Assembly: GCA_963713075.1 (NCBI GenBank)
Contig: CAVQKO010000013.1
Coordinates: 81,487-145,486, forward strand
Origin: an uncultured Chloroflexia bacterium
GTDB lineage: Bacteria; Chloroflexota; Limnocylindria; Limnocylindrales; CSP1-4
Direction of reading: 5' to 3'
DNA length: 64,000 nucleotides
The translations under genes were made by a program, and so were the position numbers. Of this stretch, positions 1-64,000 are shown one piece after another; positions within the stretch are counted from its first letter, which is position 1; each line of letters begins with the position of its first letter. The notes beneath the pieces were generated by a model. The model searched no databases, had not been told where the DNA came from, and saw only the letters and a program-made list of their open reading frames with translations.

Positions 1-103
1 GGGCGCTGGATCCGACGGCGGGGTCCGAGTCGTCGACGAGTGCGATGCGGACGAGCTCTCGGGCGCGCGCCTCCAACGTGCCCGCGCCGAGCGCGGCAAT
101 CCG
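1..103 (-). CDS. partial CDS (N-terminus only, continues past window start); Rossmann-like NAD(P)-binding N-terminus
   Basis: ATG at 101-103 (minus strand) with GGGAGG about 8 nt upstream. The frame is open to position 1. The N-terminal 'MTTRIAALGAGTLEARAREL' has a GxGxxG-like signature. The ORF is too short to appear in the ORF track. Confidence 0.3.
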
Positions 104-490
104 GGTGGTCATCTCCGAATCCTCCCAGAGTCGCTTCACCGGGTCCAGGGATTGGCGCTGCCTTCGACCGCGATCCGGTCGACGATCACTCCGGTGTCCA
201 CCGTCCGTGCGCCGCGTGACCGATGGCGATCCTAAACCCTCAACGCACTCTCACCTGGATCCCCATCGCCAGGCGGCCGTGTGGTTCCACCCGGCGACGA
301 GGACGCAGCCGACGTCCCGATCCGACCGCAGCGGCGAGCGAGCGCTGGAGCACGGTCCCATGCGGCGCTCCGGTCTGGCCATCGCCCCGCCAGTCGCCGG
401 CCGTCGGATCCGCGAGCCTCGCCGCGCCAGCTCTGGCGACGTCTCGGGGGTAGGCTCCCGCCTGAACCATCCATATCGGGAGTCGTGGCG

Positions 491-736
491 ATGACGGACC
501 AGCCGATCTTCTCGAGGATCAACGCCCTGGCATCCGAGGAGGAGCAGCTCTGGGAGCGCGCCTCCGGCGGCGGCGGGCTCGCGCACTTCGAGAGGCAGCG
601 CCTAGACACGATCAAGGTCGAGCTGGACCAGTGCTACGACCTCTTGCACCAGCGGGAGGCTCGTCGCACGGCCGGGCTGGACCCAGACGCCGCCGCCACC
701 CGCCCCGTCGACGTGGTCGAGCGCTACCAGCAGTAG
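491..736 (+). CDS. DUF2630-family small protein
   Basis: ATG at 491 inside track ORF 281..736, with GGAG upstream. The 81-aa product 'MTDQPIFSRINALASEEEQLWER...VELDQCYDLLHQREARR...DPD' matches the DUF2630 pattern (LDQCWDLLRQR) as I recall it. Confidence 0.55.
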   Translation: MTDQPIFSRINALASEEEQLWERASGGGGLAHFERQRLDTIKVELDQCYDLLHQREARRTAGLDPDAAATRPVDVVERYQQ

Positions 737-1356
737 GTCCGGCGGGACCCGATCGCATCCGGCGACGGGTCCTGGACCCTCCCCCGCAACGGGGCCACCC
801 GCATCCCGCTTGATGCTGGCGGGCACACGCGCGTCGCTGGGCTGAGATCATCGAAGCGACGTGATCCCTTCAAATGGCGACCGGACAACGCCCCCTTACT
901 GATTGCAGCGATTCCGTCGACGCCTGCTTGATATGGCCACGAGCGACGAGTACAAGGTCTGGCCAAGCCGCGGCTACTCGAATCGGTCCTCCCGTCATCT
1001 ATCGAAGCTCCCGTTGGCCGCGATTTCGTCCGGCGCCTCCGATGAGGGGGGCCTCTCGAGAGGTGGTGAGCCTCAGGCGGGACTCTCTGCGGCGCCCAGG
1101 GGACCCCGTAGGCGATGGCTCGCAAAGACGCCCCGCGAGAGGACCCGCCCCCGGGTGGGGGCCACTTGGCTGTCGGCATCGCGGGCTACCTCGTCGCTCT
1201 CGCCGCCCTGCTAACGGCCGCGGCCCTCCACCAGACGACGAGCACAGCATCCGGGAGACAGCGCTTCATCGATGCTGCGGTCAGCGAGGAGGCAGCGTTC
1301 GTCCCGCACCGGCCCGTGCTACACTGAACCCGTGTAGCACGGGAAGACGTGGGACA

Positions 1357-1602
1357 ATGGCCAACCTGACGATCACGGTCGACGGGCGACTCCTGAAGCA
1401 GGCCCGGATGCGCGCCCTCGAGAACGGGACATCGGTCAACGCCGTGCTCCGGACCTACCTGGAGCGATATGCGGGGGCCGGGAACGCCGGGGAAGCCCTC
1501 GACGGGTTCGCGCGGCTCGCCCGTCTGAGCGCGGCGAGCAGCGGCGCACGCGGTCGCACCTGGGCGCGAGACGAGCTCCATGACCGATCCGGTCTTCGTT
1601 GA
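1357..1602 (+). CDS. vapB: type II antitoxin, ribbon-helix-helix (VapB-like)
   Basis: Internal ATG of track ORF 874..1602. The product 'MANLTITVDGRLLKQARMRALENGTSVNAVLRTYLERY' is RHH-like. It overlaps the downstream PIN gene by 23 nt. Confidence 0.75.
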   Translation: MANLTITVDGRLLKQARMRALENGTSVNAVLRTYLERYAGAGNAGEALDGFARLARLSAASSGARGRTWARDELHDRSGLR

Positions 1603-2005
1603 CACGAACGTCTGGGTCTACGCGGTGGACGCCGCGGACCCGACCAAGCGGGCGCGCGCCCTTGAGGTCATCGCGCCGGCACCGGGCCGCGACCTCGTGG
1701 TCTCGTCGCAGGTCCTGGCGGAGTTCTGCGCCGTTGTCACCCGCAAGCTCGCGGTGCCGCTCCCGGCCGAGGACGCCGCGGCCATGGTCCGCGAGCTCGC
1801 GGACCTGCCCGCGGTCCCGGTCGACGGCCCGCTCGTCGTCTCGGCGATCGCCGCGAGCCGCGAGTGGCAGGTCTCGATCTGGGACGCCCTGATCCTCCGA
1901 GCCGCCGAGGCCGCCGGCTGTCGGCGCGTCCTCAGCGAGGACTTGGCGGACGGCGCGACGTACGGCACGGTGGTGGTCGAGAACCCGTTCTCCGCGGCCC
2001 CCTAG
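1580..2005 (+). CDS. vapC: PIN-domain toxin VapC
   Basis: The product 'MTDPVFVDTNVWVYAVDAADPTKRARALEVI...SSQVLAEFCAVVTRK' has the acidic residues in the spacing typical of PIN ribonucleases. It is paired with the upstream RHH antitoxin. Confidence 0.85.
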   Translation: MTDPVFVDTNVWVYAVDAADPTKRARALEVIAPAPGRDLVVSSQVLAEFCAVVTRKLAVPLPAEDAAAMVRELADLPAVPVDGPLVVSAIAASREWQVSIWDALILRAAEAAGCRRVLSEDLADGATYGTVVVENPFSAAP

Positions 2006-2163
2006 GGGTCCCCGCGGCGCGCAGCCTCGGCCGCCGCTGCTTTGCCGGCGCCCGGAGCGGTCCTCCTGGCCGCACCATGGGAACGTCCCACCCCGGTGCG
2101 TTGAGATGCGACGTGACCGCGTTCAGACCTACGACATCGTGTTCGACGTCGCCGGCCGCAGCG

Positions 2164-2484
2164 CTACGGCCTCCGGGAGTCGAGCCGGATCGTCCACTCC
2201 TCGACGCTGTCGATCACCAGATGCGACCCCAGCCACGGATCGTCGGCGAGCGTTGCTCGAACGGCGGCTTCCGAGTCGGCCTCGACCGCGAGCAGGACGC
2301 GGTCGGCATCGAGTGGGCCACCGAGCACGATGAAGCCGGATTCGACCAGCTCGTCCATGAACCCCGCGTGCTCGCCCCACAGGGACTGCTCGTCCATCGG
2401 CCGCGAGTGATCCCACGCGGGACCTGCATGGAGTTCTCTGACCAGGTACATCGTCACTGCCCATCTTAGGCCCGCGATGGTCAT
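2164..2484 (-). CDS. YciI-like (YCII-related) domain protein
   Basis: Track ORF. The 'HAGPAWDH...FMDELVESGFIVLGGPL...AVEADSEAAVRATLADDPW' pattern fits the YciI family. The start is ambiguous between 2484 and 2451. Confidence 0.6.
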   Translation of the reverse strand: MTIAGLRWAVTMYLVRELHAGPAWDHSRPMDEQSLWGEHAGFMDELVESGFIVLGGPLDADRVLLAVEADSEAAVRATLADDPWLGSHLVIDSVEEWTIRLDSRRP

Positions 2485-2853
2485 GGCTTGAGCCCCGGTC
2501 GTGAAGCAACCCAGAACCGTTTCGGCTTGCGGCTCGTCTGGATGGATGCGATGCGCTCATCCATAGACCGAGGGGTCAGGCCGTCAGGAAGAGGTCGACC
2601 GGCCCTCGGCGGCCGCCCGGCGTCACGCGGCAGCCGCGGATCTGCCGGGTGCCGGAGGTCCGAGCCCTCTCGCCCCGACCAACCGGTGAACCGTCTGCCC
2701 CACTTCGGTCGCCGAGGTGGGGCTTTCTTGTTCGGTCCAGAGCGGTTGACCTACCTGGATCAGGGAGAGCGCCTCGGACGACGGCTCGGCTGCGCCTTGT
2801 GTCGTCGCGGCGTCGGCGGCTCCGCAGCGTCCGTTGGGCAAAGCAGGACTGCG

Positions 2854-3339
2854 TCAGCCCCTGAGATGCGCCAGCGCCGCGAGGATCCGGCGGTGGTCGT
2901 CGGGCGCCGGCAGGAGCTCGGGCTTCGAGCAGATGCTGGCGACGTGGGCCTCGACCGTCTTGGGCGCGAGGAAGAGACGATGGCAGATCGCCTGGTTCGA
3001 GCGACCCTCGGCCATGAGCGCAAGCACCTCTCGCTCGCGCTCAGTCAGGCCGTCGAGCGGCACCCGTGCGCGACGGCGACCCACGAGCTGGGCGACGACC
3101 TCCGGGTCGATCACCGACCCGCCCCGCGCGATCCGCCGGATGGCGCCAGCGAAGTCGTCGAGGTCGTCGACGCGGTCCTTGAGCAGGTAGCCGACATCTC
3201 CGCGCCGTCGGCGACCAGGCTCAGGGCGAACGTCGTCTCGAGGTAACTGCGAGAGCGCCAGTATCCCGACGCCCGCGCCGTGCTCGGCGCGGATCGCCTC
3301 GGCGGCCCGAAGGCCCTCGTCGGTGTGCGTCGGGGGCAT
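2854..3339 (-). pseudogene. N-terminally truncated NarL/FixJ (LuxR-type) response regulator fragment
   Basis: The ATG at 3339 begins inside the receiver domain ('MPPTHTDEGLRAAEAIRAEH...GYLLKD'). A linker and LuxR helix-turn-helix ('LTEREREVLALMAEGRSNQAICHRLFLAPKTVEAHV') follow. Translated by hand, the in-frame upstream codons read 'AGLRVVDIRMP', the conserved phospho-acceptor strand, but contain no ATG/GTG/TTG. The remaining upstream sequence is unrelated and overlaps the end of the 3390..3914 gene. Confidence 0.5.
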
Positions 3340-3389
3340 CCGGATGTCGACGACGCGGAGGCCTGCTGCGCGACACCTGCCTCCGGCCG

Positions 3390-3914
3390 TCAGGAGTACA
3401 GCGACAGTGCGATCTCGAGCAGCTGGTTCGCCGGCAATGTGTCGCTCGCGACCAGGTAGAGCATTCCCGCGTCGTGCCAGACGACGACCGCGGGCGGTCG
3501 GCCGTCGATGTCGTCTGGCTCCGGCTCGGGGCCGAGCTCGTACACCCGCCCCTCGTGGTCGGCGACCCGCTCGGCACGTCCGTCGCGGCCATAGGACACC
3601 TCGAGCGCTAGCCCGCGCGCCTCGTCCGCGGCGTGCATGGCTTCGCTCAGGACGAAGCCCCCGTAGTGAGCCTCGAGGGTGCGCGCCTCGCGCGCCAGCG
3701 TGCGAAGCCGGTGATCCATGACGTGGATGCGGAGCGACTGCAGTTCGAACCCGGCAGTCTCCGATGGTTCAACCGGTCGGAACTCCACCATGGCGCGCAC
3801 CGCCTCCCACGAGGACGCGGTCTCGAAATGCGTGTTGGTCTCGGACATCGGCGCCAGCGTATCGCCGGCGTCGATCAGCGGCCGAGCGTGGACGGGCGCT
3901 GGGCCGCGACGCAC
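3390..3914 (-). CDS. hypothetical protein
   Basis: Track ORF of 174 aa, non-repetitive and acidic, with no recognisable family. A GTG start at 3914 and an ATG at 3848 ('MSETNTHF') are both possible. Confidence 0.45.
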   Translation of the reverse strand: MRRGPAPVHARPLIDAGDTLAPMSETNTHFETASSWEAVRAMVEFRPVEPSETAGFELQSLRIHVMDHRLRTLAREARTLEAHYGGFVLSEAMHAADEARGLALEVSYGRDGRAERVADHEGRVYELGPEPEPDDIDGRPPAVVVWHDAGMLYLVASDTLPANQLLEIALSLYS

Positions 3915-4008
3915 GCCCGCCTGAAGTCGCCCTTCACCGCCGCCGCTCGCACAGGCATGTGCCGCAGCAGCCGGGCGATCCGCTCGGAGGGTGTCCCGCC
4001 GCGGCGAC

Positions 4009-4407
4009 CTATGCGCGCGCCACCAGACCCGGCCGTCTCAGGGCGAGGGCAACAATCCCCACGATGCTCACGACGGCGAGCACCGGGACCGCGGCCTTCG
4101 CCGCACGAGGTGGCAGCACAAGCTCGAAGAACGGCACCGGATCGCCCCACTCGGTCTGCAACGGCCCGACGGGGCAGTCTCCGTGACCGGCGACGAGCGC
4201 CCCTCCCTCGACGAGCAGGAAGGCGACGCCCGCCCAGACGCGTCGGCTCCTCCGCCGCTTCAGGGCCGAGACCCAGATGTCGCCGAGGCACCAGAGTTGC
4301 GCGACGGACCAGGCCGCGTGCACGACGCGCCAGGCCCGAGCTCGACCGCTGAGGGTGGCCCAGGTCACCTCCCGACGCGATGAGGGCGTTGGGCGGATCT
4401 CGCTCAC
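4009..4407 (-). CDS. possible small membrane protein
   Basis: Track ORF with two hydrophobic stretches (VAFLLVEGGALVAG; AVPVLAVVSIVGIVALAL). The region is otherwise covered only by Arg-rich artefact ORFs. Confidence 0.25.
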   Translation of the reverse strand: MSEIRPTPSSRREVTWATLSGRARAWRVVHAAWSVAQLWCLGDIWVSALKRRRSRRVWAGVAFLLVEGGALVAGHGDCPVGPLQTEWGDPVPFFELVLPPRAAKAAVPVLAVVSIVGIVALALRRPGLVARA

Positions 4408-4742
4408 AGGGCCGGGACCGCCGACGCTGGCGGATTCGGGCGGCCAGCCTCAACGCGGGCCTTGTTGCCGAGCAGCATGCACCTCTCCATGCAGTGGTGG
4501 AGCAGCTTGTCGGGACCGCGCCCTGCGCAGCGCCGCCCCTCGGCGAGCGCTGGGCCAGCTGAGGACAGGCCTTCATCCTACCCGCGGGACTGAAGGCAGC
4601 GGATGCGCGGGGCGGGCTGCGGAGCCCGGCCGGTCGAGCCGGGTTGTGCTTCTGCGGCAGCAAGCGCATCCTTGGTCCCGTCCGACCCCTGCGCCGATGC
4701 CTCGGCCCCTCGAGACTGCGTCCGGTCGGCGAAAGGCATCCC

Positions 4743-5609
4743 ATGCCGCTCAACCCCAGCCCTGCTCACGCGGCCGAGCAGGACGACGACCCTCGCCTCA
4801 TCCCCAGCCCTCGACAGGCCGCCGCGCGCGAGGTCGGGGCTTCGGCGGCGACCTCCGACGGCGCGGGCACAGACCGGTTGGCAGAGGACGAGCGCCTCCC
4901 GCCCGATGCGGCGGCCGACGCCGACGACAGGCCTTTGCGCGTGCTCGTGGTCGACGACCATGAGGTCGTCCGCGAGGGGCTCGTCGCGCTGCTGGGCAGG
5001 CGCCCCCGGTTCCAGGTGGTCGCGCAGGCTGGCACCGTGGCCGGCGCGATCATCGAGGCGCGCCGCTTTGAGCCCGAGCTCGTGCTCATGGACGTGAGCC
5101 TGCCCGACGGGTCGGGGATCGACGCCTGCCGCGCGATCCGTGCCGAGCTCCCGGGTACGCGAGTCGTCTTCCTCACGAGCTCGCCCGAGGAGGAGGACGT
5201 CTTCGCCGCGATCCTCGCGGGCGCGACCGGCTACGTGCTCAAGCAGTCCCGCGCGCGCGAGCTCGTCCGGGCGCTCCTCGCCGCCGGTCGTGGCGAGTCG
5301 CTGCTCGACCCGGGCGTCACCGGCGCGGTGATCGAGCACATCCGCCGCATCGCCACCGACGGGTCCGCGGGCGTCGCGCAGGAGCTGACCGCCCAGGAGC
5401 GCAGGATCCTGTCGCTGCTCGCCGCCGGGAATACCAACAAGGAGATCGCCGGGCAGGTGTTCCTCTCGGACAAGACGGTCAAGAACTACGTCAGCTCGAT
5501 CCTCGCGAAGCTCGGCCTCGAGCGGCGCACCCAGGCGCCGGCCTTCGTGGCGGGCCACCGACGCGAGCTGGGCGACCTCGATCGACAGGCCTCGGCCACA
5601 CGCCCCTGA
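4743..5609 (+). CDS. NarL/FixJ-family response regulator (receiver plus LuxR helix-turn-helix)
   Basis: ATG at 4743 with GAAAGG 8 nt upstream. The receiver 'RVLVVDDHEVVREGL...LVLMDVSLPDGSG...VVFLTS...GYVLK' and helix-turn-helix 'LTAQERRILSLLAAGNTNKEIAGQVFLSDKTVKNYVSSILAKL' are both present. There is an acidic N-terminal extension of about 60 aa. Confidence 0.8.
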   Translation: MPLNPSPAHAAEQDDDPRLIPSPRQAAAREVGASAATSDGAGTDRLAEDERLPPDAAADADDRPLRVLVVDDHEVVREGLVALLGRRPRFQVVAQAGTVAGAIIEARRFEPELVLMDVSLPDGSGIDACRAIRAELPGTRVVFLTSSPEEEDVFAAILAGATGYVLKQSRARELVRALLAAGRGESLLDPGVTGAVIEHIRRIATDGSAGVAQELTAQERRILSLLAAGNTNKEIAGQVFLSDKTVKNYVSSILAKLGLERRTQAPAFVAGHRRELGDLDRQASATRP

Positions 5610-5743
5610 GTCCAGGGCGCGACAGCCGCCGACCAGGTGGATCTCGGCGGGTCTCGGCGTGGCGCCATCGCCCGGTCGCTCGTGCCGCGGATGGGCAATG
5701 GGCGAGCCGCGACGCCCACCCGGACCGTGCCATCCTAGAGCGC

Positions 5744-6127
5744 GTGACTGAGCCCCCGGCTGCCGACGAGACGCGTACCGATCGCTGGCTGTGCGCGGTG
5801 CGCCTCGTGAAGACCCGCCCGCTTGCGACGCGATTGTGCGAGGGCGGCCACGTCCTCGTGAATGGACTGCCGGCGAAGCCGTCGACGAAGGTCCGCGCGG
5901 GAGATCGCGTGGAGGCCCGAATCGCGGACCGCGAGCGCGTCGTCGAGGTCGTGCGGCCGATCGAGTCCCGTGTCGGGGCCCCCGCCGCCGCGACCTGCTA
6001 CGTGGACCACAGCCCGCCGGTCGTGCCGGAGACCGGGCCGAAGGTCATGGTCGTGCGTGGGGAGGGTCGGCCCGGCAAGCGTCTCCGGCGCGAGCTCGAG
6101 CGCCTGCGCCGGGCTGCTGACCCCTGA
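5744..6127 (+). CDS. S4-domain RNA-binding protein (Hsp15-like)
   Basis: GTG start. 'DRWLCAVRLVKTRPLATRLCEGGHVLVNGLPAKPSTKVRAGDRV' is an S4 fold signature. Confidence 0.7.
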   Translation: MTEPPAADETRTDRWLCAVRLVKTRPLATRLCEGGHVLVNGLPAKPSTKVRAGDRVEARIADRERVVEVVRPIESRVGAPAAATCYVDHSPPVVPETGPKVMVVRGEGRPGKRLRRELERLRRAADP

Positions 6128-6179
6128 GTCCGGTGATCGCGCAGCGACGGCACGCCGCAGTGCGCGCTGACCAATCCGC

Positions 6180-7427
6180 TCAGCGCGGCCCGGATGGCGA
6201 GCGGCGTCGACCGGCTGTCGCCGCCGGCTGCTCGAGGAAGGGCCGCTCCTCCGGGGCGATGTGAGGTGCCCACTCGAGACGGTCCGCGCTCGCGAAGCGC
6301 AGGTACGCGCGGAGTGCGTCGTGCATGGCGTCGACGAACCCGTCCGCGCGGCGTGGCGCGAAGCCGTCCTCCCACCAGATGTCGAGGACTTGCACAACGC
6401 CCTCGTCTCGATTGATGCGGGGCTCGATCCTTCCGACGAGGCGGTCGCCGAAGACGATCGGGAGCACGTAATAGCCCCAGCGGCGCTTCGTCGGTGGAAA
6501 GAAGCCCTCCCACACGTAGTCGAAGTCGAATAGGCTCGCGAGGAGGGCGGTGTCCCACAGCAGCGAGTCGAACGGGGCGATGAACGCGACCGAGGGCGTC
6601 GGCTCCGGCGGCGCCTGCAGCAGCGCGAGCTCCTCGCGGAGGACGAGGCGCGTGCCGCGGACGCCCTCGACGTCGACGGCCACGAGCGTGCCGAGCTCGA
6701 CCAGCTCCCTGCGCAGCTCGTTGCGGTCCGCCGGGTCGGCGATGCGGGCGAACGTGCCGCCGGCGCCGCCGGGACCGAGCAGGCCGTGCGCGCGGTAGCG
6801 GGACAGGAGCTTGTGCCGAAGCTGGTCGCGGACGGGCACCTCCTGCGCGAGCACGTCGACCGGAAGCAGACGTTCGACGAGGTCGTAATAGCGGACGTTG
6901 CCTTCGCGCCGGGCGAGGCCGACCACGCCGGCGACGGTGTACGCCTCGAGCACCGAGCGGACCGCGTTCTCCGGCATCCCGAACCAGTTCTTGGTCGCTC
7001 CGGCCTCGCCCTCGAAGTCGCGTGATGACAACGGTCCTTCGGCGCGAATCCTCTCGAGCACGCGCTCCGCGACCGCTGCGTTCGCGCCGAGGGCTGCGGC
7101 ATGGAACTGCCGCCCCTTTCGGCCTGAGCTTGACCGGAACCAGGGAACCTCGCTCATGGGGATGAATGACAGGGCCTTGTTGGTCGTCTCGAAGATCTCG
7201 CCGCGCTCGTAGAGCACGTCGCACCAGGCGGGCTCGTAGTCGGCGACGCGCGCGTGCAGCACGAGGTCGTGGCTCCGGCCGGCGACCGCAATCGGGTCGA
7301 ACTGGATCGACCCGAGTCGCCGGAAGACCTCGAGGACACCGTCGAGGCCTCCCGCGAGAGACCGCGCGGGCGCGAGGAAGTGCCGTGCGACAAGGAAGCG
7401 ACGCGCCGCCTCGGCAGTGACCTTCAT
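6180..7427 (-). CDS. YcaQ-family winged-helix DNA-binding protein (DUF1006; cryptic DNA glycosylase family)
   Basis: Track ORF 6180..7493. The probable start is the internal ATG at 7427 ('MKVTAEAARRFLVARHFL'). Conserved blocks 'LGSIQFDPI', 'YYVLPIVFGDRLVGRIEPRINR' and 'VLDIWWED' are present. Confidence 0.75.
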   Translation of the reverse strand: MKVTAEAARRFLVARHFLAPARSLAGGLDGVLEVFRRLGSIQFDPIAVAGRSHDLVLHARVADYEPAWCDVLYERGEIFETTNKALSFIPMSEVPWFRSSSGRKGRQFHAAALGANAAVAERVLERIRAEGPLSSRDFEGEAGATKNWFGMPENAVRSVLEAYTVAGVVGLARREGNVRYYDLVERLLPVDVLAQEVPVRDQLRHKLLSRYRAHGLLGPGGAGGTFARIADPADRNELRRELVELGTLVAVDVEGVRGTRLVLREELALLQAPPEPTPSVAFIAPFDSLLWDTALLASLFDFDYVWEGFFPPTKRRWGYYVLPIVFGDRLVGRIEPRINRDEGVVQVLDIWWEDGFAPRRADGFVDAMHDALRAYLRFASADRLEWAPHIAPEERPFLEQPAATAGRRRSPSGPR

Positions 7428-7556
7428 GTGGACGACACTAGCTCGCAGCGGCCGACCGCGCTTGCTGGCCCCACCGCGGCTTCCGGCCGCCATCCCCGCT
7501 GGGAATGAGCGCGAGACCGGGGACCGTCGAGGCCCTGAGCCGGCATACCCGGACCC

Positions 7557-8198
7557 TCAGCGCGAGAAGGTCAGGTGCGTCACCCGGCTCGGGGCGGCGT
7601 CCGACGTCACGCGGTAGCCGTCCTCGAACCCGCGGAGGTCGTCCCACAGGCGGATGCCGCGGCCGAGCAGGATCGGGACGATGGCGACGTGGAGCCGGTC
7701 GACGAGTCCTGCCTTGAGGAACTCGCGCACCACGGTCGGGCCGCCGCCGATCCGCACGTCCTCGCCGCCCGCTGCCTCGGTCGCGAGGTCGAGCGCCTCG
7801 CGGGGCGTCGCGGACAGGAAGCGGAAGGTCGTGCCGCCCGCCATCTCGAGCGCCGGGCGCGGGCTGTGAGTCATCACGAACACAGGGCAGTGGAACGGGG
7901 GCTCGTCGCCCCACCAGCCGCGCCAGTCCGGGTCGTCCGCGGCGGCGTGGAGCCCGAACATGCCGGCGCCCATGATCTCCGCGCCGACCTCGGCGAAGTA
8001 CGCCTGCGCGTACTCGTCGTCGACGCCGGTCGTCCCCTCGCCCGAGGTGTCGTGCAGCACTCGGGCCCGGAAGGTGCGGGTTGCGACGTAGGCCTCGACC
8101 AGCCGCGCCCAGTCTGGACCGAACGGGTTCTCGGGCGTCTGGTCGGTTGTCGTCGCGAAGCCGTCCAGGGAGATGTTCAGGTCAACACGCACGGCCAT
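7557..8198 (-). CDS. dihydrofolate reductase family protein (RibD C-terminal domain)
   Basis: ATG at 8198 with GGAGGG 7 nt upstream. 'MAVRVDLNISLDGF...HCPVFVMTHSPR...DVRIGGGPTVVREFLKAGLVDRLHVAIVPILLGRG' matches the RibD_C / YwjB-like fold. Confidence 0.75.
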   Translation of the reverse strand: MAVRVDLNISLDGFATTTDQTPENPFGPDWARLVEAYVATRTFRARVLHDTSGEGTTGVDDEYAQAYFAEVGAEIMGAGMFGLHAAADDPDWRGWWGDEPPFHCPVFVMTHSPRPALEMAGGTTFRFLSATPREALDLATEAAGGEDVRIGGGPTVVREFLKAGLVDRLHVAIVPILLGRGIRLWDDLRGFEDGYRVTSDAAPSRVTHLTFSR

Positions 8199-8371
8199 CG
8201 ACGTCCCTCCGGAGCGACTGGTTGCAGGCACAGCAGTATGCCAATCATCAGTGCTGACCGACCAAGCGCGCCGTCGTCCCCCGGGCTCGGGGTCGGCGGG
8301 CCGCGCCGGCTGGCCGGCCGGCCGGGCGATGCCGTCGGGCCCGTGCAGGAGCTACCAGCCTGCCCGCGAGT

Positions 8372-8884
8372 TCATGCCCGAAGGGCAGCATCGAGTTGCT
8401 GCTGGAGCTCGTCGAGCCGTCGGCGTCCTGGCGCGCTCGGCGGGACGCGCCGGACGAGGTCGCGAATCGCGGGCGAGGCGTGCTCGACCGCCCGGCGGAC
8501 CTCCTGGTCTGCCGCTGCCGGGTCGCCGCCGGAAGCCAGATCCCGGGCGAGCGCCGCGTACGCCGCTGACCCGAGGATGTGACCCGACGTGCCGACCGTC
8601 GTCTCGCCGTGGATGTTGGCGGCTGCCGCCGCCAGACTGGCCGCCCGCGCGACGGCCAGGCCAAGCGGGTCGCCGACCTCGCGCCCGGCCCTGTGCGCGG
8701 CCAAGGCGACCTGGAAGAGCCGCCTGGTGCGCCGCCCGCCGTCCGCGAACGCGCGTGCAGCCTGGATCGCCTCGCGTGGGCGCCCGTCGCCTGGCGCGAT
8801 CGCCTCGAACAGCGGAAGCACCCGCTCAGCGGCGTCGGCGGCCCAGCGAGCGACGTCGCGGCGCTCCTCGTCGGTGATCGCCAT
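8372..8884 (-). CDS. hypothetical protein
   Basis: Track ORF 8372..8920 with an internal ATG at 8884 ('MAITDEERRDVARWAADAAERVLPLFE'). It looks like a conserved actinobacterial hypothetical. Function unknown. Confidence 0.45.
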   Translation of the reverse strand: MAITDEERRDVARWAADAAERVLPLFEAIAPGDGRPREAIQAARAFADGGRRTRRLFQVALAAHRAGREVGDPLGLAVARAASLAAAAANIHGETTVGTSGHILGSAAYAALARDLASGGDPAAADQEVRRAVEHASPAIRDLVRRVPPSAPGRRRLDELQQQLDAALRA

Positions 8885-9041
8885 GCCCGGATCGTAGCCG
8901 TCCCGCGCCCGCGCTGGCACGGGCCCGATCGACGAAGCGGAGCACAGCTACGGGACGGCCGACACGACCAAGCCGGCGATCGGGTCGAGGTGAACCAGCA
9001 ACCACCGGGGGCCGGGCCGCCGCCTCGGCGACCGTCCCGTC

Positions 9042-9341
9042 TCAGCCGAGCCGGGCCGCGATCTGCTGCGGCGAGGCGAGCGAGGGCCCTTCCTCCCGGG
9101 TCACGGCGGCGAAGAACTCGCACCGCATGCAGTTGGTCAGCTTGCTCGCGAAGCTGCCCTGGACGACGCCGCCGCACAGGGTGCCCGCGATCGCCCAGCA
9201 GGCCCGCCCGCCATTCCGGCCACCGTTGACCCCGGTGGCACGCGTTTCCGAGGACGCAACGCAGACGCCGAGCTCTGCGGCCTTCGGTCCGCCGGGCTGG
9301 CGGCCGCAGTTCTTGAATTCCCAGCAGTTCTGCTTCGACAT
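9042..9341 (-). CDS. small cysteine-rich protein with two Cys-Trp motifs (two-CW-domain-like)
   Basis: ATG at 9341 with GGAGA 6 nt upstream. The product is 'MSKQNCWEFKNCGRQPGGPKAAELGVCVAS...GRACWAIAGTLCGG...FASKLTNCMRCEFF'. It has seven Cys residues plus CW and CG motifs. Confidence 0.6.
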   Translation of the reverse strand: MSKQNCWEFKNCGRQPGGPKAAELGVCVASSETRATGVNGGRNGGRACWAIAGTLCGGVVQGSFASKLTNCMRCEFFAAVTREEGPSLASPQQIAARLG

Positions 9342-9621
9342 GGCGATCTCCACGGGCCGAGCCGCCGAGCGCGCCCGGGCGGTGCGCGCCGTGCCCTGTC
9401 CGGTAGTCGTCGGTCGAGGGCGCCGACGGCTTGAACGCGCGCCCTCGCGGACCGGGGGCGCCCGACCGCTCGCCAGGCCTGGTCATCCCGGTCGTGCTGT
9501 TGCCCCAAACCATGCAGGACGTCCCCCCCCATGTCGACCCACAGCGTCGCGTCCCTCGCGCGCTACCCGCTCGTCGGGGGCGCCTTCGACGCGACCTGGC
9601 TGTTCAGCGTCGTGTCCTGGA

Positions 9622-9640
9622 CCGCGGTACGGCCCTTGTC
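9622..9640. repeat. 19-bp direct repeat copy 1 (CCGCGGTACGGCCCTTGTC)
   Basis: An identical 19-mer recurs at 9716..9734 inside the 660-nt intergenic region. Confidence 0.6.
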
Positions 9641-9715
9641 GGCGAGGCTGTCCGTCGCCGCGCGGCGGACGGCCCCGTCCCGGGCGTGGCGCCCGGAGAC
9701 GTTTCCTGCAGATGG

Positions 9716-9734
9716 CCGCGGTACGGCCCTTGTC
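9716..9734. repeat. 19-bp direct repeat copy 2 (CCGCGGTACGGCCCTTGTC)
   Basis: See copy 1. The two copies are 94 bp apart. Confidence 0.6.
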
Positions 9735-9874
9735 CAAGAAGGCTCCGGCTACCGTCCGCTGGGCGCACATCTGCACCGAACTCGGCGCCAGTTCTCGTCA
9801 CGTGGCCGCAGGGCGGCCATCCGGCGGAAACGGGCGGGATACGGGCCGCGTGGCGCGGCAAATGAAGCTTATGG

Positions 9875-9898
9875 CCGGATGACGGGCCGTCATGACGG
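9875..9898. repeat. palindromic motif copy a (ccggATGACGGgCCGTCATGACGG)
   Basis: A perfect 7-bp inverted repeat, ATGACGG-g-CCGTCAT, overlaps the palindrome CCGTCATGACGG. It lies between the Cys-rich gene and yggT. Confidence 0.6.
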
Positions 9899-10004
9899 CA
9901 GAGCGTCCCAGGCGCTTACTGCGAGCACAGCATTGGCCGGAGTGTCGCCCGGCGACGGTCACCAGACCCCGCTTCCCCGGATGCCGAAGGCATGGGAGGC
10001 CATC

Positions 10005-10421
10005 ATGGCCATCGACCAGACCGACCGAACTGTCATCACCCAGGAGTCCACGCCGACAGGCCAGGAGTCGACGCGTATGGCGACGCGTCGCGTCACGGCG
10101 TCGGGCCCCGGCGGGGCCGAGACGGGCCGACGCATCATGGTCCTCGTCTTCGGGCTCGTCCAGATCGTCATCGGAGCGCGCATCGTCCTGCTCCTACTCG
10201 ACGCACGGGAAGCGAACGGCATCGTCTCCGCGGTCCTGAACATCAGCCAGGTGTTCGTGGCCCCATTCGAGGGCATGCTGCGGACGGACGCCCTCCACTC
10301 GGCGGGCACCACGCTCGACGTGACGGCCGTCGTCGCGCTCGTCGGCTGGACCGTCCTCGAGCTCGTCGCGCTCTGGGTCATCGGCATCTTCGCCCGCCGA
10401 TCGGCTGCGGCGGCCATCTGA
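10005..10421 (+). CDS. YggT-family membrane protein
   Basis: ATG at 10005 with GGGAGG 5 nt upstream. The product is hydrophobic ('IMVLVFGLVQIVIGARIVLLLLD...VFVAPFEGMLRTD...GTTLDVTAVVALVGWTVLE'), with YggT-like repeats. Confidence 0.6.
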   Translation: MAIDQTDRTVITQESTPTGQESTRMATRRVTASGPGGAETGRRIMVLVFGLVQIVIGARIVLLLLDAREANGIVSAVLNISQVFVAPFEGMLRTDALHSAGTTLDVTAVVALVGWTVLELVALWVIGIFARRSAAAAI

Positions 10422-10507
10422 CCACCTTCCCCATCGCGGACGGGAGCGATTCCCGCCCAGCCGCGCGGCCCGCGAACGGACGCCGCGCCACGAAAGGACC
10501 AGTCACC

Positions 10508-10777
10508 ATGGGCATCATCGCCTGGCTCGTGCTCGGCGCCATCGCCGGGTTCATCGCCAACCTGATCATGGGCGGAGGCGAGGGCCTCGTCATGATGGTC
10601 GTCCTCGGGATCGTCGGCGCCGTCGTCGGCGGCTTCGTCGCCGGGACCGTGCTCGGCATCGCCGACGTCACGGGCCTCAACGTGAGCAGCCTCCTCGTCG
10701 CCGTGTTCGGCGCGGTGATCGTCATCCTCGGCGCCCGGATCATCCGGCCGAGCGGCGTGAGCCGTGTCGCCCGATGA
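10508..10777 (+). CDS. GlsB/YeaQ/YmgE-family stress membrane protein
   Basis: ATG at 10508 with AAAGGA upstream. 'MGIIAWLVLGAIAGFIANLIMGG...GIVGAVVGGFV' carries the family signature. Confidence 0.75.
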   Translation: MGIIAWLVLGAIAGFIANLIMGGGEGLVMMVVLGIVGAVVGGFVAGTVLGIADVTGLNVSSLLVAVFGAVIVILGARIIRPSGVSRVAR

Positions 10778-10956
10778 GCGACCAGCACACCAAGGGTGCC
10801 GTCAACGAGGCCAAGGGCGCCGTGAAGGAGGCCGCCGGCAGGGTATCCGGCGACCGCAAGCTCGAGACGAAGGGCGAGGCCCAGAAGGTCCAGGGCAAGG
10901 TCCAGGGCCACATCGGAGTCGCCGCCGACGCCGTCTCTGGAGACCGCCACATCTGA
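10774..10956 (+). CDS. csbD: CsbD-family general stress protein
   Basis: ATGA overlap with the preceding gene. 'MSDQHTKGAVNEAKGAVKEAAGRVSGDRKLETKGEAQKVQGKVQG' is a CsbD repeat pattern. Confidence 0.75.
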   Translation: MSDQHTKGAVNEAKGAVKEAAGRVSGDRKLETKGEAQKVQGKVQGHIGVAADAVSGDRHI

Positions 10957-10965
10957 CCCGCGCGA

Positions 10966-11007
10966 GAGGTGCGGCGGCCATGCCGGTCGGTGTGGCCGCC
11001 GCACCTC
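10966..11007. terminator. bidirectional stem-loop terminator between convergent csbD and GH130 genes
   Basis: Perfect 15-bp inverted repeat gaggtgcggcggcca/tggccgccgcacctc with a 12-nt loop. Confidence 0.6.
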
Positions 11008-11095
11008 CGCATGGCCCTCGCCTCGACGGCCACCCGATCCCCGCCGTCGCCTCGTCCTGCCGCGAGGTGCCGCCGTCGCGCTCGAGGACTGTCGG

Positions 11096-12214
11096 TCAGC
11101 CCGATCGACGCAGGCGGGCCACTCCGATCCGCGAATCGGCCATGCCGTAGTAGACGTCGTAGGCGGCCGGTCCGTCCCCGTGAGCCGTCTCGATGGCCGT
11201 CGGGAACACGACCTCCGGGACGACCCCAGACCGCTCCTCCGCGAGCTCGGGCTCGAGTAGGGGCTCGGCCGAGCGGGCAACCACGTGCGTCACGTCGGCC
11301 GCGTCGAGGACGAGCGCCCCCGCGCTGTAGCGCAGGTCGGGCGGCGGGGTCAGGTCGCGAGTGGGTGTTCCCGAAGCTCCGTGGTAGAGGACCAGCCAGC
11401 CCTCCGCGATGCGGATCGGCGGCGTGCCGCCCCCGATCTTCAGGCCTTCCCATGCCTGCTCGGGGAGGGCCACCAGGCGGTGCCCCCCGAGGCGGGCCAG
11501 GGCGCGCAGGTCCGCCTCGACCGCCTCCGCGGCGACGAAGCTCACCCAGATCCCGGGACGCGTGTCCGTCAGCCCCGCGGGCAGCGACTCGTCCTCGCCT
11601 GGGCGGCCGAGCGAGAGGTCCCAGATCGGGCGGTGGAGCATGGCGTAGGCGGGCCTCCCGTCCGGGCCCGCGACGGGCTCTGGGAACAGGAGCGCGTCCT
11701 TGTTCGGGTACAGGTTCAGGTCGGTGGCCAGTCCGGGATCGTAGGCGAACGAGACCGGGCCGAGCCGCTCCCACCGTTCGAGGTCGGCGGATGCGGCGAG
11801 GCCGATCCGCGGGCCGAACGGGCCGTAGGCGGCATAGGTCATGAGCCAACGGCCGAGCCGCGGCACGAAGGTGATCCGCGGATCCTCGACCCCGCCGCCG
11901 CCCGCGTGCACCTCCCAGGGTTCGCGCGGCTCGAGGACCAGGCCCTGGCGCTCGACGTCAACCGGGATCCCGGTCGGATTGAAGACGACCCGGGCGCGCC
12001 CGATGCGCGAGTAGTTGCCCGCAGCGACCATCCGGGGGAAGAGGATGACGTCCTCGCCCAGCCTCGCCGTCGCCGGGTTGAGCACGCCCAGCGCCTCGGC
12101 AGGGTCGCCGGCGATCGGTGACATCAGGAGGCCGAGCCGCTCCATGCGGAAAGGGAACGGAGCCGCGGCCCTAGGACCGGCGGCCCCGTCCAGGGCGACG
12201 GCCGGTTGCGTCAT
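11096..12214 (-). CDS. glycoside hydrolase family 130 (beta-mannoside phosphorylase-like)
   Basis: ATG at 12214 overlaps the upstream permease stop (ATGA). 'VFNPTG...EDPRITFV...YAAYGP' is the GH130 five-bladed propeller pattern. Confidence 0.85.
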   Translation of the reverse strand: MTQPAVALDGAAGPRAAAPFPFRMERLGLLMSPIAGDPAEALGVLNPATARLGEDVILFPRMVAAGNYSRIGRARVVFNPTGIPVDVERQGLVLEPREPWEVHAGGGGVEDPRITFVPRLGRWLMTYAAYGPFGPRIGLAASADLERWERLGPVSFAYDPGLATDLNLYPNKDALLFPEPVAGPDGRPAYAMLHRPIWDLSLGRPGEDESLPAGLTDTRPGIWVSFVAAEAVEADLRALARLGGHRLVALPEQAWEGLKIGGGTPPIRIAEGWLVLYHGASGTPTRDLTPPPDLRYSAGALVLDAADVTHVVARSAEPLLEPELAEERSGVVPEVVFPTAIETAHGDGPAAYDVYYGMADSRIGVARLRRSG

Positions 12215-13113
12215 CCCTTGACCGCCGAGCCGAGGTTCGACTCGATGAACTCGCGCTGGAAGATGACGAAGACGACCACCGCCGGGATGACCAGCACCAC
12301 GGCGCCGGCAAGGATCGACCCGAACGGGTTCGCCGCCCGCGCGGCGACCGTCGAGATGTAGTTCGCCAGCGCGACGGCGAGTGGTTGCAGGTCGTGCTGC
12401 TTGGTGATCAAGAACGGCCACAGGAACTCGTTCCACGGCCCGATGAAGGTGACGATCATCGCCGTGACGATGGCCGGCCGCGCCAGCGGGATGGCGATCT
12501 GGCGCAGGATCGCGATCTCGGACGCACCGTCGATGCGGGCCGAGTCGAACAGGTCCCGGGGCAGCTGCAGGAAGAACTGGCGGAAGATGAACACTGCCGT
12601 GGCGTTCACCGCGAAGGGCAGGATCATCCCGAGGTAGCTGTCCGCGAGGCCATAGGAACGCACGATCAGCACGTACAGCGGGATCATGAACAGCTGGAAC
12701 GGCAGCACCAGGATCAGCATCATGGCGTTGAAGACCACGCTCCGCCCGCGGAACTCGAGCTGGGCCAGGGCATAGCCCGCTAGCAGCCCGATGAAGAAGG
12801 TCGCCAGCAGAACGCCGCCGGTGAAGAGCCCCGAGTTGACCAGCGTTCGGACCAGGTCCACCTGCGCGTTGATGTCGGCGAAGTTGGCGAGGGTCAGGTT
12901 GCCCGGGTCCGGGAACGCGCCGGAGATGCCGCTGTTCGGCGCGCGCTGCAGCGCCCCGACGATCATGTAGTAGAAGGGGAACAGGAAGAGCACCGCCCCG
13001 ACCACGAGCGCGACCACGCCAAGCGCCCGGTGCCATGAGAAGCGCCTGCGCGGCTGACTTCGGGCGCCGACGGTGGGGTGCGAGCCGGGAACGGCTGCGG
13101 CAGGTGTCGACAT
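12211..13113 (-). CDS. carbohydrate ABC transporter permease (MalG-like)
   Basis: Six transmembrane segments and an EAA-like loop ('ARIDGASEIAILRQIAIPLARPA'). Confidence 0.9.
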   Translation of the reverse strand: MSTPAAAVPGSHPTVGARSQPRRRFSWHRALGVVALVVGAVLFLFPFYYMIVGALQRAPNSGISGAFPDPGNLTLANFADINAQVDLVRTLVNSGLFTGGVLLATFFIGLLAGYALAQLEFRGRSVVFNAMMLILVLPFQLFMIPLYVLIVRSYGLADSYLGMILPFAVNATAVFIFRQFFLQLPRDLFDSARIDGASEIAILRQIAIPLARPAIVTAMIVTFIGPWNEFLWPFLITKQHDLQPLAVALANYISTVAARAANPFGSILAGAVVLVIPAVVVFVIFQREFIESNLGSAVKG

Positions 13114-13119
13114 CGTCGT

Positions 13120-14040
13120 CTAGTCCTTCTCGAGCACGAATCGGTTGATCGCGGAGATGGTCATCACGATGACCGCCAGGACGACGCCGATCGCCGCGGC
13201 ATAACCCGCGTGCCCCTGTTCGATGCCCTGCTGGTACATGTACAGGACGGGCGACATGGACGCCCCGCTCGGGCCGCCGCCACCAGTGAGCAGGTACGGC
13301 TCGGTGAACAGGTTGGCCCCGACGATGGTGGCCAGCACGACGACCAGGGTCGTCACGGACCTCACGCCCGGGATCGTGATCGACGTGAACTTCCGGACGA
13401 CGCCGGCGCCGTCGACGTCGGCCGCCTCGTACAGCTCGCGCGGGATGTTCTGCAGCGCGGCCAGGTACAGGATGACGTAGAAGCCGAGCTGCTTCCACGT
13501 CACCACGAGGGCGATGATCGGCATCGCCAGCAGGTCGTTGACGAGCCACGACGGGCTGGGGGCCAGCGGGCCGAGGACGCCGTTGATGAGCCCGCTGCCG
13601 GAGAACAGCCAGAGCCAGACGCCGATGACGGCCACGCTGGCGGTGACATACGGGATGTAGTAGGCGACGCGGAAGAAGGCCCGGAACGGGAGCTTGGCGT
13701 TCAGCGCTGAGGCGAGCACCAGCGACAGGAGCACCGTGAGGGGCACGTTGATGACGATGAACTCGGCCACGTTGAGGATCGAGCGCTGGAAGACCGGGTC
13801 GCCGAGGACCGCGGTGTAGTTGCTCAGCCCGACGAACGGGCGGTCGACGTTGGCCCCGGGTGCGGCGAAGAAGTAGTTGAAGAACGAGATGTAGAGGGCG
13901 ACCAGCAGCGGGTAGGCGAACAGGCCGCCGAGGAACAGCACGTACGGCGCGATGAACGCATAGCCGATCGGGTCGCGCCCGAACAGCCGGCGCATCCGAT
14001 CGCGATGACCGATGGGGTGTCCGGCGGCCGTGATCGCCAT
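13120..14040 (-). CDS. carbohydrate ABC transporter permease (MalF-like)
   Basis: EAA loop 'EAADVDGAGVVRKFTSITIPGVR' within a multi-transmembrane protein. Confidence 0.9.
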   Translation of the reverse strand: MAITAAGHPIGHRDRMRRLFGRDPIGYAFIAPYVLFLGGLFAYPLLVALYISFFNYFFAAPGANVDRPFVGLSNYTAVLGDPVFQRSILNVAEFIVINVPLTVLLSLVLASALNAKLPFRAFFRVAYYIPYVTASVAVIGVWLWLFSGSGLINGVLGPLAPSPSWLVNDLLAMPIIALVVTWKQLGFYVILYLAALQNIPRELYEAADVDGAGVVRKFTSITIPGVRSVTTLVVVLATIVGANLFTEPYLLTGGGGPSGASMSPVLYMYQQGIEQGHAGYAAAIGVVLAVIVMTISAINRFVLEKD

Positions 14041-14044
14041 CGCG

Positions 14045-15367
14045 TCAGTTCCCGCTGACGAGGGTCTTGATCTTGTCGGCCGCGGTCTGGAAGGCCTGGT
14101 CGACCGGCGTCTTGCCGAAGATCACCGACGAGGTGTAGGCGTCGCGGAACGTCTGCCACATCTCGACAGAGTTGGCCACGCTCGGCACCTCGACCGTGCG
14201 ACTCGCCTGGTCGGCGAAGGCGGCGTACTCAGGATGCGCCGCGAAGTAGTCCGGGTACGCAGCTGCGAGGTCCGTCCGCATCGGCATCTGGCCGGTCAGC
14301 GTGAGCAGCTGGCTGTCGCTGTCCTTGCTCGTGGTGAACTTGAGGAACGACCAGGCGGTGCCGAGATTCGTGCAGCTCGAGTACAGCCCGATCGACTTCT
14401 CGTCGCTGAAGGTGTGGATGTCGCCCGCTGCCATGCCGTCCTTGGTCGGCACCGGAACGGCTCCCCACTTGATCTTGTCGCCGTAGACCGCGATCGCCCA
14501 CGGCCCGACGATCGCCATGGCCGCCTTCTGGTCAGCAAAGGAATCGCCCTGGTACGCCTCGTTGGGGACGAGCTTCTGGTCGTAGAGGCTCTTCCAGAAG
14601 TTCGCGACCGCCAGTCCATCCGGGCCGTTGAACTGCGGGACGCCCCCCTCGACCAGCTGCTTGCCGCCGGTCTGGGCGATGAACAGCGGGTAGAAGTCGA
14701 ACCACGGCTGATAGAAGTCGGAGCTCGGCGAAGGCCAGATCGCCGCCTGCACCCCGCCCTTGGCCACGAGGGTCTTGGCGGTCGCGAGGAAGTCCGCGTA
14801 GGTCGTGAGCGGCGGGTTGTCCGTCGGCAGGCCGGCCTTGGCGAAGACCGTCTTGTTGTAGAAGATCATGACGGGGTTGGTCTTCCACGGCATCTGGTAG
14901 AACTTGCCGTCGGTGAACTTGTACTGGTCCGCGCGGGCACCGGTACGGGCCTCGATGTAGCTGACGCCGTCGGGGAAGGAGTCGAGCGCCACAAGGCCGC
15001 CCTGCTTCTCGAACTGGGGCACGGCCGCCGGCGACGTGTTGTAGATCAGGCACGGGGTGTTGCCGGCCGTGATCGAGGCGCCGATGACCTCCTCGGAGCT
15101 CTTGCCCGCGGGGATCTGATCGCCGGTGACCAGCTGGTCCGGGTGGTCCTTGTTCCAGGCGGCCACCATGGCCTCGCCCCAGGCGACCTCCTCGGCGTTG
15201 TTCGAGTACCAGATCTTGATCGGCCCGGTGGCGCTCATGGCGCTCGCGGCGGCACTGCTACCGCCACTCGCGGGCGCGCCGCCCCCGCCGTTGTCGCTGA
15301 TGCACCCTGCGGTGAGCAGGACCAGGGCGGCGGCGATGCCGCCGACGCGGAGCCACGTGCGAGCCAT
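14045..15367 (-). CDS. ABC transporter sugar-binding lipoprotein (family 1 solute-binding protein)
   Basis: ATG at 15367 with GAGAGG 7 nt upstream. Signal peptide plus lipobox 'LLTAGC'. The length and composition are typical of a solute-binding protein. Confidence 0.85.
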   Translation of the reverse strand: MARTWLRVGGIAAALVLLTAGCISDNGGGGAPASGGSSAAASAMSATGPIKIWYSNNAEEVAWGEAMVAAWNKDHPDQLVTGDQIPAGKSSEEVIGASITAGNTPCLIYNTSPAAVPQFEKQGGLVALDSFPDGVSYIEARTGARADQYKFTDGKFYQMPWKTNPVMIFYNKTVFAKAGLPTDNPPLTTYADFLATAKTLVAKGGVQAAIWPSPSSDFYQPWFDFYPLFIAQTGGKQLVEGGVPQFNGPDGLAVANFWKSLYDQKLVPNEAYQGDSFADQKAAMAIVGPWAIAVYGDKIKWGAVPVPTKDGMAAGDIHTFSDEKSIGLYSSCTNLGTAWSFLKFTTSKDSDSQLLTLTGQMPMRTDLAAAYPDYFAAHPEYAAFADQASRTVEVPSVANSVEMWQTFRDAYTSSVIFGKTPVDQAFQTAADKIKTLVSGN

Positions 15368-15524
15368 GGCCATACCTCTCGTCTGCTGGGCGGCTTCAGG
15401 GAGAGCCATGGCGGCACCGCACTCGGCGAGCTCCGCGCGGCGGCTGCGCTCCTGAACCTCCTCACCCTTCCCGCCAAGCCAGGCAGTTGAAGGGACACGG
15501 CAAGTGTCGCGTAGGCCACCCTGG

Positions 15525-15545
15525 CGTCATTACGACCCGTCATGG
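15525..15545. repeat. palindromic motif copy g (degenerate: cGTCATtaCGACccGTCATGg)
   Basis: Shares the GTCAT...GTCATG core. It lies immediately 3' of the PRC-barrel remnant and about 160 nt upstream of the sugar-operon start. Confidence 0.4.
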
Positions 15546-15640
15546 AGCCGCGCGCGGCCCGAGACCCTCTTGGCGTTGTCGCCCAGCCGGCTGAGCGTGG
15601 GGAGCGCCCACGAGGCGTCGCGGTCGTCCGCAGCTCCTCG
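15530..15640 (-). pseudogene. decayed N-terminal fragment of a PRC-barrel gene
   Basis: About 57 nt are roughly 88% identical to the 5' end of the intact PRC-barrel gene at 20049-20106. The fragment encodes 'LPTLSRLGDNAKRVSG', compared with 'LPTLSRLGDNDKTVSG' in the intact gene. The upstream 'ATGTGGATCGAGGAG' resembles 'ATGACCATCGAGAAG' but is frameshifted, and the fragment ends in a stop after about 30 codons. Confidence 0.35.
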
Positions 15641-15719
15641 ATCCACATGAGCACAACGTCCTGAGCAGGCACGAAAGCCGTCAGCAGCGCGATAGGACGT
15701 CCCGGCTCGCGACGCCTGG

Positions 15720-15742
15720 CCGGATGACGCACCTTCATGACG
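15720..15742. repeat. palindromic motif copy h (ccggATGACGcaccTTCATGACG)
   Basis: Matches the consensus. It sits upstream, on the minus strand, of the PRC-barrel remnant. A 7-bp GGCTCGC sequence flanks it on both sides. Confidence 0.5.
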
Positions 15743-15905
15743 ACGCGGGCTCGCAGAGCATGCTTGCTGGCGCACGGCGCGGTGCATCGACCTCGAGCGA
15801 CCCCACGATCTCTCCGCAGGGCGGGGACGCGACGCCGAGTCGATCGTCGCGCCCCATCGGGAAGGGGATCACGATGCAGATCGAACTCGCCACGGTGGTG
15901 GATCG

Positions 15906-16151
15906 ATGATGGGGTACGACTGGGCAGGCGGGGGCAGCTGGGTCTGGATGCTCGGCGGACTCCTGCTCGTGATCGGCGTCATCGTCCTCGTCGTCTGGGC
16001 GTTCACGAGGGGCTCGCGCGCTGGCGCGACGCCAACGCTGGGTCCGTCGGGCCCGAACGCGAGCCAGATCCTCAGTGAACGGTTCGCCCGCGGCGAGATC
16101 ACCGAGCAGGAGTTCGAGCACGCAAAGAAGGCCCTCGGCCTGGACCGATGA
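15906..16151 (+). CDS. SHOCT-domain membrane protein
   Basis: N-terminal transmembrane segment followed by 'SQILSERFARGEITEQEFEHAKKALGL', which matches SHOCT. Confidence 0.6.
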   Translation: MMGYDWAGGGSWVWMLGGLLLVIGVIVLVVWAFTRGSRAGATPTLGPSGPNASQILSERFARGEITEQEFEHAKKALGLDR

Positions 16152-16669
16152 CCAGGCGAGCGCCTCTCTGGCTCGGCCTCGGCCTCGTCGCAGCGGCGCT
16201 CGTCATCCTTGGGATCGGACCCGTCGCCGGCACGCTCGGACTCGCTGGTCCGGGCCCCCGGAACCCCGGTGGCCCCGGGTCGATGATGGGGGGTGAGCCG
16301 ACGGCCGGCACGATGGCGGATCCCAATTCGTCCGACTTCGTTCCGGGCAGTGCAGCAGCGCCGCGAACCGTCAGCATCCTCGCCACGGCGCAGCTGCGCT
16401 TCGTGCCCGACGCCGTGACCGTCAGGCAGGGCGAGACGATCACCTTCGAGGTGACCACGATGGGCCCGCTCACCCATGAGTTCATGGTCGGGCCGGCGGC
16501 CGACGTCGCTGCCGACAGACCGGGAACCCCCGAGATCGCCGATCTCGGGATGATGGACACGCAGTCACTGACGTACACGTTCGCGGGCCCGGGTCCCTAC
16601 GCCTTCGCGTGCCACGCGACGGGTCACTACGAGGCGGGGATGACGGGGACGGTCGTCGTCGTTCCCTGA
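16148..16669 (+). CDS. cupredoxin (blue-copper) domain protein
   Basis: ATGA overlap with SHOCT. Signal-peptide-like N-terminus. Cu ligands 'HEFMVGP ... ACHATGHYEAGMTGTVVVV' (His, Cys, His, Met). Confidence 0.7.
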   Translation: MTRRAPLWLGLGLVAAALVILGIGPVAGTLGLAGPGPRNPGGPGSMMGGEPTAGTMADPNSSDFVPGSAAAPRTVSILATAQLRFVPDAVTVRQGETITFEVTTMGPLTHEFMVGPAADVAADRPGTPEIADLGMMDTQSLTYTFAGPGPYAFACHATGHYEAGMTGTVVVVP

Positions 16670-16721
16670 TCGGTCGGCGCGGGCGACGCCGGGATCGGCC
16701 CGGCGGGCGGGGAATGCTCCG

Positions 16722-18794
16722 TTACCCGCTGGCGCCCGCGGCGTCGCCCTGGTTGTCGCGCAGACGAAGACGCCGCAGGAGCTGGGCGTTCGCGGCGACG
16801 ATGATCGTCGATAGGCTCATCGCGATCGCTCCGACCGCCATGCCCAGGTCGATCCCCCAGGGAACGAGCACGCCGGCCGCGATCGGGATCGCCACGAGGT
16901 TGTAGCCGGTCGCCCAGACGAGGTTCTGGACCATCTTCCGGTAGGTCGCCCGCGAGAGGACGATCGCGCCCACGACGTCGCGCGGATCGCTCCGCACGAG
17001 CACGATGCCGGCCGACTCGATCGCCACGTCGGTGCCGGCGCCGATCGCGATCCCGACGTCCGCGGTGGCGAGGGCGGGCGCGTCGTTGACCCCGTCGCCG
17101 ACCATGGCGACCTTGCGGCCGCCGGCCTGGAAGCGCTTGACGGCGTCGGCCTTGTCGGCCGGCAGCACCTGGGCCGCCACCTCGTCGATCCCGAGCCTCC
17201 GGGCCACCGAGTCGGCGACCGCCCGGGCGTCGCCGGTGATCATGGCCACCTTCAGGCCCATCGCGTGGAGCCGCTCGACCGCCCCGGCCGACTCCGGGCG
17301 GATCTCGTCCTCGACCGCGAGGGCGCCGATGACCGCGCCGTCGGCGACGACGTGGAGGACGGTCCGGCCCCCCTCCGCCCAGGCCTCGCTCTCGGGCGCC
17401 GGCTGGAGCCCTGCGTCGGCCAGGAGCCGCGGGCCGCCCACGGCCACCTGCCGCCCGCCGACCGTCGCCCGGGCGCCGCGCCCGGCCAGCGCCTCGAACC
17501 CGGTGGCGGCGGCCGGCTCGATGCCGCGCGACCTCGCCCCGGCGACGATCGCCCGGGCGATCGGGTGCTCCGAGTCGGCCTCGACCGAGGCCGCCAGCCG
17601 GAGGAGCCCGGCCTCGTCGGCGCCGCTCACGGCGGCCAGCACCGGCTCGCCCTTCGTGAGGGTGCCCGTCTTGTCGAAGATCACCATGTCGAGCTGGCGC
17701 GCCCGCTCGAGGGCGATCCGGTCCTTGACGAGGAGGCCGTTCCGGGCGCCGAGCGAGGTCGAGATCGCGATGACGAGCGGGATCGCCAGGCCCAGCGCGT
17801 GCGGGCAGGCGATGACGAGCACGGTTGCCGTCCGCACCAGCGCTCCCTGGGGGTCCCCCGCGAGCCACCAGAAGCCGAGCGTGAGCGCGGCGGAGGCGAG
17901 CGCGACGTAGAACAGGATCGCGGCCGCCCGGTCCGCGAGGGCCTGGGCCCGCGATGCGGAGGCCTGCGCCGTCGCGACCATCTGCATGATCCCCGAGAGC
18001 GCCGTCTCCTCCCCGACGGCGGAGACGCGGACCCGCAGGCTGCCGCCCGCGGCGACGGTCCCGGCGATGACCTTCGCCCCCGCCTCCTTGGCGACCGCCC
18101 GGGACTCGCCCGTGATCATCGACTCGTCTGCGTCGGCCGAGCCCTCGGCCACCTCTCCGTCGGCAGGTACCCGTGTGCCCGGCCGGACGAGGACGAGGTC
18201 GCCCACGGCGAGCGCGTCGAGCGGGACCGTCTCGATCCCGCTGTCGGTCACCCGCTCGGCGGTGTCGGGCAGGAGCTCCGCCAGCGCCGAGAGCGCGCCG
18301 CGGGCCTGGGCGATCGAGCGCATCTCGAGCCAGTGGCCGAGCAGCATGATCGTGATGAGCGACGCGAGCTCCCACCAGATCTCGACCTTGAACAGCCCCA
18401 GGGTCCCGGCCCAGCTCGTGGCGAAGGCGACGAGGATCGCGAGGCTGATCAGCGTCATCATCCCGGGCTTGCGGCCGGCGAGCTCGCCGCGCGCGCCGCG
18501 CAGGAACACGAGGCCGCCGTAGAGGAAGACCACCGTGCCCAGGACCGGCGGGATCAGCGCGCCGCCCGGGAACGCAGGGGCGGTGTAGCCGAGCCAGTGC
18601 TCGAGGTCGGGGCTCCAGACCACGACCGGGACCGTCAGTGCCAGGCTCAGCCAGAACTTGTCGCGGAACATCGCGACGGAGTGGCCCTCGTGCCGGTCAT
18701 GCGCAGTGCCGGCTGCCGACGCATGGGCGTTGTGGTCGGGGTCAGCCGGGGCGTTCGTGGCCTGTTCGCGGCGGCCGTGCGTCGTGTGATCCAT
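16722..18794 (-). CDS. P1B-type heavy-metal (copper) translocating ATPase, CopB-like (CPH motif, His-rich N-terminus)
   Basis: Motifs 'DKTGTLT', 'GDGVNDAPAL' and TM6 'CPH'. The N-terminal tail is His-rich (HGRRE...DHNAHASAAGTAHDRHEGH). Confidence 0.9.
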   Translation of the reverse strand: MDHTTHGRREQATNAPADPDHNAHASAAGTAHDRHEGHSVAMFRDKFWLSLALTVPVVVWSPDLEHWLGYTAPAFPGGALIPPVLGTVVFLYGGLVFLRGARGELAGRKPGMMTLISLAILVAFATSWAGTLGLFKVEIWWELASLITIMLLGHWLEMRSIAQARGALSALAELLPDTAERVTDSGIETVPLDALAVGDLVLVRPGTRVPADGEVAEGSADADESMITGESRAVAKEAGAKVIAGTVAAGGSLRVRVSAVGEETALSGIMQMVATAQASASRAQALADRAAAILFYVALASAALTLGFWWLAGDPQGALVRTATVLVIACPHALGLAIPLVIAISTSLGARNGLLVKDRIALERARQLDMVIFDKTGTLTKGEPVLAAVSGADEAGLLRLAASVEADSEHPIARAIVAGARSRGIEPAAATGFEALAGRGARATVGGRQVAVGGPRLLADAGLQPAPESEAWAEGGRTVLHVVADGAVIGALAVEDEIRPESAGAVERLHAMGLKVAMITGDARAVADSVARRLGIDEVAAQVLPADKADAVKRFQAGGRKVAMVGDGVNDAPALATADVGIAIGAGTDVAIESAGIVLVRSDPRDVVGAIVLSRATYRKMVQNLVWATGYNLVAIPIAAGVLVPWGIDLGMAVGAIAMSLSTIIVAANAQLLRRLRLRDNQGDAAGASG

Positions 18795-18821
18795 CTCGCC
18801 TCTGGTCGACGGCCCCTGTCC

Positions 18822-19022
18822 CTACCAGCGGAAGGTGCCGCTCACGAACAGGCCTGTCATCGCGACCATCATGATGATGGCGATCACGGCCGCCGTACCC
18901 CGAACGGCCCTCGAGAGGTGGTACGGGTTCCCGGTCGTCGCCTCGTAGGCGCGAGTCTCCCGATCGTGCTCCTGGCGGTCGTTCCTGTTCCGGCGGCTCT
19001 CGCTCTCGCTCTCGCCGGGCAT
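18822..19022 (-). CDS. small protein with C-terminal transmembrane segment (hypothetical)
   Basis: The ATG at 19022 directly abuts the TAG of the upstream DUF1269 gene (TAGATG), suggesting coupling. The C-terminus is hydrophobic ('AAVIAIIMMVAMTGLFV'). Confidence 0.35.
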   Translation of the reverse strand: MPGESESESRRNRNDRQEHDRETRAYEATTGNPYHLSRAVRGTAAVIAIIMMVAMTGLFVSGTFRW

Positions 19023-19544
19023 CTACCGCGGCCCCCCGGCAGGGGTGGTGACGGCGGCCTTGTCGGCTTCGAGCACGGCGTTGATCTCGTCGGTCGCAGC
19101 AGCCGAGAGCGACGTCTTGATGACCTCGCCGCCGAAGGGCGCCAGCGCGGCCAGCGCCTTGTCCTCGGTCCACTTCTCGAGGAAGAGGACGAGCGCCGCG
19201 GTGCCGGGCTTGAGGACGTCCTGGGTCCGCTGGCGGAAGTCGTCCCTGATGCCCCAGCCGCGCATCGTTCCCAGGACGGCACCCCAGATGCCGCCGGCGA
19301 TGAGGCCGCCAATCGGGAAGAGGAAGAGGAGCCCGAACAGGAGGCCGAGGAAGCCGCCCATCAGCGCTCCAGAGCTCGTGGCCCCGGTCTTGGTCACCAT
19401 CTTGGTCTGGCCGTCGGCGTGCTTGACGACGACGGCGGCCCCGTGCACCTGCACGACCAGGTCGTGCTCGAGCTGGCCCACCACCGCGTAGGCCTTCTCC
19501 GCCGTGGCTTCGTCCGGATAGCCGATGACGACGAGATCTGCCAT
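19023..19544 (-). CDS. DUF1269-family membrane protein
   Basis: ATG at 19544 with GGAGA 7 nt upstream. 'MADLVVIGYPDEATAEKAYAVV...GALMGGFLGLLFGLLFLFPIGGLIAGGIWGAVLG'. Confidence 0.7.
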   Translation of the reverse strand: MADLVVIGYPDEATAEKAYAVVGQLEHDLVVQVHGAAVVVKHADGQTKMVTKTGATSSGALMGGFLGLLFGLLFLFPIGGLIAGGIWGAVLGTMRGWGIRDDFRQRTQDVLKPGTAALVLFLEKWTEDKALAALAPFGGEVIKTSLSAAATDEINAVLEADKAAVTTPAGGPR

Positions 19545-19745
19545 GGACTTGTTCTCCGTACTGGTCGTGCCTGTGGATGCGCGGCGCACGGCTGCGCGCT
19601 TCGCTGCACTGCGGGAGCGCTCCGCCGGCCCGGGCGGCTGGGCGAGTGCCGCGGCCGCCCTGCCTGGCCCCGGTCTGCGCCGGTGGCTGGCGAGATCGCA
19701 CACGCGACTCGCCTCCTCGTCCTTGAGTCTGTCGTCCCGCGCCTT

Positions 19746-19766
19746 GACGTCATGACGGCCCGTCAT
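19746..19766. repeat. palindromic motif copy b1 (GACGTCATGACGGcCCGTCAT)
   Basis: CCGTCATGACGG-type palindrome in the divergent DUF1269 / PRC-barrel intergenic region. Confidence 0.55.
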
Positions 19767-19825
19767 CCGTCGTCGGCCGCTCCCGGTGACGGTGCTGGCC
19801 CGGCCATCCGCGATCGGACCGCCGG

Positions 19826-19848
19826 CCGGATGACGCGTCGTCATGACC
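19826..19848. repeat. palindromic motif copy b2 (ccggATGACGcgtCGTCATGACC)
   Basis: Flanked by the direct 9-mer TCGGACCGC on both sides. It lies about 165 nt upstream of the PRC-barrel start. Confidence 0.55.
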
Positions 19849-20013
19849 GCGCGGAGGTCGGACCGCACAGTGGCGATCGGACCACGGACCGCCCCTGTCT
19901 CCGGATCGAGCCTGCCGTGCTCGACTTGGGCGGTGGGGCGGGACCCTCGGCGGGACGCCGAAACCCATCAGGTGGAGGATCGGCCGCTTCAAACGTGCTC
20001 GGGAGATCCGCAC

Positions 20014-20478
20014 ATGACCATCGAGAAGACCTCAATCCCCTCCGACCCGCCGGAGACGCTCCCCACGCTCAGCCGGCTCGGCGACAACGACAAGACGGTC
20101 TCGGGCGCCGACGAGGACATCCGGGGGCGGACCGTCAGGGACAAGGACGGCCACGAGCTCGGCAAGGTCGACGGCCTCCTGGTCGACGACGTCGAGCAGA
20201 GGGTCCGATTCATGGAGGTCGCGACGGGCGGCTTCCTGGGCCTCGGCGGGAGCAGGACCCTGATTCCGGTCGAGGCGATCACGCGGATCGAGGCCGAGGA
20301 GGTCCACATCAGTCACACCCGCGAGCACGTGGCCGGCGCGCCGCACTACGACCCGCAGCTGACCGTCGTTCAAGACGCGAGCTTCTGGTCGGGCCTGTAC
20401 CCCTACTACGGCTACGGGGTGGGGATGGCCCCGTGGATCACGAGCTGGCGGTCGAGACAGCACGGGCAGGGTCGCTGA
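20014..20478 (+). CDS. PRC-barrel domain protein
   Basis: ATG at 20014 with GGGAGA 8 nt upstream. 'GRTVRDKDGHELGKVDGLLVDDVEQRVRFMEV...LIPVEAI' is PRC-barrel-like. Confidence 0.7.
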   Translation: MTIEKTSIPSDPPETLPTLSRLGDNDKTVSGADEDIRGRTVRDKDGHELGKVDGLLVDDVEQRVRFMEVATGGFLGLGGSRTLIPVEAITRIEAEEVHISHTREHVAGAPHYDPQLTVVQDASFWSGLYPYYGYGVGMAPWITSWRSRQHGQGR

Positions 20479-20536
20479 TCACGCGATCGTGTCTGGGCCG
20501 CGTCGGGGAACAGGGATGCGCAGGAAGAGACAGAGC

Positions 20537-21556
20537 ATGCAGGTCGGACTCGTGGGCCTGGGCAGGATGGGCGCCAGCATGTCGCGGCGATGGCTCGGGG
20601 CGGGCCACACGGTCGTGGGCTACGCGCGCCACGCCGAGACGGTGGACGGGCTGGTCGCCGACGGGGCGATCTCTGCCGGCGCCAGCTCTCTCGAGGGCCT
20701 GGTCGGCCAGCTGACCGCGCCGAGGGTCGTGTGGCTGATGGTGCCGGCTGCGGCCGTCGATGCCACGCTCGCCGACCTGGCGCCGCTCCTGGCGCGGGGC
20801 GACGTCGTCGTGGACGGCGGCAACTCCCACTACGTCGACGACATCCGGCGGTCCGGCGAGCTGGCGACACTGGGGATCAGCTACCTCGACTGCGGAACGA
20901 GCGGCGGCGTCGCGGGCCTCGAGCGCGGGTACTGCCTCATGATCGGCGGCGCGGCGGAGGCGGTGGAGCGCCTCGACCCGGTCTTCCGGGCCCTCGCGCC
21001 CGGCGTGGACGCGGCGCCCCGGACGCCCGGCCGGACCGGCGACCCCGACCCGGCCGAGGACGGCTACCTCCACTGCGGCCCGAGCGGTGCCGGGCACTTC
21101 GTGAAGATGGTCCACAACGGCATCGAGTACGGGCTGATGGCCGCCTACGCCGAGGGCCTCAACATCCTCGCGCACGCCGACGCGGGCCTCCACGAGCGCG
21201 AGGTCAGCGCCGAGGTCACGCCGCTGCGCGACCCGACGCTCTACCAGTACCAGCTGGACATCCCGGCCGTGGCCGAGGTGTGGCGCCGGGGCAGCGTGGT
21301 CGCCTCGTGGCTGCTCGACCTCGCCGCCCAGTCCCTACGGCATAGCAGCGACCTCTCGGACTTCGCGGGCCGCGTCTCGGACTCCGGCGAGGGACGCTGG
21401 ACGAGTATCGCCGCCATCGACGTCGGTGCCCCGGCGCCCGTCCTGACAACGGCGCTCTACGAGCGGTTCTCGTCGAGAGGAGAGGCGGACTTCGCGGACC
21501 GGGTGCTCTCAGCGATGCGCCTCGGCTTCGGCGGCCACGAGGAAGGAAAGGGCTGA
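20537..21556 (+). CDS. 6-phosphogluconate dehydrogenase (decarboxylating), short GndA/YqeC-like form
   Basis: ATG at 20537 with GGAAGAGA upstream. 'MQVGLVGLGRMGASM' dinucleotide-binding fold. 'HFVKMVHNGIEYGLMAAYAEGLNIL' is the 6PGDH C-terminal domain signature. Confidence 0.8.
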   Translation: MQVGLVGLGRMGASMSRRWLGAGHTVVGYARHAETVDGLVADGAISAGASSLEGLVGQLTAPRVVWLMVPAAAVDATLADLAPLLARGDVVVDGGNSHYVDDIRRSGELATLGISYLDCGTSGGVAGLERGYCLMIGGAAEAVERLDPVFRALAPGVDAAPRTPGRTGDPDPAEDGYLHCGPSGAGHFVKMVHNGIEYGLMAAYAEGLNILAHADAGLHEREVSAEVTPLRDPTLYQYQLDIPAVAEVWRRGSVVASWLLDLAAQSLRHSSDLSDFAGRVSDSGEGRWTSIAAIDVGAPAPVLTTALYERFSSRGEADFADRVLSAMRLGFGGHEEGKG

Positions 21557-21615
21557 GGGCGCATGGGCGCGCGTGTGGTCCAGTTCGACGATCACTGGCC
21601 CGGTCCGGTGGCCGC

Positions 21616-24063
21616 ATGAGCGAATCCGACGGCCCGGCTGCGCCCGGCGGGCCCGGCATCCCGCCGACCTGGTCGAGCAGCGACAAGGACGCTGTCGGGA
21701 CGTCGCACTACTCCAGCCGCGTCTGGTTCACGGTCGGGCGAGGCGTCCTCAACGAGGTCTACTGGCCGCACGTCGACCGGCCGCAGGTCCGCGACCTGGG
21801 GTTCATCGTGGCCGACGATGCGGGCTTCTGGAGCGAGGTCAAGCGCGACGCGACACACGAGGTCCGCCACGAGGCCCGGGGTGTGCCCGCGATCACGGCG
21901 GTCCACGCCCACGCCCGCTACCAGCTCACCCTCCGCATCTGCGCGGACGACCACGCCGACGTCGTCCGCATCGAGGCGCGGCTCGAGGATCTCCGGGACC
22001 CGGCCGACCCTGGGCGGACGGCCCACCCGCTGCGGCTCTACCCGCTCCTAGCACCACACCTCGGGTTCACCGGCCTCCACGGCCGCGCATGGGTCGACAC
22101 GCACAAGGGCCGCCCGATGCTGTTCGCCCAGGACGGTCCGTGGGCCCTCGCGCTCGCATCCGACCCTGTCCCGGCTCGCCAGTCCGTCGGCTACGTGGGC
22201 GTTTCGGACGGGTGGCAGGACTTCGCGGCGAACGGCCGCATGACCTGGACGTATTCACGCGCCGGCGCCGGCAACGTGGCGGGCATGACCGAGCTCGCGC
22301 TCGACGGTGGCGCGGCCCAGGTCGCCCTCGCGTTCGCGGCCCGGCCCGAGGAGGCCGGCCTCGAGGCGTCGGCCGCGCTCGCTGGCCCCTTCGAGAGCGC
22401 TTGGCAGGAGTACCTCGGCAACTGGCAGGGATTCGTCCGGACCGTGGTCGATCCGCCCGCAGCCCTGGCGGCGGAGGCGCGCGACCTGTACCTGACCTCG
22501 GCGACCGTGCTGCGGTCGCACCAGGACCGGACCCTGCCCGGCGCGACCGTGGCCAGCCTGTCCATTCCCTGGGGCAACACGCGCAACGACCTCGGCGGCT
22601 ACCACCTGGTCTGGTCACGCGACCTCGTGGAGTCGGCGGGCGCGTTTGTCGCGCTGGGTGCAGCGGCCACGGCCCGACGCACGCTGGCCTACCTCGTCGC
22701 GTCGCAGGAGCCGGACGGCCACTGGCCCCAGAACCAGTGGGTGGACGGGGTGCCCTACTGGACCGGCCTCCAGCTCGACGAGGCCGCCTACCCGCTCCTG
22801 CTCGCGGGGGCGGTCCGCACGGGCGCCGGGCACATGCACGGCAAGACCGGCCCGCACGAGGAGGCATTCCAGAACCTGGTCAGCCAGGCCGCGCTCGACC
22901 GCATGATCGCCCAGGCCGCCGGGTTCATCGCGAGGACCGGACCGGCCACGAGCCAGGACCGCTGGGAGGAGACCGCGGGGCTTACGCCGTCGACCCTCGC
23001 GCCCGTGATCGCCGCCCTGGTGGTGGCTGCCGGACACCTCCCCGAGCCCTCCGCCTCCTACTGCCTGGAGCTTGCGGACGACTGGAACGCCTCGATCGAG
23101 GACTGGACCTATGCCCGCGACACGCGGCTTGCGCGCGAGCAGGGCGTCGACGGCCACTACGTCCGGATCGCCTCGCCAGAGGTGCTCGCGGGGGCTCCGC
23201 TCTCCACGCCGGTCTCGCTCCGCAATCAGCCTCCGGGCGCGGGGACGGTGCCCGGCGACGAGATGGTCGGGACCGACTTCCTCGCCCTCGTGCGGTTCGG
23301 GCTGCGACTCCCGGACGACCCGCGGATCGTGTCGAGCCTCGCGGTCGCGGATGCCCTCCTCCGCACGGAGACGCCGAGCGGGCCGGTCTGGCACCGCTAC
23401 AACGGCGACGGCTACGGCGAGCACGAGGACGGAAGCGCCTACGACGGGACTGGCATCGGACGCGGCTGGCCGCTGCTCGTGGGCGAGCGCGGCCACTACG
23501 AGCTCGACGCCGGGCGGGACCCGGGGCCGTGCCTCGCGGCGATGCAGCGCATGGCGTCGGGCGGGGGGATGCTGCCGGAGCAGGTCTGGGACGCGGACCC
23601 GATCCCCGAGCGCCACCTCGCGCCCGGCCGGCCGGCCGGCTCGGCGATGCCGCTCGCCTGGGCGCACGCGGAATACGTGAAGCTCGTGCGGTCGATCGCC
23701 CTGGGCCATTCGATCGACCGCCCGGAGGCGGCCTGGCGGCGCTACCGGGGCGTCGCCCCGAAGGCCACGCGGGCGACATGGCGGTTCACGGCGCCGCGGC
23801 CCTCGATGCAGGCGGCGCGAACGCTGCGCCTGGAGCTGATGGCTCCTGCTCGTGTCCGGTTCTCGACTGACGGGTGGCGGGCCTGGACAGATCTCGAAGC
23901 GCGGGACACGGGACTCGGCGTGTGGCTGGTCGACGTGCCCGGCTCGGACCGACTGACGCCCGGCGGGGCCGTGGACTTCACGATCTGGTGGCCGGAGGCC
24001 GGCCGATGGGAGGGCCGCGACCTTCGCGTTGAGGTCGTCGCGCCGAGCGGGGATGCCCCGTGA
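21616..24063 (+). CDS. glycoside hydrolase family 15 (glucoamylase / glucodextranase-like) with N-terminal beta-sandwich domain
   Basis: 815 aa. The '(alpha/alpha)6' core 'LVWSRDLVESAGAF...YHRYNGDGYGEHEDGS...GRGWPLLVGERGHYEL' is bacterial GH15. Confidence 0.85.
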   Translation: MSESDGPAAPGGPGIPPTWSSSDKDAVGTSHYSSRVWFTVGRGVLNEVYWPHVDRPQVRDLGFIVADDAGFWSEVKRDATHEVRHEARGVPAITAVHAHARYQLTLRICADDHADVVRIEARLEDLRDPADPGRTAHPLRLYPLLAPHLGFTGLHGRAWVDTHKGRPMLFAQDGPWALALASDPVPARQSVGYVGVSDGWQDFAANGRMTWTYSRAGAGNVAGMTELALDGGAAQVALAFAARPEEAGLEASAALAGPFESAWQEYLGNWQGFVRTVVDPPAALAAEARDLYLTSATVLRSHQDRTLPGATVASLSIPWGNTRNDLGGYHLVWSRDLVESAGAFVALGAAATARRTLAYLVASQEPDGHWPQNQWVDGVPYWTGLQLDEAAYPLLLAGAVRTGAGHMHGKTGPHEEAFQNLVSQAALDRMIAQAAGFIARTGPATSQDRWEETAGLTPSTLAPVIAALVVAAGHLPEPSASYCLELADDWNASIEDWTYARDTRLAREQGVDGHYVRIASPEVLAGAPLSTPVSLRNQPPGAGTVPGDEMVGTDFLALVRFGLRLPDDPRIVSSLAVADALLRTETPSGPVWHRYNGDGYGEHEDGSAYDGTGIGRGWPLLVGERGHYELDAGRDPGPCLAAMQRMASGGGMLPEQVWDADPIPERHLAPGRPAGSAMPLAWAHAEYVKLVRSIALGHSIDRPEAAWRRYRGVAPKATRATWRFTAPRPSMQAARTLRLELMAPARVRFSTDGWRAWTDLEARDTGLGVWLVDVPGSDRLTPGGAVDFTIWWPEAGRWEGRDLRVEVVAPSGDAP

Positions 24064-24124
24064 TGCGTGGCGCAGCCGGCACGGGACCTTGCGCGGAGCG
24101 TGGCCGCGCTGGACTCGGCGTCTG

Positions 24125-25357
24125 ATGGGGGAATCGGCTGTGCGCTCCGCTGGATCCCGCATCCTCGCGGTCAATGGCGGCTCGTCGAGCATCAAGTTCG
24201 CGCTGTTCGACGCGGGCGACGGGCTCCGGCGAATCCTCGAGGGCGGGATCGAGGGGATTGGGCTGCCGGTAACCACCATGCGCGTGACGAGCGAGGACCC
24301 GGGCAACACCTTCGAACGTTCGGTGACGGCGTCGGGCCACACGGCGGCGGTGGGCGTCCTGATGGACTGGATCGAGGAGCGCGACTGGCGTTCCCGGCTG
24401 AGCGCGGTGGGGCACCGCGTCGTCCACGGGGGACCGAAGTACAGCGGGCCGCAGCGGATCACCGCGGCCATGGTCGAGGACCTGCACCAGCTCAGTCCGT
24501 TCGATCCGGACCACCTTCCGGAGGAGATCCTGCTGACCGAGGCGTTCCATCGCCGGTTCCCCGATGTGCCCCAGGTGGCGTGCTTCGACACGGCATTCCA
24601 CCACGACATGCCCCGCGTGGCGCAGCTGCTGCCGATCCCGCGCCGGTTCGAGGCGCAGGGAGTGCGGCGGTACGGCTTCCACGGCCTGTCGTACGCGTTC
24701 CTCGTGGAGGAGCTGACCCGCCTGGCCGGGACGGAGGCGGGCGACGGCCGGGTCATCCTCGCCCACCTCGGCAGTGGCGCGAGCCTGGCGGCCGTGCACC
24801 ACGGGAGGTCCGTGGACACCAGCATGGGCCTCACCCCGACGGCCGGCGTGCCGATGGGCACACGCTCCGGCGATCTCGATCCCGGACTGGCCTGGTACCT
24901 GGCGCGCGCCGACGGGATCGACGCAAAGCAGTTCAACGAGATGGTCAACAGCGAGTCCGGTCTGCTCGGCGTGTCGGAGACCAGCTCGGACATGCGCGAC
25001 CTGCTCCACCGCGAGGCGCACGACGTCCGCGCGGCCGAAGCGGTGGCGCTCTTCTGCTACCAGGTCAAGAAGTGGATCGGCGCATTCGCCGCCGCCCTCG
25101 GCGGCCTCGACGCGCTCGTGTTCGCGGGCGGCATCGGGGAGAACGCGCCCACGGTCCGCGCCCGGATCTGCGACGGGCTGGGCTTCCTGGGCGTTGTCCT
25201 CGCCGACCAGCCCAACGCCGCCAGCGAGAGCGTGATTTCCGCAGGGGCGAGCCGGGTCGCGGTCCGGGTCATCCACACGGACGAGGAACGGATGATCGCC
25301 AAGCTGGTCTGCGACGTCCTCGGTTTCGGCCCAGCGAAGGAGCGAGTGGACCAATGA
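24125..25357 (+). CDS. ackA: acetate kinase
   Basis: '[16 protein letters not shown]', 'VGHRVVHGG' and '[11 protein letters not shown]' motifs. The start is ATG 24125, or GTG 24140 with GGGGGA 7 nt upstream. Confidence 0.85.
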
Positions 25358-27723
25358 CGAGTCAGCCGATCTCCCCGGACGTGCTCGCGAGGATGGATGC
25401 GTACTGGCGCGCGGCCAACTACCTCTCGGTCGGCCAGATCTACCTCTACGACAATCCGCTCCTGAGGGAGCCGCTCAGGCTCTCGCACGTGAAGCCACTG
25501 GTGGTCGGGCACTGGGGCACGACCCCCGGCCAGAACTTCATCTACGTGCACCTCAACCGTGTCATCAAGAAGTACGACCTCGACATGTTCTATGTCGCGG
25601 GTCCCGGGCACGGTGGGCCGGCGATCGTCGGCAACGTGTACCTCGAGGGCACCTGGAGCGAGGTCTACCCGAGCATCACCCAGGACGAGGCCGGCCTGCG
25701 GAAGCTGTTCACGCAGTTCTCGTTCCCCGGCGGCATCTCCAGCCACGTCGCGCCGACAACACCCGGGTCCATCCACGAGGGCGGCGAGCTCGGGTACTCG
25801 CTCAGCCACGCCTTCGGCGCCGCATTCGACAACCCGGGGCTCGTCGTCGCCTGCGTGATCGGCGACGGGGAGGCCGAGACCGGGCCGCTCGCGACCGCCT
25901 GGCAGTCCACCAAGTTCCTGAGCCCGATCTCCGACGGCGCGGTGCTCCCGATCCTCCACCTCAACGGCTACAAGATCAGCAACCCGACCGTCCTCGCCCG
26001 GATCGAGCACGAGGAGCTTGAGCAGTTCCTCCGCGGCTGCGGCTGGATGCCGTACTTCGTCGAGGGCGATGACCCCGACGCGATGCACGAGCTGATGGCG
26101 AGCACGCTCGACGACGCGATCGAGGAGATCGGGCGCATCCAGGCCCACGCCCGGACCACCAACAATTCGACCCGCCCACGCTGGCCGATGATCGTCCTGC
26201 GCTCGCCCAAGGGCTGGACGGGTCCCAAGGTGGTTGACGGCCTGCAGATTGAGGGCACCTTCCGTGCGCACCAGGTGCCGCTCCTGGTCGATGCCGCGCA
26301 TCCCGGGCACGTGGAGCAGCTCGAGGCGTGGCTGAAGAGCTACCGGCCCGAGGAGCTGTTCGACTCGGACGGTCGGCTCAAGCCGGAGCTCGCCGAGCTC
26401 GCGCCGATCGGCGACCGGCGGATGGGCGCCAACCCCCACGCCAACGGCGGCGCGCTGCTCCGCGACCTGCGCATGCCGGACTTCGGGGACCACGCCGTGG
26501 CCGTGCCCGCCCCGGGTGCCGTCGCGGCCCAGGACACGCTCGTCCTCGGCGGCTTCCTGCGCGATGTGGCCCAGCTGAACCTCGAGCAGCGCAACTTCCG
26601 CGTGTTCGGTCCCGATGAGACGGTGTCGAACCTCCTGCAGGCGGTCTTCGAGGTCACCAACCGCCAGTGGGAGCTCCCGGTCGAGACGAGCGACGAGTTT
26701 CTCGCTGCCGAGGGGCAGGTGCACGACTCCATGCTCAGCGAGCACCAGTGCGAGGGCTGGCTGGAGGGGTATCTCCTGACCGGCCGGCACGGCCTCTTCA
26801 ACTGCTACGAGGCGTTCGTCCGCATCGTCGACTCCATGTTCAGCCAGCACGCCAAGTGGCTCAAAGTCTGCGCCGAGCTGCCCTGGCGCCGCGACATCTC
26901 GTCGTTGAACTACGTCCTCGCATCCCATGTCTGGCAGCAGGACCACAACGGGTTCACGCACCAGGACCCGGGCTTCCTCGACCACGTGGTGAACAAGAAG
27001 GCGAGCATCGTCCGCGTCTACCTGCCGCCGGATGCGAACTGCCTGCTGTCGGTGATGGACCACTGTCTGCGAAGCCGCAACTACGTCAACGTCGTCGTGG
27101 CCGGCAAGCACGCCCTGCCCCAGTGGCTCTCGATGGACGAGGCCGTGATCCACTGCACCGAGGGGATCGGCATCTGGCCGTGGGCCAGCAACGACCAGGA
27201 TGGCGGGCCGGACGTCGTCATGGCCTGCTGCGGCGACACGCCCACCCTCGAGGTCCTGGCCGCGGTGTCGATCCTGCATGAGCACCTGCCCGACCTGAAG
27301 GTCCGCGTCGTCAACGTCGTCGACCTGATGAAGCTGCAGTCGAGCACCGAGCACCCGCACGGGTTGAGCGACCTGGACTACGACGCCCTCTTCACGCGGG
27401 ACAAGCACATCATCTTCGCCTTCCACGGCTACCCCTGGCTGATCCACCGCCTCACCTATCGCCGGACGAACCGCAACCTGCACGTCCGCGGGTACATCGA
27501 GGAGGGCACGATCACCACGGCCTTCGACGTGCGCGTGCAGAACAAGCTCGACCGGTTCCACCTCGTCACCGACGTCGTGGACCGGCTGCCCGGCTTGGGC
27601 GCCCGGGGCGACTACCTCAAGCAGCTCATGGCGGACAAGCTCGTCGAGCACAAGGTGTACATCAACACGCACGGGGAGGACCTCCCGGAGGTCCGGAACT
27701 GGACCTGGGGCGACCCCTCGTGA
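25354..27723 (+). CDS. xfp: xylulose-5-phosphate/fructose-6-phosphate phosphoketolase
   Basis: ATGA overlap with ackA. The 789-aa product has '[20 protein letters not shown]', '[20 protein letters not shown]' and '[10 protein letters not shown]', which are hallmark XFP blocks. Confidence 0.95.
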
Positions 27724-28742
27724 AGGCCGATGTGCTCGCCGAGACGGCGAAGGCCCTTGTCAACGACCACAAGGGCCTGCTGGCGATCGACGAGAGCAAT
27801 CCGACCTGCAACACACGCTTCGCGGCTGCCGGGATCCCGCAGACCGAGGCGGCCAGGCGCGCGTATCGCGAACTGATCGTGACCACGCCGGGTCTGAGCG
27901 AGTCCATCAGCGGTCTGATCCTCTACGACGAGACGATCCGCCAGCGGGCCACGGACGGCACGCCCCTGGTCAAGGTCGTCATCGACGCGGGGCTCATCCC
28001 CGGCATCAAGGTCGACACCGGCGCCAAGCCGCTGGCGGGTCATCCCGGCGAGCGCATCACCGAGGGCCTCGACGGGCTGCGCGAGCGACTCGTCGACTAC
28101 GCCCGGCTGGGCGCCCGGTTCGCCAAGTGGCGTGCCGTGATCGCCATCGGCGTCGGGATGCCGAGCCTGGCCTGCATCGAGGCGAACGCCCATGCGCTGG
28201 CTCGCTACGGCGCGATGTGTCAGGAGGCTGGCCTCGTCCCCGTCATCGAGCCCGACGTGCTCATGGCGGGCGAACACAGCCTCGAGCGGTGCGCCGAAGT
28301 GACCGAGGACGTCCTGCGGGCGGTGTTCATCGGGCTGCACGCACAGGGCGTGGCGCTCGAGGGCATGATCCTCAAGCCCAGCATGGTGCTGCCGGGTCTC
28401 GCCGCGGCCACGCAGCGCCCGGTCGACGAGGTCGCCGACGCGACCGTGACCTGCCTCCTGCGAGCCGTCCCGGCTGCCGTTCCGGGCGTCGCCTTCCTGT
28501 CCGGCGGGCAACCGGCCGAGCTTGCCACGGCACGGCTGAACGCGATGAACACGCGGCACCGGGCCCGCCTGCCCTGGGCGCTGGCGTTCTCGTTCGCCCG
28601 GGCCATCCAGCAGCCGGCCCTCGAGATCTGGCGCGGCGACGAAGCCAACGTGTCGGCGGCCCAGCGCGCCCTCGCGCATCGAGCCCGGTGCAACAGCGCC
28701 GCGCGCCGCGGCGAGTACACAGCCGCGATGGAGAGTGCATGA
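27720..28742 (+). CDS. class I fructose-bisphosphate aldolase
   Basis: GTGA overlap with xfp. '[15 protein letters not shown]', 'ILYDETIRQ' and '[11 protein letters not shown]' (Schiff-base Lys region) are class I FBA signatures. Confidence 0.85.
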
Positions 28743-29755
28743 GCATCCCCACACGGGCCGATGCCGCAGCCCGGGAGCCCCTCTACCCCCTGCGCTTCGA
28801 GCCGATCTACGAGTACCGACTGTGGGGTGGCCGGCGGCTCGCTGACCTGCTCACGGCACCGCTCCCGGGCGACGGCCCGATCGGAGAGGCGTGGGTCCTG
28901 AGCGACCGCGACGACCACGCGAGCCGGGTCGCCAACGGGCCGCTCAAGGGGAGAACCCTCCGCGAGGTGCTGACGGCGTGGCCCGAGCCGATGCTGGGGA
29001 CGCTCGCCGGCCGGTTCTGCCGCTTCCCGCTCCTGCTCAAGTTCCTCGACGCCCGCGAGCTCCTCTCGGTCCAGGTCCACCCCGCAGATACGCAGGCGGA
29101 CGTGCTGCCAGCCGGGGAGACCGGCAAGACCGAGGCATGGGTCGTCCTCGAGGCGGCCCCGGAGAGTCGGATCTATGCGGGCCTCAAGCCCGGCACGACC
29201 GCCGACGACCTGCGACAGGCGGCCGCGAGCGGGGCCGTCGCGGACCGCCTCGCCTCCTTCGCCCCGAGGCCCGGCGATGCCGTCTTCCTGCAGGCCGGCA
29301 CCGTTCACACGCTGGGCGGCGTCGTGGTGTTCGAGGTCCAGCAGAACAGCGACGTCACGTTCCGCCTGTACGACTGGGACCACGTGGATCCGACGACCGG
29401 GCAGCCCCGTCCCCTCCAGGTCGATCGGGCACTGCGCTCTGTCGACTTCTCCCAGCATGCGCTCGGCCCGGTGGCACCGGTGGTGGAGGCGACGACACCG
29501 GTCGAGCGCATGCGCCTCTTCGATTGCGAGCAGTTCAAGGTCTGGCGCCTGCGCGGCGGCTCACCGTTCAGCGTCGGCGAGCCGGGCCTGCCGCGTGCGC
29601 TCGTCTGCCTCGAGGGATCAGGGAATCTGGGGCATTCCGGCGTGATGCACCCGGTGGGCCGCGGCGACGTCTGGCTCCTGCCGGCAGTGGTCGGGGCCTG
29701 CGAGTTGCTGCCCGACGGGAACGTGACGGTGCTCGAAGTGGGGCTCCCCGAATGA
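28739..29755 (+). CDS. manA: mannose-6-phosphate isomerase, class I (cupin)
   Basis: ATGA overlap with the upstream gene. 'GEAWVLSDRDDHASRV', 'LLLKFLDARELLSVQVHP', 'KTEAWVVLEA', 'GTVHTLGGVVVFEVQQNSDVTFRLYDWD'. Confidence 0.8.
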   Translation: MSIPTRADAAAREPLYPLRFEPIYEYRLWGGRRLADLLTAPLPGDGPIGEAWVLSDRDDHASRVANGPLKGRTLREVLTAWPEPMLGTLAGRFCRFPLLLKFLDARELLSVQVHPADTQADVLPAGETGKTEAWVVLEAAPESRIYAGLKPGTTADDLRQAAASGAVADRLASFAPRPGDAVFLQAGTVHTLGGVVVFEVQQNSDVTFRLYDWDHVDPTTGQPRPLQVDRALRSVDFSQHALGPVAPVVEATTPVERMRLFDCEQFKVWRLRGGSPFSVGEPGLPRALVCLEGSGNLGHSGVMHPVGRGDVWLLPAVVGACELLPDGNVTVLEVGLPE

Positions 29756-30507
29756 AGCAACTGATTGTCTTCGATCTCGACGGCACGCTTGCCGAGAGCA
29801 AGTCGTCCGTGGGGCCCGCGGTGGCGGGCTTGATCCACGACCTCCTCGGGATCGTCAAGGTGGCCGTCATCTCGGGGGGCAACTGGCCGCAGTTCGAGGA
29901 GCAGGTGCTCGCCGGCCTCCCGTGCGACGAGCGGCTGGCGAACCTGTCCCTGCTCCCGACGTGTGGGACGAAGTTCCTCCGCTACGACGACGGCAAGTGG
30001 GCCGAGATCTACTCGGAGGACCTCAGCCCGGCCGAGCGGCGCAAGATCATCAGCTCGCTGGAGCAGGCGTTCGACACCGCGGGGCTCACCGTCGAGCGGG
30101 TCTGGGGCGAGGTGGTGGAGGACAGGGGAAGCCAGGTCACCTTCTCCGCCCTTGGGCAGCAGGCCCCCCTCGACGCCAAGACCGCCTGGGACCCCGACTT
30201 CGCCAAGCGCCGGAAGATCGTCGGGATCCTCGACACGCTGATCCCCGAGTTCTCCGTCCGGATGGGCGGCGCGACCTCGATCGACGTCACCAAGCCCGGC
30301 ATCGACAAGGCCTACGGGATCCGCAAGCTCCGCGACACGCTCGGCATTCCGCTCAGCGACATGATCTTCATCGGCGACGCCCTGTTCCCGGGCGGGAACG
30401 ACTATCCGGCCGAGGAGGCAGGGGTGGACTCGATCCCGGTGAAAGGGCCCGAGGAGACCAGGCTGGTGGTCCAGACGATCATCGCGTGCCTGGCTCCCGA
30501 ACCATGA
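29752..30507 (+). CDS. HAD-IIB family hydrolase, phosphomannomutase-like
   Basis: ATGA overlap. 'FDLDGTL', 'ISGG', 'GDALFPGGNDY' and a cap resembling eukaryotic-type phosphomannomutase or sugar phosphatases. Confidence 0.7.
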   Translation: MKQLIVFDLDGTLAESKSSVGPAVAGLIHDLLGIVKVAVISGGNWPQFEEQVLAGLPCDERLANLSLLPTCGTKFLRYDDGKWAEIYSEDLSPAERRKIISSLEQAFDTAGLTVERVWGEVVEDRGSQVTFSALGQQAPLDAKTAWDPDFAKRRKIVGILDTLIPEFSVRMGGATSIDVTKPGIDKAYGIRKLRDTLGIPLSDMIFIGDALFPGGNDYPAEEAGVDSIPVKGPEETRLVVQTIIACLAPEP

Positions 30508-30604
30508 TCGCACCCGCGCCCGCCAGGACAGGCTTCGAGCTCCACCGCCTGGGGACTGTGATGGAGCTTGCTCGTACGGCGGCCAGAACAGGAAGGTCGC
30601 GATC

Positions 30605-33295
30605 ATGAGTCCGAAGGCAGTCGTGGCCGAGGCGAAGCCGGCGGCCACGCCGGGATCGAAGGACGACCTCAAGACGCTCCCCATGCCGGAGCTGCTGGCG
30701 AAGCTCGGGTCCTCGGCCGACGGCCTCACGCAGGCCGAGGCCCAGAAGCGCCTGGCCCAGTACGGGCCCAACGAGATCGAGGAGAAGAAGGACAACCCGT
30801 TCCTGAAGTTCCTGACCTACTTCTGGGGCCCGATCCCGTGGATGATCGAGGCGGCGGTCGTGCTCTCGGCGCTGGCCCAGCACTGGCCCGACTTCTTCAT
30901 CATCCTGCTGCTGCTGCTGGCCAACGCCGTGGTCGGATTCTGGGAGGAGCACCAGGCCGGCAACGCGATCGCGGCCCTGAAGGCCAAGCTCGCCGTCGAG
31001 GCCACGGCGAGGCGCGACGGGACGTGGGTGACCCCGCCGGCGCGCGAGCTGGTGCCGGGCGACGTCATCCGCCTGCGCCTGGGCGCGATCGTGCCCGCGG
31101 ACGCCCGCCTGCTCGCCGGCGATCCCGTCGAGGTGGACCAGTCCGCGCTGACAGGGGAATCGCTGCCGGCGACGCGCAAGCCCGGCGAGGCCGTGTTCTC
31201 GGGGTCGATCGTGCGCCAGGGCGAGATCGACGCGATGGTCTACGCCACCGGGGCGAACACCTACTTCGGCAGGACCGCGCAGCTCGTGCAGGAGGCGCAG
31301 ACCATCAGCCACTTCCAGCGGGCGGTGCTCAAGATCGGGGACTACCTGATCGTCCTCGCGGTGGCGCTCGTCGCCATCATCATCTTGGTCGCGCTGTTCC
31401 GCGGCGACCATATGCTCACCACGCTGCAGTTCGCGCTCGTGCTGACCGTCGCCGCGATCCCGGTGGCGATGCCGACGGTGCTGTCGGTGACGATGGCCGT
31501 CGGCGCGCGCAAGCTGGCCGGGCGCGAGGCGATTGTCACCCGCCTCGCGGCGATCGAGGAGCTCGCGGGCGTGGACGTCCTGTGCGCGGACAAGACCGGC
31601 ACGCTCACCCAGAACAAGCTGACGCTCGGCGACCCGTTCAGCGTGAGCGGCGTCCCCGGCGACCAGGTGGTCCTCTGCGCCGCGCTGGCGTCACGCGCCG
31701 AGGACAAGGACACCATCGACCTCGCCGTGCTGGGCGGGATCACCGACGACCAGGCCCTCAAGGACTACACGGTGGTCCACTTCCAGCCGTTCGACCCGGT
31801 CCACAAGCGCACCGAGGCCACCGTCAAGGGCCCAGACGGCAAGCAGTTCCGCGTCGCCAAGGGCGCGCCGCAGGTGATCCTGGAGATGTCAGCCGACGCT
31901 GGGAAGGTGAAGACTGCGGTCGACGGGGCGGTCGACGAGTTCGCGGCCCGGGGCTTCCGGTCGCTCGGCGTCGCCAGGGCGGGCAGTCGCGGCGACTGGC
32001 ACTTCATCGGCGTGCTGCCCCTCTTCGATCCGCCGCGCGACGAGGCCAAGGCGACCATCGCGAGCGCCCGCCAGATGGGCGTGGCGGTCAAGATGGTGAC
32101 GGGAGACGCCATCGCCATCGCCCGGGAGACGGCCGGCAAGCTCGGCATGGGGACCGACATCCTCGACGCCGGCGGCTTCGGCGACGCCAAGCACCACGAG
32201 ACCGCGCAGCTCGCGGCGTCGATCGAGCACGCCGACGGCTTCGCCCAGGTGTTCCCCGAGCACAAGTTCCACATCATCGACGTCCTGCAGCGGGGCGGCC
32301 ACATCGTGGGTATGACGGGCGACGGGGTGAACGACGCCCCAGCCCTCAAGAAGGCCGACTGCGGGATCGCCGTCTCGGGCGCCACGGACGCGGCCCGCGC
32401 GGCGGCCTCCATCGTGCTCCTGACGCCCGGCCTCTCGGTGATCATCGACGCGATCAGGGAGAGCCGCCGCATCTTCCAGCGGATGAACAGCTACGCGATC
32501 TACCGGATCGCCGAGACGCTGCGCGTCCTGCTGTTCATGACGCTCGCGATCCTGGTGTTCAACTTCTACCCGGTCACCGCGGTGATGATCGTGATGCTGG
32601 CGCTGCTCAACGACGGCGCCATCCTGTCCATCGCCTACGACAACGTCCACTACAAGCTCAAGCCCGAGGCGTGGAACATGCGCCTCGTGCTGGGCGTCGC
32701 CACCGTCCTCGGCGTCGCGGGCGTCGTCGCCGCGTTCGGCCTGTTCTATCTCGGCGAGCGCGTCTTCAACCTCGACCGCGACCACATCCAGACGCTGATG
32801 TACCTCAAGCTGTCGGTAGCCGGCCACCTGACGATCTTCCTCACCCGCACGCGCGGCCCGTTCTGGTCCATCCGCCCCGCGAAGGTGCTGCTCCTCGCCG
32901 TGTTCGGCACGCAGGCGGTGGCGACGCTGATCGCCGTGTTCGGCATCTTCATGACGCCGCTCGGCTGGGGCTGGGCGCTGTTCGTGTGGGCCTACGCGCT
33001 TGCCTGGTTCCTCGTCAACGACCGTGTGAAGCTGCTCGCGTACCGGATCCTCGATCCCACGAAGGAGCCGCTGCTGGCCAAGCGGCCGCGAGATCGGCGG
33101 CCGCAGATCGCCGCACGGGCATACGAGCTGTACCAGCAGAGAGTCCGCGGCGAAGGCCAGGCAGATCGAGACTGGCTCCAGGCGGAGCGCGAGGTGGGCG
33201 CGCCCGACGCCGAGGCGAGCCGCCCGGCCGAGCCCGCGCCCGACGCGACGCCTGACCGCCCGACCGAGCCTGCGCCAAAGGCCACAGCTCGTTGA
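30605..33295 (+). CDS. P3A-type plasma-membrane H+-ATPase-like P-type ATPase with C-terminal DUF2934-like tail
   Basis: GGAAGG upstream. 'CADKTGTLTQNKLT', 'GDGVNDAPALKKADCGIAV' and ten transmembrane segments. The C-terminal 'ARAYELYQQRVRGEGQADRDWLQAEREV' resembles DUF2934. Confidence 0.9.
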   Translation: MSPKAVVAEAKPAATPGSKDDLKTLPMPELLAKLGSSADGLTQAEAQKRLAQYGPNEIEEKKDNPFLKFLTYFWGPIPWMIEAAVVLSALAQHWPDFFIILLLLLANAVVGFWEEHQAGNAIAALKAKLAVEATARRDGTWVTPPARELVPGDVIRLRLGAIVPADARLLAGDPVEVDQSALTGESLPATRKPGEAVFSGSIVRQGEIDAMVYATGANTYFGRTAQLVQEAQTISHFQRAVLKIGDYLIVLAVALVAIIILVALFRGDHMLTTLQFALVLTVAAIPVAMPTVLSVTMAVGARKLAGREAIVTRLAAIEELAGVDVLCADKTGTLTQNKLTLGDPFSVSGVPGDQVVLCAALASRAEDKDTIDLAVLGGITDDQALKDYTVVHFQPFDPVHKRTEATVKGPDGKQFRVAKGAPQVILEMSADAGKVKTAVDGAVDEFAARGFRSLGVARAGSRGDWHFIGVLPLFDPPRDEAKATIASARQMGVAVKMVTGDAIAIARETAGKLGMGTDILDAGGFGDAKHHETAQLAASIEHADGFAQVFPEHKFHIIDVLQRGGHIVGMTGDGVNDAPALKKADCGIAVSGATDAARAAASIVLLTPGLSVIIDAIRESRRIFQRMNSYAIYRIAETLRVLLFMTLAILVFNFYPVTAVMIVMLALLNDGAILSIAYDNVHYKLKPEAWNMRLVLGVATVLGVAGVVAAFGLFYLGERVFNLDRDHIQTLMYLKLSVAGHLTIFLTRTRGPFWSIRPAKVLLLAVFGTQAVATLIAVFGIFMTPLGWGWALFVWAYALAWFLVNDRVKLLAYRILDPTKEPLLAKRPRDRRPQIAARAYELYQQRVRGEGQADRDWLQAEREVGAPDAEASRPAEPAPDATPDRPTEPAPKATAR

Positions 33296-33312
33296 CCGTG
33301 AAGGCTGAGACG

Positions 33313-33930
33313 ATGAGCGAAGCGCCTTCCACGACCTGCCTGTTCCTGGACATCGGCGGCGTTCTGCTGACTAACGGGTGGGATCACGAGGCCCGTCAAC
33401 GGGCGGCCACGAACTTCCAGTTGGACGCGGCCGAGACGGAGGAACGGCATCAGCTGGTCGTCGACACCTACGAGGAGGGAAGGCTCACGCTCGAGGCGTA
33501 CCTGGACCGGGTGATCTTCCATCAGCAGCGAACCTTCACTCGAGCGCAGTTTCAGCGCTTCATGTTCGCGCAATCCCACGCCTACCCCGAGATGCTCGAC
33601 CTGATCGCTCGGCTCAAGGTCCGTCACAGGCTGAAGATCGTCGTGGTGAGCAATGAGGGCCGCGAGCTGAACGAGCACCGGATCCGCACCTTCGAGCTGG
33701 CCGGGTTGGTGGATGCGTTCATCACCTCCTGCTTCGTCCACGTCCGCAAGCCCGACGCCGACATCTTTCGGCTCGCGCTGGACATTGCACAGGCGCCGCC
33801 CGGGAACGTGGTCTACATCGAGAACACCCCGATGTTCGTCGAGATCGCGGAAGCCCTTGGGCTTCGAGGCATTCACCACACGGATTACGAGACCACTCGC
33901 GCCAAGCTGGCCGCGCTGGGTCTGGCCTGA
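33313..33930 (+). CDS. HAD-IA family hydrolase
   Basis: 'CLFLDIGGVLLTNGWD...VVVSNEGRELNEHRI...VHVRKPDADIF...VVYIENT'. A TTG at 33292 would give a 4-nt overlap with the ATPase stop. Confidence 0.7.
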   Translation: MSEAPSTTCLFLDIGGVLLTNGWDHEARQRAATNFQLDAAETEERHQLVVDTYEEGRLTLEAYLDRVIFHQQRTFTRAQFQRFMFAQSHAYPEMLDLIARLKVRHRLKIVVVSNEGRELNEHRIRTFELAGLVDAFITSCFVHVRKPDADIFRLALDIAQAPPGNVVYIENTPMFVEIAEALGLRGIHHTDYETTRAKLAALGLA

Positions 33931-33999
33931 GGGGCACGCTCGGCCCGTACGACGCAAAGGCCGGGACTCCGCCGGTCGTGATCGGAAAGGAAGGCCACC

Positions 34000-34560
34000 G
34001 TGAATGGATCCGGACATCCGGCCGCCGGGGAGCCGCCCGATGACCTCGCAGGGGTCGATGCCCGCGTGGCGGAGTTGGCCAACAACGACGACTCCGTTCG
34101 CAAGGAGGCCCGGTTGGCGCTAGTGCGTGCCGGGCACCCTGCTGTGGCCGGACTCGTCGAGGCACTCGCGGACCCGCGTCGACAGGTGCGGTGGGAGGCC
34201 GCCATGACGCTTGAATGGATGGCGGACCCCGATGCGGCTGCGGCACTCGTGGGCGCGCTCAGGGATCGGGACTTCTCCGTCCGCTGGCTGGCAGCCAAAG
34301 GGATCGTGGCCCTCGGCGATGAGGGTCTGGCGCCGCTCCTTCGGGAGCTCGTGGAGCATTCCGACTCCAACGCCCTGCGGGAGAGCGCCCGACACGTTCT
34401 GCACGACCTGTCCAACAGGGGAGGGCGGCGCCGTCGGACGCTGCTTCAGCCGCTGCTCGCCGCGCTCGATGACGTCGAGCCGGTGCTGGCGGTGCCGCCC
34501 GCGGCAGCGGCCGTCCTTCAGGCTGTGATCCGCGCACGTCCCGAAGGCGACCGGCACTGA
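34000..34560 (+). CDS. HEAT-repeat (PBS-lyase-like) protein
   Basis: GTG start with AAGGAAGG 6 nt upstream. Repeats of 'VRxxAAxALxxxGDPxAVxxLxxALxDxDxxVRxxAA'. Confidence 0.6.
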   Translation: MNGSGHPAAGEPPDDLAGVDARVAELANNDDSVRKEARLALVRAGHPAVAGLVEALADPRRQVRWEAAMTLEWMADPDAAAALVGALRDRDFSVRWLAAKGIVALGDEGLAPLLRELVEHSDSNALRESARHVLHDLSNRGGRRRRTLLQPLLAALDDVEPVLAVPPAAAAVLQAVIRARPEGDRH

Positions 34561-34679
34561 CCCGACCACCACGGAGCCGGTCGGGCGTGGGCATCGACCC
34601 ACAAAGGGCTGCGCGGTCGACATGTACGGTGCCGGCATCCATCCACGCTGGGGGCCGCCACCCCCGCTCGTGGGCGCGC

Positions 34680-35069
34680 TCAGGGACCGCGACTGCTCCC
34701 GCCCCGGCGGTCGAGGGCCGACTGCTCGTCGACGGTACGCTCGGCGAGCGGATCGGCCGCCAACCGGTCAGGCGGGATGGGGGCGCCGCTCTCGACGGAC
34801 TTGCCATACGTGCCCGCGTCGAGGCGCTGTGCTGCCCGGTCGGCTTCGAGCAGTCGGCCGCGCAGGCCGGCCGCGACGGCCATGGCGACTTCCTCGGCGG
34901 CCACCTCGGTGCCAGACTCCGAGGTGTCGCCAGCCTGCTGGCTCTGCAGGTCACCCTCGGCCCGCACGGCACCGTCGACGTCAGCGAGCGCCGACTCGAT
35001 GCGGGCCCGCTCCGCGGCCACGAGGCGGCGGGCGCGCGTGACATCGATGCCGTCCTTGTCAGCCATCAT
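34680..35069 (-). CDS. DksA/TraR-family protein lacking the Cys4 zinc finger
   Basis: ATGATG start with GGAG upstream. The C-terminal 'RLDAGTYGKSVESGAPIPPDRLAADPLAERTV' aligns to the DksA 'ADGTYGxCExCGExIpxxRLxAxPxAxxC' region with Cys replaced by K/S/A. Confidence 0.5.
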   Translation of the reverse strand: MMADKDGIDVTRARRLVAAERARIESALADVDGAVRAEGDLQSQQAGDTSESGTEVAAEEVAMAVAAGLRGRLLEADRAAQRLDAGTYGKSVESGAPIPPDRLAADPLAERTVDEQSALDRRGGSSRGP

Positions 35070-35270
35070 GCAACTCCGGCGTCGGCGAGGACGGGCCTCA
35101 CCGCCGCGATCGGCACCGTCTGCGCGAGAACGAAGTGCGCGGGGTCGAGCTGCCAGGGTGCCATCGCGTCTCCTTGTCGATACCTCCCCTGTGGCGAGTC
35201 GACGATGCCCGCGGATGGGGCTCGCGACAAGGGTGGGGTCCTCCTGGGCCCGGTCCAGTCTCCGACCGCG

Positions 35271-35293
35271 GGCGCACCGGGGTCATGACCGTC
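35271..35293. repeat. palindromic motif copy c (gGTCATGACCgtcCGTCATGACG)
   Basis: Two GTCATGAC palindromes, nested in a larger inverted repeat GGCGCACCGG...CCGGTGCGCC (35262-35309). It lies in the divergent DksA-like / cupin intergenic region. Confidence 0.6.
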
Positions 35294-35399
35294 CGTCATG
35301 ACGCGACACCCGGTGCGCCGCAAGATCCGATCGGCGGCATGGCGCCGGGCGCCCGTCGGGCGCCCGCCAGCGGCCGTGCCCGCCGAGAGCAGGTCCACC

Positions 35400-35786
35400 A
35401 TGGCGCTCAACGTCGACATCATCGGGGCCGCACGCGCGAACTCCAACTTCCGCAAGGTCCTCTCCACTGGCCCGCATGCCCAGGTCGTGGTGATGAGCAT
35501 CCCGCCCGGCGGCGAGATCGGCGCGGAGGCGCACGACCATCTCGACCAGGTCCTGGTGTTCGTGGATGGCGTCGGCATCGCACAGCTGGGCGGCGAGGAG
35601 AGCGCGGTCAGCGCCGGACGCCTCGTCCTCGTCCCGGCCGGCATGCACCACAACGTCGTCAACACCGGCACGGCCGACCTGCGGCTGTACACGATCTATG
35701 CGCCGCCGCAGCATGCCCCGGGCACGGTGCACCGCACCAAGGCTGTGGCAGACGCCGACGAGGCTGACCACTTCGTCCCGGCCTGA
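35400..35786 (+). CDS. cupin-domain protein
   Basis: 'VVVMSIPPGGEIGAEAHDHLDQVLVFVDGVGIAQLGGEE...LVLVPAGMHHNVVNTG' carries both cupin motifs. Confidence 0.7.
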   Translation: MALNVDIIGAARANSNFRKVLSTGPHAQVVVMSIPPGGEIGAEAHDHLDQVLVFVDGVGIAQLGGEESAVSAGRLVLVPAGMHHNVVNTGTADLRLYTIYAPPQHAPGTVHRTKAVADADEADHFVPA

Positions 35787-35839
35787 GCAATCCTCGGCGC
35801 CGATCTCGTCGGCGCGGGCCAGCAGAAAGGAACCATCCA

Positions 35840-36106
35840 ATGGGCATCCTCGCCTGGATCGTCATCGGTGCAATCGCCGGCTTCCTGGCCAAGACCATCA
35901 TGGGCTCCCGCGAGGGCCTCGTGATGACGGTCGTGCTGGGCGTGGCCGGCGGACTCGTCGGCGGCTTCATCGCGACCCGCCTCCTGAAGGTGGGCTCGGT
36001 GGACGGCGTCAACGTCGAGAGCGTCGCCATTGCCACTCTGGGCGCCGTGGCGGTCCTTGTCGCTGCAAGGCTGCTGCAGGGCTCGCGCCGACTCCGGCTC
36101 CGCTGA
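35840..36106 (+). CDS. GlsB/YeaQ/YmgE-family stress membrane protein (second paralog)
   Basis: AAAGGA upstream. 'MGILAWIVIGAIAGFLAKTIMG...GGLVGGFIATRLL'. Confidence 0.75.
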   Translation: MGILAWIVIGAIAGFLAKTIMGSREGLVMTVVLGVAGGLVGGFIATRLLKVGSVDGVNVESVAIATLGAVAVLVAARLLQGSRRLRLR

Positions 36107-36138
36107 GGCTCCCGCTCTCTCCGCTGAGACTCCCGCTC
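36097..36138. repeat. 21-bp tandem repeat x2 (TCCGCTGAGgCTCCCGCTCTC / TCCGCTGAGaCTCCCGCTCTC)
   Basis: Two tandem copies with one mismatch, beginning in the last codons of the glsB paralog. Confidence 0.5.
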
Positions 36139-36383
36139 TCGGCGGCGACGCGGCACCCGCCTGGACAGGTGGCTGGATCAGGTCGTCTCGTCGAGCGACC
36201 GAACCCCTCCCAGGTCGGCTCGTCCGCCTCCAATCACGAAGGCTCAGCCATCGCGCGCGTCGCGGCGGCGCACGCGGCTCGGCGAGTACCATCGGCACTC
36301 GTCAGGTCCGTTCGATCAGCCCTGCCGGACGACGGCCAACCCGTGGGATAATCCAAGCGCATCATCGAGTGCCTGGAGCAGCA

Positions 36384-37166
36384 GTGTCCGCGGACCCCAC
36401 GATCGAGCAGAGCACCGACGCGCGCCGCGCGCTCGTGCTCCACGACCGCGAGCTCGTCGTGGACCTGATCGAGCTGACGCTGAACCACGGCCTGTTCGTG
36501 GTGCGGGCAGCGCGGGACCTGGCCGAGGCCGACGCGATCCTGGCGGACTGGCACCCGCACCTCGCCGTCGTCGACATGGACCACGACGACAGCACGGCCT
36601 TGCTCGGGCACCTCGGGGAGTCGAACCGGCTGCGGGAGCGGACCACGCCGGCCCTCGGCCTGACCCGCCGCGGCGACCTGCGGACCAAGCTCCGCGCGTT
36701 CGACCTCGGGGTCGACGACATCATCACGGTGCCGTTCTCGCCCGAGGAGCTGCTCGCGCGCGCGATCGTCATCACCCGGCGGGCCACCGGCTCGGACCGG
36801 CCGATGGTGCCGACGATCCGCCTGGGCGAGATGGAGATCGACATCCTCGGCCGCGAGGTGCGCACCGGCACGTCCGTCATCCACCTGACCGGCATCGAGC
36901 AGAGCCTGCTGTACCTGCTCGCGAGCCGGGCCGGGCGCGTGGTGACGCGGGACGAGATCCTCGACGCGGTCTGGGGCACCGACTTCGTGGCCGAGTCCAA
37001 CATCGTCGACCGGCACATCCGCAGCCTGCGCATCAAGCTCCAGAACGACTACCGCCACCCGCGGTTCATCGCGACGGTCCCGGGCGGCGGGTACCGGTTC
37101 ATCCCGGTGTTCTCCAACACGGGCTGGGGCGGCAGCGGGCCGGAGGGCGAGCACCCGGCGCACTGA
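36384..37166 (+). CDS. OmpR/PhoB-family response regulator with atypical receiver (orphan)
   Basis: GTG start with GGAG upstream. A GTG at 36369 is also possible. The winged helix 'LTGIEQSLLYLLASRAGRVVTRDEILDAVWG...VDRHIRSLRIKL...GGGYRF' is intact. The receiver has 'HDRE' in place of the DD pair and 'TVPF' in place of KPF. Confidence 0.75.
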   Translation: MSADPTIEQSTDARRALVLHDRELVVDLIELTLNHGLFVVRAARDLAEADAILADWHPHLAVVDMDHDDSTALLGHLGESNRLRERTTPALGLTRRGDLRTKLRAFDLGVDDIITVPFSPEELLARAIVITRRATGSDRPMVPTIRLGEMEIDILGREVRTGTSVIHLTGIEQSLLYLLASRAGRVVTRDEILDAVWGTDFVAESNIVDRHIRSLRIKLQNDYRHPRFIATVPGGGYRFIPVFSNTGWGGSGPEGEHPAH

Positions 37167-37183
37167 CCGGCCGACGTCCGGGC

Positions 37184-37202
37184 ATGACGGACCGTCATGA
37201 CG
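37184..37202. repeat. palindromic motif copy d (ATGACGGaCCGTCATGACG)
   Basis: A 7-bp inverted repeat with a 1-nt spacer plus the CGTCATGACG palindrome. It lies 18 nt after the response-regulator stop and 95 nt before a small membrane ORF. Flanked by GCGCAC...GTGCGC. Confidence 0.6.
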
Positions 37203-37297
37203 CGCACCGTGCGCTGACGGAGTCTCTGAGGCATGCCGCCACCCACCGCCGCCCGTCGGGCGGCTTGCCGGCGCCGCGGCACTGACGGAGCCGTCCC

Positions 37298-37474
37298 ATG
37301 GCGACCCTTGCACGCCCCAGCGACCACGCGCCGGAGCGCATCCGCGACTTGCCTGCCGCGTCGCCGGTCACGCGGCGACAGTCGGCCGAGGCGGTCGGGC
37401 TGCTGGTCGGGCTCCTCCTCGTCCTCCTCGCGGTGGCGCTGAGCACCGGCGCCCCGATCGGCATCGGGCAGTGA
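37298..37474 (+). CDS. possible small membrane protein (58 aa)
   Basis: Not in the ORF track because it is under 60 aa. High third-position GC. The product ends in a hydrophobic helix (VGLLVGLLLVLLAVALS). Confidence 0.3.
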   Translation: MATLARPSDHAPERIRDLPAASPVTRRQSAEAVGLLVGLLLVLLAVALSTGAPIGIGQ

Positions 37475-37656
37475 GCGTCCGCTCGCCGGTCGTGCGCGCC
37501 GGGTTTGCCGATGCCGTGCCGCCCGTCGGCCCGGCGCCGCAGGAGGTGCCGGTGCTCCACGCGGCCGTGCGGAGTGCCGTGCTCGTGGCCCTCGCGGTCA
37601 TGCTGGTCTTCGTCCTGCTGCCGGCGCTGCTCGGCGCCGCCAGCCACGGGATGTAG
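37471..37656 (+). CDS. possible small membrane protein (61 aa)
   Basis: GTGA overlap with the preceding small ORF. C-terminal transmembrane segment 'VLVALAVMLVFVLLPALLGAA'. Confidence 0.3.
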   Translation: MSVRSPVVRAGFADAVPPVGPAPQEVPVLHAAVRSAVLVALAVMLVFVLLPALLGAASHGM

Positions 37657-37899
37657 GTAGCGACCTCCCTCATGGGCGCGGGCGGGCAGGCCGCCTTGCC
37701 AGTGCTCGGCGATGCCCGGTCGCGCCGGGCAATCGCCCTGCCGGCGGCCCATGATTGGCCGTCCGGTCATCGGACCCCGTCGCACGGACGGCGGCGCTGG
37801 CCCGGACCCGGTCTCCGGACCGTGGCATCCGGCCGGCGAAGCCCGGCGCGGCGGGGTCCCTCCACGTGTCGCCGGCCACGCACTGCGCGGACCCGAATG

Positions 37900-37921
37900 A
37901 CGCAGCGTCATGACGTCCCGT
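37900..37921. repeat. palindromic motif copy e (ATGACGcagCGTCATGACGtcc)
   Basis: ATGACG/CGTCAT inverted repeat plus the CGTCATGACG palindrome. It lies in the 620-nt intergenic region upstream of the ComB-like gene. Confidence 0.55.
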
Positions 37922-38082
37922 AGCGTCAGGTCCATCGTCGCTCGGGCCCGGCGGGACTCACTGACTGACAGCGATTTCAGCCGGGTGTTCCCGTTGCCGC
38001 CGGCCCGGGGCCGGGGCGCCTCGGGCGCCAGCGATGCGGCGAATCCGGGTCGCGCTGAAGGGGGCGCGTGCTCACCCCGCGG

Positions 38083-38100
38083 CGGACCGATGACGGACCG
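38083..38100. repeat. palindromic motif copy f (degenerate: ATGACGGaCCGCCATGG)
   Basis: One mismatch relative to copy d. Confidence 0.4.
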
Positions 38101-38275
38101 CCATGGGCCCTGGTAGCCGACGTCACGGGCGCACGGCCGCGTTGCGCACCAGGCCGGCCACCACGACCGCTTCCGGAGCAGAGCGCATGGACCGGGGCCG
38201 CCAATCGCCGGGCTCCTCCTCGCGGGTGGGCGACGGCAGCGGGGATGCGACGGGCGCAGCAGCGCCGTGTAGCCC

Positions 38276-39031
38276 TCAGCCGGGCTCCGCGCGCCCGAGC
38301 CGCTCGATCCGCAGGGTCGGGCCGTCGTGCAGGACCGGCACGGTGGCCGTCACGTCGACGGCGGCGCAGAACGCAATGTCGGCGGCCTGCCCGATCTGGT
38401 GCAGGGTGCGGCCGCCGTCCGAGGCCTCGAGGGCAGCCTCCATCGACGCATAGCCGGCGCCCAGCCGGCGCGCGGCGGTCGCCGCGTCGGTGAGCGACGT
38501 CTCCGTGCCCTGCCGCTCGGCGTGCTCGACGATGCGGGACGCGATGAGGCCCGCCGCGACGGCGTCCTCGAGCACGAACCGGCGCTCGCGGCCGGCGCAC
38601 ACGATCCGGATCCCCGTGTCGTGCGCCCGGGCGAGGTCGATGGCCGCCTCTGCGCAGGCGCGGGCGTTGCGGAGACACCCGACGAGCACGTGCGGCGAGC
38701 CGCGAACGGCGCGCAGGATTGCCGTGCCGTTCGTCGTGGACAGCACGACGCTGCGGCCCTGCAGGTCCGCACGCTCCAGCATCGTGGGCGAGTTGTCGAA
38801 GTCGAAGCCGCGGGGCCGAAGCGCATGGCGCTCGCCGACGAGGATGCTGTCCGTGGCGCGGCCGAGCCTTCGGGCCGCATCGAGCCCGCCCTCGATATAG
38901 ACGGTGGTCGCCCCGAGGTCGAGGAGCGTTGTCAGGGTTGTGCTCGCCCGGATCTCGTCGACGACGACCAGCACGGCCGCGCTGTGGGCGGGCACCGCGT
39001 CCGGCACCAGCGCGACGTCGAGCTCGATCAT
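38276..39031 (-). CDS. 2-phosphosulfolactate phosphatase (ComB) family protein
   Basis: ATG at 39031 with GAGGGG 7 nt upstream. 'MIELDVALVPD...VVVVDEIRASTTLTTLLDLGA...FDFDNSP...LSTTNGT'. Confidence 0.7.
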   Translation of the reverse strand: MIELDVALVPDAVPAHSAAVLVVVDEIRASTTLTTLLDLGATTVYIEGGLDAARRLGRATDSILVGERHALRPRGFDFDNSPTMLERADLQGRSVVLSTTNGTAILRAVRGSPHVLVGCLRNARACAEAAIDLARAHDTGIRIVCAGRERRFVLEDAVAAGLIASRIVEHAERQGTETSLTDAATAARRLGAGYASMEAALEASDGGRTLHQIGQAADIAFCAAVDVTATVPVLHDGPTLRIERLGRAEPG

Positions 39032-39435
39032 CGCGGCACCCCTCGCACCGTCCCGACGGAGGCCGCGCGCCGCGGTCGAGCGCGCACAGGCCGGGACGAC
39101 CACGCTGCCCCCAGGGTCACGGTGAGCGGCAGAGGGCCCAGGCGATCCATGACGCCATTCTTGCATCCGCGGACGACGCACCCGGCTGCGGGCTCCCACG
39201 GCGCCGGCTCGACCGACTCGCCGGACTGGACCGCCTCCGCTCGCTCTCTGGTGGCGGCCGTCGCCGCGCGATGCGACGATCAGACCCGGGTGTCCTTGCG
39301 ATCGTTCTGCGATCGGCCGCCGCGACGCTGCCGACCTGCGGACGCGGCCCGCCGGCGCCGCGACAGACGAAGTGCGGACGGTGGCGCCGAAAGCCGTCGA
39401 TGGCTCTCGGCACCGTCAGAACAGCGACGGCTCCG

Positions 39436-40101
39436 ATGACCGGTCGAGCACACAGACGCCTCAGCCGCCGGGCCGGTTGCGCGGAGCGGCCCGGGCGGGT
39501 CCGTCGGGGGATCGCCGTCGGATTCCTCGCATGCCTCCTCCTGGCAGCCTGTTCGGGAGCCGCCGCCACGACCCCCGTGCCAGGGAGCACCGGGCCGGGC
39601 ACCCCGAGCGACACGCCGCAGACGGGGACGACCGAGCCCGTGTCCGCCGCAGGTGCGATCGACGTCTGCGCCGTCGTGACGGCGGCCGACGTCGCCCCGC
39701 TCTTCTCGGGCGCCGTGACGGCGACCGCCGAGCAGGGCCTGACCGGCACGGCATCCGGCTGCTCGTACGCCTCGACGCAGACCGGCGAGGGCATCGCGAT
39801 GGAGGTCGTGACAGGAGACGCGGCGTCCACCTACTGGAGTGGGAACACGCCGCCGAGCGGCAACGCTGACACGATCCCCGTGGCCGGCATCGGGGACAAG
39901 GCGATGCGCGCGCCGGACGGGCCGGACTTCGTGTCGATCAAGGGCTCCGTCTTCTGCGAGATCGAGGACGGGTCCGAGAACCCCGCAACGTTCAACGGCC
40001 TGCCGACCCCGGACGCGAACAACACCTGGGCGGCCGACGCGGCGACGGCTTTCGCCCAGAAGGTCGGATCGCTCTGCAACAAGGTCTTCGCCAGCCAGTG
40101 A
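39436..40101 (+). CDS. lipoprotein (DUF3558-like)
   Basis: Lipobox 'LLAACSG'. The mature region is Pro/Thr-rich, with 'CAVVTAADVAPLF...GCSY...CE...LCN' conserved Cys residues. Confidence 0.6.
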   Translation: MTGRAHRRLSRRAGCAERPGRVRRGIAVGFLACLLLAACSGAAATTPVPGSTGPGTPSDTPQTGTTEPVSAAGAIDVCAVVTAADVAPLFSGAVTATAEQGLTGTASGCSYASTQTGEGIAMEVVTGDAASTYWSGNTPPSGNADTIPVAGIGDKAMRAPDGPDFVSIKGSVFCEIEDGSENPATFNGLPTPDANNTWAADAATAFAQKVGSLCNKVFASQ

Positions 40102-40274
40102 GGTTGCGGCAGTCCTTGGTCCACGGGAGGGACGACGGCCCACCCGCGGCGGGCGGCTGGGCCGACAGCATCGCTTGACCGTTCGCGCGGCGAGGGCCAG
40201 AGTGACCCCAAGATCCATCCGGCCCGCGAGGCGCGTCCCGCCGACCGGCAGCTCGACAGACCGGAGCCGCTCGC

Positions 40275-41471
40275 ATGACCAAGACCGTTCACGATCCCGC
40301 CCCGGCGGGCCCGATCGGCACGCCCGCCGCCAACCAGTCGGGCGCCCGCGTCAACCCTGACGCCTACGCGGAGGCCGAGGACTTCCTCCCGCTCGACGGG
40401 ATCGACCACGTCGAGTTCTGGGTCGGCAACGCCCGCCAGGCGTCGGCCTACTTCCGCGCCTTGTGGGGCTTCACCCCAGTTGCCTTCGCCGGCCTCGAGA
40501 CAGGCGTCCGCGATCGCGCCAGCTACGTTCTCCAGCAGCACGACATCCGCCTCGTGATCACGGCGCCGCTCACCCCGGACGGCGAGATCGCCGAGCATGT
40601 CCGGCTCCACGGCGACGGCGTGCACGACATCGCCTTCGCGGTCGGGGACGCCGCGGCGGCGTGGCGCGAGACGACCGCCCGCGGGGCGCGCTCGGCCGCC
40701 GTCCCGCGCGAGCTCGACGGGGGTGAGGACGGTGTCCTGCGGGTCAGCTCGGTGTTCACCTACGGCGAGGTCCGCCACTCCTTCGTGGACCGCCGCGAGT
40801 ATCGCGGCGTCTTCGCGCCGGGCTATCGCCGGATCCGCAAGCCCGCGCGCGCCGCCGGCGGCCTGAGCCTGCTCGAGATCGACCACTGCGTCGGCAACGT
40901 CGACCTCGGCGAGATGGACCGGTTCGTGGAGTTCTACCGCGACGTGTTCGGCTTCGCGCAGCTGATCCACTATGACGACAAGGTCATCCACACCGAGTAC
41001 AGCGCCCTGATGTCCAAGGTGATGACCAACGGCAACGGGCGCATCAAGTTCCCGATCAACGAGCCGGCGACTGGACGCAAGAAGAGCCAGATCCAGGAGT
41101 TCCTCGACTGGTACCACGCGGCGGGCACGCAGCACATCGCGCTGCGCACCGACGACATCGTGGCCACGGTCCGCCAGCTGCGCGACAACGGCGTCGAGTT
41201 CCTGGGCATGCCGCACGCCTACTACGAGTCCCTCGCGGGCCGGGTGGGCGACGTCGGCGTGCCGATGGACGTGCTCGAGGAGCTCGGGATCGAGGCCGAC
41301 CGCGACGAGGAGGGCTACCTCCTCCAGATCTTCACGCGGCCGATCCAGGACCGTCCGACGTTCTTCTTCGAGATCATCGAGCGCCACGGGTCGCGCGGCT
41401 TCGGGGTGGGCAATTTCAAGGCCCTGTTCGAGGCGATCGAGCTCGAGCAGCGCCGGCGCGGCAACCTGTAG
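40275..41471 (+). CDS. hppD: 4-hydroxyphenylpyruvate dioxygenase
   Basis: Two VOC modules: 'IDHVEFWVGNARQ' and 'IDHCVGNV', followed by 'GTQHIALRTDDI...LLQIFT...FFFEIIERHGSRGFGVGNFKALFEAIE'. Confidence 0.9.
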   Translation: MTKTVHDPAPAGPIGTPAANQSGARVNPDAYAEAEDFLPLDGIDHVEFWVGNARQASAYFRALWGFTPVAFAGLETGVRDRASYVLQQHDIRLVITAPLTPDGEIAEHVRLHGDGVHDIAFAVGDAAAAWRETTARGARSAAVPRELDGGEDGVLRVSSVFTYGEVRHSFVDRREYRGVFAPGYRRIRKPARAAGGLSLLEIDHCVGNVDLGEMDRFVEFYRDVFGFAQLIHYDDKVIHTEYSALMSKVMTNGNGRIKFPINEPATGRKKSQIQEFLDWYHAAGTQHIALRTDDIVATVRQLRDNGVEFLGMPHAYYESLAGRVGDVGVPMDVLEELGIEADRDEEGYLLQIFTRPIQDRPTFFFEIIERHGSRGFGVGNFKALFEAIELEQRRRGNL

Positions 41472-41526
41472 CCGAGACATCCCGCAGGGACATGGCGAGG
41501 TTGCCCGCGGTGGCTACCATCGCGCG

Positions 41527-42390
41527 ATGGCCGCGCTCGATGACTTCTGGGGCTTCGACGACCCGATCGCCTACGAGGCCCGCTGCCGGGAGGCGATCAC
41601 CGAAGCCGAGGGCGCCGGCAACGCCCCCGCCGCAGACGAGGCCAGGACGCAGCTCGCTCGAGCGCTGGGCCTCCAAGGCCGGTTCGACGAGGCGCACGCG
41701 GTTCTCGACGCCGTGGATGCCGCGCACGCAGGCGTGGATCGGGTCCGGGTCCGTGCTCGCCTCGAGCGTGGCCGCCTCCGCCGGACCAGTGGCGACGTGC
41801 CGGCTTCGGTGCCCCACTTCGAGGCGGCCTGGACGCTCGCGCAGACGCTGGGCGAGGACGGGCTCGCGGTCGACGCCGCCCACATGCTCGCCATCGTCGA
41901 TGCCGCGCCTGGCGAGCCTGCCTGGCACGAGCGCGCTCTCGCGCTCGCAGGGACCTCGCCCGATCCGGCGGCGCGACGCTGGCGCGGCAGCCTGTGGAAC
42001 AACGTCGGCTGGGCCCGTTTCGAGGCAGGCGAGTACGAGCAGGCGCTGGCAGCCTTCCAGACGGCGCTTTCCGCGCGGCGCGAGCAGGGCAGGCCCAAGG
42101 AGACGCGCATCGCCGAGTGGTGCGTGGCCCGGGCACAACGGGCGCTCGGGCGCACCGAGGAGGCACTCGCCATCCAGCTGCGCCTTGCGGACGAGGTGGC
42201 GGCCGCGGGCGACGCCGAGGACGGGTACCTGTCCGAGGAGATCGGCGAGTGCCTGCTGGAGCTCGGTCGGGCGGACGAGGCGCGCCCGGCATTCGCACGG
42301 GCGGCCGAGCTGTTGGGCGCCGACGGGTGGCTCGCGGAGCACGAGCCCGAGCGGATCGCCCGACTCCGGGAGATCGGCGCCCGCGGCTGA
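41527..42390 (+). CDS. tetratricopeptide-repeat protein
   Basis: Repeated helical 'A..L..A..L.G..D.A' pattern in a 287-aa acidic protein. Confidence 0.55.
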   Translation: MAALDDFWGFDDPIAYEARCREAITEAEGAGNAPAADEARTQLARALGLQGRFDEAHAVLDAVDAAHAGVDRVRVRARLERGRLRRTSGDVPASVPHFEAAWTLAQTLGEDGLAVDAAHMLAIVDAAPGEPAWHERALALAGTSPDPAARRWRGSLWNNVGWARFEAGEYEQALAAFQTALSARREQGRPKETRIAEWCVARAQRALGRTEEALAIQLRLADEVAAAGDAEDGYLSEEIGECLLELGRADEARPAFARAAELLGADGWLAEHEPERIARLREIGARG

Positions 42391-42457
42391 CCGGGGAGGA
42401 CGCCACGCCGTGCTGACCCTGCAGCGCCGTTGCCGCGCCCGCGTACACTCCAAGGCC

Positions 42458-43501
42458 ATGCGCCTCGCACACATCCGCGAACGCCACGCGCCCGCCGGCG
42501 CTCCGTGGCGCCTCGCCGCCGCGCTCGACCCCGCCGCGACGAGCTGGCTCGACATCGAGGTCGCGCGTCGCCGGGCGGTCGCTGCCAATCGCAACCTCGC
42601 CCATGACAGCGCCCTCCACCGCCAGCCGGTGACGACCCTCGACGACCACCTCGCCCGCGGGCTCCGCGTGGAGGCCCTGGAGGACCTCGTCCTGGCCTTC
42701 ACCCCGCGTGCGGACGAGGACGAGGACGACGCTATCCTCGATGCTGACGATCTCGACTTCGGGCCGCCGATCCTGCGGCCCCCGTCGGTCCGCGACTTCT
42801 ACGCCTTCGAGGGGCACGTGGGAACGATGTGGCGGCGGCGGGGCCAGGAGATCCCCGAGGCGTGGTACCGGCTGCCGATCTTCTACTTCTCGAACACGTC
42901 CGAGCTGCGCGGGCCGGGCGAGGCTGTCTGGGCGCCCCGCGGCAGCAGCGAGCTCGACTACGAGCTGGAGGTGGCCGCCCTGATCGACGCGCCGGTCCTG
43001 AACCTGTCCGAGGAGCAGTGTGAGGAGGCGATCGGCGGCTTCTTCGTGCTCAACGACTGGTCGGCGCGCGATCTCCAGCGCGACGAGTCGACGGTCCGGC
43101 TGGGCCCCGCCAAGGGCAAGGACTTCGCGACCTCGCTGGGCCCGTGGCTGGTGACGCCCGAGGAGCTGGCCGACCGCCGCGCGCCGGGCTATGCGATGCC
43201 CGACCTCGTCATGACCGCCACCGTCCGGACGCCGGACGGTCGGGTTGTCGAAACGTCGCGGGGGACGCTCGCGTCCGCGCACCACGGGTTCGGCGCGATG
43301 GTGGCCCGCGCCTCGGCGGACGTGCACCTGCGTCCGGGCGAGGTCCTCGGCAGCGGGACGGTTGGCGGTGGCTGCCTGCTCGAGGTCCGGGAGGCGACCC
43401 TCGGCCGCTACCTCGAGCCGGGCGACGAGGTCACGCTCGAGGTGGAGCGGCTCGGGCGCCTCGTGACCCCGGTGATCGCCGACCCTGCGGGTCGCTCCTA
43501 G
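42458..43501 (+). CDS. fumarylacetoacetate hydrolase (FAH) family protein
   Basis: Internal ATG of track ORF 41492..43501. 'YELEVAALI', 'GFFVLNDWSARDLQ' and 'GPAKGKDFATSLGPWLVT' are FAH-fold blocks. Confidence 0.8.
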   Translation: MRLAHIRERHAPAGAPWRLAAALDPAATSWLDIEVARRRAVAANRNLAHDSALHRQPVTTLDDHLARGLRVEALEDLVLAFTPRADEDEDDAILDADDLDFGPPILRPPSVRDFYAFEGHVGTMWRRRGQEIPEAWYRLPIFYFSNTSELRGPGEAVWAPRGSSELDYELEVAALIDAPVLNLSEEQCEEAIGGFFVLNDWSARDLQRDESTVRLGPAKGKDFATSLGPWLVTPEELADRRAPGYAMPDLVMTATVRTPDGRVVETSRGTLASAHHGFGAMVARASADVHLRPGEVLGSGTVGGGCLLEVREATLGRYLEPGDEVTLEVERLGRLVTPVIADPAGRS

Positions 43502-43534
43502 ACTGGTGCCCTGACGCGAGGAGGCCTTCGTCCC

Positions 43535-44758
43535 ATGTTCTACGTCTCCCGCGGGAGCGTCCCGCCCACGCGGCACACGCAGCACCGCGCGCCCGACGGC
43601 AGCCTGTACGCGGAGGAGCTGTTCGGCGTCGAGGGGTTCACCGGCCGGAGCTCGCTGCTCTACCACCTCGTCCCGCCGACGCGCGTGACGCGCATCGAGC
43701 CGCTTGGCGCGGTGGCCGTCGAGACTGCCGATGACGGATCGCACCACCACCAGCTCATCGACGCCGCCGGACTCGAGCCCGCAGGCGACGCCCTCAGCGG
43801 GCGCGTGCCGCTGTTCCACAACGCCGATGTCGTGATGGGCGTGGTCCGCCCCAGCGAGGCGATGCCCGCCGACACCTTCTACCGCAATGGCGAGGGCGAC
43901 GAGATGCTCTTCGTCCATGAGGGGACGGGCACGCTGCGGACCAGCTTCGGCGACCTGGTCTACCACCCGGGCGACTACCTGGTCCTGCCGATCGGCACCA
44001 CATGGCGCCTGGATCCCGACCCAGGTTCCGCGCAGCGGATGCTCTACCTCGAGTGCCCCTCGGAGCTCGAGCCGCCACGCCGCTACCGCAACGAGTACGG
44101 GCAGCTCCTGGAGCACTCGCCCTACTCGCAGCGCGACATCCGTGTGCCGGAGCTTGGGGACGCGCACGCCGAGCAGGGCGACTACCGGGTGATCGTGCGC
44201 GCGCGCGGCCGCCACACCGCCTACCACTTCGCCAGCCACCCGTTCGACGTGGTGGGCTGGGACGGCTACCTGTGGCCGTTCGCCTTCGACATCGCCGACT
44301 TCCAGCCCATCACCGGCCGCGTCCACCAGCCGCCGCCCGTGCACCAGACGTTCCAGGCCCGCAACTTCGTGGTCTGCTCGTTCGTGCCCCGCAAGTTCGA
44401 CTACCACCCGCTCGCGATCCCCGCCCCGTACAACCACTCGAACATCAACAGCGACGAGGTCATCTACTACGTGGCCGGCAACTTCATGAGCCGGCGCGGC
44501 GTGGGCGTGGCGTCGTTCACGCTCCACCCGGGCGGCATCCCGCACGGGCCGCACCCGGGGACCGTCGAGGCATCCATCGGCAAGGAGGCCACCGAGGAGC
44601 TGGCGGTGATGGTGGACACGTTCCGGCCGCTGTACCTGACCCCGCAGGCTGCGGCGCTCGAGAACCCGGCCTACCCGTACACCTGGCTCGAATCGACCGA
44701 GGCTTCCGAGGAGGCGCGTGGTCTGGCCGAGCGGGGCCCGGAAGCATTCCCGGACTGA
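43535..44758 (+). CDS. hmgA: homogentisate 1,2-dioxygenase
   Basis: 'NGEGDEMLFVHEGTGTLRTSFGDL', 'FVPRKFDYHP' and 'SFTLHPGGIPHGPHPG'. Confidence 0.9.
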   Translation: MFYVSRGSVPPTRHTQHRAPDGSLYAEELFGVEGFTGRSSLLYHLVPPTRVTRIEPLGAVAVETADDGSHHHQLIDAAGLEPAGDALSGRVPLFHNADVVMGVVRPSEAMPADTFYRNGEGDEMLFVHEGTGTLRTSFGDLVYHPGDYLVLPIGTTWRLDPDPGSAQRMLYLECPSELEPPRRYRNEYGQLLEHSPYSQRDIRVPELGDAHAEQGDYRVIVRARGRHTAYHFASHPFDVVGWDGYLWPFAFDIADFQPITGRVHQPPPVHQTFQARNFVVCSFVPRKFDYHPLAIPAPYNHSNINSDEVIYYVAGNFMSRRGVGVASFTLHPGGIPHGPHPGTVEASIGKEATEELAVMVDTFRPLYLTPQAAALENPAYPYTWLESTEASEEARGLAERGPEAFPD

Positions 44759-44763
44759 TCGCC

Positions 44764-45939
44764 ATGGACTTCGACCACCACGACCCGGCATTCGTCCGCG
44801 ACCCCGCGAGCATCTTCGAGCCCATCCGGGAGGAGCACCCGCTCCTGCACTCGGACCGGTACGGCGGCTTCTGGCTGCTCACGCGCTACGAGGACGTGGC
44901 CGCCGCGGCGATCGACCACGAGGCGTTCACCTCAGCCGTGGCGGGGACAACGCTCATCCCGCCGACGCAGCCGCGGACCGACCCGCTGCTCCCGATCGAG
45001 CTCGACCCGCCTGAGCACACGCGGTACCGGGCGCTCGTCAACCCGGTCTTCGCCAAGCCGCGGATCGACGCGCTGCGCTCCGACCTCGAGGCGCTCGCCA
45101 CGCGGCTCCTGGAGCCGTTCGCGCGCAAGGGCGGGGGCGACGTGATGGCCGAGTTCGCGTACCCGATGTCGCTCGGCTCGCTCGCGCGCCTGATGGACCT
45201 GCCGGAGGAGGACGAGGACCGCTGGTTCGACTGGGTGGAGCGGATGTACTCGAATGCGCTGCTCGACGCGGACGACCACGCAGCGGCGGCGCGCGACGCG
45301 GAGGCGTACATCGGAGAGCGCATCGCCGAGCGCAGGGAGGACCGGCGCGACGACTTCCTCGGGATGCTCCTGACGGCCGAGGTCGAGGGCCGCCGCCTGT
45401 CCGACCTCGAGGTGCGCCAGTTCGGGATGCTGATGCTCCTCGCGGGCTACGAGACGACGTCGGGCGCGATGGGCATGAGCCTGCTCCACCTCGCGCAGCA
45501 CCCGGAGCTGCGTGCGCAGCTGTTCGGCGACGCGGACGGGCTCAAGCACACCGCGGTCAACGAGCTCCTGCGGTACGTCTCGCCGGTGCAGGTCTTCGGC
45601 CGGAACGCGGCCCACGATGTCAGACTCCACGGACAGACGATCCCCGCCGGCGACGTGGTCCTGCTCGGGTACGGCGCGGCGAACCGGGATCCGCGCGTCT
45701 TCGACGAGCCCGGACGCTGCATCCTCGACCGCCACCCGAACCGCCATGTGGCGTTCGGCCACGGCCGCCACCTGTGCCTCGGCGCGAACCTCGCGAGGCT
45801 CGAGCTCACGATCATGATCGAGCACTTCGCGGCCCTGTTCCCGGAGTTCCGGGTCGATCCCCAGCTTGCCCCAACATGGAAGCCACGCGGCGACGTCCGG
45901 GCGCTCGCGTCGCTGCACCTTCTGGCCGAGCCCGGGTAG
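44764..45939 (+). CDS. cytochrome P450
   Basis: 'AGYETTS' in the I-helix, an 'ELLRY' ExxR motif, and heme ligand loop 'FGHGRHLCLGANLARLE'. Confidence 0.85.
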   Translation: MDFDHHDPAFVRDPASIFEPIREEHPLLHSDRYGGFWLLTRYEDVAAAAIDHEAFTSAVAGTTLIPPTQPRTDPLLPIELDPPEHTRYRALVNPVFAKPRIDALRSDLEALATRLLEPFARKGGGDVMAEFAYPMSLGSLARLMDLPEEDEDRWFDWVERMYSNALLDADDHAAAARDAEAYIGERIAERREDRRDDFLGMLLTAEVEGRRLSDLEVRQFGMLMLLAGYETTSGAMGMSLLHLAQHPELRAQLFGDADGLKHTAVNELLRYVSPVQVFGRNAAHDVRLHGQTIPAGDVVLLGYGAANRDPRVFDEPGRCILDRHPNRHVAFGHGRHLCLGANLARLELTIMIEHFAALFPEFRVDPQLAPTWKPRGDVRALASLHLLAEPG

Positions 45940-46010
45940 GCGGGGCATGGGCGGGCTGCCCGCCGTGCGCACGAGGGAGCGAGGTCGAACCGCCGTGAGA
46001 TACTCCGGCC

Positions 46011-47165
46011 GTGGATCTCGACCTCCCCGGCGAGCACGCGCTCCTCCGCACCACCGTCCGCGAGTTCATGGCCGACGAGGTTGCGCCCCTCGTGGACGCC
46101 CACGAGCGCGAGCGCCGCTTCCCGGTTGAGGTCGTGCGCCGGATCGGCGAGATGGGGTGGCTGGGCATCCCCGTGCCGGAGCGCTGGGGCGGCGCCGGGA
46201 TGGACACCCTCGCGTATGCGGTCGCGGTCGAGGAGATCGCCCGCGTGTGGGGCTCCCTCGCGCTGATCGTTGCGGCCCACACGTCGCTCGCGTGCGGCGG
46301 CGTGCTCCTGGCTGGGACCGACGAGCAGCGCGACGCCTACCTGCGGTCGATGGCCAGTGGCCAGGTCCTCGGCGGGTACGGGCTGACCGAGCCGGGAGCG
46401 GGCTCGGACGCGGGCGGGATCCGTACGACCGCCAGCCGGGACGGCGACGGCTGGGTCATCGACGGGTCGAAGCGGTTCATCACCAATGCCGGCCAGGCCG
46501 GCACGTACGTGGTGGCGGCGCGGACCGGGACCGCCGCCGACGGCCGGCCGCAGGTCGGCGCCTTCATCGTCCCTGCCGACACGCCCGGCTTCTCGGTCGG
46601 GCGGCTGGAGGACAAGCTCGGGCTGCACGCGTCGGCAACGGGCGAGCTGCAATTCGACGCGGTGCGGGTGCCGGGCGCCAACGTCCTCGGCGACCCGACA
46701 GCCGGGTACCGGCTGTTCCTGCAGATCCTCGACGGCGGGCGCATCTCGATCGGCGCCCTCGCGGTCGGGCTGGGCCAGGCGGCGCTCGACGCGGCCGTCC
46801 CGTACGCGCGCGAGCGCTCCCAGTTCGGCCGGCCGATCGGCACGTTCGAGGCGGTGGCCTTCCGGATCGCGGACATGGCCACCGAGATCGAGGCCGCGCG
46901 CGCGCTCGTCTACCGGGCGGCGTGGCTGCGGGACCAGGGCCGCGAGTTCGGGCTGGCGGCATCGCAGGCCAAGCTGTTCGCGTCGGAGGCGGCGGCGCGG
47001 GCGACCAACGCCGCGCTGCTCACCCACGGCGGCTACGGGTACATCGAGGACTACCCGGTGGGGCGCTTCCTGCGCGACGCGAAGCTGACCGAGATCGGCG
47101 AGGGGACCAGCGACATCCAGCGGCTCGTCATCGCGCGCCACATCCTCGGCCTTCGCGTGGCCTAG
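46011..47165 (+). CDS. acyl-CoA dehydrogenase (isovaleryl-CoA dehydrogenase-like)
   Basis: 'GLTEPGAGSD', 'GSKRFITNA' and 'EIGEGTSDIQRLVIAR'. GTG start. Confidence 0.9.
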   Translation: MDLDLPGEHALLRTTVREFMADEVAPLVDAHERERRFPVEVVRRIGEMGWLGIPVPERWGGAGMDTLAYAVAVEEIARVWGSLALIVAAHTSLACGGVLLAGTDEQRDAYLRSMASGQVLGGYGLTEPGAGSDAGGIRTTASRDGDGWVIDGSKRFITNAGQAGTYVVAARTGTAADGRPQVGAFIVPADTPGFSVGRLEDKLGLHASATGELQFDAVRVPGANVLGDPTAGYRLFLQILDGGRISIGALAVGLGQAALDAAVPYARERSQFGRPIGTFEAVAFRIADMATEIEAARALVYRAAWLRDQGREFGLAASQAKLFASEAAARATNAALLTHGGYGYIEDYPVGRFLRDAKLTEIGEGTSDIQRLVIARHILGLRVA

Positions 47166-48800
47166 GTGGTCGTCCTCGCGTCGCGCCTGGACCCCGCCTC
47201 GCCCGACGCGCGTGCCAACGAGGCCGCGATGCGCGGGCTGGTCGAGGAGCTGCGGGCCAAGACAGCCGCTGTGGCCGGTCGCGGCGCCGCCGGCGACGAC
47301 GAGGCGATCGCACGCCACCGCTCCCGCGGCAAGCTGCGGGTCCGCGAGCGGATCGAGCGGCTGCTCGACCCGGGCGCCGCGTTCCTCGAGCTCTCGCCGC
47401 TCGCCGCCGACGGGATGCACGAGGGCCAGGCGCCCGGGGCCGGCATCGTCACCGGCCTCGGCCCGGTTGAGGGCCGGCTGTGCGTCATCGTGGCCAACGA
47501 CGCCACGGTCAAGGGCGGCAGCTACCTGCCCGAGACCGTCAAGAAGCACCTGCGGGCGCAGGAGGTGGCGCTCGAGAACCGGCTCCCGTGCCTGTACCTC
47601 GTCGATTCCGGCGGCGCCTACCTGCCGCTCCAGGCGGAGGTGTTCCCCGACCGCGACCACTTCGGCCGGATCTTCTACAACCAGGCACGCATGTCGGCCC
47701 TGGGCATCCCGCAGGTGGCCCTGGTGATGGGCTCGTGCACCGCGGGCGGCGCGTACATCCCGGCGATGAGCGACGAGACGGTGATCGTGCGCGGCACCGG
47801 GACGATCTTCCTGGGCGGCCCGCCGCTCGTGCGCGCCGCGACGGGCGAGGTCGTGAGCGCCGAGGAGCTCGGGGGCTCGGCGGTGCACGCGCGGACGAGC
47901 GGCGTGGCCGACCACGAGGCGCTCGACGACGACCACGCGCTCGCGATCGCCCGCTCCATCGTGCGCCACCTGGGCGGCCGGACGCCCGTGCCGCCGTGGG
48001 AGCGGCTCGCCCCGCGACCCCCGGCGATCGACCCGGCCGGCGGCGACGGCGTGGCGTCGCTGTACGGCGCGGTCTCCGCCGATCCCCGCCGCGCCGTCGG
48101 CGTGCGGGAGGTGATCGCCCGCCTCGTCGACGGCTCCGAGCTCCACGAGTTCAAGGCCGCGTACGGCGAGACGCTCGTCTGCGGGTTCGCCCACCTCGAC
48201 GGCTGGCCGGTCGCGATCCTGGCCAACGACGGAATCCTGTTCTCTGCGTCCGCCCTCAAGGGCGCCCATTTCATCGAGCTGGCGGCCCAGCGCCGTGTGC
48301 CGCTGGTGTTCCTCCAGAACATCACCGGGTTCATGGTCGGGCGCGACGCCGAGGCGGGCGGGATCGCGAAGGACGGGGCCAAGCTGGTGACCGCCGTCGC
48401 GGGCGCCGAGGTGCCCAAGTTCACGGTGCTGATCGGCGGGTCGTTCGGCGCCGGCAACTATGCGATGGCGGGCCGGGCATACGCGCCGCGCTTCCTCTGG
48501 AGCTGGCCGAACGCCCGCATCTCGGTCATGGGCGGTCGCCAGGCGGCGCGCGTGCTCTCGACCGTGCGCGCGTCGTCACTCCCGGGCGGGGCATGGGCGT
48601 CCGACGAAGAGCGGGACGCCTTCGAGTCGCCGATCCTCGAGCGTTACGAGGCGGAGGGCAACCCCTACTACGCCACGGCGCGGCTGTGGGACGACGGGAT
48701 CATCGACCCGCTCGACACGCGCCGCGTGCTGGCGATGGGCATCGAGGCGGCGGTGCAGGCGCCGATCCCGGCGTCTCGCTTCGGCGTGTTCCGGATGTGA
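47166..48800 (+). CDS. methylcrotonyl-CoA carboxylase beta subunit (carboxyltransferase)
   Basis: GTG directly after the upstream TAG. '[16 protein letters not shown]', '[14 protein letters not shown]' and 'RISVMGG' are carboxyltransferase blocks. Confidence 0.9.
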
Positions 48801-49645
48801 GCGGCCCTGCCGAGGCCGGGCGGTCCCCGCTCCGCGTGGAGCGGAGCGGGCCCGGGTGCGTGATCGCGCGGATCGTGCTGGCCCGGCCCGAGCGGCGCAA
48901 CGCCCTCGACGCCAGCACGATCGCGGCCCTCGGCGAGGTGTTCCGGACGCTGCGCGACGAGCCCGCGGCCGACCTCCGGGCGATCGTGCTGGCCGGCGAG
49001 GGGCGTGCCTTCTGCGCTGGCGCGGACATCGCCTGGATGCGGGCGGCGATGGAGCTCTCGCCGGCCGAGAACGTGGAGGACGCGCTGGGGCTCGCCGACA
49101 CGCTCGCCGCGATCGACGCCTGCCCGGTGCCGGTCATCGTCCGGGCGCAGGGCGCGGCGCTGGGCGGCGGCGCCGGCCTGTGCGCGGTGGCCGACGTGGT
49201 CGTGGCCGAGGCAGCCCTGCGCCTGGGGTTCCCGGAGGTCCGGCTCGGGCTGGTCGGCGCCACCATCGCGCCGTTCGTGGTCCGCCGGATCGGCGAGGGT
49301 GCCACGCGCGCCCTGTTCGCGACCGGCGAGCGGATCGACGCGACCGAGGGGCGGCGGATCGGGCTGGTGCACCGCATCGCCGAGGGCGAGGCCGCGCTCG
49401 ACGCGGTGGTGGACGACGTCGTGGCGGACGTCCTTGCGGGAGGCCCGGAGGCGGTCCGGGCGGCCAAGGCGCTCACGCGCGAGGTTGCCTCGGCCATGCG
49501 GGCAGGGACGAGTCCCGCGAAGCTGGCACCGTGGACGGCGCGGCAGCTCGCGGAGCGCCGGGCCTCGGCCGAGGCTGCGGAGGGCCTCGCCGCGTTCGAG
49601 CAGCGCCGCCGGCCGTCGTGGGCGCCCTCCGGGGACGGGTCGTGA
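48797..49645 (+). CDS. enoyl-CoA hydratase (methylglutaconyl-CoA hydratase-like)
   Basis: GTGA overlap with the upstream gene. An alternative GTG lies at 48836. '[16 protein letters not shown]', 'RAFCAGADI' and '[16 protein letters not shown]'. Confidence 0.8.
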
Positions 49646-51567
49646 GGCGGCTGTTCGTCGCCAACCGCGGCGAGATCGCCCGCCGGATCGCCGCGAGCGC
49701 ACTGCGGGGCGGGATCGCACCCGTCGTCCCGCCGCTCGACGGGCCCGATGCCGTGGACCTGCTCGACACTGCGGCCGTGGTGCGAGCGGCCGTGGCAGCG
49801 GGCGCCGACGCCGTGCACCCAGGGTACGGGTTCCTCGCGGAGAGCCCGGACCTGGCGCGAGCGGTCCTCGACGCAGGCCTGGCCTGGGTGGGCCCGTCGC
49901 CGGAGGCGATCGCCGCGCTGGGCGACAAGGCGGGCGCCCGCGCCACCGCGCGGCGGGCGGAGGTGCCCGTGGCGGACGGCGAGGCGCCGGCCGACCAGTC
50001 AGACACCGCGCTTGCGTCCTGTGCCGCCCGGATCGGCTACCCGGTGCTCGCGAAGCCGGTCGCCGGGGGCGGCGGGAAGGGCATCCGGGTGGTGCGCGTG
50101 GCGCCGGAGCTCGCCCCGGCACTCGCCGCCGGCCGCCGGGAGGCCACGCGGGCGTTCGGCGACGCGCGCCTGCTGATCGAGCGCTATGTCGACAACGCGC
50201 GTCATGTCGAGGTCCAGGTGCTCGGGGATCGCCACGGGTCGCTCGTCCACCTCGGCGACCGCGACTGCTCGCTGCAGCGCCGGCACCAGAAGCTCCTCGA
50301 GGAGGCGCCGGCGCCCGGGCTGCCGCGCGAGCTCCGCACGGCGCTGTGGGCCGCGGCGCTTCGTCTCGCTGGCGCCGTGCTCTACACGAGTGCGGGCACC
50401 TGCGAGTTCCTCGTCGGCGGTGACGGCGCCTTCGTGTTCCTCGAGATGAACGCCCGGCTCCAGGTGGAGCACCCGGTGACCGAGCTCGTGCTCGGGCGGG
50501 ACCTCGTTGCCGACCAGCTCGCGATCGCCGACGGCGCCCGGCTCGGTGACATCGGCCTCGACCAGCACGATGTGGAGGAGCGCCTCGCGCACGGAGGCCA
50601 TGCCGTCGAGGTGCGGCTCAACGCGGAGGATCCCGGCCGTGGATTCCTGCCCTCCGCAGGCCGGGTCGTTGCCGTGCGCTGGCCGGAGGGCGCGACCGCG
50701 TTCGGCCCCGCGGGCGAGGCGGGCCTTCGCGTCGACGCCGGGATCGCGGAGGGCGACGAGGTTGGCGGGCGGTTCGACCCGCTCCTCGCGAAGGTGATCA
50801 CCATCGGACCCGACCGGGCGACCGCCCTCGCGCGACTGGGCGACGCGCTGGACCGGACCGAGGTGCTCGGCCTGGCCACCAACCTCGCGTTCCTGCGGCG
50901 GCTCGTCCGGCTGCCGGCCGTCCGGGAGGGGCGGGCCCGGATCGACACGGTGGAGTCCGACCCCGACGTCGTGGCGGCGGCGCGCTCCGGCCTCGACGAG
51001 GTCCCGCTGGACGCCGCCTGGCTCGCGGCGGCTCGGGCACTGACGCCGGACGCCGGCCCGGCGTGGCCGTGGGGCGGGGGCTGGCGGGCCAGCACAGCGG
51101 GCCGACTGCGGCTGGCCGCACCCTGCGGCGAGGGGATGCTCGAGCGCTCGGTGGCCGTGGCGTCCCCGGACCCGTCCGCCCCGGCGCCGCTCGCGGTGCT
51201 CTCGGACGGGCTCGCCCACGTCTCGATCGCTGGCGCCAGCGTGGCGTTCGGGCTGGCACCGCCGCCGGACCTCGAGACGGCGGCCCGCGCCGCCGCCGGC
51301 GTCGCATCGACGCCCGGGGTCGCCGGGCCGGTCGACGCGCGATCGCCGCTGCCGGGCACCGTGCTCGCCGTCCACGTGCGCCCCGGCGACCTGGTCGAGG
51401 CCGGGGCACCGCTGGCCACGATCGAGGCGATGAAGATGGAGCACGTGGTGACGGCGCCCGGGCCGGCGCGAGTCGAGGCGGTCCTCGTCGGCGCGGGCGA
51501 CCCGGTCGACCGCGGCCGCCCGCTGGCGCGGCTCCGCGGCTCGCCCGACACGGCGGGCGGGTCATGA
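49642..51567 (+). CDS. methylcrotonyl-CoA carboxylase alpha subunit (biotin carboxylase plus biotin carrier domain)
   Basis: GTGA overlap. '[12 protein letters not shown]', an ATP-grasp fold, and C-terminal biotinyl-Lys motif 'IEAMKMEH'. Confidence 0.9.
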   Translation: MRRLFVANRGEIARRIAASALRGGIAPVVPPLDGPDAVDLLDTAAVVRAAVAAGADAVHPGYGFLAESPDLARAVLDAGLAWVGPSPEAIAALGDKAGARATARRAEVPVADGEAPADQSDTALASCAARIGYPVLAKPVAGGGGKGIRVVRVAPELAPALAAGRREATRAFGDARLLIERYVDNARHVEVQVLGDRHGSLVHLGDRDCSLQRRHQKLLEEAPAPGLPRELRTALWAAALRLAGAVLYTSAGTCEFLVGGDGAFVFLEMNARLQVEHPVTELVLGRDLVADQLAIADGARLGDIGLDQHDVEERLAHGGHAVEVRLNAEDPGRGFLPSAGRVVAVRWPEGATAFGPAGEAGLRVDAGIAEGDEVGGRFDPLLAKVITIGPDRATALARLGDALDRTEVLGLATNLAFLRRLVRLPAVREGRARIDTVESDPDVVAAARSGLDEVPLDAAWLAAARALTPDAGPAWPWGGGWRASTAGRLRLAAPCGEGMLERSVAVASPDPSAPAPLAVLSDGLAHVSIAGASVAFGLAPPPDLETAARAAAGVASTPGVAGPVDARSPLPGTVLAVHVRPGDLVEAGAPLATIEAMKMEHVVTAPGPARVEAVLVGAGDPVDRGRPLARLRGSPDTAGGS

Positions 51568-52475
51568 CCGGCGACCGCGTCAGGATCTACGAGGTGGGAC
51601 CGCGCGACGGCCTCCAGAACGAGGCGGGCGTGATCCCGACCGAGGACAAGCGCCGGTTCATCGAGGCGCTCGTGGCTGCCGGGCTTCGTGAGGTGGAGGC
51701 GACGAGCTTCGTGCGCCCCGACCGCGTCCCGCAGCTCGCCGACGCCGACCTGCTGCTGCCCTCGCTGCCGCGTCGCGACGGCGTCCGCTACCCGGTGCTC
51801 GTGGCGAACCGCGCTGGTCTCGAGCGGGCGGCGGCCGCGGGGGCGGACGCGGTCGCGGTGTTCACCGCGGCCACCGACGGCTTCGCCCGCCGCAACATCG
51901 GGACGGACGTCCGCGGCTCGCTGGACGCCTTCGCGCCGCTCCTGGCCGAGGCCCGCGCGCGCGGCTGGTGGCGGCGCAGCTACGTGTCCACCGCGTTCGG
52001 CTGCCCGTACGAGGGCCGGGTCGATCCGCGGCGTCCGGTCGAGGTGGCGCTCCGGCTCCTCGAGCTCGGCGCAGACGAGGTCTGCTTCGGCGACACGATC
52101 GGGGTGGGCGTGCCGGCCCAGGTGGCCGAGGTGACGGGCCACGCCCTCGACGCGGGGATCCCGGCCGACCGGATCGCCTACCACTTCCACGACACGCGCG
52201 GGACGGCGATCGCGAACGTCTCGGCCGCCCTCGCGGCCGGCATCCGCACCTTCGACGCCTCGACCGGCGGCACCGGCGGCTGCCCGTATGCGCCGGGCGC
52301 GGCGGGCAACCTCGCCACCGAGGACCTGGTCTACCTGCTCGACGGCGAGGGCTACGAGCACGGCGTCTCGCTCGAGGGCGTGCTCGAGGCGGCGCGACTC
52401 GTGGCCGGCATGCTGGGGCGGCCCGTGACCTCGAAGGTGGGGCAGGCGGGGGGCTGGCCGCCGCCGGGGGCGTAG
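51564..52475 (+). CDS. hydroxymethylglutaryl-CoA lyase
   Basis: ATGA overlap. 'VRIYEVGPRDGLQNE', 'FGDTIGVG' and 'HFHDTRGTAIAN'. Confidence 0.9.
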   Translation: MTGDRVRIYEVGPRDGLQNEAGVIPTEDKRRFIEALVAAGLREVEATSFVRPDRVPQLADADLLLPSLPRRDGVRYPVLVANRAGLERAAAAGADAVAVFTAATDGFARRNIGTDVRGSLDAFAPLLAEARARGWWRRSYVSTAFGCPYEGRVDPRRPVEVALRLLELGADEVCFGDTIGVGVPAQVAEVTGHALDAGIPADRIAYHFHDTRGTAIANVSAALAAGIRTFDASTGGTGGCPYAPGAAGNLATEDLVYLLDGEGYEHGVSLEGVLEAARLVAGMLGRPVTSKVGQAGGWPPPGA

Positions 52476-52581
52476 CTGCCCCGCCGCGGCTGCAGGCGAG
52501 ACGGGCGTCCCGGGCGCGCCACGGGGTCGTCGGTCCCGGCCCCGTGCGCCGACGCCGGTTGTCGTGCGCGCCCTTGGCCCG

Positions 52582-54596
52582 CTACCCGCCCTCGCCAGTG
52601 GTGCTGGCGGTCTCGGCGATCGAGACGACCGCACCCGGGTTCTCGAGGGCGGACAGGTCGCCCGGATCGAGGCCCATCCAGGCGGCCCGGGCCACGCGCC
52701 GCATGATCTTGCCGCTCCGCGTCCTCGGCAGGTCGGCGACCACGACCACCGCCTTGGGCCGCAGCGGCTTGCCCAGCGAGTCGACGATGCGCGCCGCGAT
52801 CTCGGCAGCGAGCTCGATCGGGTCTGCACCGGCGTCGGGCCGCACGACCACGAGCACGACCGGCACCTCCCCCTTGATGGGGTCCGGGGCGCCGATGGCC
52901 GCCGCCTCGACGACGGCGGGATGGCTGACCGCCACCGCCTCGAGCTCGGATGGCCCGACCCGCTTGCCGGCCACCTTGAGCGTGTCGTCGGAGCGGCCGT
53001 GGAGGTACCAGAACCCGTCGCCGTCGCGAAGGGCCCAGTCACCGTGGAGCCACGTGCCGGGGAGGCGTCGCCAGTAGGCGTCGAGGTAGCGCTCGCGGTC
53101 GTCCGGGGTGCCGCCCCAGAAGCCGCGGGTCATGCCCGGCCACGGCCCGCGGATGGCAAGCTCGCCCACCGCGTCCACGACCGGCGACCCGTCGACGCCC
53201 AGCACGTCCGCGGCCATGCCGAGGCACGGCCCGTTGAACGACGAGGGCCGGATCGGGCGGAGCGCCGTCGCGCCCAGGATCCCGCCGCTGACCTCGGTCC
53301 CGCCGGTGTAGTTGACGATCGGCAGCCGGCCGCCGCCGGCCACCCGGAACAGCCACCACCACGGGTCTGGGTTCCAGGGCTCGCCGGTCGACCCGAGCGC
53401 GCGGAGCGATGACCGGTCGGCGCCGAGCACGGGCGCATCGCCATGGACGAGCAGCGCCCGCACCAGCGTCGGGCTGACGCCGAGGTGCGTGACCCGGTGC
53501 CGCTCGACAAGCCGCCACACCCGCCCGGCGTCGGGATGGTCGGGTGCGCCCTCGAACAGCACGAGCCGCGCCCCGAGCAGCAGCGCTCCGCTGATGGCCC
53601 ACGGCCCCATCATCCAGCCGAGGTCGGTGACCCAGCAGAGCGCATCGCCGGCCCGAAGGTCGAACGTGTGGGCGAGGTCCTGGGCAGCCTTGATGGGGAA
53701 ACCGCCGTGGACGTGGACCGTGCCTTTCGGCGCCCCCGTGGTGCCCGACGTGTAGATGACCATGTACGGGGTCTCAGGGTCGACGACGCCATCGGGTCGG
53801 GGGACGGGCGGCACCGCGTCCGCCTGGGCGCGGGTCGGCTCCGACGACCAGCGCGCAACGCGGACCGGATCGCCCAGGGCGCCGGGCAGGCTGCTGTCGG
53901 CTGCCAGTCGATCGACCACGAGCACGCGCCGCAGCGTCGGGGTGTCGGCGACTGCCGCCGCCGCGACGGACGCGAGGTCCACGACGCCGCCGCGCCGCCG
54001 GAACCCGTCCGCGGTCACGAGGTGCGTCGCCTCGAACGCGCGGAGCCTGGCCGCCACCGCGGGCGCCGCGTAGCCGCTGAACAGCGGCGTGAACACCGCC
54101 TGCAGGCGGCCGAGCGCGAGCACCGTCACCACCGTCTCGGGGAGCATCGGCAGCAGGATCCCGACGCGTGTTCCCGGGCCGATCCCGTGCGCCGCGAACC
54201 GGTCAGCCGCGGCCTCGACGGCAGTCGCGAGCTCGCGGCCGGTCAGCACGCGGACGATCCCGTCGTCGCCCTCCCAGTCCACCGCGACTGCGTCGCGCCG
54301 CGCGGCCCCCGACCAGCGGGCGATCACGGCGGCGGCGTGGTCGAAGGCGCCCCCGATCCACCAGCGGGGCAGCTCTGGACCGTCCCGCAGGTCGAGCACC
54401 CGCTCCCACGGGCGCTGCCAGGCGAGCTCGAGGTCCGCCACCGCCTCGCCCCAGAACCGGGCCGGGTCGGCCACCGCGCGCGCCTGCAGTGTCTCCAGGT
54501 CGCCGGCACCGGCCCGCTCGATCAGGCGGGCGGCACGATGCTCTGCCAGGAGCGCCCGGTCCGGGCGCCATGCTGCGTCGGCATCGGGACGCGCGA
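52582..54596 (-). CDS. acetoacetyl-CoA synthetase-like AMP-forming ligase
   Basis: GTG at 54596 is the first in-frame start of track ORF 52582..54903. 'YTSGTTGAPKG', 'YTGGTE' and 'SGKIMRRV' are present. The length and N-terminal domain match acetoacetate-CoA ligases. Confidence 0.8.
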
Positions 54597-54997
54597 AGGC
54601 CTGCACGCTCTCGATCCTACCGCGATGGCGACCCTGCGGCGACCGGCGCGGCTGCCCGGCCGGGCTCGACTCGCCAGCGCGGCCGAGCCTGACACCGCCA
54701 GATGGCCCGACGGATGGGGCGTCGGCTGAGACGGCCGTGGCCCGGGTCCGAGGCCGCGAGTCGGCCGCGTCGCGCTCCACGGAGCCCTGCCCAGACCGCG
54801 TGCGCCAGGAAGCCCTCCAGGGCGATTTGAAGGCAGGCTCTTGACCATCGGCGCAGATTCCGTGAGGATATGCATGGCCCCCGGCGTTGCCGGGTGACAT
54901 CACCCATATCCGGCCTCATCCCTCGGAACTCCTTTCTCTCGCCGCAACGCGGGCATCAGGAACCCGCCCGACGGCCGGAGCAAGGAGTTTTTCGTTC

Positions 54998-55336
54998 ATG
55001 ACCATGGACCGCACCCTGACCTGCGCCGACTGCCGGTCGGAGTTCACCTTCACTGCCAGCGAGCAGGACTTCTTCGCGGAGAAGGGCTTCTCGGAGCCCC
55101 GCCGCTGCCCGTCGTGCCGAGCGGCCAAGAAGGCAGCCCGCGACGGCGGCTCGTCGTCGTACGGCGGCTCTTCGTACGGCGGCTCGTCCTACGGGTCCGG
55201 CCGCTCCTCGTACAGCTCGGGGCCGCGTGAGATGTTCACCGCGACCTGCTCGAGCTGCGGCCGCGAGGCGAGGGTCCCGTTCAACCCCACCAGCGGCAAG
55301 CCCGTCTACTGCTCGGACTGCTTCCGCAGCCGCTAA
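54998..55336 (+). CDS. zinc-ribbon protein with two CxxC...CxxC knuckles and a Gly/Ser/Tyr-repeat linker
   Basis: AAGGAG 11 nt upstream. 'CADC...CPSC' and 'CSSC...CSDC', separated by '[26 protein letters not shown]'. Confidence 0.6.
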
Positions 55337-55460
55337 GCCGCAGCACTCGGCATCACGCAGACGGCCCCGGAGGTTCCCCCCGGGGCCGTCTCGATTCCTC
55401 CCTCGCCGCGACATGCACGGTCGCACGGGCCCCCGTTCGGCGGTGCCCCTCGCAGGGTCC

Positions 55461-56927
55461 CTAGTCCTCGAGATACCCGCGGAGCTTCCGGCTGCGCGAG
55501 GGGTGGCGCAGCTTGCGCAGCGCCTTCGCCTCGATCTGGCGGATCCGCTCGCGGGTGACGTTGAACTCCTTCCCCACCTCCTCGAGGGTCCGGGACCGCC
55601 CGTCCTCAAGGCCGAAGCGGAGCTGGAGGACCCGCCGCTCGCGGCCGGTCAGCGAGTCGAGCACCGCCCCCACCTGCTCCTTGAGCAGCTGGCGCGACGC
55701 CGCCTCGGCCGGGGCGAGCGCCCCGGGGTCCTCGATGAAGTCTCCGATGGTCACGTCCGCTTCGTCGCCGACCGGCGTGTCGAGCGAGATCGCCTGCCGT
55801 CCCGCGCGGATGATCTCCCGCACCCTGTCTGGCGTCACGGCCGTGGGCTGGCCGACGGACATCGCATCGGCCATCTCGTCGATCGACGGCTCTCGACCCA
55901 GCTCCTGCGTCAGCTGGCGGGAGATCCGGCCAAGGCGGTGGACGGCCTCCACCATGTGCACCGGGATGCGGATCGTTCGGGCCTGGTCGGCGATGGCGCG
56001 GCTGATGGCCTGCCGGATCCACCACGTGGCGTAGGTGGAGAACTTGAATCCGCGCTCGTAGTCGAACTTCTCCACCGCCCGGATGAGGCCGATGTTGCCC
56101 TCCTGGATGATCGAGAGGAAGCTCATCCCCCGGCCGAAGTACCGCTTGGCGATCGACACGACCAGCCGCAGGTTCGCCACGGTCAGCTGCTCCTTGGCGT
56201 CCCGGCCCACCTGCACCAGCTCCCCGTCGCGATCGTGGAACTTGGTGTCACGCGGGACCGCCGTGTCGTAGCCCATCCGCCTGAGCAGGACGGCGTCATG
56301 GCCGGCATCGATCCAGCGCTCCAGCGCCGGGAACGCCACGGCCTCGCGGGTCCAGTCGTAGACACTCCGCAGACCGGGGTTGTCGCGGGCGTCGATGTCG
56401 CCGCTGTGGACGGCGAGGTAGGCGAAGTCGAGGAGCGCCAGGAAGGCGTCGGGCGAACACGCGCGGTCGTACGAGTCGAGGAGCCTGCGGGCCTCCTCGA
56501 GGAGCGCGATGGTCGCTGCCGACTCCGTGCCCCTCGCGGCCTCGGGGAGGTCGAAGTCGGGCGAGGCGACGAGCAGGTCCCGGCAGGCCCCGTCGCCGAT
56601 GGCGTCGTGCACCATTGCGGCCGCCTCCGGTCCGAATCGAAGGCGGTGCTGCGGCTTTGCGAGCCGTGTGGCCCGCTCGGTGTCGTGAGTCGTCCACTCG
56701 CGGAGCGAGACCATTCCCCGCCACGGCGCCCACGCCACATCCTCGCCGAGCTCGATCGCCTTGGCGAGGACGACCTCCTCCTCGGAGCTGAGCAGGGCGA
56801 TCCTGCCGATCTCACTCATGTACAGGCGGACGGAATCGTCCATCCCGGGCTCCGCGACGGCCGGGACGAGGAGTTCTGTCTCGGCGGGATCCGCGAGCTC
56901 ACCCGCCGTGGGCTCGCGGATGTCCAT
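55461..56927 (-). CDS. RpoD-family (group 1/2) sigma-70 factor
   Basis: Region 1.2 '[29 protein letters not shown]', region 2 '[43 protein letters not shown]' and region 4 '[28 protein letters not shown]'. A non-conserved insert of about 190 aa lies between regions 1.2 and 2. There is no acidic region 1.1. Confidence 0.85.
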
Positions 56928-57302
56928 GTCGTCGACCGCGGTGGACGCTTCGGCGGTCAGCCCCGCTTCCGGGACAGGCGCGTGTCTGATGATCCCGCAC
57001 CTCGTAGCAGAGGCCGGCCGACAGCCGGGTCACTACTCTACGCCCGATCCGGGCGAACCAGTCCCGGACTTGCCCGGGGATCCGCCCCTCTGGCGCCCAG
57101 GCGACCTCCCCGCATCCGACGAGCGCCACGCGCCCGATCGAGCCCGCCCGGCGGTGTCAGTGACGCCATGCTGTACACTTGCGGTCTTCGCGCTCGACGG
57201 ACGCCCCGGTCTGCGTCCGCGGCCCCGGCCGCTCGACCTCGATCCACTTGCTGCCCTGACCGGGCCCCGCTGCTGCGGGAGGGCCCTCAGGAGCGCCCCT
57301 AC

Positions 57303-58706
57303 ATGCCCTTCGACAGCCTCGGGCTGGAGCCCCACCTTCTGCGCGCCGTGGCGGACGAGGGCTACACCGAGCCCACCCCCGTCCAGCGCGAGGCGATCCC
57401 GCTCGTCCTCGCGGGTCGCGACCTGCTCGCCGCGGCGCAGACGGGTACCGGCAAGACGGCCGCCTTCGTCCTCCCCATGCTCCAGCGCCTCGCCGCGACC
57501 GATCCCGATTCGGGCGTCGCCCACCCGACCCGATCGAGGGTCGTGCGCCCACCCGTCCGGGCCCTCGTGGTGACCCCGACGCGCGAGCTCGCCCTCCAGG
57601 TGGAGGAGAGCTTCCGCACCTACGGCCGGCACCGCCCGGTCCGCTCGGTCGCGATCTACGGCGGGGTCGGCTTCAACCCGCAGGCGAGCGCGCTGCGCAA
57701 GGGCGCGTCCGTCGTGGTGGCCACGCCGGGGCGCCTGCTCGACCATGTGTCCCAGCAGACGATCGACCTCTCGCGCGTCGAGATCCTCGTCCTCGACGAG
57801 GCGGACCGGATGCTCGACATGGGGTTCATCCGCGACATCCGGCGGGTGCTCGCGCTGCTGCCGGCACGTCGTCAGAGCCTGCTGTTCTCGGCCACGTTCT
57901 CCGACGAGATCCGCGACCTCGCCGAGGGCCTGCTCATCGACCCGGCCACGGTGGACGTCTCACCCCGGAACACCGCGCCTGAGCTCGTGGACCAGCTGGT
58001 CATCCCGGTGGACCGCGAGCGCAAGCGCGACCTCCTGGCCCACCTCGTCGGCTCTGGCCGCGTCTCGCAGGCGCTCGTGTTCACGCGCACCAAGCACGGG
58101 GCGAGCCGCCTGGCGGACCAGCTGGGCCGCGACGGGATCGCGGCGGCGGCAATCCACGGCAACAAGAGCCAGGCGCAGCGCATCCGCGCCCTCGACGATT
58201 TCAAGGCAGGGCGGGTCGGCATCCTCGTCGCCACCGACATCGCGGCCCGCGGCATCGACATCGAGGCGCTGCCCCACGTCGTGAACTACGACCTGCCGAT
58301 GGTCGCCTCCGACTACGTCCATCGGATCGGCCGGACTGGCCGGGCCGGCGTGGGCGGCCGCGCGATCTCGCTCGTCTCGGTCGACGAGGCGGAGCTGCTG
58401 CGCGCGATCCAGCGGCTGCTGCGGCGCCCGCTGCCGTCGACCGTCGTCCCCGGCTTCGAGCCCGATCGCTCCGCGGGCGGTGAGCCGCCCCGGACGCGCT
58501 CAGGCGAGCCGAACCGCCGCCCCGGCGACGGGCGCCGCCGGGGCCAAGCCCCCCGGCACGCCGGCCGGCCGGCCGGCACCGACCATCGTGGCGGCACTGT
58601 GCACCAGCCTGTCGCCCTGCCCGGCGAGCGGCTCCGCCGCGCGGGCGGGGCCACCCGGGCCATCGAGCTGAGCGTCGCCAGCGCAAAAGGGAGGTCGAAC
58701 CGATGA
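57303..58706 (+). CDS. DEAD-box ATP-dependent RNA helicase with Arg/Gly-rich C-terminal tail
   Basis: Q-motif 'YTEPTPVQ', 'AQTGTGKT', 'DEAD', 'SAT' and '[10 protein letters not shown]'. Confidence 0.9.
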
Positions 58707-58966
58707 CCAAGCACTCCCCCTACGAGCGCGCACAGCGCGCTGCCGAGACGGAGCGGATGAAGCAGATCGAGGCAGCCTGGTACGCGGCGATCCCGGCCGA
58801 CGCAGCCCGGGCGTTCGAGCGTGACGTGGAGGCGGCGCGCGAACGCGGACCGCTGGCCCCGCCGCCGAACCAGGAGCCCGGGACCCTGCCGAACCCGCCG
58901 CATCCGGGCCGCGAGCCCAAGCCGCCCAAGGTCGAGCGCCCGGGCGGCCGCGGGCGACGCTCATGA
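58703..58966 (+). CDS. hypothetical small protein
   Basis: ATGA overlap with the helicase stop. The N-terminal half is a charged helix and the C-terminal half is Pro-rich. Confidence 0.4.
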
Positions 58967-59277
58967 CGAAGAAGCGACGCCAGTTCCCGCCGCCCCGCAA
59001 GTCCAGGGGTCCGGCACCGGTGTACACCCCGCCGCCCACGCCGCCCACGGTGGCGGTCATCAACCGCCAGGCAGGCGCGGGCCGCCCGGGGATCGAGGTG
59101 GGGATGCGCGTGACCATCCTCGGTGGCGGCCTGTACGCGGGGGAGACGGCCGTCGTGGAATCGGTCGCCGCCGGCGTGATCCCCGCGGCAAGCGTCCGCA
59201 CCGAGGCAGGACGGACGCGTCGCGTCCGGACGGTCGACCTCGCGCCCGCAGCAGGCGGCGAGAGCAGCCGCCCCTAG
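58963..59277 (+). CDS. hypothetical small protein (possible KOW-like segment)
   Basis: ATGA overlap with the previous ORF. 'GMRVTILGGGLYAGETAVVESV' resembles a KOW motif. Confidence 0.4.
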   Translation: MTKKRRQFPPPRKSRGPAPVYTPPPTPPTVAVINRQAGAGRPGIEVGMRVTILGGGLYAGETAVVESVAAGVIPAASVRTEAGRTRRVRTVDLAPAAGGESSRP

Positions 59278-59430
59278 GCCCTGGTCCGGGGAACGACGGC
59301 CTGGGCCCGTATCCTTGCGCGTGACCGAACGCGCTCGCAGGGTCGCGAGGTCATTGACAACGTTGAATCGCCACGAGCACGGAGGCGCCGAGGACCGGCG
59401 CGCCGGGCATATCCGACGACCGTCGCCCCG

Positions 59431-60795
59431 ATGACCGCCCCGCCGACGCTCGAGCTCGACCCGGTCCGCCTGGGCCGCAAGTTCCCGGCCGGCTTCACCT
59501 GGGGCTTTGCCGCCTCCGCCTACCAGATCGAGGGCGCCGCGGCCGAGGACGGCAGGGGTCCGTCGATCTGGGACGCCTTCGCCCGCCAGCCGGGCGCCAT
59601 CGCCGACGGCAGCACCGGTGACGTGGCCTGCGACCACTACCACCGCTACGCCGAGGACGTCCGGCTGATGGCCGACCTCGGCGCGCGCGCCTACCGGTTC
59701 AGCATCAGCTGGCCGCGCATCCTGCCCTCTGGCACCGGCGCTGGCAACGAGCGTGGCCTCGACTTCTACCAGCGCCTCGTCGACGCGCTGCTCGAGGCGG
59801 GCGTCCAGCCGATGGCCAACCTCTTCCACTGGGACCTGCCGCAGCCGCTGCAGGACCGCGGCGGGTTCGCGAACCCCGAGGTCGTGAGCTGGTTCACCGA
59901 CTACGCGGCGCTGGTCTCCTCGAGACTGGGCGACCGCGTCAGGGACTGGATGACGTTCAACGAGCCGGCCGTGTACGCCTTCCTCGGCCATGCCGACGGC
60001 ATCCACGCGCCGGGCCTGCGCGACTGGCCGACGGCCATCCGGGTGGCCGACAACGAGCTGCGCGCCCATGCCGCCGCCTCGCGGGCCATCCGCGCCCTGG
60101 TCCGCGACGCGAGGATCGGCATGGCGATCGACGTCAACCAGGTCGCGCCGGCGACCGGTTCAGAGCGCGATCGCGTCGCGGCAGAGCGGTGGGGCTCCGC
60201 CCGCGACGGGTGGTTCCTCGATCCGCTGTTCGGCCGTCCCTACCCGGCCCTGGGCCTGGACGCCCACCGCGAGGCGGGCCACCTCGACGGCGTCGACCTT
60301 GCCCAGCCGCCGGCCGGAGACCTCGACTACCTGGGCCTCAACTACTACCGGCGTGACTCAGTGCGTGCCAGGTCGGACCGCGCCTTCGACTGGGAGGTCG
60401 GCGCCGTGGCGGGCTCGGACCAGACGCAGATGGGCTGGCATGTCGCGCCCGACGGCCTGCGCGACGTGCTGCTCGAGCTCAACGGCAAGTACGCACCGCC
60501 CGAGATCGTGCTCACCGAGAACGGCGCGGCCTACCCCGACACCGTCGATCCGGACGGGCGGGTGCGCGACACACGTCGGATCGAGTACCTGGCACGGCAC
60601 GTCACGGCTGCCGCCGACGCGCTCCACGCCGGCGTGCCGCTGACCGGGTACCACGTCTGGTCGCTGCTCGACAACTACGAGTGGAGCCTCGGCTACGCCC
60701 GGCGGTTCGGCCTGGTCCACGTCGACTACGGCAGCCAGCGCCGCACGCTCAAGGACAGCGCGGCCTGGTATCGGCGGCTCGTCACCGGAGCGTAG
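59431..60795 (+). CDS. GH1 beta-glucosidase
   Basis: 'FTWGFAASAYQIEGA', acid/base 'TFNEP' and nucleophile 'ITENGAAY'. Confidence 0.9.
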   Translation: MTAPPTLELDPVRLGRKFPAGFTWGFAASAYQIEGAAAEDGRGPSIWDAFARQPGAIADGSTGDVACDHYHRYAEDVRLMADLGARAYRFSISWPRILPSGTGAGNERGLDFYQRLVDALLEAGVQPMANLFHWDLPQPLQDRGGFANPEVVSWFTDYAALVSSRLGDRVRDWMTFNEPAVYAFLGHADGIHAPGLRDWPTAIRVADNELRAHAAASRAIRALVRDARIGMAIDVNQVAPATGSERDRVAAERWGSARDGWFLDPLFGRPYPALGLDAHREAGHLDGVDLAQPPAGDLDYLGLNYYRRDSVRARSDRAFDWEVGAVAGSDQTQMGWHVAPDGLRDVLLELNGKYAPPEIVLTENGAAYPDTVDPDGRVRDTRRIEYLARHVTAAADALHAGVPLTGYHVWSLLDNYEWSLGYARRFGLVHVDYGSQRRTLKDSAAWYRRLVTGA

Positions 60796-60845
60796 CCGGC
60801 GCCCGGCGCCGACTGGTGGTCGCCAGCTCAGTCGGGCCCGGGCGG

Positions 60846-60915
60846 CCCGCCCGTCGAGCCCCTTCGGGTCTGGCGCCCGGTTCTGGCGCCCGCCCGTCGG
60901 GCCCCTTCGGGTCGA
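60846..60915. repeat. tandem duplicated GC-rich hairpin (CGCCCGTCGrGCCCCTTCGGGTC x2)
   Basis: Two copies of about 23 bp, 47 bp apart, each able to fold gaCCCGAAGGGgc. They lie between convergent genes and are terminator-like. Confidence 0.45.
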
Positions 60916-60919
60916 GCGC

Positions 60920-61957
60920 TCAGAGCGTCTCGGTGACCTTGCTGATCGTCCGGGGGTGATCCGGGCTGAAGCCGCGCGCGAGGGTGAGGTGATAGGCGTA
61001 CAGCTGGGCGGGCACGACCTCGACGACCGGCGCCAGCCATGGCGGGACGCCGTCCGGCAGGACCAGCGACTCGTCGATGGCCCGCGCCGCCGGCGCGTCC
61101 GAGATGACGAGCAGTCGCGCACCGTGGTCCGCCTTGAGCCGGGCCAGCAGGGCGAGCTGCGCCTCCAGCTCGGGCCCGCTCGGCGCCACCGCCAGCACCG
61201 GCAGGCCGGGCTCCGCGAGCGCGAGCGGCCCGTGCTCGAAGTCGGCCGCCGAATACGCCATCGCGGCGACCAGCGCCATCTCCTGCAGCTTGAGCGCCCA
61301 CTCGCGCGCGGTCGCGTAGCTGTAGCCGCGGCCGAGCACCACGGCGCGCTGGCGTCCCGCGTGCGCGGCGGCCAGATCGCGGGCGGCGGGCTCCGCGGCC
61401 AGCGCAGCCGAGACGAGGGCGGGCACGGTGCCCAGCTCTGCCGTCTCGCCGGGCGAGGGCGGGTCGAGGGCCGCCGACAGCAGCGCCACCGCCAGCAGTT
61501 CGGCCGTGTAGGTCTTGGTGGCGGCGGTCGACCGCTCCGGGCCCGCGAGGAGCTCGACGACGTGGTCGGCCGTCGCGGCCAGCGGGGAGGCGGCGTCGTT
61601 GGTCAGGGCGACCGTCAGCGCGCCCTGCCGTCGCGCCTCTTCAACCACCGCGACCATGTCCGGCGAGCGGCCTGACTGGGAGATGCCGACCACCAGCGCC
61701 TCGCGCATGTCCGGCCGCGCCCCGAGGAGCGTGATGGTCGACGGGGCCGCGAGGGCGACGATGGTGCGGTTGCGGACGGCCAGCAGGTACTGCGCATAGA
61801 TGCCGGCATGGTCCGACGAGCCGCGGGCGACGATGACCGCGAACCGTGGGCGGCGCGAACTCAGCGCAGCCGCGATCGGGGCGAACGCCGCGGGCGCAGC
61901 GTCGAGGAGCCGCTGCGCCGCGGCCGGCTGCTCGAGGATCTCGTCCCTGACGCTCAC
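60920..61957 (-). CDS. SIS-domain sugar-phosphate isomerase/deaminase-like protein
   Basis: The GTG at 61957 overlaps the upstream TGA (GTGA). 'VIVARGSSDHAGIYAQY...VVGISQSGRSPDMV' is a SIS fold, and there is a second SIS-like half. Confidence 0.75.
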   Translation of the reverse strand: MSVRDEILEQPAAAQRLLDAAPAAFAPIAAALSSRRPRFAVIVARGSSDHAGIYAQYLLAVRNRTIVALAAPSTITLLGARPDMREALVVGISQSGRSPDMVAVVEEARRQGALTVALTNDAASPLAATADHVVELLAGPERSTAATKTYTAELLAVALLSAALDPPSPGETAELGTVPALVSAALAAEPAARDLAAAHAGRQRAVVLGRGYSYATAREWALKLQEMALVAAMAYSAADFEHGPLALAEPGLPVLAVAPSGPELEAQLALLARLKADHGARLLVISDAPAARAIDESLVLPDGVPPWLAPVVEVVPAQLYAYHLTLARGFSPDHPRTISKVTETL

Positions 61958-63528
61958 GCGGCCAGCCCGTGCCCGCGCGGGTACAGCCCGCCGATGCCGA
62001 CGGGCAGACGCCCGGTGAACGGCGCCTCGCCCAACAGCGCGGCCGCGAGCGCCTCCGTCGTCGGCGGCAGGATGCCGTAGCTGCAGACGTGGGTCCTGGC
62101 AGCCGGGTAGGCGAGCAGGTCCCACGGCGTGCGGAGGGCGACGGTGACGGTGGGCCTGCCCGACGCGAGGGCTGCGGCGGCCACTGCCGCCTGCGCCGGC
62201 TGGAGGTGGGCGGCGTACGTCCCGACGACCACGATGTCGACGGCCTCGAGCCGCCCGCGCAACCCAGCGATGTCCGCCTGGCCCGGCACCGCCGGGAGCA
62301 GGATCTCCTCCACGCCACCGAGCCGCCGCCGCAGGGCCGCTGCCAGCGTGGGCGGCACCGCCGACGAGGTGTCGGCCGGCGTCAGGTCGGCCGGCATCGA
62401 CTGGACGACCGCGATCCGCGCGTCGGCGGCGGGCCTCAGCGGCAGCAGCCGGTCCTCGTCGCGGACGAGCGTGATCGACCGTCGGGCCAGCTCGGCGGCG
62501 AGGCCCCGGTGATCGGCGCACCCGACGACGTCGAGCGGCGGCTGGTCGCGGCGTTCGAGCCATCGTCGCAGCTCGCCCAGCCGGAGCTTCGCCGCAGCGT
62601 CGTCGTGGCGATCGAGGAGGCCCCGGCGCTGCGCCTGCTCGAGGCCCTCCCCCAACCGGTCCAGCGCCCGCTCGTCGGCGGTTCCGAGCAGCAGGTCCTC
62701 GCCGGCTCTGAGGGCGGCGATGGCGTCGACGACCTGCGCCGACCCCTGGGCCAGGGCGTGCATGTCCAGGGCGTCGGTGATGGTCACGCCGCCGAAGTGC
62801 AGCTGTCCGCGGAGCAGGTCGCGCAGCACATCGGGGGACAGGCTGGCCGGCAGGTCGTCACGCTGGCCCGAGAGCGTGACGTGCCCGGTCATGACCATCC
62901 GTGCGCCTGCGTCGAGCGCCGCCCGGAACGGCACGAGCTCGCGCTCGGCGAGCTCGACGGCGGTCCGGCGCACCCGTGGGAGCTCGTGGTGCGGGTCGGC
63001 TGCTGTGTCGCCCGCGCCCGGGAAGTGCTTGGCCGTCGCGGCCACGCCGTGGGCCTGGAGGCCCCGCACGGTCGCGGCCGCGAGCCTGCCCACGGCGTCG
63101 GGGTCGTCGCCGAAGCTGCGGATCCCGAGCGCCGGATTGGCGGGGTCGACGGCCACGTCGCAGACCGGCGCGTAGTTGGCGTTGACGCCGAGGGCCCGCA
63201 ACTCGCGAGCCGTCGCCCCGGCAACGCGCTCCGCGAGGTCCTCGTCGCCGGTCGCACCGAGCGCCATGGCGCCTGCGAACGCCGTGGTTCCGACCCCGAT
63301 GCCGATGAGCTGGCCGCCCTCCTGGTCGGCGGCGACGACCAGCGGCGGGGCGCCGGCCGGCCGAGCGCACTGGATGGCCTCGGTCAGCCGGCGGACCTGG
63401 GGTGGATCGACGATGTTGTGGGCTGGGAACAGCGTGACCCCGGCGACGCCGCCCTCGTGGATCCGCGCCGCCGCCGACGGCGGCAGCTCGGCGCCCGCGA
63501 AGGCGATCATCAGCCGGGCGAGGGTCAT
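61954..63528 (-). CDS. GH3 beta-N-acetylhexosaminidase (NagZ-like)
   Basis: ATG at 63528 overlaps the upstream stop (ATGA). 'KHFPGAGDTAADPHHELP' and the 'ITDALDM' Asp nucleophile region. Confidence 0.85.
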   Translation of the reverse strand: MTLARLMIAFAGAELPPSAAARIHEGGVAGVTLFPAHNIVDPPQVRRLTEAIQCARPAGAPPLVVAADQEGGQLIGIGVGTTAFAGAMALGATGDEDLAERVAGATARELRALGVNANYAPVCDVAVDPANPALGIRSFGDDPDAVGRLAAATVRGLQAHGVAATAKHFPGAGDTAADPHHELPRVRRTAVELAERELVPFRAALDAGARMVMTGHVTLSGQRDDLPASLSPDVLRDLLRGQLHFGGVTITDALDMHALAQGSAQVVDAIAALRAGEDLLLGTADERALDRLGEGLEQAQRRGLLDRHDDAAAKLRLGELRRWLERRDQPPLDVVGCADHRGLAAELARRSITLVRDEDRLLPLRPAADARIAVVQSMPADLTPADTSSAVPPTLAAALRRRLGGVEEILLPAVPGQADIAGLRGRLEAVDIVVVGTYAAHLQPAQAAVAAAALASGRPTVTVALRTPWDLLAYPAARTHVCSYGILPPTTEALAAALLGEAPFTGRLPVGIGGLYPRGHGLAA

Positions 63529-64000
63529 GCCTTCACCGAGCCCGCCAGGATCCCGCGCACGAACGCCCGCTGGAGCACCAGGAAGACGAGCATCGGGAGC
63601 ACCATGGTGATGAACGCGCCCGCCGTCAGGAGTTGCCACTGGCCACCGCGGCTGCCGAGCAGGGCGAACAGGGCCATGGGCATCACCCGCAGATCGGTGG
63701 CCGGACCCAGGAAGGTGATCGCCACGAGGAGGTCGTTCCAGACCCACAGGAACTGGAAGATGGCGAACGCGCCCAGCGCCGGGACCGTGAGCGGCAGCAC
63801 GAGCCGGATGAAGATCTGCAGGTGCGAGGCCCCGTCGAGGGCCGCCGATTCGAACAGGTCGCGGGGCAGCTGGGAGATGAAGTTGTACAGCAGGAAGATC
63901 GCGAGCGGCAGGCCGAAGCCGGTGTGGGCGAGCCAGATGCCGACGAACGTGCCGTAGAGCGACGCGCCGCTGTAGAGCTTGAGGATCGGGATCAGCGACA
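63525..64000 (-). CDS. carbohydrate ABC transporter permease, partial (N-terminus beyond window end)
   Basis: The frame is open to position 64000. The listed start at 63800 is internal. Upstream codons encode 'LPRDLFESAALDGAS..QIFIRLVLPLTVPAL', an EAA loop. Confidence 0.8.
   Translation of the reverse strand, partial: SLIPILKLYSGASLYGTFVGIWLAHTGFGLPLAIFLLYNFISQLPRDLFESAALDGASHLQIFIRLVLPLTVPALGAFAIFQFLWVWNDLLVAITFLGPATDLRVMPMALFALLGSRGGQWQLLTAGAFITMVLPMLVFLVLQRAFVRGILAGSVKA

What the first reader, a model, noticed from the sequence alone, without database searches (positions are those of the whole stretch)
9042..10004. Cys-rich 'CW' small protein with an unusually long, repeat-containing upstream region
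The 99-aa product MSKQNCWEFKNCG...GVCVA...ACWAIAGTLCGG...CMRCEFF has seven Cys residues, including two Cys-Trp motifs. The spacing resembles a metal-binding or redox peptide, or a precursor. It resembles proteins named 'two-CW domain-containing' that I recall from RefSeq, though I have not verified this.

Its upstream region, shared divergently with yggT, is 660 nt with no convincing ORF. That region contains an exact 19-bp direct repeat (CCGCGGTACGGCCCTTGTC at 9622 and 9716) and palindromic motif copy a. This suggests complex regulation or a non-coding RNA. I found no radical-SAM or other maturase gene adjacent.
Basis: partly seen in the sequence, partly recalled or inferred. Interest (0 to 1): 0.7.

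Follow-up and report, generated by a model that had tools for sequence, protein, structure and literature searches.

The report
Free-standing two-CW cysteine sensor domain gene
The small cysteine-rich protein is a real, free-standing copy of the widespread but unstudied 'two-CW' domain, which elsewhere is fused to bacterial and archaeal signalling proteins. Its 'long upstream region' is a patchwork whose only widely conserved part is a structured RNA leader belonging to the neighbouring gene.

Summary
The ORF at 9042-9341 (-) encodes 99 aa with 7 Cys and two CW dipeptides. A 663-nt gap separates it from the YggT-like gene, and an exact 19-mer lies at 9622 and 9716.

The protein matches NCBIfam NF045718 (two_CW_domain, 106 bits, cutoff 35). 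All 7 Cys are invariant. The family has about 1,800 clusters at 50% identity across Bacteria and Archaea. No paper was found, and a confident AF2 model (pLDDT 92.5) has no solved structural relative.

Fused members carry histidine kinase, PAS, receiver, MCP, Ser/Thr kinase, GGDEF, cyclase, PP2C or PilZ domains. Neighbours of stand-alone genes are enriched in signalling genes. My best reading is a cytoplasmic, metal- or cluster-binding sensory module. A RiPP precursor is unlikely.

The upstream region is composite:
- About 110 nt form the two-CW gene's own leader.
- About 430 nt are lineage-specific DNA holding the unconserved 19-mer repeat and a minus-strand hairpin.
- 9879-10007 is the promoter, with an ATGAC-N5-GTCAT operator, plus an 81-nt structured, Shine-Dalgarno-sequestering leader of the YggT-like operon. 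That leader is present in 51 of the 80 related loci, shows covariation, and is absent from Rfam.

The protein is a new member of a named family, and the leader is a candidate new cis-regulatory RNA.

The parts
9042..9341 (-). Two-CW gene, 99 aa plus stop. It is a free-standing two-CW domain with 7 invariant Cys.
   Evidence: NF045718 at 106.2 bits against a cutoff of 35. All 7 Cys are invariant in 28 homologs. Codon score is +0.3 bits/codon and GC3 is 0.93. AF2 pLDDT is 92.5.
9342..9450 (-). The two-CW gene's own proximal upstream block. It holds the SD GGAG (9348-9351), a conserved AGGGCACGGCG motif (9387-9397), TTCAAGCC (9428-9435), and a hairpin position whose arms differ between relatives.
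   Evidence: 73% identity over 108 nt to L002 and L003, with shared blocks in L165. Only 3 independent relatives are available, so the structure is untested.
9500..9710 (.). Patch with coding-like codon statistics (+ frame of ATG 9531, or its antisense). It has no ORF boundaries and no homolog. It may be a gene remnant; it remains unexplained.
   Evidence: GC3 of 0.93-0.97, codon score about +0.2 bits/codon, and no protein homolog.
9622..9640 (+). 19-mer direct repeat, copy 1.
   Evidence: Exact. Not found in 1.46 Mb of related loci, apart from the same-organism contig L001.
9716..9734 (+). 19-mer direct repeat, copy 2. It is 94 nt from copy 1 and lies in one arm of the 9700-9832 inverted repeat.
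9700..9832 (-). Long imperfect inverted repeat that folds markedly better as minus-strand RNA. It is lineage-specific and of unknown function.
   Evidence: Arms 9700-9728 and 9804-9832 are 79% complementary. For 9600-9860, z = -4.5 on the minus strand and -1.3 on the plus strand. For the 9702-9841 window, z = -3.65 on the minus strand and -1.2 on the plus strand.
9879..9893 (.).
   Evidence: ATGAC-N5-GTCAT has 9 sites in the window against 0.74 expected, and none of 100 shuffles reached 9. The site is conserved in the close clade of YggT-like loci.
9927..10007 (+). Structured 5' leader RNA of the YggT-like operon. P1 is 9936-9940/9949-9953. P2 is 9954-9960/9965-9970. P3 pairs the anti-SD CUUCCC (9972-9977) with the SD GGGAGG (9994-9999), and has an inner hairpin at 9981-9985/9989-9993.
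   Evidence: Only this part of the gap is conserved in relatives. Model R1 hits 52 of 81 sources (the window plus 51 of 80 related loci), always just 5' of the gene, and 37 of 48 loci with at least 400 nt of upstream sequence. Nine pairs covary against 3.1 in shuffles (0 of 500), and P2 covaries at 5 of 6 pairs. There is no Rfam match.
10005..10421 (+). YggT-like small membrane protein gene (138 aa from ATG 10005), first gene of a YggT-like / Transgly_assoc / CsbD operon. It is not functionally linked to the two-CW gene.
   Evidence: Pfam YGGT at 19.3 bits, below the gathering score of 27. Homologs align from MAIDQ. Transgly_assoc follows in 50 of 60 loci. None of the 80 related loci carries a two-CW gene.

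Best explanation
The ORF is a genuine gene for a free-standing two-CW domain (NCBIfam NF045718). It is a compact cytoplasmic domain held together by seven invariant cysteines.

Shown here:
- It belongs to the family.
- The family is very large and spans Bacteria and Archaea.
- The same domain is fused N- or C-terminally to the transmitter modules of prokaryotic signalling.
- Stand-alone genes tend to sit next to signalling genes.

Inferred:
- The domain is a sensory input module that binds a metal centre through its cysteines. The centre is most likely one or two Fe-S clusters, or otherwise a zinc cluster.
- It reports redox, oxygen, NO or metal status. It does so in cis when fused, and by protein-protein contact with a partner kinase, chemoreceptor or regulator when free-standing, as in this window.

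The 663-nt upstream gap is not one regulatory region but three juxtaposed pieces:
1. About 110 nt form the gene's own promoter and 5'-UTR.
2. About 430 nt are lineage-specific DNA carrying the 19-mer repeat, an inverted repeat and a coding-like remnant.
3. The rest is the promoter, with an ATGAC-N5-GTCAT operator, plus an 81-nt structured, Shine-Dalgarno-sequestering leader RNA of the divergent YggT-like stress operon.
For: Family membership:
- NF045718 scores 106 bits against a cutoff of 35.
- All 7 Cys are invariant in 28 stand-alone homologs. In 36 fused members, six Cys are invariant and C56 is at least 90% conserved.

Breadth:
- 636 hits.
- 1,829 clusters at 50% identity, of which 1,024 have E <= 1e-10.
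- More than 583 species, including methanogens, Bathyarchaeota, Thorarchaeota, Desulfo- lineages, Planctomycetota and Omnitrophota, at 56-68% identity.

Sensor-type architectures:
- Among 36 long members: HATPase_c 13, HisKA 8, PAS 8, Response_reg 5, Pkinase 4, cNMP_binding 3, MCPsignal 2, GGDEF 2, plus cyclase, PP2C, STAS, PilZ and Hpt.
- Explicit cases include two-CW-PAS-HisKA-HATPase, two-CW-cNMP-Pkinase, NIT-MCP-two-CW and HAMP-MCP-two-CW.

Neighbourhood:
- Response_reg occurs in 13 of 141 immediate neighbours against at most 2 of 116 distal controls (Fisher p = 0.009).
- HAMP, MCPsignal, Cache, PAS and GAF are also more frequent among the immediate neighbours.

Fold:
- The AF2 model has pLDDT 92.5 and pTM 0.82.

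Composite upstream region.
Against: - No cofactor was demonstrated.
- Fe-S against Zn cannot be decided from sequence.
- The neighbour enrichment is modest. It is inflated by related genomes (about 9 Methanoregula loci and 4-5 Desulfovibrionales loci). Only Response_reg is individually significant.
- In this window the nearest signalling gene, a NarL/LuxR-type response regulator at 4644-5609, is 3.4 kb away. No gene family is conserved next to the stand-alone form, so the partner is unknown.
- The domain could be a structural or interaction module rather than the sensing element.
Confidence: 0.62

Rival explanations
1. The domain is a zinc-stapled structural, dimerisation or adaptor module of signalling proteins that does not itself sense anything. 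The free-standing protein would be a scaffold or inhibitor that docks onto such proteins.
For: - Seven Cys with many invariant Gly suit a Zn2Cys7-type knuckle as well as Fe-S.
- Tandem paralogs occur in 5 loci and double-domain proteins exist, which suggests self-association.
- The domain occurs at either end of proteins that already carry PAS, GAF, NIT or Cache sensor domains.
Against: - Some fusions have the two-CW domain as the only candidate input. An example is L065, two-CW-HisKA-HATPase-REC-REC-Hpt.
- Conservation across Bacteria and Archaea at 56-68% identity is unusually strict for a mere adaptor.
- The distribution is biased towards anoxic-habitat lineages.
Confidence: 0.2
2. The protein is a ribosomally made precursor peptide (RiPP) whose cysteines are modified by a radical-SAM or other maturase.
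For: It is small and Cys-rich. Five of 141 immediate neighbours are radical-SAM proteins.
Against: - Of the five radical-SAM neighbours, the three identified individually lie in two Methanoregula loci and one Zixiibacteria locus. The protein cluster containing the Methanoregula ones spans 5 loci.
- No maturase lies within about 10 kb in the window.
- There is no leader/core split. The whole 99 aa is conserved, including residues 1-14.
- The model is a confident globular fold.
- The same sequence is a domain inside kinases and chemoreceptors.
- No peptide-precursor family matched in NCBIfam.
Confidence: 0.03
3. It is a small ferredoxin-like electron carrier of anaerobic metabolism.
For: It is Cys-rich and about 11 kDa, and is found mostly in anaerobe lineages.
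Against: - No Fer4 or other redox-protein family match was found.
- It lacks the CxxCxxCxxxCP motif.
- Fusion partners are signalling modules, not oxidoreductases.
- Neighbours are not enriched for redox enzymes; Fer4 families appear only in the distal controls.
Confidence: 0.07
4. The 19-mer repeat and the 9700-9832 hairpin belong to a long structured 5'-UTR or a small RNA that regulates the two-CW gene.
For: - The repeat is far beyond chance.
- The minus strand, which is the two-CW strand, folds with z = -4.5 against -1.3 for the plus strand.
- The 94-nt spacing is about 9 helical turns.
Against: - It is not conserved in any relative of either flanking gene.
- The closest two-CW relative has only 152 nt upstream.
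- There is no Rfam match and no promoter or terminator consensus.
- It has no homolog in plasmids.
- Nothing beyond a single genome can be tested.
Confidence: 0.12

Closest known systems
NCBIfam NF045718 'two-CW domain' (two-CW domain-containing proteins)
   Same: Full-length match to the 80-position model (residues 4-82), well above the cutoff. It has both CW dipeptides and all conserved Cys.
   Different: Nothing structural differs; this is an ordinary stand-alone member. The family has a name but, as far as the searchable literature shows, no described function or structure.
CZB (chemoreceptor zinc-binding) domain. The comparison rests on my own knowledge of that family.
   Same: The usage pattern matches. 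Both are small cytoplasmic metal-binding domains found at the C-terminus of chemoreceptors, fused to cyclases or kinases, and as stand-alone proteins. CZB acts as a redox and metal sensor.
   Different: There is no sequence relationship; the Pfam scan gave no hit. CZB is a four-helix bundle with a 3His/1Cys zinc site. Two-CW has seven Cys, no conserved His, a loop-rich N-terminal two-thirds, and no solved structural relative.
Cys-ligated Fe-S sensors (the FNR N-terminal cluster, the NreB PAS domain, WhiB-like proteins). The comparison rests on my own knowledge.
   Same: Invariant Cys clusters in cytoplasmic regulators. Cluster state (O2, NO) controls output.
   Different: Those use 4 Cys in different spacings and different folds. 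No family match was found. Two-CW has 7 Cys in a pattern that looks weakly duplicated as CW-x4-6-CG-x14-C (hhalign E = 0.036, inconclusive).
Eukaryotic zf-CW zinc finger (PF07496)
   Same: Only the Cys and Trp content and the letters in the name.
   Different: No Pfam match even at E <= 0.1. zf-CW has 4 Cys and reads histone tails. It is unrelated.
For the leader RNA at 9927-10007: Shine-Dalgarno-sequestering riboswitch expression platforms and RNA thermometers (ROSE, fourU). The comparison rests on my own knowledge.
   Same: It is a 5'-UTR hairpin in which a conserved pyrimidine stretch (CUUCCC) pairs with the SD, preceded by conserved hairpins.
   Different: No Rfam family matches. The ligand or signal is unknown. 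Thermodynamic z-scores are unremarkable.

Membership tests
NCBIfam NF045718 two_CW_domain | HMM score above the curated cutoff over the whole model | tested here: met
   106.2 bits against a cutoff of 35; residues 4-82 match model positions 1-79 of 80.
NCBIfam NF045718 two_CW_domain | Two Cys-Trp dipeptides and the conserved Cys set | tested here: met
   C6-W7 and C48-W49 are present, and C6, C12, C27, C48, C56, C71 and C74 are invariant in 28 homologs. In 36 fused members six of these Cys are invariant and C56 is at least 90% conserved.
Prokaryotic sensory input domain (functional class) | Recurrent fusion to diverse transmitter or output modules (HK, MCP, GGDEF, STK, cyclase) | tested here: met
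Prokaryotic sensory input domain (functional class) | A bound ligand or cofactor whose state changes the output | not testable with these tools
   This needs biochemistry. Only the invariant Cys7 pattern is available.
Fe-S cluster protein | A known cluster-binding motif or family (Fer4 CxxCxxCxxxCP, the radical-SAM CxxxCxxC motif, the CCG domain, Wbl) | tested here: not met
   No Pfam or NCBIfam hit other than NF045718. The Cys spacing is 6, 12, 27, 48, 56, 71, 74. This does not exclude a new type of site.
RiPP precursor peptide | A conserved adjacent maturase and a leader/core conservation pattern | tested here: not met
   There is no conserved neighbour family. Radical-SAM neighbours are lineage-restricted. 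Conservation is uniform from residue 1.
Pfam zf-CW (PF07496) | HMM match | tested here: not met
   No Pfam family matched at E <= 0.1.
Any Rfam 15 family (for the upstream region) | Covariance-model match | tested here: not met
   No match at E <= 1 in window 8900-10600, and none over the leaders of 15 relatives.
Structured cis-regulatory leader RNA or riboswitch-like element (9927-10007) | Conserved position 5' of one gene family, on the gene's strand, with base pairs kept through compensatory changes | tested here: met
   52 hits in 81 sources (the window plus 51 of 80 related loci), all immediately 5' of the gene. Nine pairs have both-side changes against 3.1 +/- 1.3 in shuffles (0 of 500), and slid controls give 2-7. 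Caveat: the alignment was fitted to the model.
Structured cis-regulatory leader RNA or riboswitch-like element (9927-10007) | A defined ligand or signal and a demonstrated switch | not testable with these tools
   Per-sequence MFE folds show the SD-sequestering hairpin in 5 of 8 representatives, with alternative folds in the others.
Pfam YGGT (PF02325), for the neighbouring gene | HMM score above the gathering threshold | tested here: inconclusive
   19.3 bits against a gathering score of 27, E = 0.0015. 'YggT-like' is therefore only a label.

The most novel reading that the evidence does not exclude
The two-CW domain is an undescribed class of cysteine-ligated metal-cluster sensor, probably Fe-S and responsive to oxygen, redox state or NO. 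It has a fold without solved relatives and is shared by Bacteria and Archaea. It feeds histidine kinases, chemoreceptors, Ser/Thr kinases and cyclases, either in cis or as this free-standing 99-aa protein. Separately, the 81-nt leader at 9927-10007 could be a new riboswitch or thermosensor class controlling a YggT-like / YmgE-like / CsbD stress operon.
Probability: 0.35. Interest if true: 0.7.

Novelty: new member of a known kind. Interest (0 to 1): 0.48.

Why it matters
The gene in this window is an ordinary member of a family that NCBI already names. The family itself is notable. It is a 99-aa Cys7 domain conserved at about 60% identity between Actinobacteria-like genomes and methanogenic Archaea. 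It is present in well over 500 species and plugged into every major type of prokaryotic signal transducer. Yet it has no publication, no Pfam entry and no structural relative.

If it is a metal-cluster sensor, it would add a new input domain to the census of prokaryotic signalling. It would also explain how many anaerobes couple redox or oxygen status to kinases and chemotaxis. A cultured host, Methanospirillum lacunae Ki8-1 (locus L059), makes this testable.

The by-product is a conserved, covarying, SD-sequestering leader upstream of a small-membrane-protein stress operon that is absent from Rfam. It is a candidate new cis-regulatory RNA.

Tried and rejected
- Rfam E-value scans of the region and of 15 relatives found nothing relevant.
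- Sigma-70 promoter and intrinsic-terminator scans found nothing.
- A conserved gene neighbourhood for the stand-alone two-CW gene does not exist. The best recurring neighbour family is in 6 of 80 loci.
- A RiPP maturase link was rejected.
- Internal duplication of the domain: hhalign of the two halves aligns CG-x14-C segments, but only at E = 0.036 and 1.4% probability. This is inconclusive.
- The 296-aa and 180-aa extended versions of the YggT-like gene were rejected. GC3 periodicity is absent over 9740-9980. A strong SD precedes ATG 10005. Distant homologs start at MAIDQ. Relatives' 'N-termini' match different reading frames of the window. The distance from the invariant GGAUGCC to the start codon varies out of frame.
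- The peptide from the coding-like patch 9531-9740 has no homolog, and 9342-9880 has no match in plasmids.
- RNAalifold on a plain MAFFT alignment missed helix P2 because of loop-length variation. It was rescued by anchored folding and a covariance model.
- Literature searches for two-CW, NF045718, the NCWEF motif, cysteine-rich sensor domains, and riboswitches near yggT, ymgE or csbD returned nothing relevant.
- Model coordinates are not exposed, so Cys-Cys distances could not be measured.
Full report
**1. Observation**

A GGAG Shine-Dalgarno sits 6 nt upstream of the ATG at 9341. The protein has seven Cys (C6, C12, C27, C48, C56, C71, C74) and two Cys-Trp dipeptides.

The gap to the ATG of the divergent YggT-like gene (10005) is 663 nt. 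The 19-mer CCGCGGTACGGCCCTTGTC is exact at 9622 and 9716 and occurs nowhere else in the window, even with 3 mismatches. None of 100 shuffles gave 2 matches. The chance expectation of any exact 19-mer pair in the gap is about 3e-5. The two copies are 94 nt apart, which is not a multiple of 3. They share only a little extra similarity on the 5' side.

**2. The protein**

Pfam has no match. NCBIfam NF045718 'two_CW_domain' matches end to end at 106 bits, with E = 8.5e-31 and a cutoff of 35.

A word-indexed search gave 636 homologs. The best 120 are nearly all 97-108 aa and 61-82% identical. All seven Cys, both Trp and many Gly are invariant.

A scan of one genome per species found more than 583 species. 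These include Methanoregula, Methanospirillum, Methanocella, Bathyarchaeota, Thorarchaeota, Desulfovibrionales, Ignavibacteria, Planctomycetota, Omnitrophota, Fibrobacterota, Acidobacteriota, Chloroflexota, Nitrospirota and Spirochaetota, at 56-68% identity to the window protein. Such lineages are mostly from anoxic habitats; that last point is my own reading of the record titles.

An exhaustive profile search gave 1,829 clusters at 50% identity, of which 1,024 have E <= 1e-10.

**3. What the domain does**

There is no conserved neighbour gene. The best recurring family is found in 6 of 80 loci. Two independent lines point to signal transduction.

(a) Fusions
- About 44 of the best 150 representatives are longer than 200 aa.
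- Among 36 of these, Pfam finds HATPase_c in 13, HisKA in 8, PAS in 8, Response_reg in 5, Pkinase in 4, cNMP_binding in 3, MCPsignal in 2, GGDEF in 2 and GAF in 2. Guanylate_cyc, PP2C, STAS, PilZ, Hpt and NIT each occur once.
- Explicit architectures include two-CW-PAS-HisKA-HATPase, two-CW-REC-REC-PAS-HK, two-CW-cNMP-Pkinase, NIT-MCP-two-CW, HAMP-MCP-two-CW and PAS-HK-two-CW.
- In fetched loci, L065 carries two-CW-HisKA-HATPase-REC-REC-Hpt. L078 carries an in-frame NIT-HAMP-MCP-two-CW.

(b) Neighbours of stand-alone genes
- Response_reg occurs in 13 of 141 immediate neighbours, against at most 2 of 116 ORFs taken 3-6 kb away in the same loci (Fisher p = 0.009).
- HAMP (7), MCPsignal (6), Cache (5), PAS and GAF are also among the most frequent families in the immediate neighbours and are scarce or absent in the controls.
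- The enrichment is partly phylogenetically redundant. Methanoregula contributes about 9 loci, and a divergent Cache-HAMP-MCP recurs in 4 Desulfovibrionales-type loci.

Recurrent fusion to many different transmitter modules is the classical signature of a sensory input domain. That rule is my own knowledge of prokaryotic signalling.

The seven invariant Cys, the Gly-rich loops and a CxxC at a helix start argue for a metal centre. No known Fe-S or Zn family matches, so the cofactor is inferred, not shown.

**4. Rivals for the protein**

- A RiPP precursor is very unlikely. The radical-SAM neighbours that could be identified are restricted to a Methanoregula clade plus one other locus. No maturase lies near the gene in the window. 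Conservation runs from residue 1, and the sequence is a domain of large proteins.
- A ferredoxin-like carrier is unlikely. No Fer4 family matches, and there are no redox-enzyme partners.
- A purely structural zinc module remains a serious alternative.

**5. The upstream region is composite**

(i) The two-CW gene's own upstream block. Its three closest independent relatives share only about 110 nt upstream of the start codon. The shared blocks are TTCAAGCC, AGGGCACGGCG, a hairpin position with different arms, and the SD. The closest relative, at 82% identity, has a 152-nt gap and different neighbours.

(ii) The YggT-like side.
- Eighty metagenomic loci encoding relatives of the YggT-like protein were fetched. 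None carries a two-CW gene.
- Only window 9873-9999 is conserved at the DNA level, at 73-87% identity in at least 45 loci, with a sharp 5' edge.
- Gene callers often extend the ORF to the equivalent of ATG 9879, or to 9531 in this organism. Four observations show the stretch is non-coding:
  - GC3 periodicity is absent there.
  - Distant homologs start at MAIDQ.
  - Some relatives' 'N-termini' match another frame of the window.
  - The spacing between the invariant GGAUGCC and the start codon varies out of frame.
- The block consists of a promoter-like segment and an 81-nt leader at 9927-10007. In the window's clade the promoter segment carries the palindrome ATGACGGGCCGTCAT (9879-9893). In more distant relatives the same position holds two CTACAGTTGA repeats that include a TTGACA.
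- The leader has hairpin P1 (GCCGG/CCGGC, an invariant stem with a variable loop). It has hairpin P2, which forms in every sequence with 4-9-nt loops and changed pairs. A third hairpin pairs CUUCCC with the SD GGGAGG.
- A covariance model built from 14 close sequences finds 52 hits in 81 sources, that is, the window plus 51 of 80 related loci. Each hit is single, on the gene's strand and ends at the start codon. Of the 48 loci with at least 400 nt of upstream sequence, 37 are hit.
- On the model-based alignment, 86% of cells pair. Nine pairs change on both sides, against 3.1 +/- 1.3 in shuffles (0 of 500) and 2-7 in slid controls. P2 covaries at 5 of 6 pairs and the anti-SD helix at 3 of 6. 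The caveat is that the alignment was fitted to the structure.
- Single-sequence folds show the SD-sequestering hairpin in 5 of 8 representatives, with unremarkable z-scores.
- Rfam has no match.
- The downstream operon is conserved. Transgly_assoc follows in 50 of 60 loci, and CsbD follows in the close clade.
- This is a candidate translational control element of a small-membrane-protein stress operon. It has nothing to do with the two-CW gene.

(iii) The middle stretch, about 9450-9872, is conserved nowhere. It holds:
- the 19-mer pair;
- an inverted repeat at 9700-9728/9804-9832 that folds much better as minus-strand RNA (z = -4.5 against -1.3);
- a 180-nt patch with gene-like codon statistics but no ORF boundaries and no homolog.

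Its nature cannot be decided from one genome. It could be a gene remnant, a local duplication, or a lineage-specific RNA or operator.

**6. Palindromic motif**

ATGAC-N5-GTCAT has 9 sites in the window, 6 of them exact, against 0.74 expected. None of 100 shuffles reached 9. Two sites lie between a DUF1269 gene and a PRC-barrel gene. This looks like the operator of an unidentified regulator. The copy at 9879 serves the YggT-like promoter.

**7. Verdict**

It is partly wrong on three points: the protein is not a precursor, the gap is not one long regulatory region of this gene, and the repeat is not conserved.

The gene is a new member of a named but functionally undescribed family. The family-level inference (a Cys7 sensory domain with no solved fold) and the YggT-operon leader RNA are the parts worth following up.

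Noticed in passing
window 9879, 15529, 15724, 19752, 19830, 35285, 37184, 37897, 38090: The palindrome ATGAC-N5-GTCAT occurs 9 times (6 exact) against 0.74 expected. It looks like the operator of an unknown regulator. Two sites lie between the DUF1269 and PRC-barrel genes, and one sits at the YggT-like operon promoter.
   Followed up: partly
window 9927-10007 (+), and 51 of the related loci L084-L163: A conserved, covarying, Shine-Dalgarno-sequestering 5' leader lies upstream of a YggT-like / Transgly_assoc / CsbD operon and is absent from Rfam 15. The invariant blocks CAGCAnUGGCCGG, CCCGGCGG and CGCUUCCCCGGAUGCC are not explained by the helices alone.
   Followed up: yes
window 9531-10421 and 9879-10421 (+): Gene callers over-extend the YggT-like gene to 296 aa or 180 aa across its own leader RNA. 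The likely true start is ATG 10005 (138 aa).
   Followed up: yes
window 9700-9832 (-): A long imperfect inverted repeat folds far better on the minus strand (z about -4) than on the plus strand. It contains the second 19-mer copy. No homolog was found.
   Followed up: partly
window 9500-9710: This patch has gene-like GC3 and codon statistics but no ORF boundaries and no protein homolog. It may be a remnant of a lost gene.
   Followed up: partly
L084-L163, about 50 nt upstream of the leader (for example L105:957-1000): In more distant relatives the promoter region carries two direct CTACAGTTGA repeats (the second includes a TTGACA) in place of the ATGAC palindrome. The operator appears to have been swapped between clades while the leader RNA was kept.
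   Followed up: no
L028, L032, L049, L059, L067: Tandem two-CW paralogs occur, and in L067 (Thorarchaeota) a single 188-aa ORF holds two two-CW domains. Double-domain proteins also top the profile search (P0188-P0190).
   Followed up: partly
L041, L048, L053, L066 (Desulfovibrionales-type MAGs): A 626-aa MCP-type protein (Cache, HAMP and MCPsignal families appear among the neighbours) is divergently transcribed 181-205 nt from the stand-alone two-CW gene in all four loci. It is a candidate partner.
   Followed up: partly
L004, L007, L009, L012, L013, L017, L046 (Methanoregula and other Methanomicrobiales): The stand-alone two-CW gene has receiver and hybrid PAS-kinase-type genes downstream on the opposite strand. 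In two scanned loci (L009, L012) it also has a radical-SAM gene upstream. The context is lineage-specific.
   Followed up: partly
L039, L052, L075: Chorismate synthase lies directly upstream of the two-CW gene on the same strand (47-59 nt) in Omnitrophota and Planctomycetales MAGs.
   Followed up: no
window 8372-8920 (-): An Imm5-like putative immunity protein gene lies 121 nt downstream of the two-CW gene on the same strand, with no predicted terminator between them. The pairing is not seen in relatives.
   Followed up: no
window 4644-5609 (+): A NarL/LuxR-type response regulator (Response_reg + GerE) lies 3.4 kb from the two-CW gene. It is the nearest signalling gene in the window.
   Followed up: no

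Follow-up and report, generated by a model that had tools for sequence, protein, structure and literature searches.

The window (the whole 64,000-nt stretch of DNA that was analysed) carries nine intergenic sites of the form ATGACG-N3-CGTCAT(GACG), spread over 9.8–38.1 kb and listed in Table 1 with the genes that follow them. An atypical OmpR/PhoB-family response regulator gene lies among these sites. According to our pattern searches, 0.3–2.6 such sites would be expected by chance, which confirms the recurrent palindrome in nine copies that had been noticed from the sequence alone. With ATGACGGNCCGTCAT and up to 2 mismatches we obtained 9 matches (0.31 expected), a number reached in none of 100 shuffles. 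The pattern ATGACGNNNCGTCAT gave 9 matches against 2.6 expected, exact CGTCATGACG gave 5 against 0.15, and the 19-mer gave 15 strand-hits against 1.1 when 3 mismatches were tolerated.

Table 1. Motif sites of the window, their putative promoter elements (19-mer, spacer and -10-like hexamer), the genes downstream, and the candidate regulator gene
Feature	Position	Strand	Composition	Genes downstream
Site 1	9879–9920	+	exact 19-mer ATGACGGGCCGTCATGACG at 9879–9897; 17-nt spacer; -10-like CTTACT at 9915–9920	YggT-like gene, then GlsB and CsbD genes
Site 2	15503–15543	-	19-mer ATGACGGGTCGTAATGACG at 15525–15543, 1 mismatch; 16-nt spacer; GACACT	sugar ABC substrate-binding gene 14045–15409 (-) and its operon
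Site 3	15724–15764	+	19-mer ATGACGCACCTTCATGACG at 15724–15742, 1 mismatch; 16-nt spacer; CATGCT	SHOCT 15906–16151, cupredoxin 16148–16669
Site 4	19726–19766	-	exact 19-mer at 19748–19766; 16-nt spacer; CAGACT	DUF1269 gene 19023–19544 (-)
Site 5	19830–19871	+	19-mer ATGACGCGTCGTCATGACC at 19830–19848, 1 mismatch; 17-nt spacer; CACAGT	PRC-barrel gene 20014–20478 and co-directional run to about 33930 (6PGD-like, GH15, ackA, xfp, aldolase, PMI, HAD, P-type ATPase)
Site 6	35257–35326	both	bidirectional, four half-sites	
Site 6, putative promoter	35285–35303 and 35321–35326	+	19-mer and CAAGAT	cupin, GlsB, possibly response-regulator genes
Site 6, putative promoter	35281–35299 and 35257–35262	-	mirror copy and GAGACT	DksA/TraR-like gene 34680–35069
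Regulator gene	36384–37166	+	atypical OmpR/PhoB-family response regulator, 260 aa	
Site 7	37184–37225	+	exact 19-mer at 37184–37202; 17-nt spacer; GAGTCT; begins 18 nt past the regulator's stop	two small membrane-protein genes, 37298–37474 and 37471–37656
Site 8	37897–37938	+	exact 19-mer at 37897–37915; 17-nt spacer; CATCGT	
Site 9	38090–38104		palindrome only, ATGACGGACCGCCAT, 1 mismatch; weakest site	

Called genes make up at least 82.5% of the window, and all nine sites lie outside them, just as the sequence-only reading had it. The coding DNA of the window holds no match even when up to 4 mismatches are allowed. The coordinates given in that reading are off by no more than a few bases, except for the copies put at 35271–35293, which is about 10 nt too far to the left, and at 38083–38100. 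The possible tenth copy at about 39156 turned out to be an unpaired ATGACG half-site.

Promoter-like architecture of the motif

The palindrome occupies positions 1–15 of the 19-mer (ATGACG-N3-CGTCAT), with the pentamers ATGAC and GTCAT lying 10 bp, or one helical turn, apart. It is followed by a third half-site at positions 14–19 (ATGACR), which shares the TGAC core with the TTGACA -35 box. A sequence logo of 115 high-GC matches revealed a conserved cAcAcT at positions 37–42, 17 nt past ATGACG, and no conservation upstream of the motif. In related loci, the logo showed no conservation beyond the 19-mer and this hexamer. The conservation and spacing of the hexamer sACACT suggest that it is a -10-like element, and its fixed distance of 17 nt makes the third half-site a likely -35-like box.

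A third half-site followed by NANNNT at 16–18 nt was found at 39 of 46 independent palindromes (85%), against a background of 0.7% per orientation. Three alternating half-sites had been described for each copy; the third is present except in site 9, and it behaves as a -35-like box. In most sites (102 of 116) the spacer measures 17 nt. As in sigma-70-type promoters, ATGACR, a 16–18-nt spacer and a hexamer with a conserved A (-11) and T (-7) occur together, but position -12 lacks the T: it is C or G in 96% of the sites and T in just 1 of 116. Positions 12–18 are the most invariant part of the motif, and the -35-like TGAC core hardly varies at all. Position 19 varies most, mainly from G to A, giving ATGACA, which is nearer to TTGACA. 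The palindrome and the -35-like hexamer have 2 bp in common. If transcription starts about 7 nt past sACACT, the palindrome would be located at about -48 to -34, with its centre at -41. A scan of 35000–38400 for E. coli-type sigma-70 promoters, using the generic E. coli consensus, returned no promoter.

Conservation of the motif and its downstream genes

The exact 19-mer is present in at least 118 genome stretches, of which at least 67 are labelled as Chloroflexota, Limnocylindrales or Anaerolineaceae MAGs. Several of these stretches hold 2–4 copies per 8 kb. Downstream of the motif we found the same families as in the window (YggT-like, GlsB, CsbD, DUF1269, PRC-barrel, DksA-like and small membrane proteins). 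These genes recur across species in dozens of MAGs and are orthologous to the motif targets of the window. For example, the motif lies 5' of YggT-like genes in loci L080 and L020 and in at least 10 further loci, 5' of DUF1269 orthologues (78–85% identity) in L028, L069, L076, L087 and L103, and 5' of PRC-barrel orthologues in L094 and L103. L077 also contains a DUF1269 orthologue. A DksA-like orthologue follows the motif in L028, and further orthologues are found in L069, L076, L077 and L094. In L037 and L086, the motif precedes ABC substrate-binding genes that are only weakly similar to that of the window (~24% identity).

The sequence-only reading had suggested looking for copies at orthologous promoters, and in dozens of related genomes the same gene families are indeed flanked by the motif on their 5' side. 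It had also named an equal frequency of the motif in coding DNA as the mark of a compositional artefact; of the 114 sites in the related loci, however, 113 fall outside the called genes. The putative regulon is shared by uncultured, high-GC Chloroflexota from soil (Limnocylindria-like MAGs), and the window belongs to this lineage, whereas the operators with which the motif had been compared would have implied an actinobacterium. We found no description of this motif in the literature.

A candidate regulator linked to the motif

The response regulator listed in Table 1 comprises a receiver domain (Pfam PF00072 Response_reg, E = 8.9e-8) and a winged-helix DNA-binding domain (PF00486 Trans_reg_C, E = 6.9e-24); its best relatives in the PDB are RpaA, KdpE, PhoP and MtrA. 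Of the canonical phospho-acceptor pocket, the receiver has kept Asp53 and Thr83. It has His-Asp in place of the Asp-Asp pair and Val in place of Lys105, both replacements being conserved in the orthologue alignment, and these substitutions make the protein an atypical member of the response regulators. It appears to be an orphan, with no obvious partner kinase.

Among 69 motif-seeded loci, this is the only recurrent DNA-binding gene. According to clustering, its orthologues (~63–88% identity) are present in 25 of these loci, more often than any other neighbour, and tblastn matches with more than 60% identity were obtained in 28 of the fetched loci. Thirty loci contain the regulator; in about 22 of them a motif lies 3–150 nt past the regulator stop codon, and about 22 also keep the gene order in which the regulator is followed by the motif and then by a small membrane gene. 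The regulator gene is itself among the genes that recur downstream of the motif, though in most loci no motif precedes it. The four loci that had been picked via the regulator protein all contain the motif, with 3–7 sites each. The recognition helix of the regulator is nearly invariant, as is the motif. Judging from this linkage, the motif is probably read by the response regulator, which we therefore regard as a candidate regulator and not merely as one of the neighbouring genes, as which it had been listed. It is possible that the linkage merely reflects the neighbourhood of this gene being a favoured target locus. OmpR/PhoB proteins usually bind direct repeats head-to-tail rather than palindromes.

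A proposed model of class II-like activation

We propose, with a probability of roughly 0.6, that a family of promoters, with the motif as their regulatory core, drives a general-stress or dormancy-type regulon by class II-like activation, likely through the linked regulator. A dimer of the regulator would sit on the palindrome just 5' of sigma region 4, touching it at the -35-like box, and would activate an otherwise weak promoter in the style of class II activators. Since the third half-site overlaps the second by 3 bp, one protein cannot fill both at the same time, which fits a division between regulator and sigma factor. Both the identity of the regulator and its role as an activator are what we infer here. 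The operator of an uncharacterised stress regulator that had been suspected is upheld in part, as a cis-regulatory site at orthologous stress genes; it would not be free-standing, however, but rather a fixed part of a promoter.

In the window, the regulon would include the YggT-like, GlsB and CsbD genes, the sugar ABC operon, the SHOCT and cupredoxin genes and DUF1269. Further targets would be the PRC-barrel gene with the long carbon-metabolism/ATPase run, the DksA-like gene, the cupin and GlsB genes and the two small membrane proteins. Two sites do not fit this model. The site at 37897 has no credible ORF downstream, and a transcript starting there would approach ComB, a convergent gene, from its 3' side. 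The site at 38090 has neither a third half-site nor a -10-like hexamer and may be a degenerate or binding-only copy.

Comparison with known systems

In Helicobacter pylori, the atypical orphan OmpR/PhoB response regulator HP1043 (HsrA) acts as an activator on promoters in which two inverted hexamers cover the -35 region, and a docking model, backed by mutagenesis, led to the proposal that it binds head-to-head (PMC8345958). Like the window regulator, it combines an OmpR-family winged helix with a degenerate receiver and has no obvious partner kinase, and in both cases two inverted hexamers about one helical turn apart lie over the -35 region. The sequences are unrelated, however (TTTAAG-5bp-CTTAAA at -26 to -42 for HP1043, ATGACG-3bp-CGTCAT at about -48 to -34 in the window). 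HP1043 also comes from another phylum and serves essential housekeeping functions, whereas the window regulator would bind at the promoters of a stress regulon.

PhoB, the canonical case of an OmpR-family protein activating through sigma region 4, belongs to the same DNA-binding domain family, and its site likewise replaces or abuts the -35 box while the -10 element is retained. The window half-site CGTCAT is similar to CTGTCAT of the pho box. In pho boxes the repeats are direct, recur every 11 bp and are bound head-to-tail by a phosphorylated dimer, whereas the window has inverted repeats and a receiver without the conserved Lys105. In class II geometry, CRP or FNR is located at -41.5, and lambda cI at OR2/PRM is centred at -42. 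The twofold site of the window would be similar in that it is centred at about -41, based on the inferred start, and overlaps the -35 hexamer in a fixed register to the -10 element. It is 15 bp long with TGACG half-sites, unlike sites of the 22-bp TGTGA-N6-TCACA type, and no Crp/Fnr-family gene is consistently linked to the motif (one was seen, in L119). The window core TGAC-N5-GTCA also fits the degenerate actinomycete BldD box, TNAC-N5-GTNA, in a formal sense. However, the BldD box has far less information and is bound by an XRE-like repressor responsive to c-di-GMP, phylum and promoter register differ, and no BldD-like gene was seen; the likeness is a lead only.

Alternative explanations

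A dimeric repressor on the palindrome might occlude a near-consensus -35 box until stress relieves repression. This repressor could be the response regulator itself or could belong to a different family and be encoded elsewhere (Fur-like 7-1-7, XRE/BldD-like TNAC-N5-GTNA, etc.). We consider this unlikely, although several features are compatible with it. The palindrome overlaps a -35-like hexamer with an almost invariant TGAC core, while activator-dependent promoters often have poor -35 boxes; ATGACGG-N-CCGTCAT has a formal 7-1-7 geometry; and comparable stress regulons are repressor-controlled (HrcA/CIRCE, HspR/HAIR, LexA, DdrO/RDRM). However, the operators of repressors are not usually held at one set distance from the promoter, whereas the register is fixed in 85% of the independent sites. 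In addition, the T-less -12 position suggests weak intrinsic promoters, and no recurrent Fur, XRE or other repressor gene was found near the sites.

It is also conceivable, but in our view quite improbable, that a dedicated stress sigma factor directly reads -35 GTCATGAC(R) and -10 sACACT, with the upstream half-palindrome as an accessory or UP-like element. The fixed 17-nt geometry, the unusual -10 hexamer with T virtually excluded from -12 and the high invariance of positions 12–18 would agree with this, and in other phyla general-stress regulons with CsbD, GlsB, PRC-barrel, DUF1269 and Dps are sigma-controlled. The putative window regulon overlaps strongly in content with those of SigB (Firmicutes/Actinobacteria), RpoS and EcfG-NepR-PhyR (Alphaproteobacteria); the shared genes are those for CsbD, GlsB/YmgE, PRC-barrel, DUF1269, Dps, DksA-like and small membrane proteins. 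These regulons are defined by alternative-sigma motifs (GTTT..GGGTAT, GGAAC-N16-17-CGTT), none of which is matched by the window motif; it is unlike the known ECF (AAC...CGT) or SigB-type consensus sequences and, in contrast to the motifs of those regulons, includes the kind of palindrome that is typically bound by dimeric transcription factors. A sigma factor alone leaves the conserved twofold-symmetric upstream half (positions 1–10) unexplained; among 131 sites, just 3 use this half as another -35. No recurrent sigma gene was found close to the sites, L119 and L120 holding one ECF-like gene each.

The copies are short and palindromic, and a mobile repeat of the miniature interspersed kind (MITE- or REP-like) that chanced to insert into intergenic DNA had been offered as an alternative to an operator. 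The repeats cited for it do exist: two window copies have flanking direct repeats of 7–9 nt (TCGGACCGC, GGCTCGC), GCGCAC/GTGCGC inverted repeats are present, and one copy is bracketed by an 11-nt inverted repeat. Each of them is confined to a single site, however, and unconserved in related loci. The copies have neither terminal or target-site repeats in common nor a conserved body outside the 19-mer and the -10 hexamer. Moreover, the copies occupy orthologous promoters across species whose proteins have diverged to 55–80% identity, and apart from site 8 they are oriented toward genes. We thus reject a MITE/REP element, the probability of which is negligible.

We give equally little credit to an element acting at the RNA level, that is, a 5' UTR hairpin or a terminator. 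The palindrome could fold as a short hairpin, and site 7 lies close behind a stop codon, but its loop would measure just 1–3 nt and no T-run follows. No terminator-like sites were found in the scan of 35000–38400. Rfam returned no match at the gathering score for the whole window and one sub-threshold match (E = 0.44) for 37600–38300. The -10-like box downstream of the motif would place the motif upstream of the transcript, and its strict conservation without compensatory variation argues for DNA-protein recognition.

Placement of the motif in the window

The window has a G+C content of about 72% throughout, and the palindromic motif was enriched in it with every pattern that we tried. The pattern search returned nine matches to ATGACGGNCCGTCAT with up to two mismatches (0.31 expected), nine to ATGACGNNNCGTCAT (2.6 expected), five to the self-complementary CGTCATGACG (0.15 expected) and 15 strand-hits to the full 19-mer ATGACGNNNCGTCATGACG with up to three mismatches (1.1 expected). 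All matches collapse to nine intergenic places, referred to below by their start coordinates (Table), which bears out the sequence-only reading; a possible tenth copy near 39156 proved to be a lone ATGACG without a partner. Called genes make up at least 82.5% of the window, and not one match falls inside them, even when four mismatches are allowed. Gene calling by third-position GC (GC3) and annotation with Pfam also confirmed the gene list proposed earlier: YggT-like, GlsB/Transgly_assoc, CsbD, sugar ABC, SHOCT, cupredoxin, DUF1269, PRC-barrel, DksA/TraR-like, cupin, an OmpR-type response regulator, two small membrane ORFs and ComB.

Motif sites and related features of the window
Feature	Position (nt)	Strand	Remarks
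PIN-domain toxin gene	1580-2005		no motif copies
GerE protein	2854-3339
NarL-type response regulator	4878-5609
Cys-rich ORF	9042-9353	-	103 aa
Site 9879	9879
Conserved leader stretch	9925-9960		5' leader of YggT-like gene
Site 15525	15525
Site 15724	15724
Site 19748	19748
Site 19830	19830
Gene series behind site 19830	20014-33930		on one strand
11-nt inverted repeat	35271-35319		brackets four-half-site element
Four-half-site element	35281-35303
Site 35285	35285
OmpR/PhoB-type response regulator	36384-37166	+	260 aa
Site 37184	37184
Site 37897, exact motif promoter	37897-37938		within 37897-38276
Site 38090, palindrome	38090-38104
Homogentisate and leucine/acyl-CoA catabolic cluster	40275-54474		no motif copies

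The motif is oriented, with its CGTCATGACG end pointing towards a gene start that lies 45–200 nt away by the approximate gene calls. Several ORFs begin at the ATG of CGTCATGACG, and we considered it as a leaderless start codon; this was rejected because the GC3 frame analysis places the real starts 45–200 nt downstream. The 'MTGRHD' peptide recurs simply as a translation of the DNA motif. Since neither the toxin gene nor the catabolic cluster carries a copy, the motif is confined to a stress island at 9.8–38.1 kb.

Occurrence in other genomes

A scan for the exact 19-mer with one genome per species found it in at least 118 genome stretches. Among the 118 matches listed, 67 are Chloroflexota MAGs, labelled 'uncultured Chloroflexia', 'Candidatus Limnocylindrales', 'Anaerolineaceae' or 'Chloroflexi bacterium'; these stretches have 66–73% G+C, and several carry 2–4 copies per 8 kb. 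The other matches among those listed are scattered singletons, several of them coding coincidences. In a set of low-GC, mostly gammaproteobacterial loci a common reading frame runs through the motif, which we take to resemble YbaB. The window's proteins are closest to those of the Chloroflexota motif MAGs: the YggT-like protein is 78% identical to its counterpart in the related locus L080, and the response regulator is 88% identical to a protein on the 4.15-Mb chromosome OY969796.1. The window is thus assigned to a Limnocylindria-like Chloroflexota. An actinobacterial origin had been assumed at first, and boxes of the DosR, BldD, Fur and similar types were weighed on that basis, but the genome scan pointed to Chloroflexota instead.

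Limnocylindria-like Chloroflexota are common in soil and freshwater metagenomes. Hardly any of them are in culture, and their regulatory biology is not known to have been described. Literature searches for the motif gave nothing beyond unrelated primers and decoy sequences for the eukaryotic CRE, and a literature search found no description of a general-stress regulator in Chloroflexota. Transcription-factor-dependent promoter motifs that define a regulon are a well-known kind of element; this sharply defined motif is new, and it belongs to an uncultured, environmentally abundant lineage.

A conserved set of downstream genes

Each site in the related loci was assigned its first good downstream ORF, and all called proteins were clustered. 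The recurring families are GlsB (16 loci), YggT-like (15), GAF-GGDEF (9), CsbD (7), DUF1269 (6) and DUF4177 (6), and Pfam added PRC-barrel, Dps/ferritin, dodecin, ice-binding-like, VIT1, PAS-EAL, MscL, sugar-binding and DksA-like proteins as well as two small membrane proteins. Many of these genes are direct orthologues of the targets in the window, so that copies do stand at orthologous promoters across loci. As in the window, coding DNA is avoided: 113 of 114 sites in 69 loci lie outside called genes. The earlier proposal of a stress-regulon operator thus holds with respect to conservation at orthologous stress genes; it has to be amended in that the motif is part of the promoter itself, with a fixed register to -35-like and -10-like boxes. 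We regard the motif as a conserved stress-regulon promoter element with a probability of about 0.9.

GAF-GGDEF diguanylate cyclases are recurrent targets, and PAS-domain proteins are found too (L023, L036, L072, L063 with PAS-EAL, L088 and L120-L122), which suggests a possible connection of the regulon with c-di-GMP signalling.

Promoter architecture

In a logo of 115 high-GC matches aligned on the 19-mer, there is no conservation upstream of the motif. Downstream, a second element with the consensus cAcAcT occupies positions 37–42 (A38 in 78, A40 in 64 and T42 in 77 of the 115) and begins exactly 17 nt past the ATGACG of positions 14–19. It is not an artefact of seeding with the 19-mer, because 39 of 46 extra palindromes (85%), found in the related loci and the window through the 15-mer alone, have both GACG (at most one mismatch) and NANNNT at 16–18 nt in at least one orientation, against a background of 0.7% per orientation. 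The spacer measures 17 nt in 102 of 116 sites. Seven sites of the window have NANNNT at the right distance, while site 9879 has CTTACT in its place, as do its orthologues in L080 and L020.

Positions 12–18 are nearly invariant. Position 19 is by far the most variable among 49 non-seed sites, mostly through a change from G to A that yields ATGACA, nearer to TTGACA. We read ATGACR at positions 14–19 as a putative -35-like box and sACACT as a putative -10-like box. In the latter, 74% of sites have A at -9 and 76% have C at -8. Position -12 is C in 68%, G in 28% and T in a single one of 116 sites (window and L001-L122), where base composition would predict about 15% T. The rarity of T at -12 suggests that the sigma factor is not the housekeeping one, or else that basal recognition is selected against. 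With a transcription start 7 nt beyond the hexamer, as we infer, the palindrome (positions 1–15) would span about -48 to -34 and be centred at -41. A scan of 35000–38400 for E. coli-type promoters and terminators, using a generic E. coli consensus, returned no sites; hence the promoter call rests on cross-species conservation.

The candidate regulator

The commonest neighbour of the motif, and the sole DNA-binding protein to recur, is the orthologue of the window's OmpR-type response regulator. Clustering placed it in 25 of 69 motif-seeded 8-kb loci, and tblastn found matches above 60% identity (mostly 72–88%) in 28 of the fetched loci. A motif copy follows the regulator's stop codon by 3–150 nt in about 22 of 30 cases, apparently driving a small membrane-protein gene, and the same order of stop codon, motif and small membrane-protein gene is found at site 37184. 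In an independent sample of four contigs (L119 to L122), fetched through regulator orthologues rather than through the motif, all four carry 3–7 motif-plus-hexamer sites within a few kb of the regulator gene. The family is large in metagenomes, where over 120 clusters have at least 79% identity, and the regulator is far more conserved than its candidate target proteins. The window's NarL-type response regulator and GerE protein have no orthologues in the motif loci.

The DNA-binding domain is a standard winged helix, with RpaA, KdpE, PhoP and MtrA as best PDB relatives (about E = 1e-24). The candidate is atypical for its family in its receiver domain, which keeps Asp53 and Thr83 but has His-Asp as the acidic pair and Val in place of the universally conserved Lys105; both replacements are conserved in an alignment of the retrieved orthologues. 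No histidine kinase adjoins the gene. The recognition helix is near-invariant, even in a 72%-identity paralogue that spans it, so a covariation test of helix against motif variants has no power. Second copies of the regulator are adjacent in L112 and L065 (72% and 63% identity), and the two copies of L004, at about 79%, are separated by some 1 kb. In L119, a second OmpR-type regulator lies about 6 kb off and adjoins a Crp-type HTH gene. On balance, the linked response regulator is slightly favoured as the factor acting at the motif, and the chance that it activates there seems about even.

Possible mechanism and alternatives

The analysis shows a fixed composite in which the palindrome is joined to a -35-like box, a 17-nt spacer and a -10-like box, its conservation at orthologous stress genes and its tight linkage to the atypical response regulator. 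A regulator dimer could bind the pentamers ATGAC and GTCAT, which lie on the same helix face with 10 bp between their centres. Only a 3-bp offset separates the third half-site from the second, so that one protein could not sit on both simultaneously; the third would instead be contacted by sigma region 4. The bound dimer would then abut sigma region 4 and activate a promoter whose -10 box lacks T at -12. Lambda cI at OR2/PRM and other class II activators have a comparable geometry, to which the one proposed here is similar. For an OmpR-family protein on an inverted repeat near -35, a precedent is HP1043 of H. pylori, an atypical, phosphorylation-independent activator. Its site is an inverted pair of hexamers lying over the -35 region, and docking and mutagenesis led to the proposal that it binds head-to-head (PMC8345958).

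The well-conserved TGAC core would favour a repressor whose operator blocks the -35 box, but the fixed register and the weak -10 box argue against it. The unusual -10 box with its exclusion of T at -12 could instead mark the promoter of a dedicated alternative sigma factor; against this stands the symmetric upstream half, which seldom serves as a second -35 (3 of 131 sites). A miniature interspersed element (MITE) had been suggested by direct repeats and GCGCAC inverted repeats beside some copies. These repeats exist, but each is specific to a single site and the cross-species logo shows no conserved element body, which effectively excludes a MITE. An RNA-level element is unlikely, since the loop of the possible hairpin would have only 1–3 nt, the scan of 35000–38400 found no terminator features and the motif lies upstream of the inferred start.

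Returning to activation by the regulator, we tentatively propose, at somewhat less than even odds, that an atypical, probably phosphorylation-independent orphan OmpR-family protein is the master activator of a general stress/dormancy response in the abundant uncultured soil Chloroflexota (Limnocylindria-like). It would bind head-to-head to the inverted repeat at -41 of a dedicated promoter class, with sACACT lacking T at -12 to keep basal expression off, and would represent a fourth, sigma-independent general-stress solution beside SigB, RpoS and EcfG/PhyR. Connections may run from it to c-di-GMP enzymes and to the two tiny membrane proteins encoded directly behind it. If the assignment is true, general-stress control in this phylum is exerted by a transcription activator, not an alternative sigma factor. 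The 19-mer, the -10 box and a named candidate regulator make a stress/dormancy regulon predictable computationally in hundreds of MAGs, and give metatranscriptomics a handle on genes that are co-switched under drought or starvation. With a regulator of 260 aa and a site of 15–19 bp, the system is compact and testable by EMSA or DAP-seq.

Individual sites

Sites 19748 and 19830 form putative back-to-back promoters for the DUF1269 and PRC-barrel genes. Behind site 19830 follow genes for PRC-barrel, 6PGD-like, GH15 glucoamylase, acetate kinase, phosphoketolase, class I aldolase, PMI and HAD proteins and a P-type ATPase with a DUF2934 tail, which looks like one long stress or dormancy carbon-metabolism unit. 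The PMI orthologue in L068 has its own motif copy. The four-half-site element is bidirectional and would serve the DksA-like gene on one side and the cupin gene on the other; the perfect inverted repeat around it (GGCGCACCGGG / CCCGGTGCGCC) was not seen at the other sites.

The putative promoter at site 37897 is directed towards the convergent ComB gene, at its 3' end. No credible ORF follows, and the transcript may be a non-coding or antisense RNA. Folding of the downstream region gave z = -0.6 and thus no evidence of structure, and Rfam had no match in 37600–38300 or the whole window. The palindrome at site 38090 has neither the -35-like third half-site nor a -10-like hexamer and may be a degenerate relic or a binding-only site.

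Site 9879 had been placed beside both the YggT-like gene and the Cys-rich protein. The former assignment stands; the site faces away from the Cys-rich ORF at a distance of about 530 nt, so that this ORF is unlikely to be a target, and the ORF has neither a Pfam match nor an orthologue in the motif loci. In the leader of the YggT-like gene, the stretch GCACAGCATTGGCCGGAGTGTCGCCCGGCG is conserved as DNA in related MAGs (L080, L020, L018). It falls in differing reading frames in each genome, so the conservation is not protein-coding, and it may form a small leader hairpin (GCCGG...CCGGC).

Follow-up and report, generated by a model that had tools for sequence, protein, structure and literature searches.

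The window, i.e., the whole stretch of 64,000 nt of DNA that was analysed, carries a same-strand run of genes at positions 20014-33930. In the initial annotation, an operon of seven same-strand genes was placed at 20537-30507. These genes were borne out by GC3 frame plots and by Pfam and NCBIfam matches, all on the + strand and with correct identities, but the operon was ended too early. Absent from it was the gene of a P3A-type H+-ATPase directly downstream, which is functionally the most informative part of the locus. The genes of the run are as follows.

20014..20478, + strand, PRC-barrel protein, first gene of the run (Pfam PF05239)
20537..21556, + strand, short-form decarboxylating 6PGDH of the gnd_rel type (TIGR00872, 397 bits, cutoff 297)
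21616..24063, + strand, cytoplasmic GH15 glucoamylase-type exo-alpha-glucosidase of 815 aa (PF09137, Glucodextran_N, and PF00723, Glyco_hydro_15)
24140..25357, + strand, AckA acetate kinase (PF00871 over the full length, 367 bits; TIGR00016, 362 bits, cutoff 293)
25354..27723, + strand, Xfp xylulose-5-P/fructose-6-P phosphoketolase (XFP_N/XFP/XFP_C; NF003619, 1405 bits, cutoff 962)
27720..28742, + strand, class I FBA (PF00274; NF033379, 497 bits, cutoff 250)
28739..29755, + strand, type I PMI-like protein of the Bacillus type (PF20511)
29752..30507, + strand, HAD-IIB phosphohexomutase-like protein of the alpha-phosphoglucomutase or phosphomannomutase type (TIGR01484, above cutoff)
30605..33295, + strand, P3A-type H+-ATPase with a C-terminal DUF2934 extension (TIGR01647, 1052 bits, cutoff 615)
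33313..33930, + strand, HAD-IA hydrolase, putative phosphatase, last gene of the run (PF00702/PF13419)

The five genes from AckA through HAD-IIB are tightly coupled in translation, and the 4-nt start/stop overlaps claimed for them are exact (ATGA at 25354, GTGA at 27720, ATGA at 28739 and 29752). AckA starts with GTG at 24140, with a GGGGGAA ribosome-binding site ahead, and its distance from the GH15 stop is 76 nt, not about 60 nt as had been noted. There are 58 nt between the PRC-barrel and 6PGDH genes, 59 nt between 6PGDH and GH15, and 97 nt between HAD-IIB and the P3A gene; across the run, junctions other than the four overlaps have gaps of 17-97 nt. Neither a sigma-70-like promoter nor an intrinsic terminator was found in 19000-35500. 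The segment 20014-33930 is probably one regulated transcription unit, in which the 6PGDH/GH15 and pump genes are presumably co-transcribed with the AckA-to-HAD-IIB core, and internal promoters could lie in the gaps of 59, 76, and 97 nt.

Enzymes and pump encoded at the locus

Among PDB structures, the GH15 protein matches glucoamylase 1lf6 best, at 406 bits, followed by glucodextranase 1ug9 at 386 bits. The RWEE and EQVW motifs, which we take to be the catalytic Glu positions, are conserved in the alignment to 1lf6, and the alignment begins at residue 8, leaving no leader peptide. Its score against TIGR01535 is 606 bits, below the cutoff of 742, and its possible substrate class is that of a glucoamylase, a glucodextranase, or another exo-alpha-glucosidase. 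The 6PGDH yields a reduced cofactor, a poor fit to a strictly redox-neutral scheme. Glucokinase, transketolase, and transaldolase are not encoded in the run 20014-33930 according to Pfam/NCBIfam.

AckA is assigned to the acetate kinase family by its full-length Acetokinase match, and acetate or propionate would both fit as substrate. The three domains of Xfp were matched with E values of 1e-85 to 1e-179. Phosphoketolases inhibited by ATP (SeXPK type) have the motif PW-X2-H-X3-YR-X7-H-X-R-X31-R (PMC10365998). All eight residues of this cyanobacterial motif are present in Xfp, with a spacer of X6 where the validated motif has X7.

The PMI-like protein is most similar in the PDB to B. subtilis PMI 1qwr (E 2e-41) and scores 109.7 bits against TIGR00218, narrowly under the cutoff of 116.2. 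The next protein had been named phosphomannomutase-like; it is of the HAD-IIB mutase type, but the nearest structure is the HAD-type alpha-phosphoglucomutase of Lactococcus lactis (4bnd, E 1.5e-43), eukaryote-type PMMs following with E 1e-14 or weaker. Its nearest relatives are thus mutases and not phosphatases, and glucose or mannose would both fit as substrate. Genes of a mannose branch are thus present, as was proposed, but they belong rather to a recurrent block of PMI, HAD mutase, and GH130 phosphorylase; since the block recurs, it would be a feeder into fructose-6-phosphate and not a side branch. The third component is encoded elsewhere in the window, in an operon at 11096..15238.

11096-12145, - strand, GH130 beta-mannoside phosphorylase-like protein, preceded by the operon motif described below (Pfam)
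12211-13995 (permeases) and 14045-15238 (binding protein), - strand, ABC sugar importer in the same operon as GH130 (Pfam)

The best PDB and NCBIfam matches of GH130 are beta-1,2-oligomannan and beta-1,2-mannobiose phosphorylases, and a probable function of this operon is to feed mannose-1-phosphate. In four related loci (L005, L024, L035, and L138), GH130 follows PMI/HAD-IIB.

For the P3A ATPase, the top PDB match is AHA2 5ksd at 700 bits, followed by fungal Pma1 (648 and 642 bits) and then by MgtA at 292 bits, and the match to AHA2 covers residues 21-809 of the 896 of the pump. The catalytic motif DKTGT is kept (CADKTGTLT). The alignment has LLANAVV at the Asn106 region, ETLRVLL against ITIRIVF, and ALLNDGA against AILNDGT, and equivalents of AHA2 Asn106, Arg655, and Asp684 are conserved; in AHA2, these are residues of the proton path. 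The pump is putatively proton-specific and would export protons electrogenically, driven by ATP. On these residues see also PMC10654040, a 2023 review in which prokaryotic P3A pumps are placed mainly in methanogens and their function is stated to be undetermined. The leader of the ATPase gene has z = -2.06 and may fold on its own.

Recurrence of the gene set and exchange of the pump

Related loci were taken from the 80 species-representative genomes with the closest Xfp (72-84% identity), which are the best 80 of at least 597 matches and not a random sample. Neighbours were counted within 10 kb of Xfp; many loci come from MAGs, and taxon labels are approximate. The gene set is conserved across lineages, and homologs of its genes are found together again and again, in many orders and lineages. 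Among these best 80 of at least 597, the neighbours are P3A (29 loci, up to 82% identity), AckA at no less than 50% identity (26, mostly upstream of Xfp), FBA after Xfp (19), PPK2 (17, of which 14 with P3A), Tal-PGI (14), HAD-IA directly upstream of AckA (13), alpha-glucan phosphorylase (12), PRC (12), GH130 (9), G6PD (9), and YflT (8). The exact ATP-inhibition motif is present in 22 of the 80 Xfp proteins (best 80 of at least 597).

The position of ackA upstream of xfp had been considered unusual, but this order is the rule in the Xfp clade. Of 46 informative metagenome loci (centred on AckA and long enough downstream), 40 have Xfp after AckA on the same strand, and 27 have it at a distance of up to 500 nt. 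FBA follows Xfp in 10/16 informative metagenome loci, and HAD-IA homologs are directly upstream of AckA in 30/66. A GH15 gene in the same operon, likewise called unusual, is indeed uncommon but recurrent, being found in one locus (L003) of the best 80 of at least 597 Xfp matches and in four of 80 (L086, L104, L157, and L162) in a second locus set; in L104, L157, and L162, it is again upstream of AckA. The closest GH15 relatives (81-88% identity) have G6PD or 6PGDH as the conserved partner, not AckA. Short-form 6PGDH is paired with GH15 in L085, and 6PGDH homologs of 65% identity are near Xfp in L008, L016, and L071. As 6PGDH/G6PD-GH15 is an independent unit in the closest GH15 relatives, this part of the run may be a separate transcript.

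The place of GH15 is usually taken by an alpha-glucan phosphorylase, in 12/80 loci (best 80 of at least 597 Xfp matches) and in 10/32 informative loci. The proposal of storage-glucan mobilisation under energy limitation fits this comparative context; a GH15 without leader, with a glycogen-type phosphorylase as the usual substitute, points to internal reserves. The stress and reserve context agrees too, as genes for PPK2, YflT, PRC-barrel, Usp, and ribosome hibernation accompany the module.

In seven of the best 80 of at least 597 loci, an N-ATPase operon follows directly downstream, with the same orientation and in the position of P3A; it was identified by the gene order beta-epsilon-AtpQ-a-b-alpha and by TIGR03305, TIGR03306, and TIGR03321 above cutoffs. 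P3A and N-ATPase occur together in none of these 80 loci (hypergeometric P = 0.036). No atpDCQRBEFAG-type N-ATPase operon is present in the 64,000-nt window. Neither pump is within 10 kb in 44/80 Xfp loci (best of at least 597), so the pump link is frequent, not obligatory, and P3A is also kept without Xfp in close relatives. In a reciprocal check, four of five sampled contexts of P3A with DUF2934 hold parts of the module:

context 1, GlgP-PPK2-PRC-HAD
context 2, YflT-RpiB-Tal-GlgP-HAD-AckA
context 3, Xfp-FBA-P3A-PPK2...Usp-Usp
context 4, PRC, hibernation factor, and Xfp fragments

The PRC-barrel family also adjoins P3A pumps. The G+C content of the host loci is 0.34-0.72, likewise for the 29 P3A loci, and GC3 of Xfp tracks it from 0.28 to 0.93; the diversity of the hosts is hence real, with the genes adapted to them. 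Many genome matches are Acidobacteriota, and Nostoc, Spirosoma, and Terrimonas are also among the hosts.

Candidate operator, proposed role, and other readings

The palindrome ATGACG-N3-CGTCAT has nine sites in the window at up to one mismatch, with 0.12 expected, and none of 100 shuffles reached nine. All nine are intergenic, and the extended orientation of each points to the adjacent gene. Two of them precede the run in a divergent intergenic region.

19752..19848, unstranded, two oppositely oriented ATGACG-N3-CGTCAT(GACG) copies (19752-19766 and 19830-19844) in the divergent DUF1269/PRC intergenic region
19023..19544, - strand, DUF1269 protein (PF06897), divergent and faced by the site at 19752

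This pair may serve as the regulatory site of the entire + strand run, within which the palindrome is ahead of the first gene only and at none of the internal gaps. The sites 15529 and 15724 are upstream of the GH130/ABC operon, and others mark several small stress-type genes. The palindrome is confined to this lineage: among related loci, it recurs only in the three that come from the closest relatives, beside P3A, PRC, and Transgly_assoc genes.

As a whole, the interpretation in the initial annotation is partly supported. Acetate-forming sugar breakdown together with a plant/fungal-type proton pump forms a module found across many bacterial phyla. Judging from gene context, we hold with moderate confidence that the locus is a mosaic copy of a laterally spread module leading from reserves to a proton pump, which probably lets cells draw on stored sugars to stay energised if respiration fails. 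We infer the following direction of flux. GH15 would free glucose from alpha-glucan, and the GH130 phosphorylase elsewhere in the island would work with the HAD-type phosphohexomutase and PMI. Hexose units would be converted to fructose-6-P, or via 6PGDH to xylulose-5-P, and phosphoketolase would split the sugar phosphates to acetyl-phosphate, from which acetate kinase would form acetate and ATP from ADP. C3/C4 remnants would be recycled by the class I aldolase, perhaps aided by the HAD phosphatases. The P3A H+-ATPase would spend the ATP on proton expulsion, so that membrane potential and cytoplasmic pH could be held without respiration, under an inducing condition for which the neighbouring gene families suggest hypoxia, starvation, or acid stress.

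The genes could also be an ordinary growth-phase catabolic operon for imported alpha-glucans and mannosides, which would be fermented or oxidised as carbon sources by the heterolactic/bifid phosphoketolase route, with the ATPase an unlinked housekeeping ion pump. We consider this unlikely, although every enzyme belongs to known sugar catabolism, the window has GH1, GH3, and GH130 genes besides the ABC sugar importer, 6PGDH suits the oxidative step through which the phosphoketolase pathway is classically entered, and the pump-free loci noted above agree with it. The leaderless GH15 and its usual glycogen-type substitute speak for internal reserves, and the recurrent partners are stress/dormancy proteins and PPK2, not sugar transporters. 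Moreover, two unrelated ATP-driven pumps alternate in one position, and P3A contexts hold module parts when approached from the pump side.

Somewhat less likely still is an acid-tolerance module, in which the pump would expel protons at low external pH with Xfp/AckA as the ATP supply, and the trigger would not be oxygen or energy limitation. The acetic acid end product would raise the acid load; PPK2, glycogen phosphorylase, hibernation factor, and Usp suggest energy limitation or dormancy rather than acid specifically; and the module is also in hosts not labelled acidophiles, such as the Nostoc, Spirosoma, and Terrimonas mentioned. For this reading are the many metagenome matches that, to judge from sample identifiers, appear to be from peat and wetland, and given this apparent origin, acid tolerance and not anoxia could be the selective condition. 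The many Acidobacteriota agree with it, a proton-exporting P3A pump suits pH homeostasis (PMC10654040), and the Burkholderia pseudomallei N-ATPase was proposed to help survival in acidic phagosomes (PMC5376962).

Chance juxtaposition of separate transcripts with unrelated roles (PRC-6PGDH-GH15, AckA through HAD-IIB, and P3A-HAD) is improbable: the 59, 76, and 97 nt gaps do fall exactly on the sub-module borders, the ATPase leader may be independent, and close relatives have 6PGDH/G6PD-GH15 without AckA-Xfp and P3A without Xfp, but the same families are repeatedly together in many orders and lineages, GH15 precedes AckA again in three loci, terminator-like sites are lacking in 19000-35500, and the operator motif stands at the head of the run alone.

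Returning to the reserve-fed module, we suggest tentatively that bacterial P3A H+-ATPases may be the output device of a mobile survival module, in which ATP-gated phosphoketolase fermentation of reserve glycans (with polyphosphate via PPK2) would supply ATP dedicated to membrane energy and a de-acidified cytoplasm in non-respiring cells, N-ATPases being the interchangeable pump.

Comparison with known systems

A close known system is the XPK-ACK pathway of cyanobacteria, which provides ATP for survival in darkness, anaerobic conditions, and osmotic stress and whose XPK is inhibited by ATP, according to passages of PMC10365998 citing Chuang & Liao 2021. As there described for Synechococcus elongatus PCC 7942, phosphoketolase and acetate kinase make ATP from stored carbohydrate, and a fall in ATP switches the enzyme on. 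Unlike it, the present locus adds GH15, 6PGDH, FBA, PMI, HAD mutase, and a P3A pump in one run, and the ATP-motif spacer of its Xfp is one residue shorter. We found no account that links a pump to cyanobacterial XPK-ACK.

The bifid shunt and heterolactic pathway used by bifidobacteria and lactic acid bacteria share the route from F6P or Xu5P over acetyl-phosphate to acetate and ATP, with 6PGDH as oxidative entry; related loci, not this run, carry transaldolase-PGI. Unlike in these growth pathways of fermenters, the genes here are accompanied by stress proteins, enzymes that mobilise reserves, PPK2, and a pump driven by ATP in hosts of very different GC, and the run is without transketolase and transaldolase.

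Acetate kinase is clustered with a cation-transporting P-type ATPase, with Usp, and with further stress proteins in the Burkholderia cenocepacia lxa locus and the mycobacterial DosR regulon, which are induced by low oxygen and required for anoxic persistence (PMC3721108). The likeness lies in acetate kinase, a P-type ATPase, and stress proteins. In its main text, the lxa paper (PMC3721108) makes no mention of phosphoketolase. The DosR box (GGGAC-N4-GTCCC core) is absent here, with four one-mismatch sites where 8.3 would be expected and none of them close to the operon, and this lineage has the different palindrome ATGACG-N3-CGTCAT instead.

The pump resembles plant/fungal AHA2 and Pma1 in a match of nearly its whole length, with the phosphorylation motif and the three residue equivalents kept. 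It differs in its bacterial host and in having, in place of the eukaryotic regulatory termini, the C-terminal DUF2934, and it is a predicted proton transporter. N-ATPases are laterally transferred, second-copy, ATP-consuming ion pumps (PMC2881411, PMC5376962). Unlike the P-type P3A pump, the N-ATPase (alternate F1Fo, atpDCQRBEFAG) is rotary, multi-subunit, and structurally unrelated, and yet it has the same position beside the Xfp module in seven related loci of the best 80 of at least 597.

Gene content of the operon

An unbroken run of ten genes was recognized on the plus strand at 20014-33930 by Pfam and NCBIfam-type profile matches. The G+C content of the window is 67-77%, and gene calls are unambiguous in third-codon-position GC frame plots.

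Genes of the run (window coordinates, strand, product)
20014-20478, plus, PRC-barrel protein
20537-21556, plus, short-form 6-phosphogluconate dehydrogenase (6PGDH; TIGR00872 above cutoff)
21616-24063, plus, GH15 enzyme of 815 aa (Glucodextran_N and Glyco_hydro_15)
24140-25357, plus, acetate kinase (AckA)
25354-27723, plus, phosphoketolase (Xfp)
27720-28742, plus, class I fructose-bisphosphate aldolase (FBA)
28739-29755, plus, type I phosphomannose-isomerase-like protein (PMI)
29752-30507, plus, HAD-IIB protein
30605-33295, plus, P-type ATPase of 896 aa
33313-33930, plus, HAD-IA hydrolase

The genes of the operon proposed in the initial annotation are present, and its 4-nt overlaps (ATGA at 25354, GTGA at 27720, ATGA at 28739 and 29752) are exact, but the operon was truncated at both ends. 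The remaining junctions are gaps of 58, 59, 76, 97, and 17 nt. G+C content dips to 0.67-0.70 at 26001-28000 and 30001-34000 (Xfp and the ATPase), compared with 0.72-0.75 in flanking DNA, with GC3 of at least 0.93; amino-acid constraint alone may explain this dip, or it may be a weak vestige of foreign origin. No sequence identical to the window Xfp is on record. Cluster-mates of the GH15 protein carry the label Candidatus Limnocylindrales (Chloroflexota), which speaks against the actinobacterial origin that a G+C content of 72% might suggest.

The best solved relatives of the GH15 enzyme are Thermoanaerobacterium glucoamylase (406 bits) and Arthrobacter glucodextranase (386 bits), and the motifs RWEE and EQVW, which we take to be the catalytic Glu positions, are conserved in the alignment with the glucoamylase. 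Its score of 606 bits is below the equivalog cutoff of 742 for glucan 1,4-alpha-glucosidase. The alignment begins at residue 8, with no apparent leader peptide, so the enzyme probably resides in the cytoplasm. PMI resembles the Bacillus subtilis enzyme (E 2e-41). The HAD-IIB protein had been called phosphomannomutase-like; eukaryote-type phosphomannomutases are among its relatives (E 1e-14 or weaker), but the closest solved relative is the HAD-type alpha-phosphoglucomutase of Lactococcus lactis (E 1.5e-43).

The ATPase of the run is no generic cation pump, as judged from its sequence. On the model of plasma-membrane proton-efflux (type IIIA, P3A) ATPases, with a cutoff of 615, it reaches 1052 bits. 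Among solved proteins it matches Arabidopsis AHA2 best (700 bits), then fungal Pma1 (648 and 642 bits), with MgtA far lower (292 bits). DKTGT, the phosphorylation site, is kept, and so are the residues that align with AHA2 Asn106, Arg655, and Asp684. A DUF2934 domain lies at the C-terminal end (window 33095-33196, ATPase residues 831-864). The family is very large, with at least 8000 proteins at E <= 1e-100 in a protein search, and among the best 120 of these, identity is 81-88% and DUF2934 is almost always present. The regulatory tails of eukaryotic P3A pumps are unrelated to DUF2934, which may therefore act as a bacterial regulatory domain.

A second P-type ATPase upstream (16722-18671, minus strand) was considered as another proton pump and rejected, as it is of the P1B heavy-metal/copper type. 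It has no N-terminal metal-binding domain and adjoins a small cupredoxin-like ORF (16403-16669). Its homologs, with 43-49% identity, occur near Xfp in six other loci.

Conservation of the gene neighbourhood

One genome per species was scanned with the Xfp protein, and the best 80 of at least 597 matches (72-84% identity) were analyzed. These loci are the top of a ranked list rich in MAGs, the labels of which can be rough. Record titles of these best 80 include, among many phyla, Acidobacteriota, Chloroflexota, Verrucomicrobiota, Actinomycetota, Cyanobacteria (Nostoc), Gemmatimonadota, Bacteroidota, Planctomycetota, and several proteobacterial classes. Locus G+C content lies between 0.34 and 0.72, tracked by Xfp in its third-position GC (0.28-0.93), with protein identity still 72-84%; the hosts are thus truly diverse and the genes adapted to each. 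Neighbours within 10 kb were identified by tblastn with window proteins and by all-against-all ORF clustering.

Families within 10 kb of Xfp (loci among the best 80 of at least 597 matches)
P3A ATPase (up to 82% identity), 29/80
AckA (at least 50% identity), 26/80
Class I FBA, 19/80
PPK2, 17/80 (14 of these with the P3A pump)
Transaldolase-PGI (Tal-PGI) fusion, 14/80
HAD-IA, 13/80
Alpha-glucan phosphorylase (GlgP), 12/80
PRC-barrel protein, 12/80
SPFH, 12/80
GH130, 9/80
G6PD, 9/80
YflT stress protein, 8/80
HAD-IIB, 8/80
PMI, 6/80
Short 6PGDH, 3-4/80
GH15, 1/80 (L003)

In seven of the 80 best loci, all without P3A, the Xfp block has a same-strand rotary ATPase operon directly downstream. The genes of this operon are in the order beta-epsilon-AtpQ-a-b-alpha, with TIGR03305, TIGR03306, and TIGR03321 ("alternate F1F0 ATPase") above cutoffs and PF09527 for AtpQ, which identifies it at the profile level as an N-ATPase. 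N-ATPases are laterally transferred second-copy ion pumps that consume ATP (PMC2881411), and that of Burkholderia pseudomallei is proton-specific (PMC5376962). Among the best 80 of at least 597 loci, 29 have P3A, seven have the N-ATPase, and none has both (hypergeometric P = 0.036). Two unrelated ATP-driven pumps alternating at one position argue that the pump is functionally part of the module, and this is the strongest single argument for it. A weakness is that 44 of these 80 loci have neither pump within 10 kb.

The gene order had been called unusual, but AckA-Xfp is typical of the clade. On AckA-centred metagenome contigs (AckA 75-80% identity; counts on informative loci), a same-strand Xfp comes after AckA in 40 of 46 loci, and in 27 of these 46 it does so within 500 nt. 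Directly upstream of AckA, 30 of 66 such loci have the HAD-IA gene, and alpha-glucan phosphorylase and GH15 (38-46% identity) are upstream in 10 and 3 of 32, respectively; in locus L086, GH15 is downstream instead. The locus is a well-formed phosphoketolase operon, and for the narrower claim of the initial annotation the outcome is mostly ordinary.

The closest GH15 homologs (81-88% identity) are partnered with G6PD in L082 (4-nt overlap) and L083 and with 6PGDH in L085, and without either partner in L081 and L084. No AckA or intact Xfp was found in the fetched flanks of these homologs (10 kb; L083 is a short contig). In L085, from a related MAG, 6PGDH-GH15 is intact, and only a short HAD-IA remnant (21806-22143, corresponding to window 33334-33671) lies beside a short remnant of the Xfp C-terminus (22174-22409, window 27487-27723); this relative's module seems to have decayed or been rearranged.

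Five P3A contexts (L166-L170) were sampled reciprocally. L166 has P3A without module genes nearby. In L167 the order is P3A-GlgP-PPK2-PRC-HAD, with the pump gene overlapping the glucan phosphorylase gene by 4 nt. Both are in one MAG assembly (ERZ25039495), as two P3A+DUF2934 paralogs each 87% identical to the window pump. L168 has P3A followed by YflT-RpiB-Tal-GlgP-HAD-AckA, and L170 has Xfp-FBA-P3A-PPK2 and then two Usp genes. In L169 (12830-17911), PRC, a ribosome hibernation factor, YflT, and fragments of Xfp (XFP_N) and GlgP (DUF3417) are beside P3A with transposases close by; this is apparently a degraded module copy. Taken with the AckA and GH15 contexts, the window looks like three juxtaposed mobile sub-modules, i.e., PRC-6PGDH-GH15, AckA through HAD-IIB, and P3A-HAD.

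Putative operator and other regulatory signals

The intergenic region between the DUF1269 and PRC genes contains two inverted copies of a 19-21 nt element with consensus ggATGACG-N3-CGTCATGACG. Its palindromic core is ATGACG-N3-CGTCAT, frequently extended to CGTCATGACG. With one mismatch at most, the 15-nt core occurs nine times in the window against 0.12 expected, and 0 of 100 shuffles reach nine. All nine sites are intergenic, with about 80% of the window coding.

Core sites in the window
9879-9893, upstream of the ORF at 9942
15529-15543 and 15724-15738, both sides of the ABC/GH130 divergent region
19752-19766 and 19830-19844, both sides of the DUF1269/PRC region
35285-35299, upstream of a cupin gene
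37184-37198, 37897-37911, and 38090-38104, after an OmpR-type regulator

The asymmetric extension faces the adjacent gene at every site that could be oriented, and internal gaps of the operon contain no copy of the motif. This placement supports the view that the run has one regulated promoter and is co-regulated, through a putative operator, with the operon of the GH130 importer. Among 167 fetched loci, the exact core was found only in L085, L166, and L167, the three loci of closest relatives, where its neighbours are P3A, PRC, Transgly_assoc, and further small genes of stress type. The sites appear to delimit a stress/energy island of about 28 kb (about 9.9-38.1 kb). Paralogous genes for Transgly_assoc (GlsB/YeaQ-type) small membrane proteins are at 10508-10777 and 35840-36106, each about 0.5-0.6 kb downstream of an operator-like site; the family also occurs in L166, next to the P3A pump, and in L085.

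Simple scans found no sigma-70-like promoter or intrinsic terminator in 19000-35500. The SigF/SigB-type promoter GTTT-N13-18-GGGTA gave no matches, and DosR box matches were below chance expectation, with none close to the operon. Rfam (gathering thresholds) and tRNA scans of the whole window found nothing. RNA folding of four internal or terminal intergenic regions revealed no significant structure apart from a weak signal in the ATPase leader (97 nt; window 30500-30610), which folds better than shuffled controls (z = -2.06, 6/200). In this predicted fold, the start-codon region is paired with a complement upstream (CAUGAUCGC with GCGAUCAUG, across the start codon), and initiation of translation could be blocked as a result.

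Proposed function and relation to known systems

The enzyme identities, the coupling, and the conservation of the gene set are direct observations, and a mechanism can be inferred from established biochemistry. Hexose phosphates would be delivered by GH15 (glucan phosphorylase in other hosts) and by GH130, the mutase, and PMI. Xfp would convert fructose-6-phosphate (F6P) or Xu5P to acetyl-phosphate, from which AckA would make ATP. Erythrose-4-P and triose-P would be recycled by the aldolase (Tal-PGI in other hosts), perhaps with HAD phosphatases, as in the bifid shunt or non-oxidative glycolysis, yielding ATP with little or no net reductant; the P3A pump would spend this ATP on proton export. 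That the locus is such a laterally spreading module, leading from reserve glycans to proton export, is held with slightly better than even confidence. Weaknesses of the scheme are that no glucokinase, transketolase, or transaldolase is encoded within the run, and that 6PGDH makes reductant.

The mannose branch may be a feeder. In loci L005, L024, L035, and L138, a GH130 gene follows PMI and the HAD-IIB mutase, and in the window GH130 is at 11096-12145 (minus strand), with an ABC sugar importer ahead of it. Among solved and curated proteins, this GH130 is closest to beta-1,2-oligomannan and beta-1,2-mannobiose phosphorylases, and the product of such phosphorylases is mannose-1-phosphate. From that product, F6P, a substrate of Xfp, would be formed by the mutase and PMI.

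Experimental precedent for the Xfp and AckA steps as emergency ATP supply is XPK-ACK of Synechococcus elongatus, which, according to PMC10365998, serves long-term survival in the dark, under anaerobic conditions, and with osmotic stress; the same paper describes inhibition of this XPK by ATP via the motif PW-X2-H-X3-YR-X7-H-X-R-X31-R. The window Xfp has the same residues at 8/8 positions, but one spacer is of six residues, not seven, and the exact motif is in 22 of the 80 Xfp proteins from the best of at least 597 matches. ATP gating of the window Xfp is plausible on this comparison. As for the trigger of the module, acid tolerance would be a live alternative to anoxia or starvation if many related contigs are, as presumed, of peat or wetland origin.

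Downstream of the island (40275-54474) are clusters for homogentisate-type aromatic catabolism and leucine/isovalerate (liu-like) degradation. An acetyl-CoA-synthetase-like gene is also located there (52582-54474, minus strand), and its product could re-assimilate the produced acetate.

All enzymes of the locus belong to known families, and cyanobacteria are already known to have AckA and Xfp adjacent (PMC5862535). In the searchable literature, no description was found of phosphoketolase linked to a P-type/P3A ATPase, an N-ATPase, or a dormancy/hypoxia cluster, nor of the module of Xfp/AckA, a P3A- or N-type pump, reserve-mobilising enzymes, and PPK2. The lxa locus of B. cenocepacia has acetate kinase and a cation ATPase, but phosphoketolase is absent from the main text of its paper, and it is a loose analogue only. 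If the module reading is true, it is a multi-enzyme energy module crossing phyla in which both feeder (GH15 or glucan phosphorylase; GH130 with mutase and PMI) and pump (P3A or N-ATPase) are interchangeable, and it points to a way in which membrane potential could be kept through anoxia or starvation by aerobic bacteria of soil and peat. According to a review, prokaryotic P3A pumps are of unknown function and distributed mainly in methanogens (PMC10654040). The at least 8000 close homologs and the sampled contexts go against this distribution and give a handle on function, and the module would provide this very large bacterial family with a testable physiological role.
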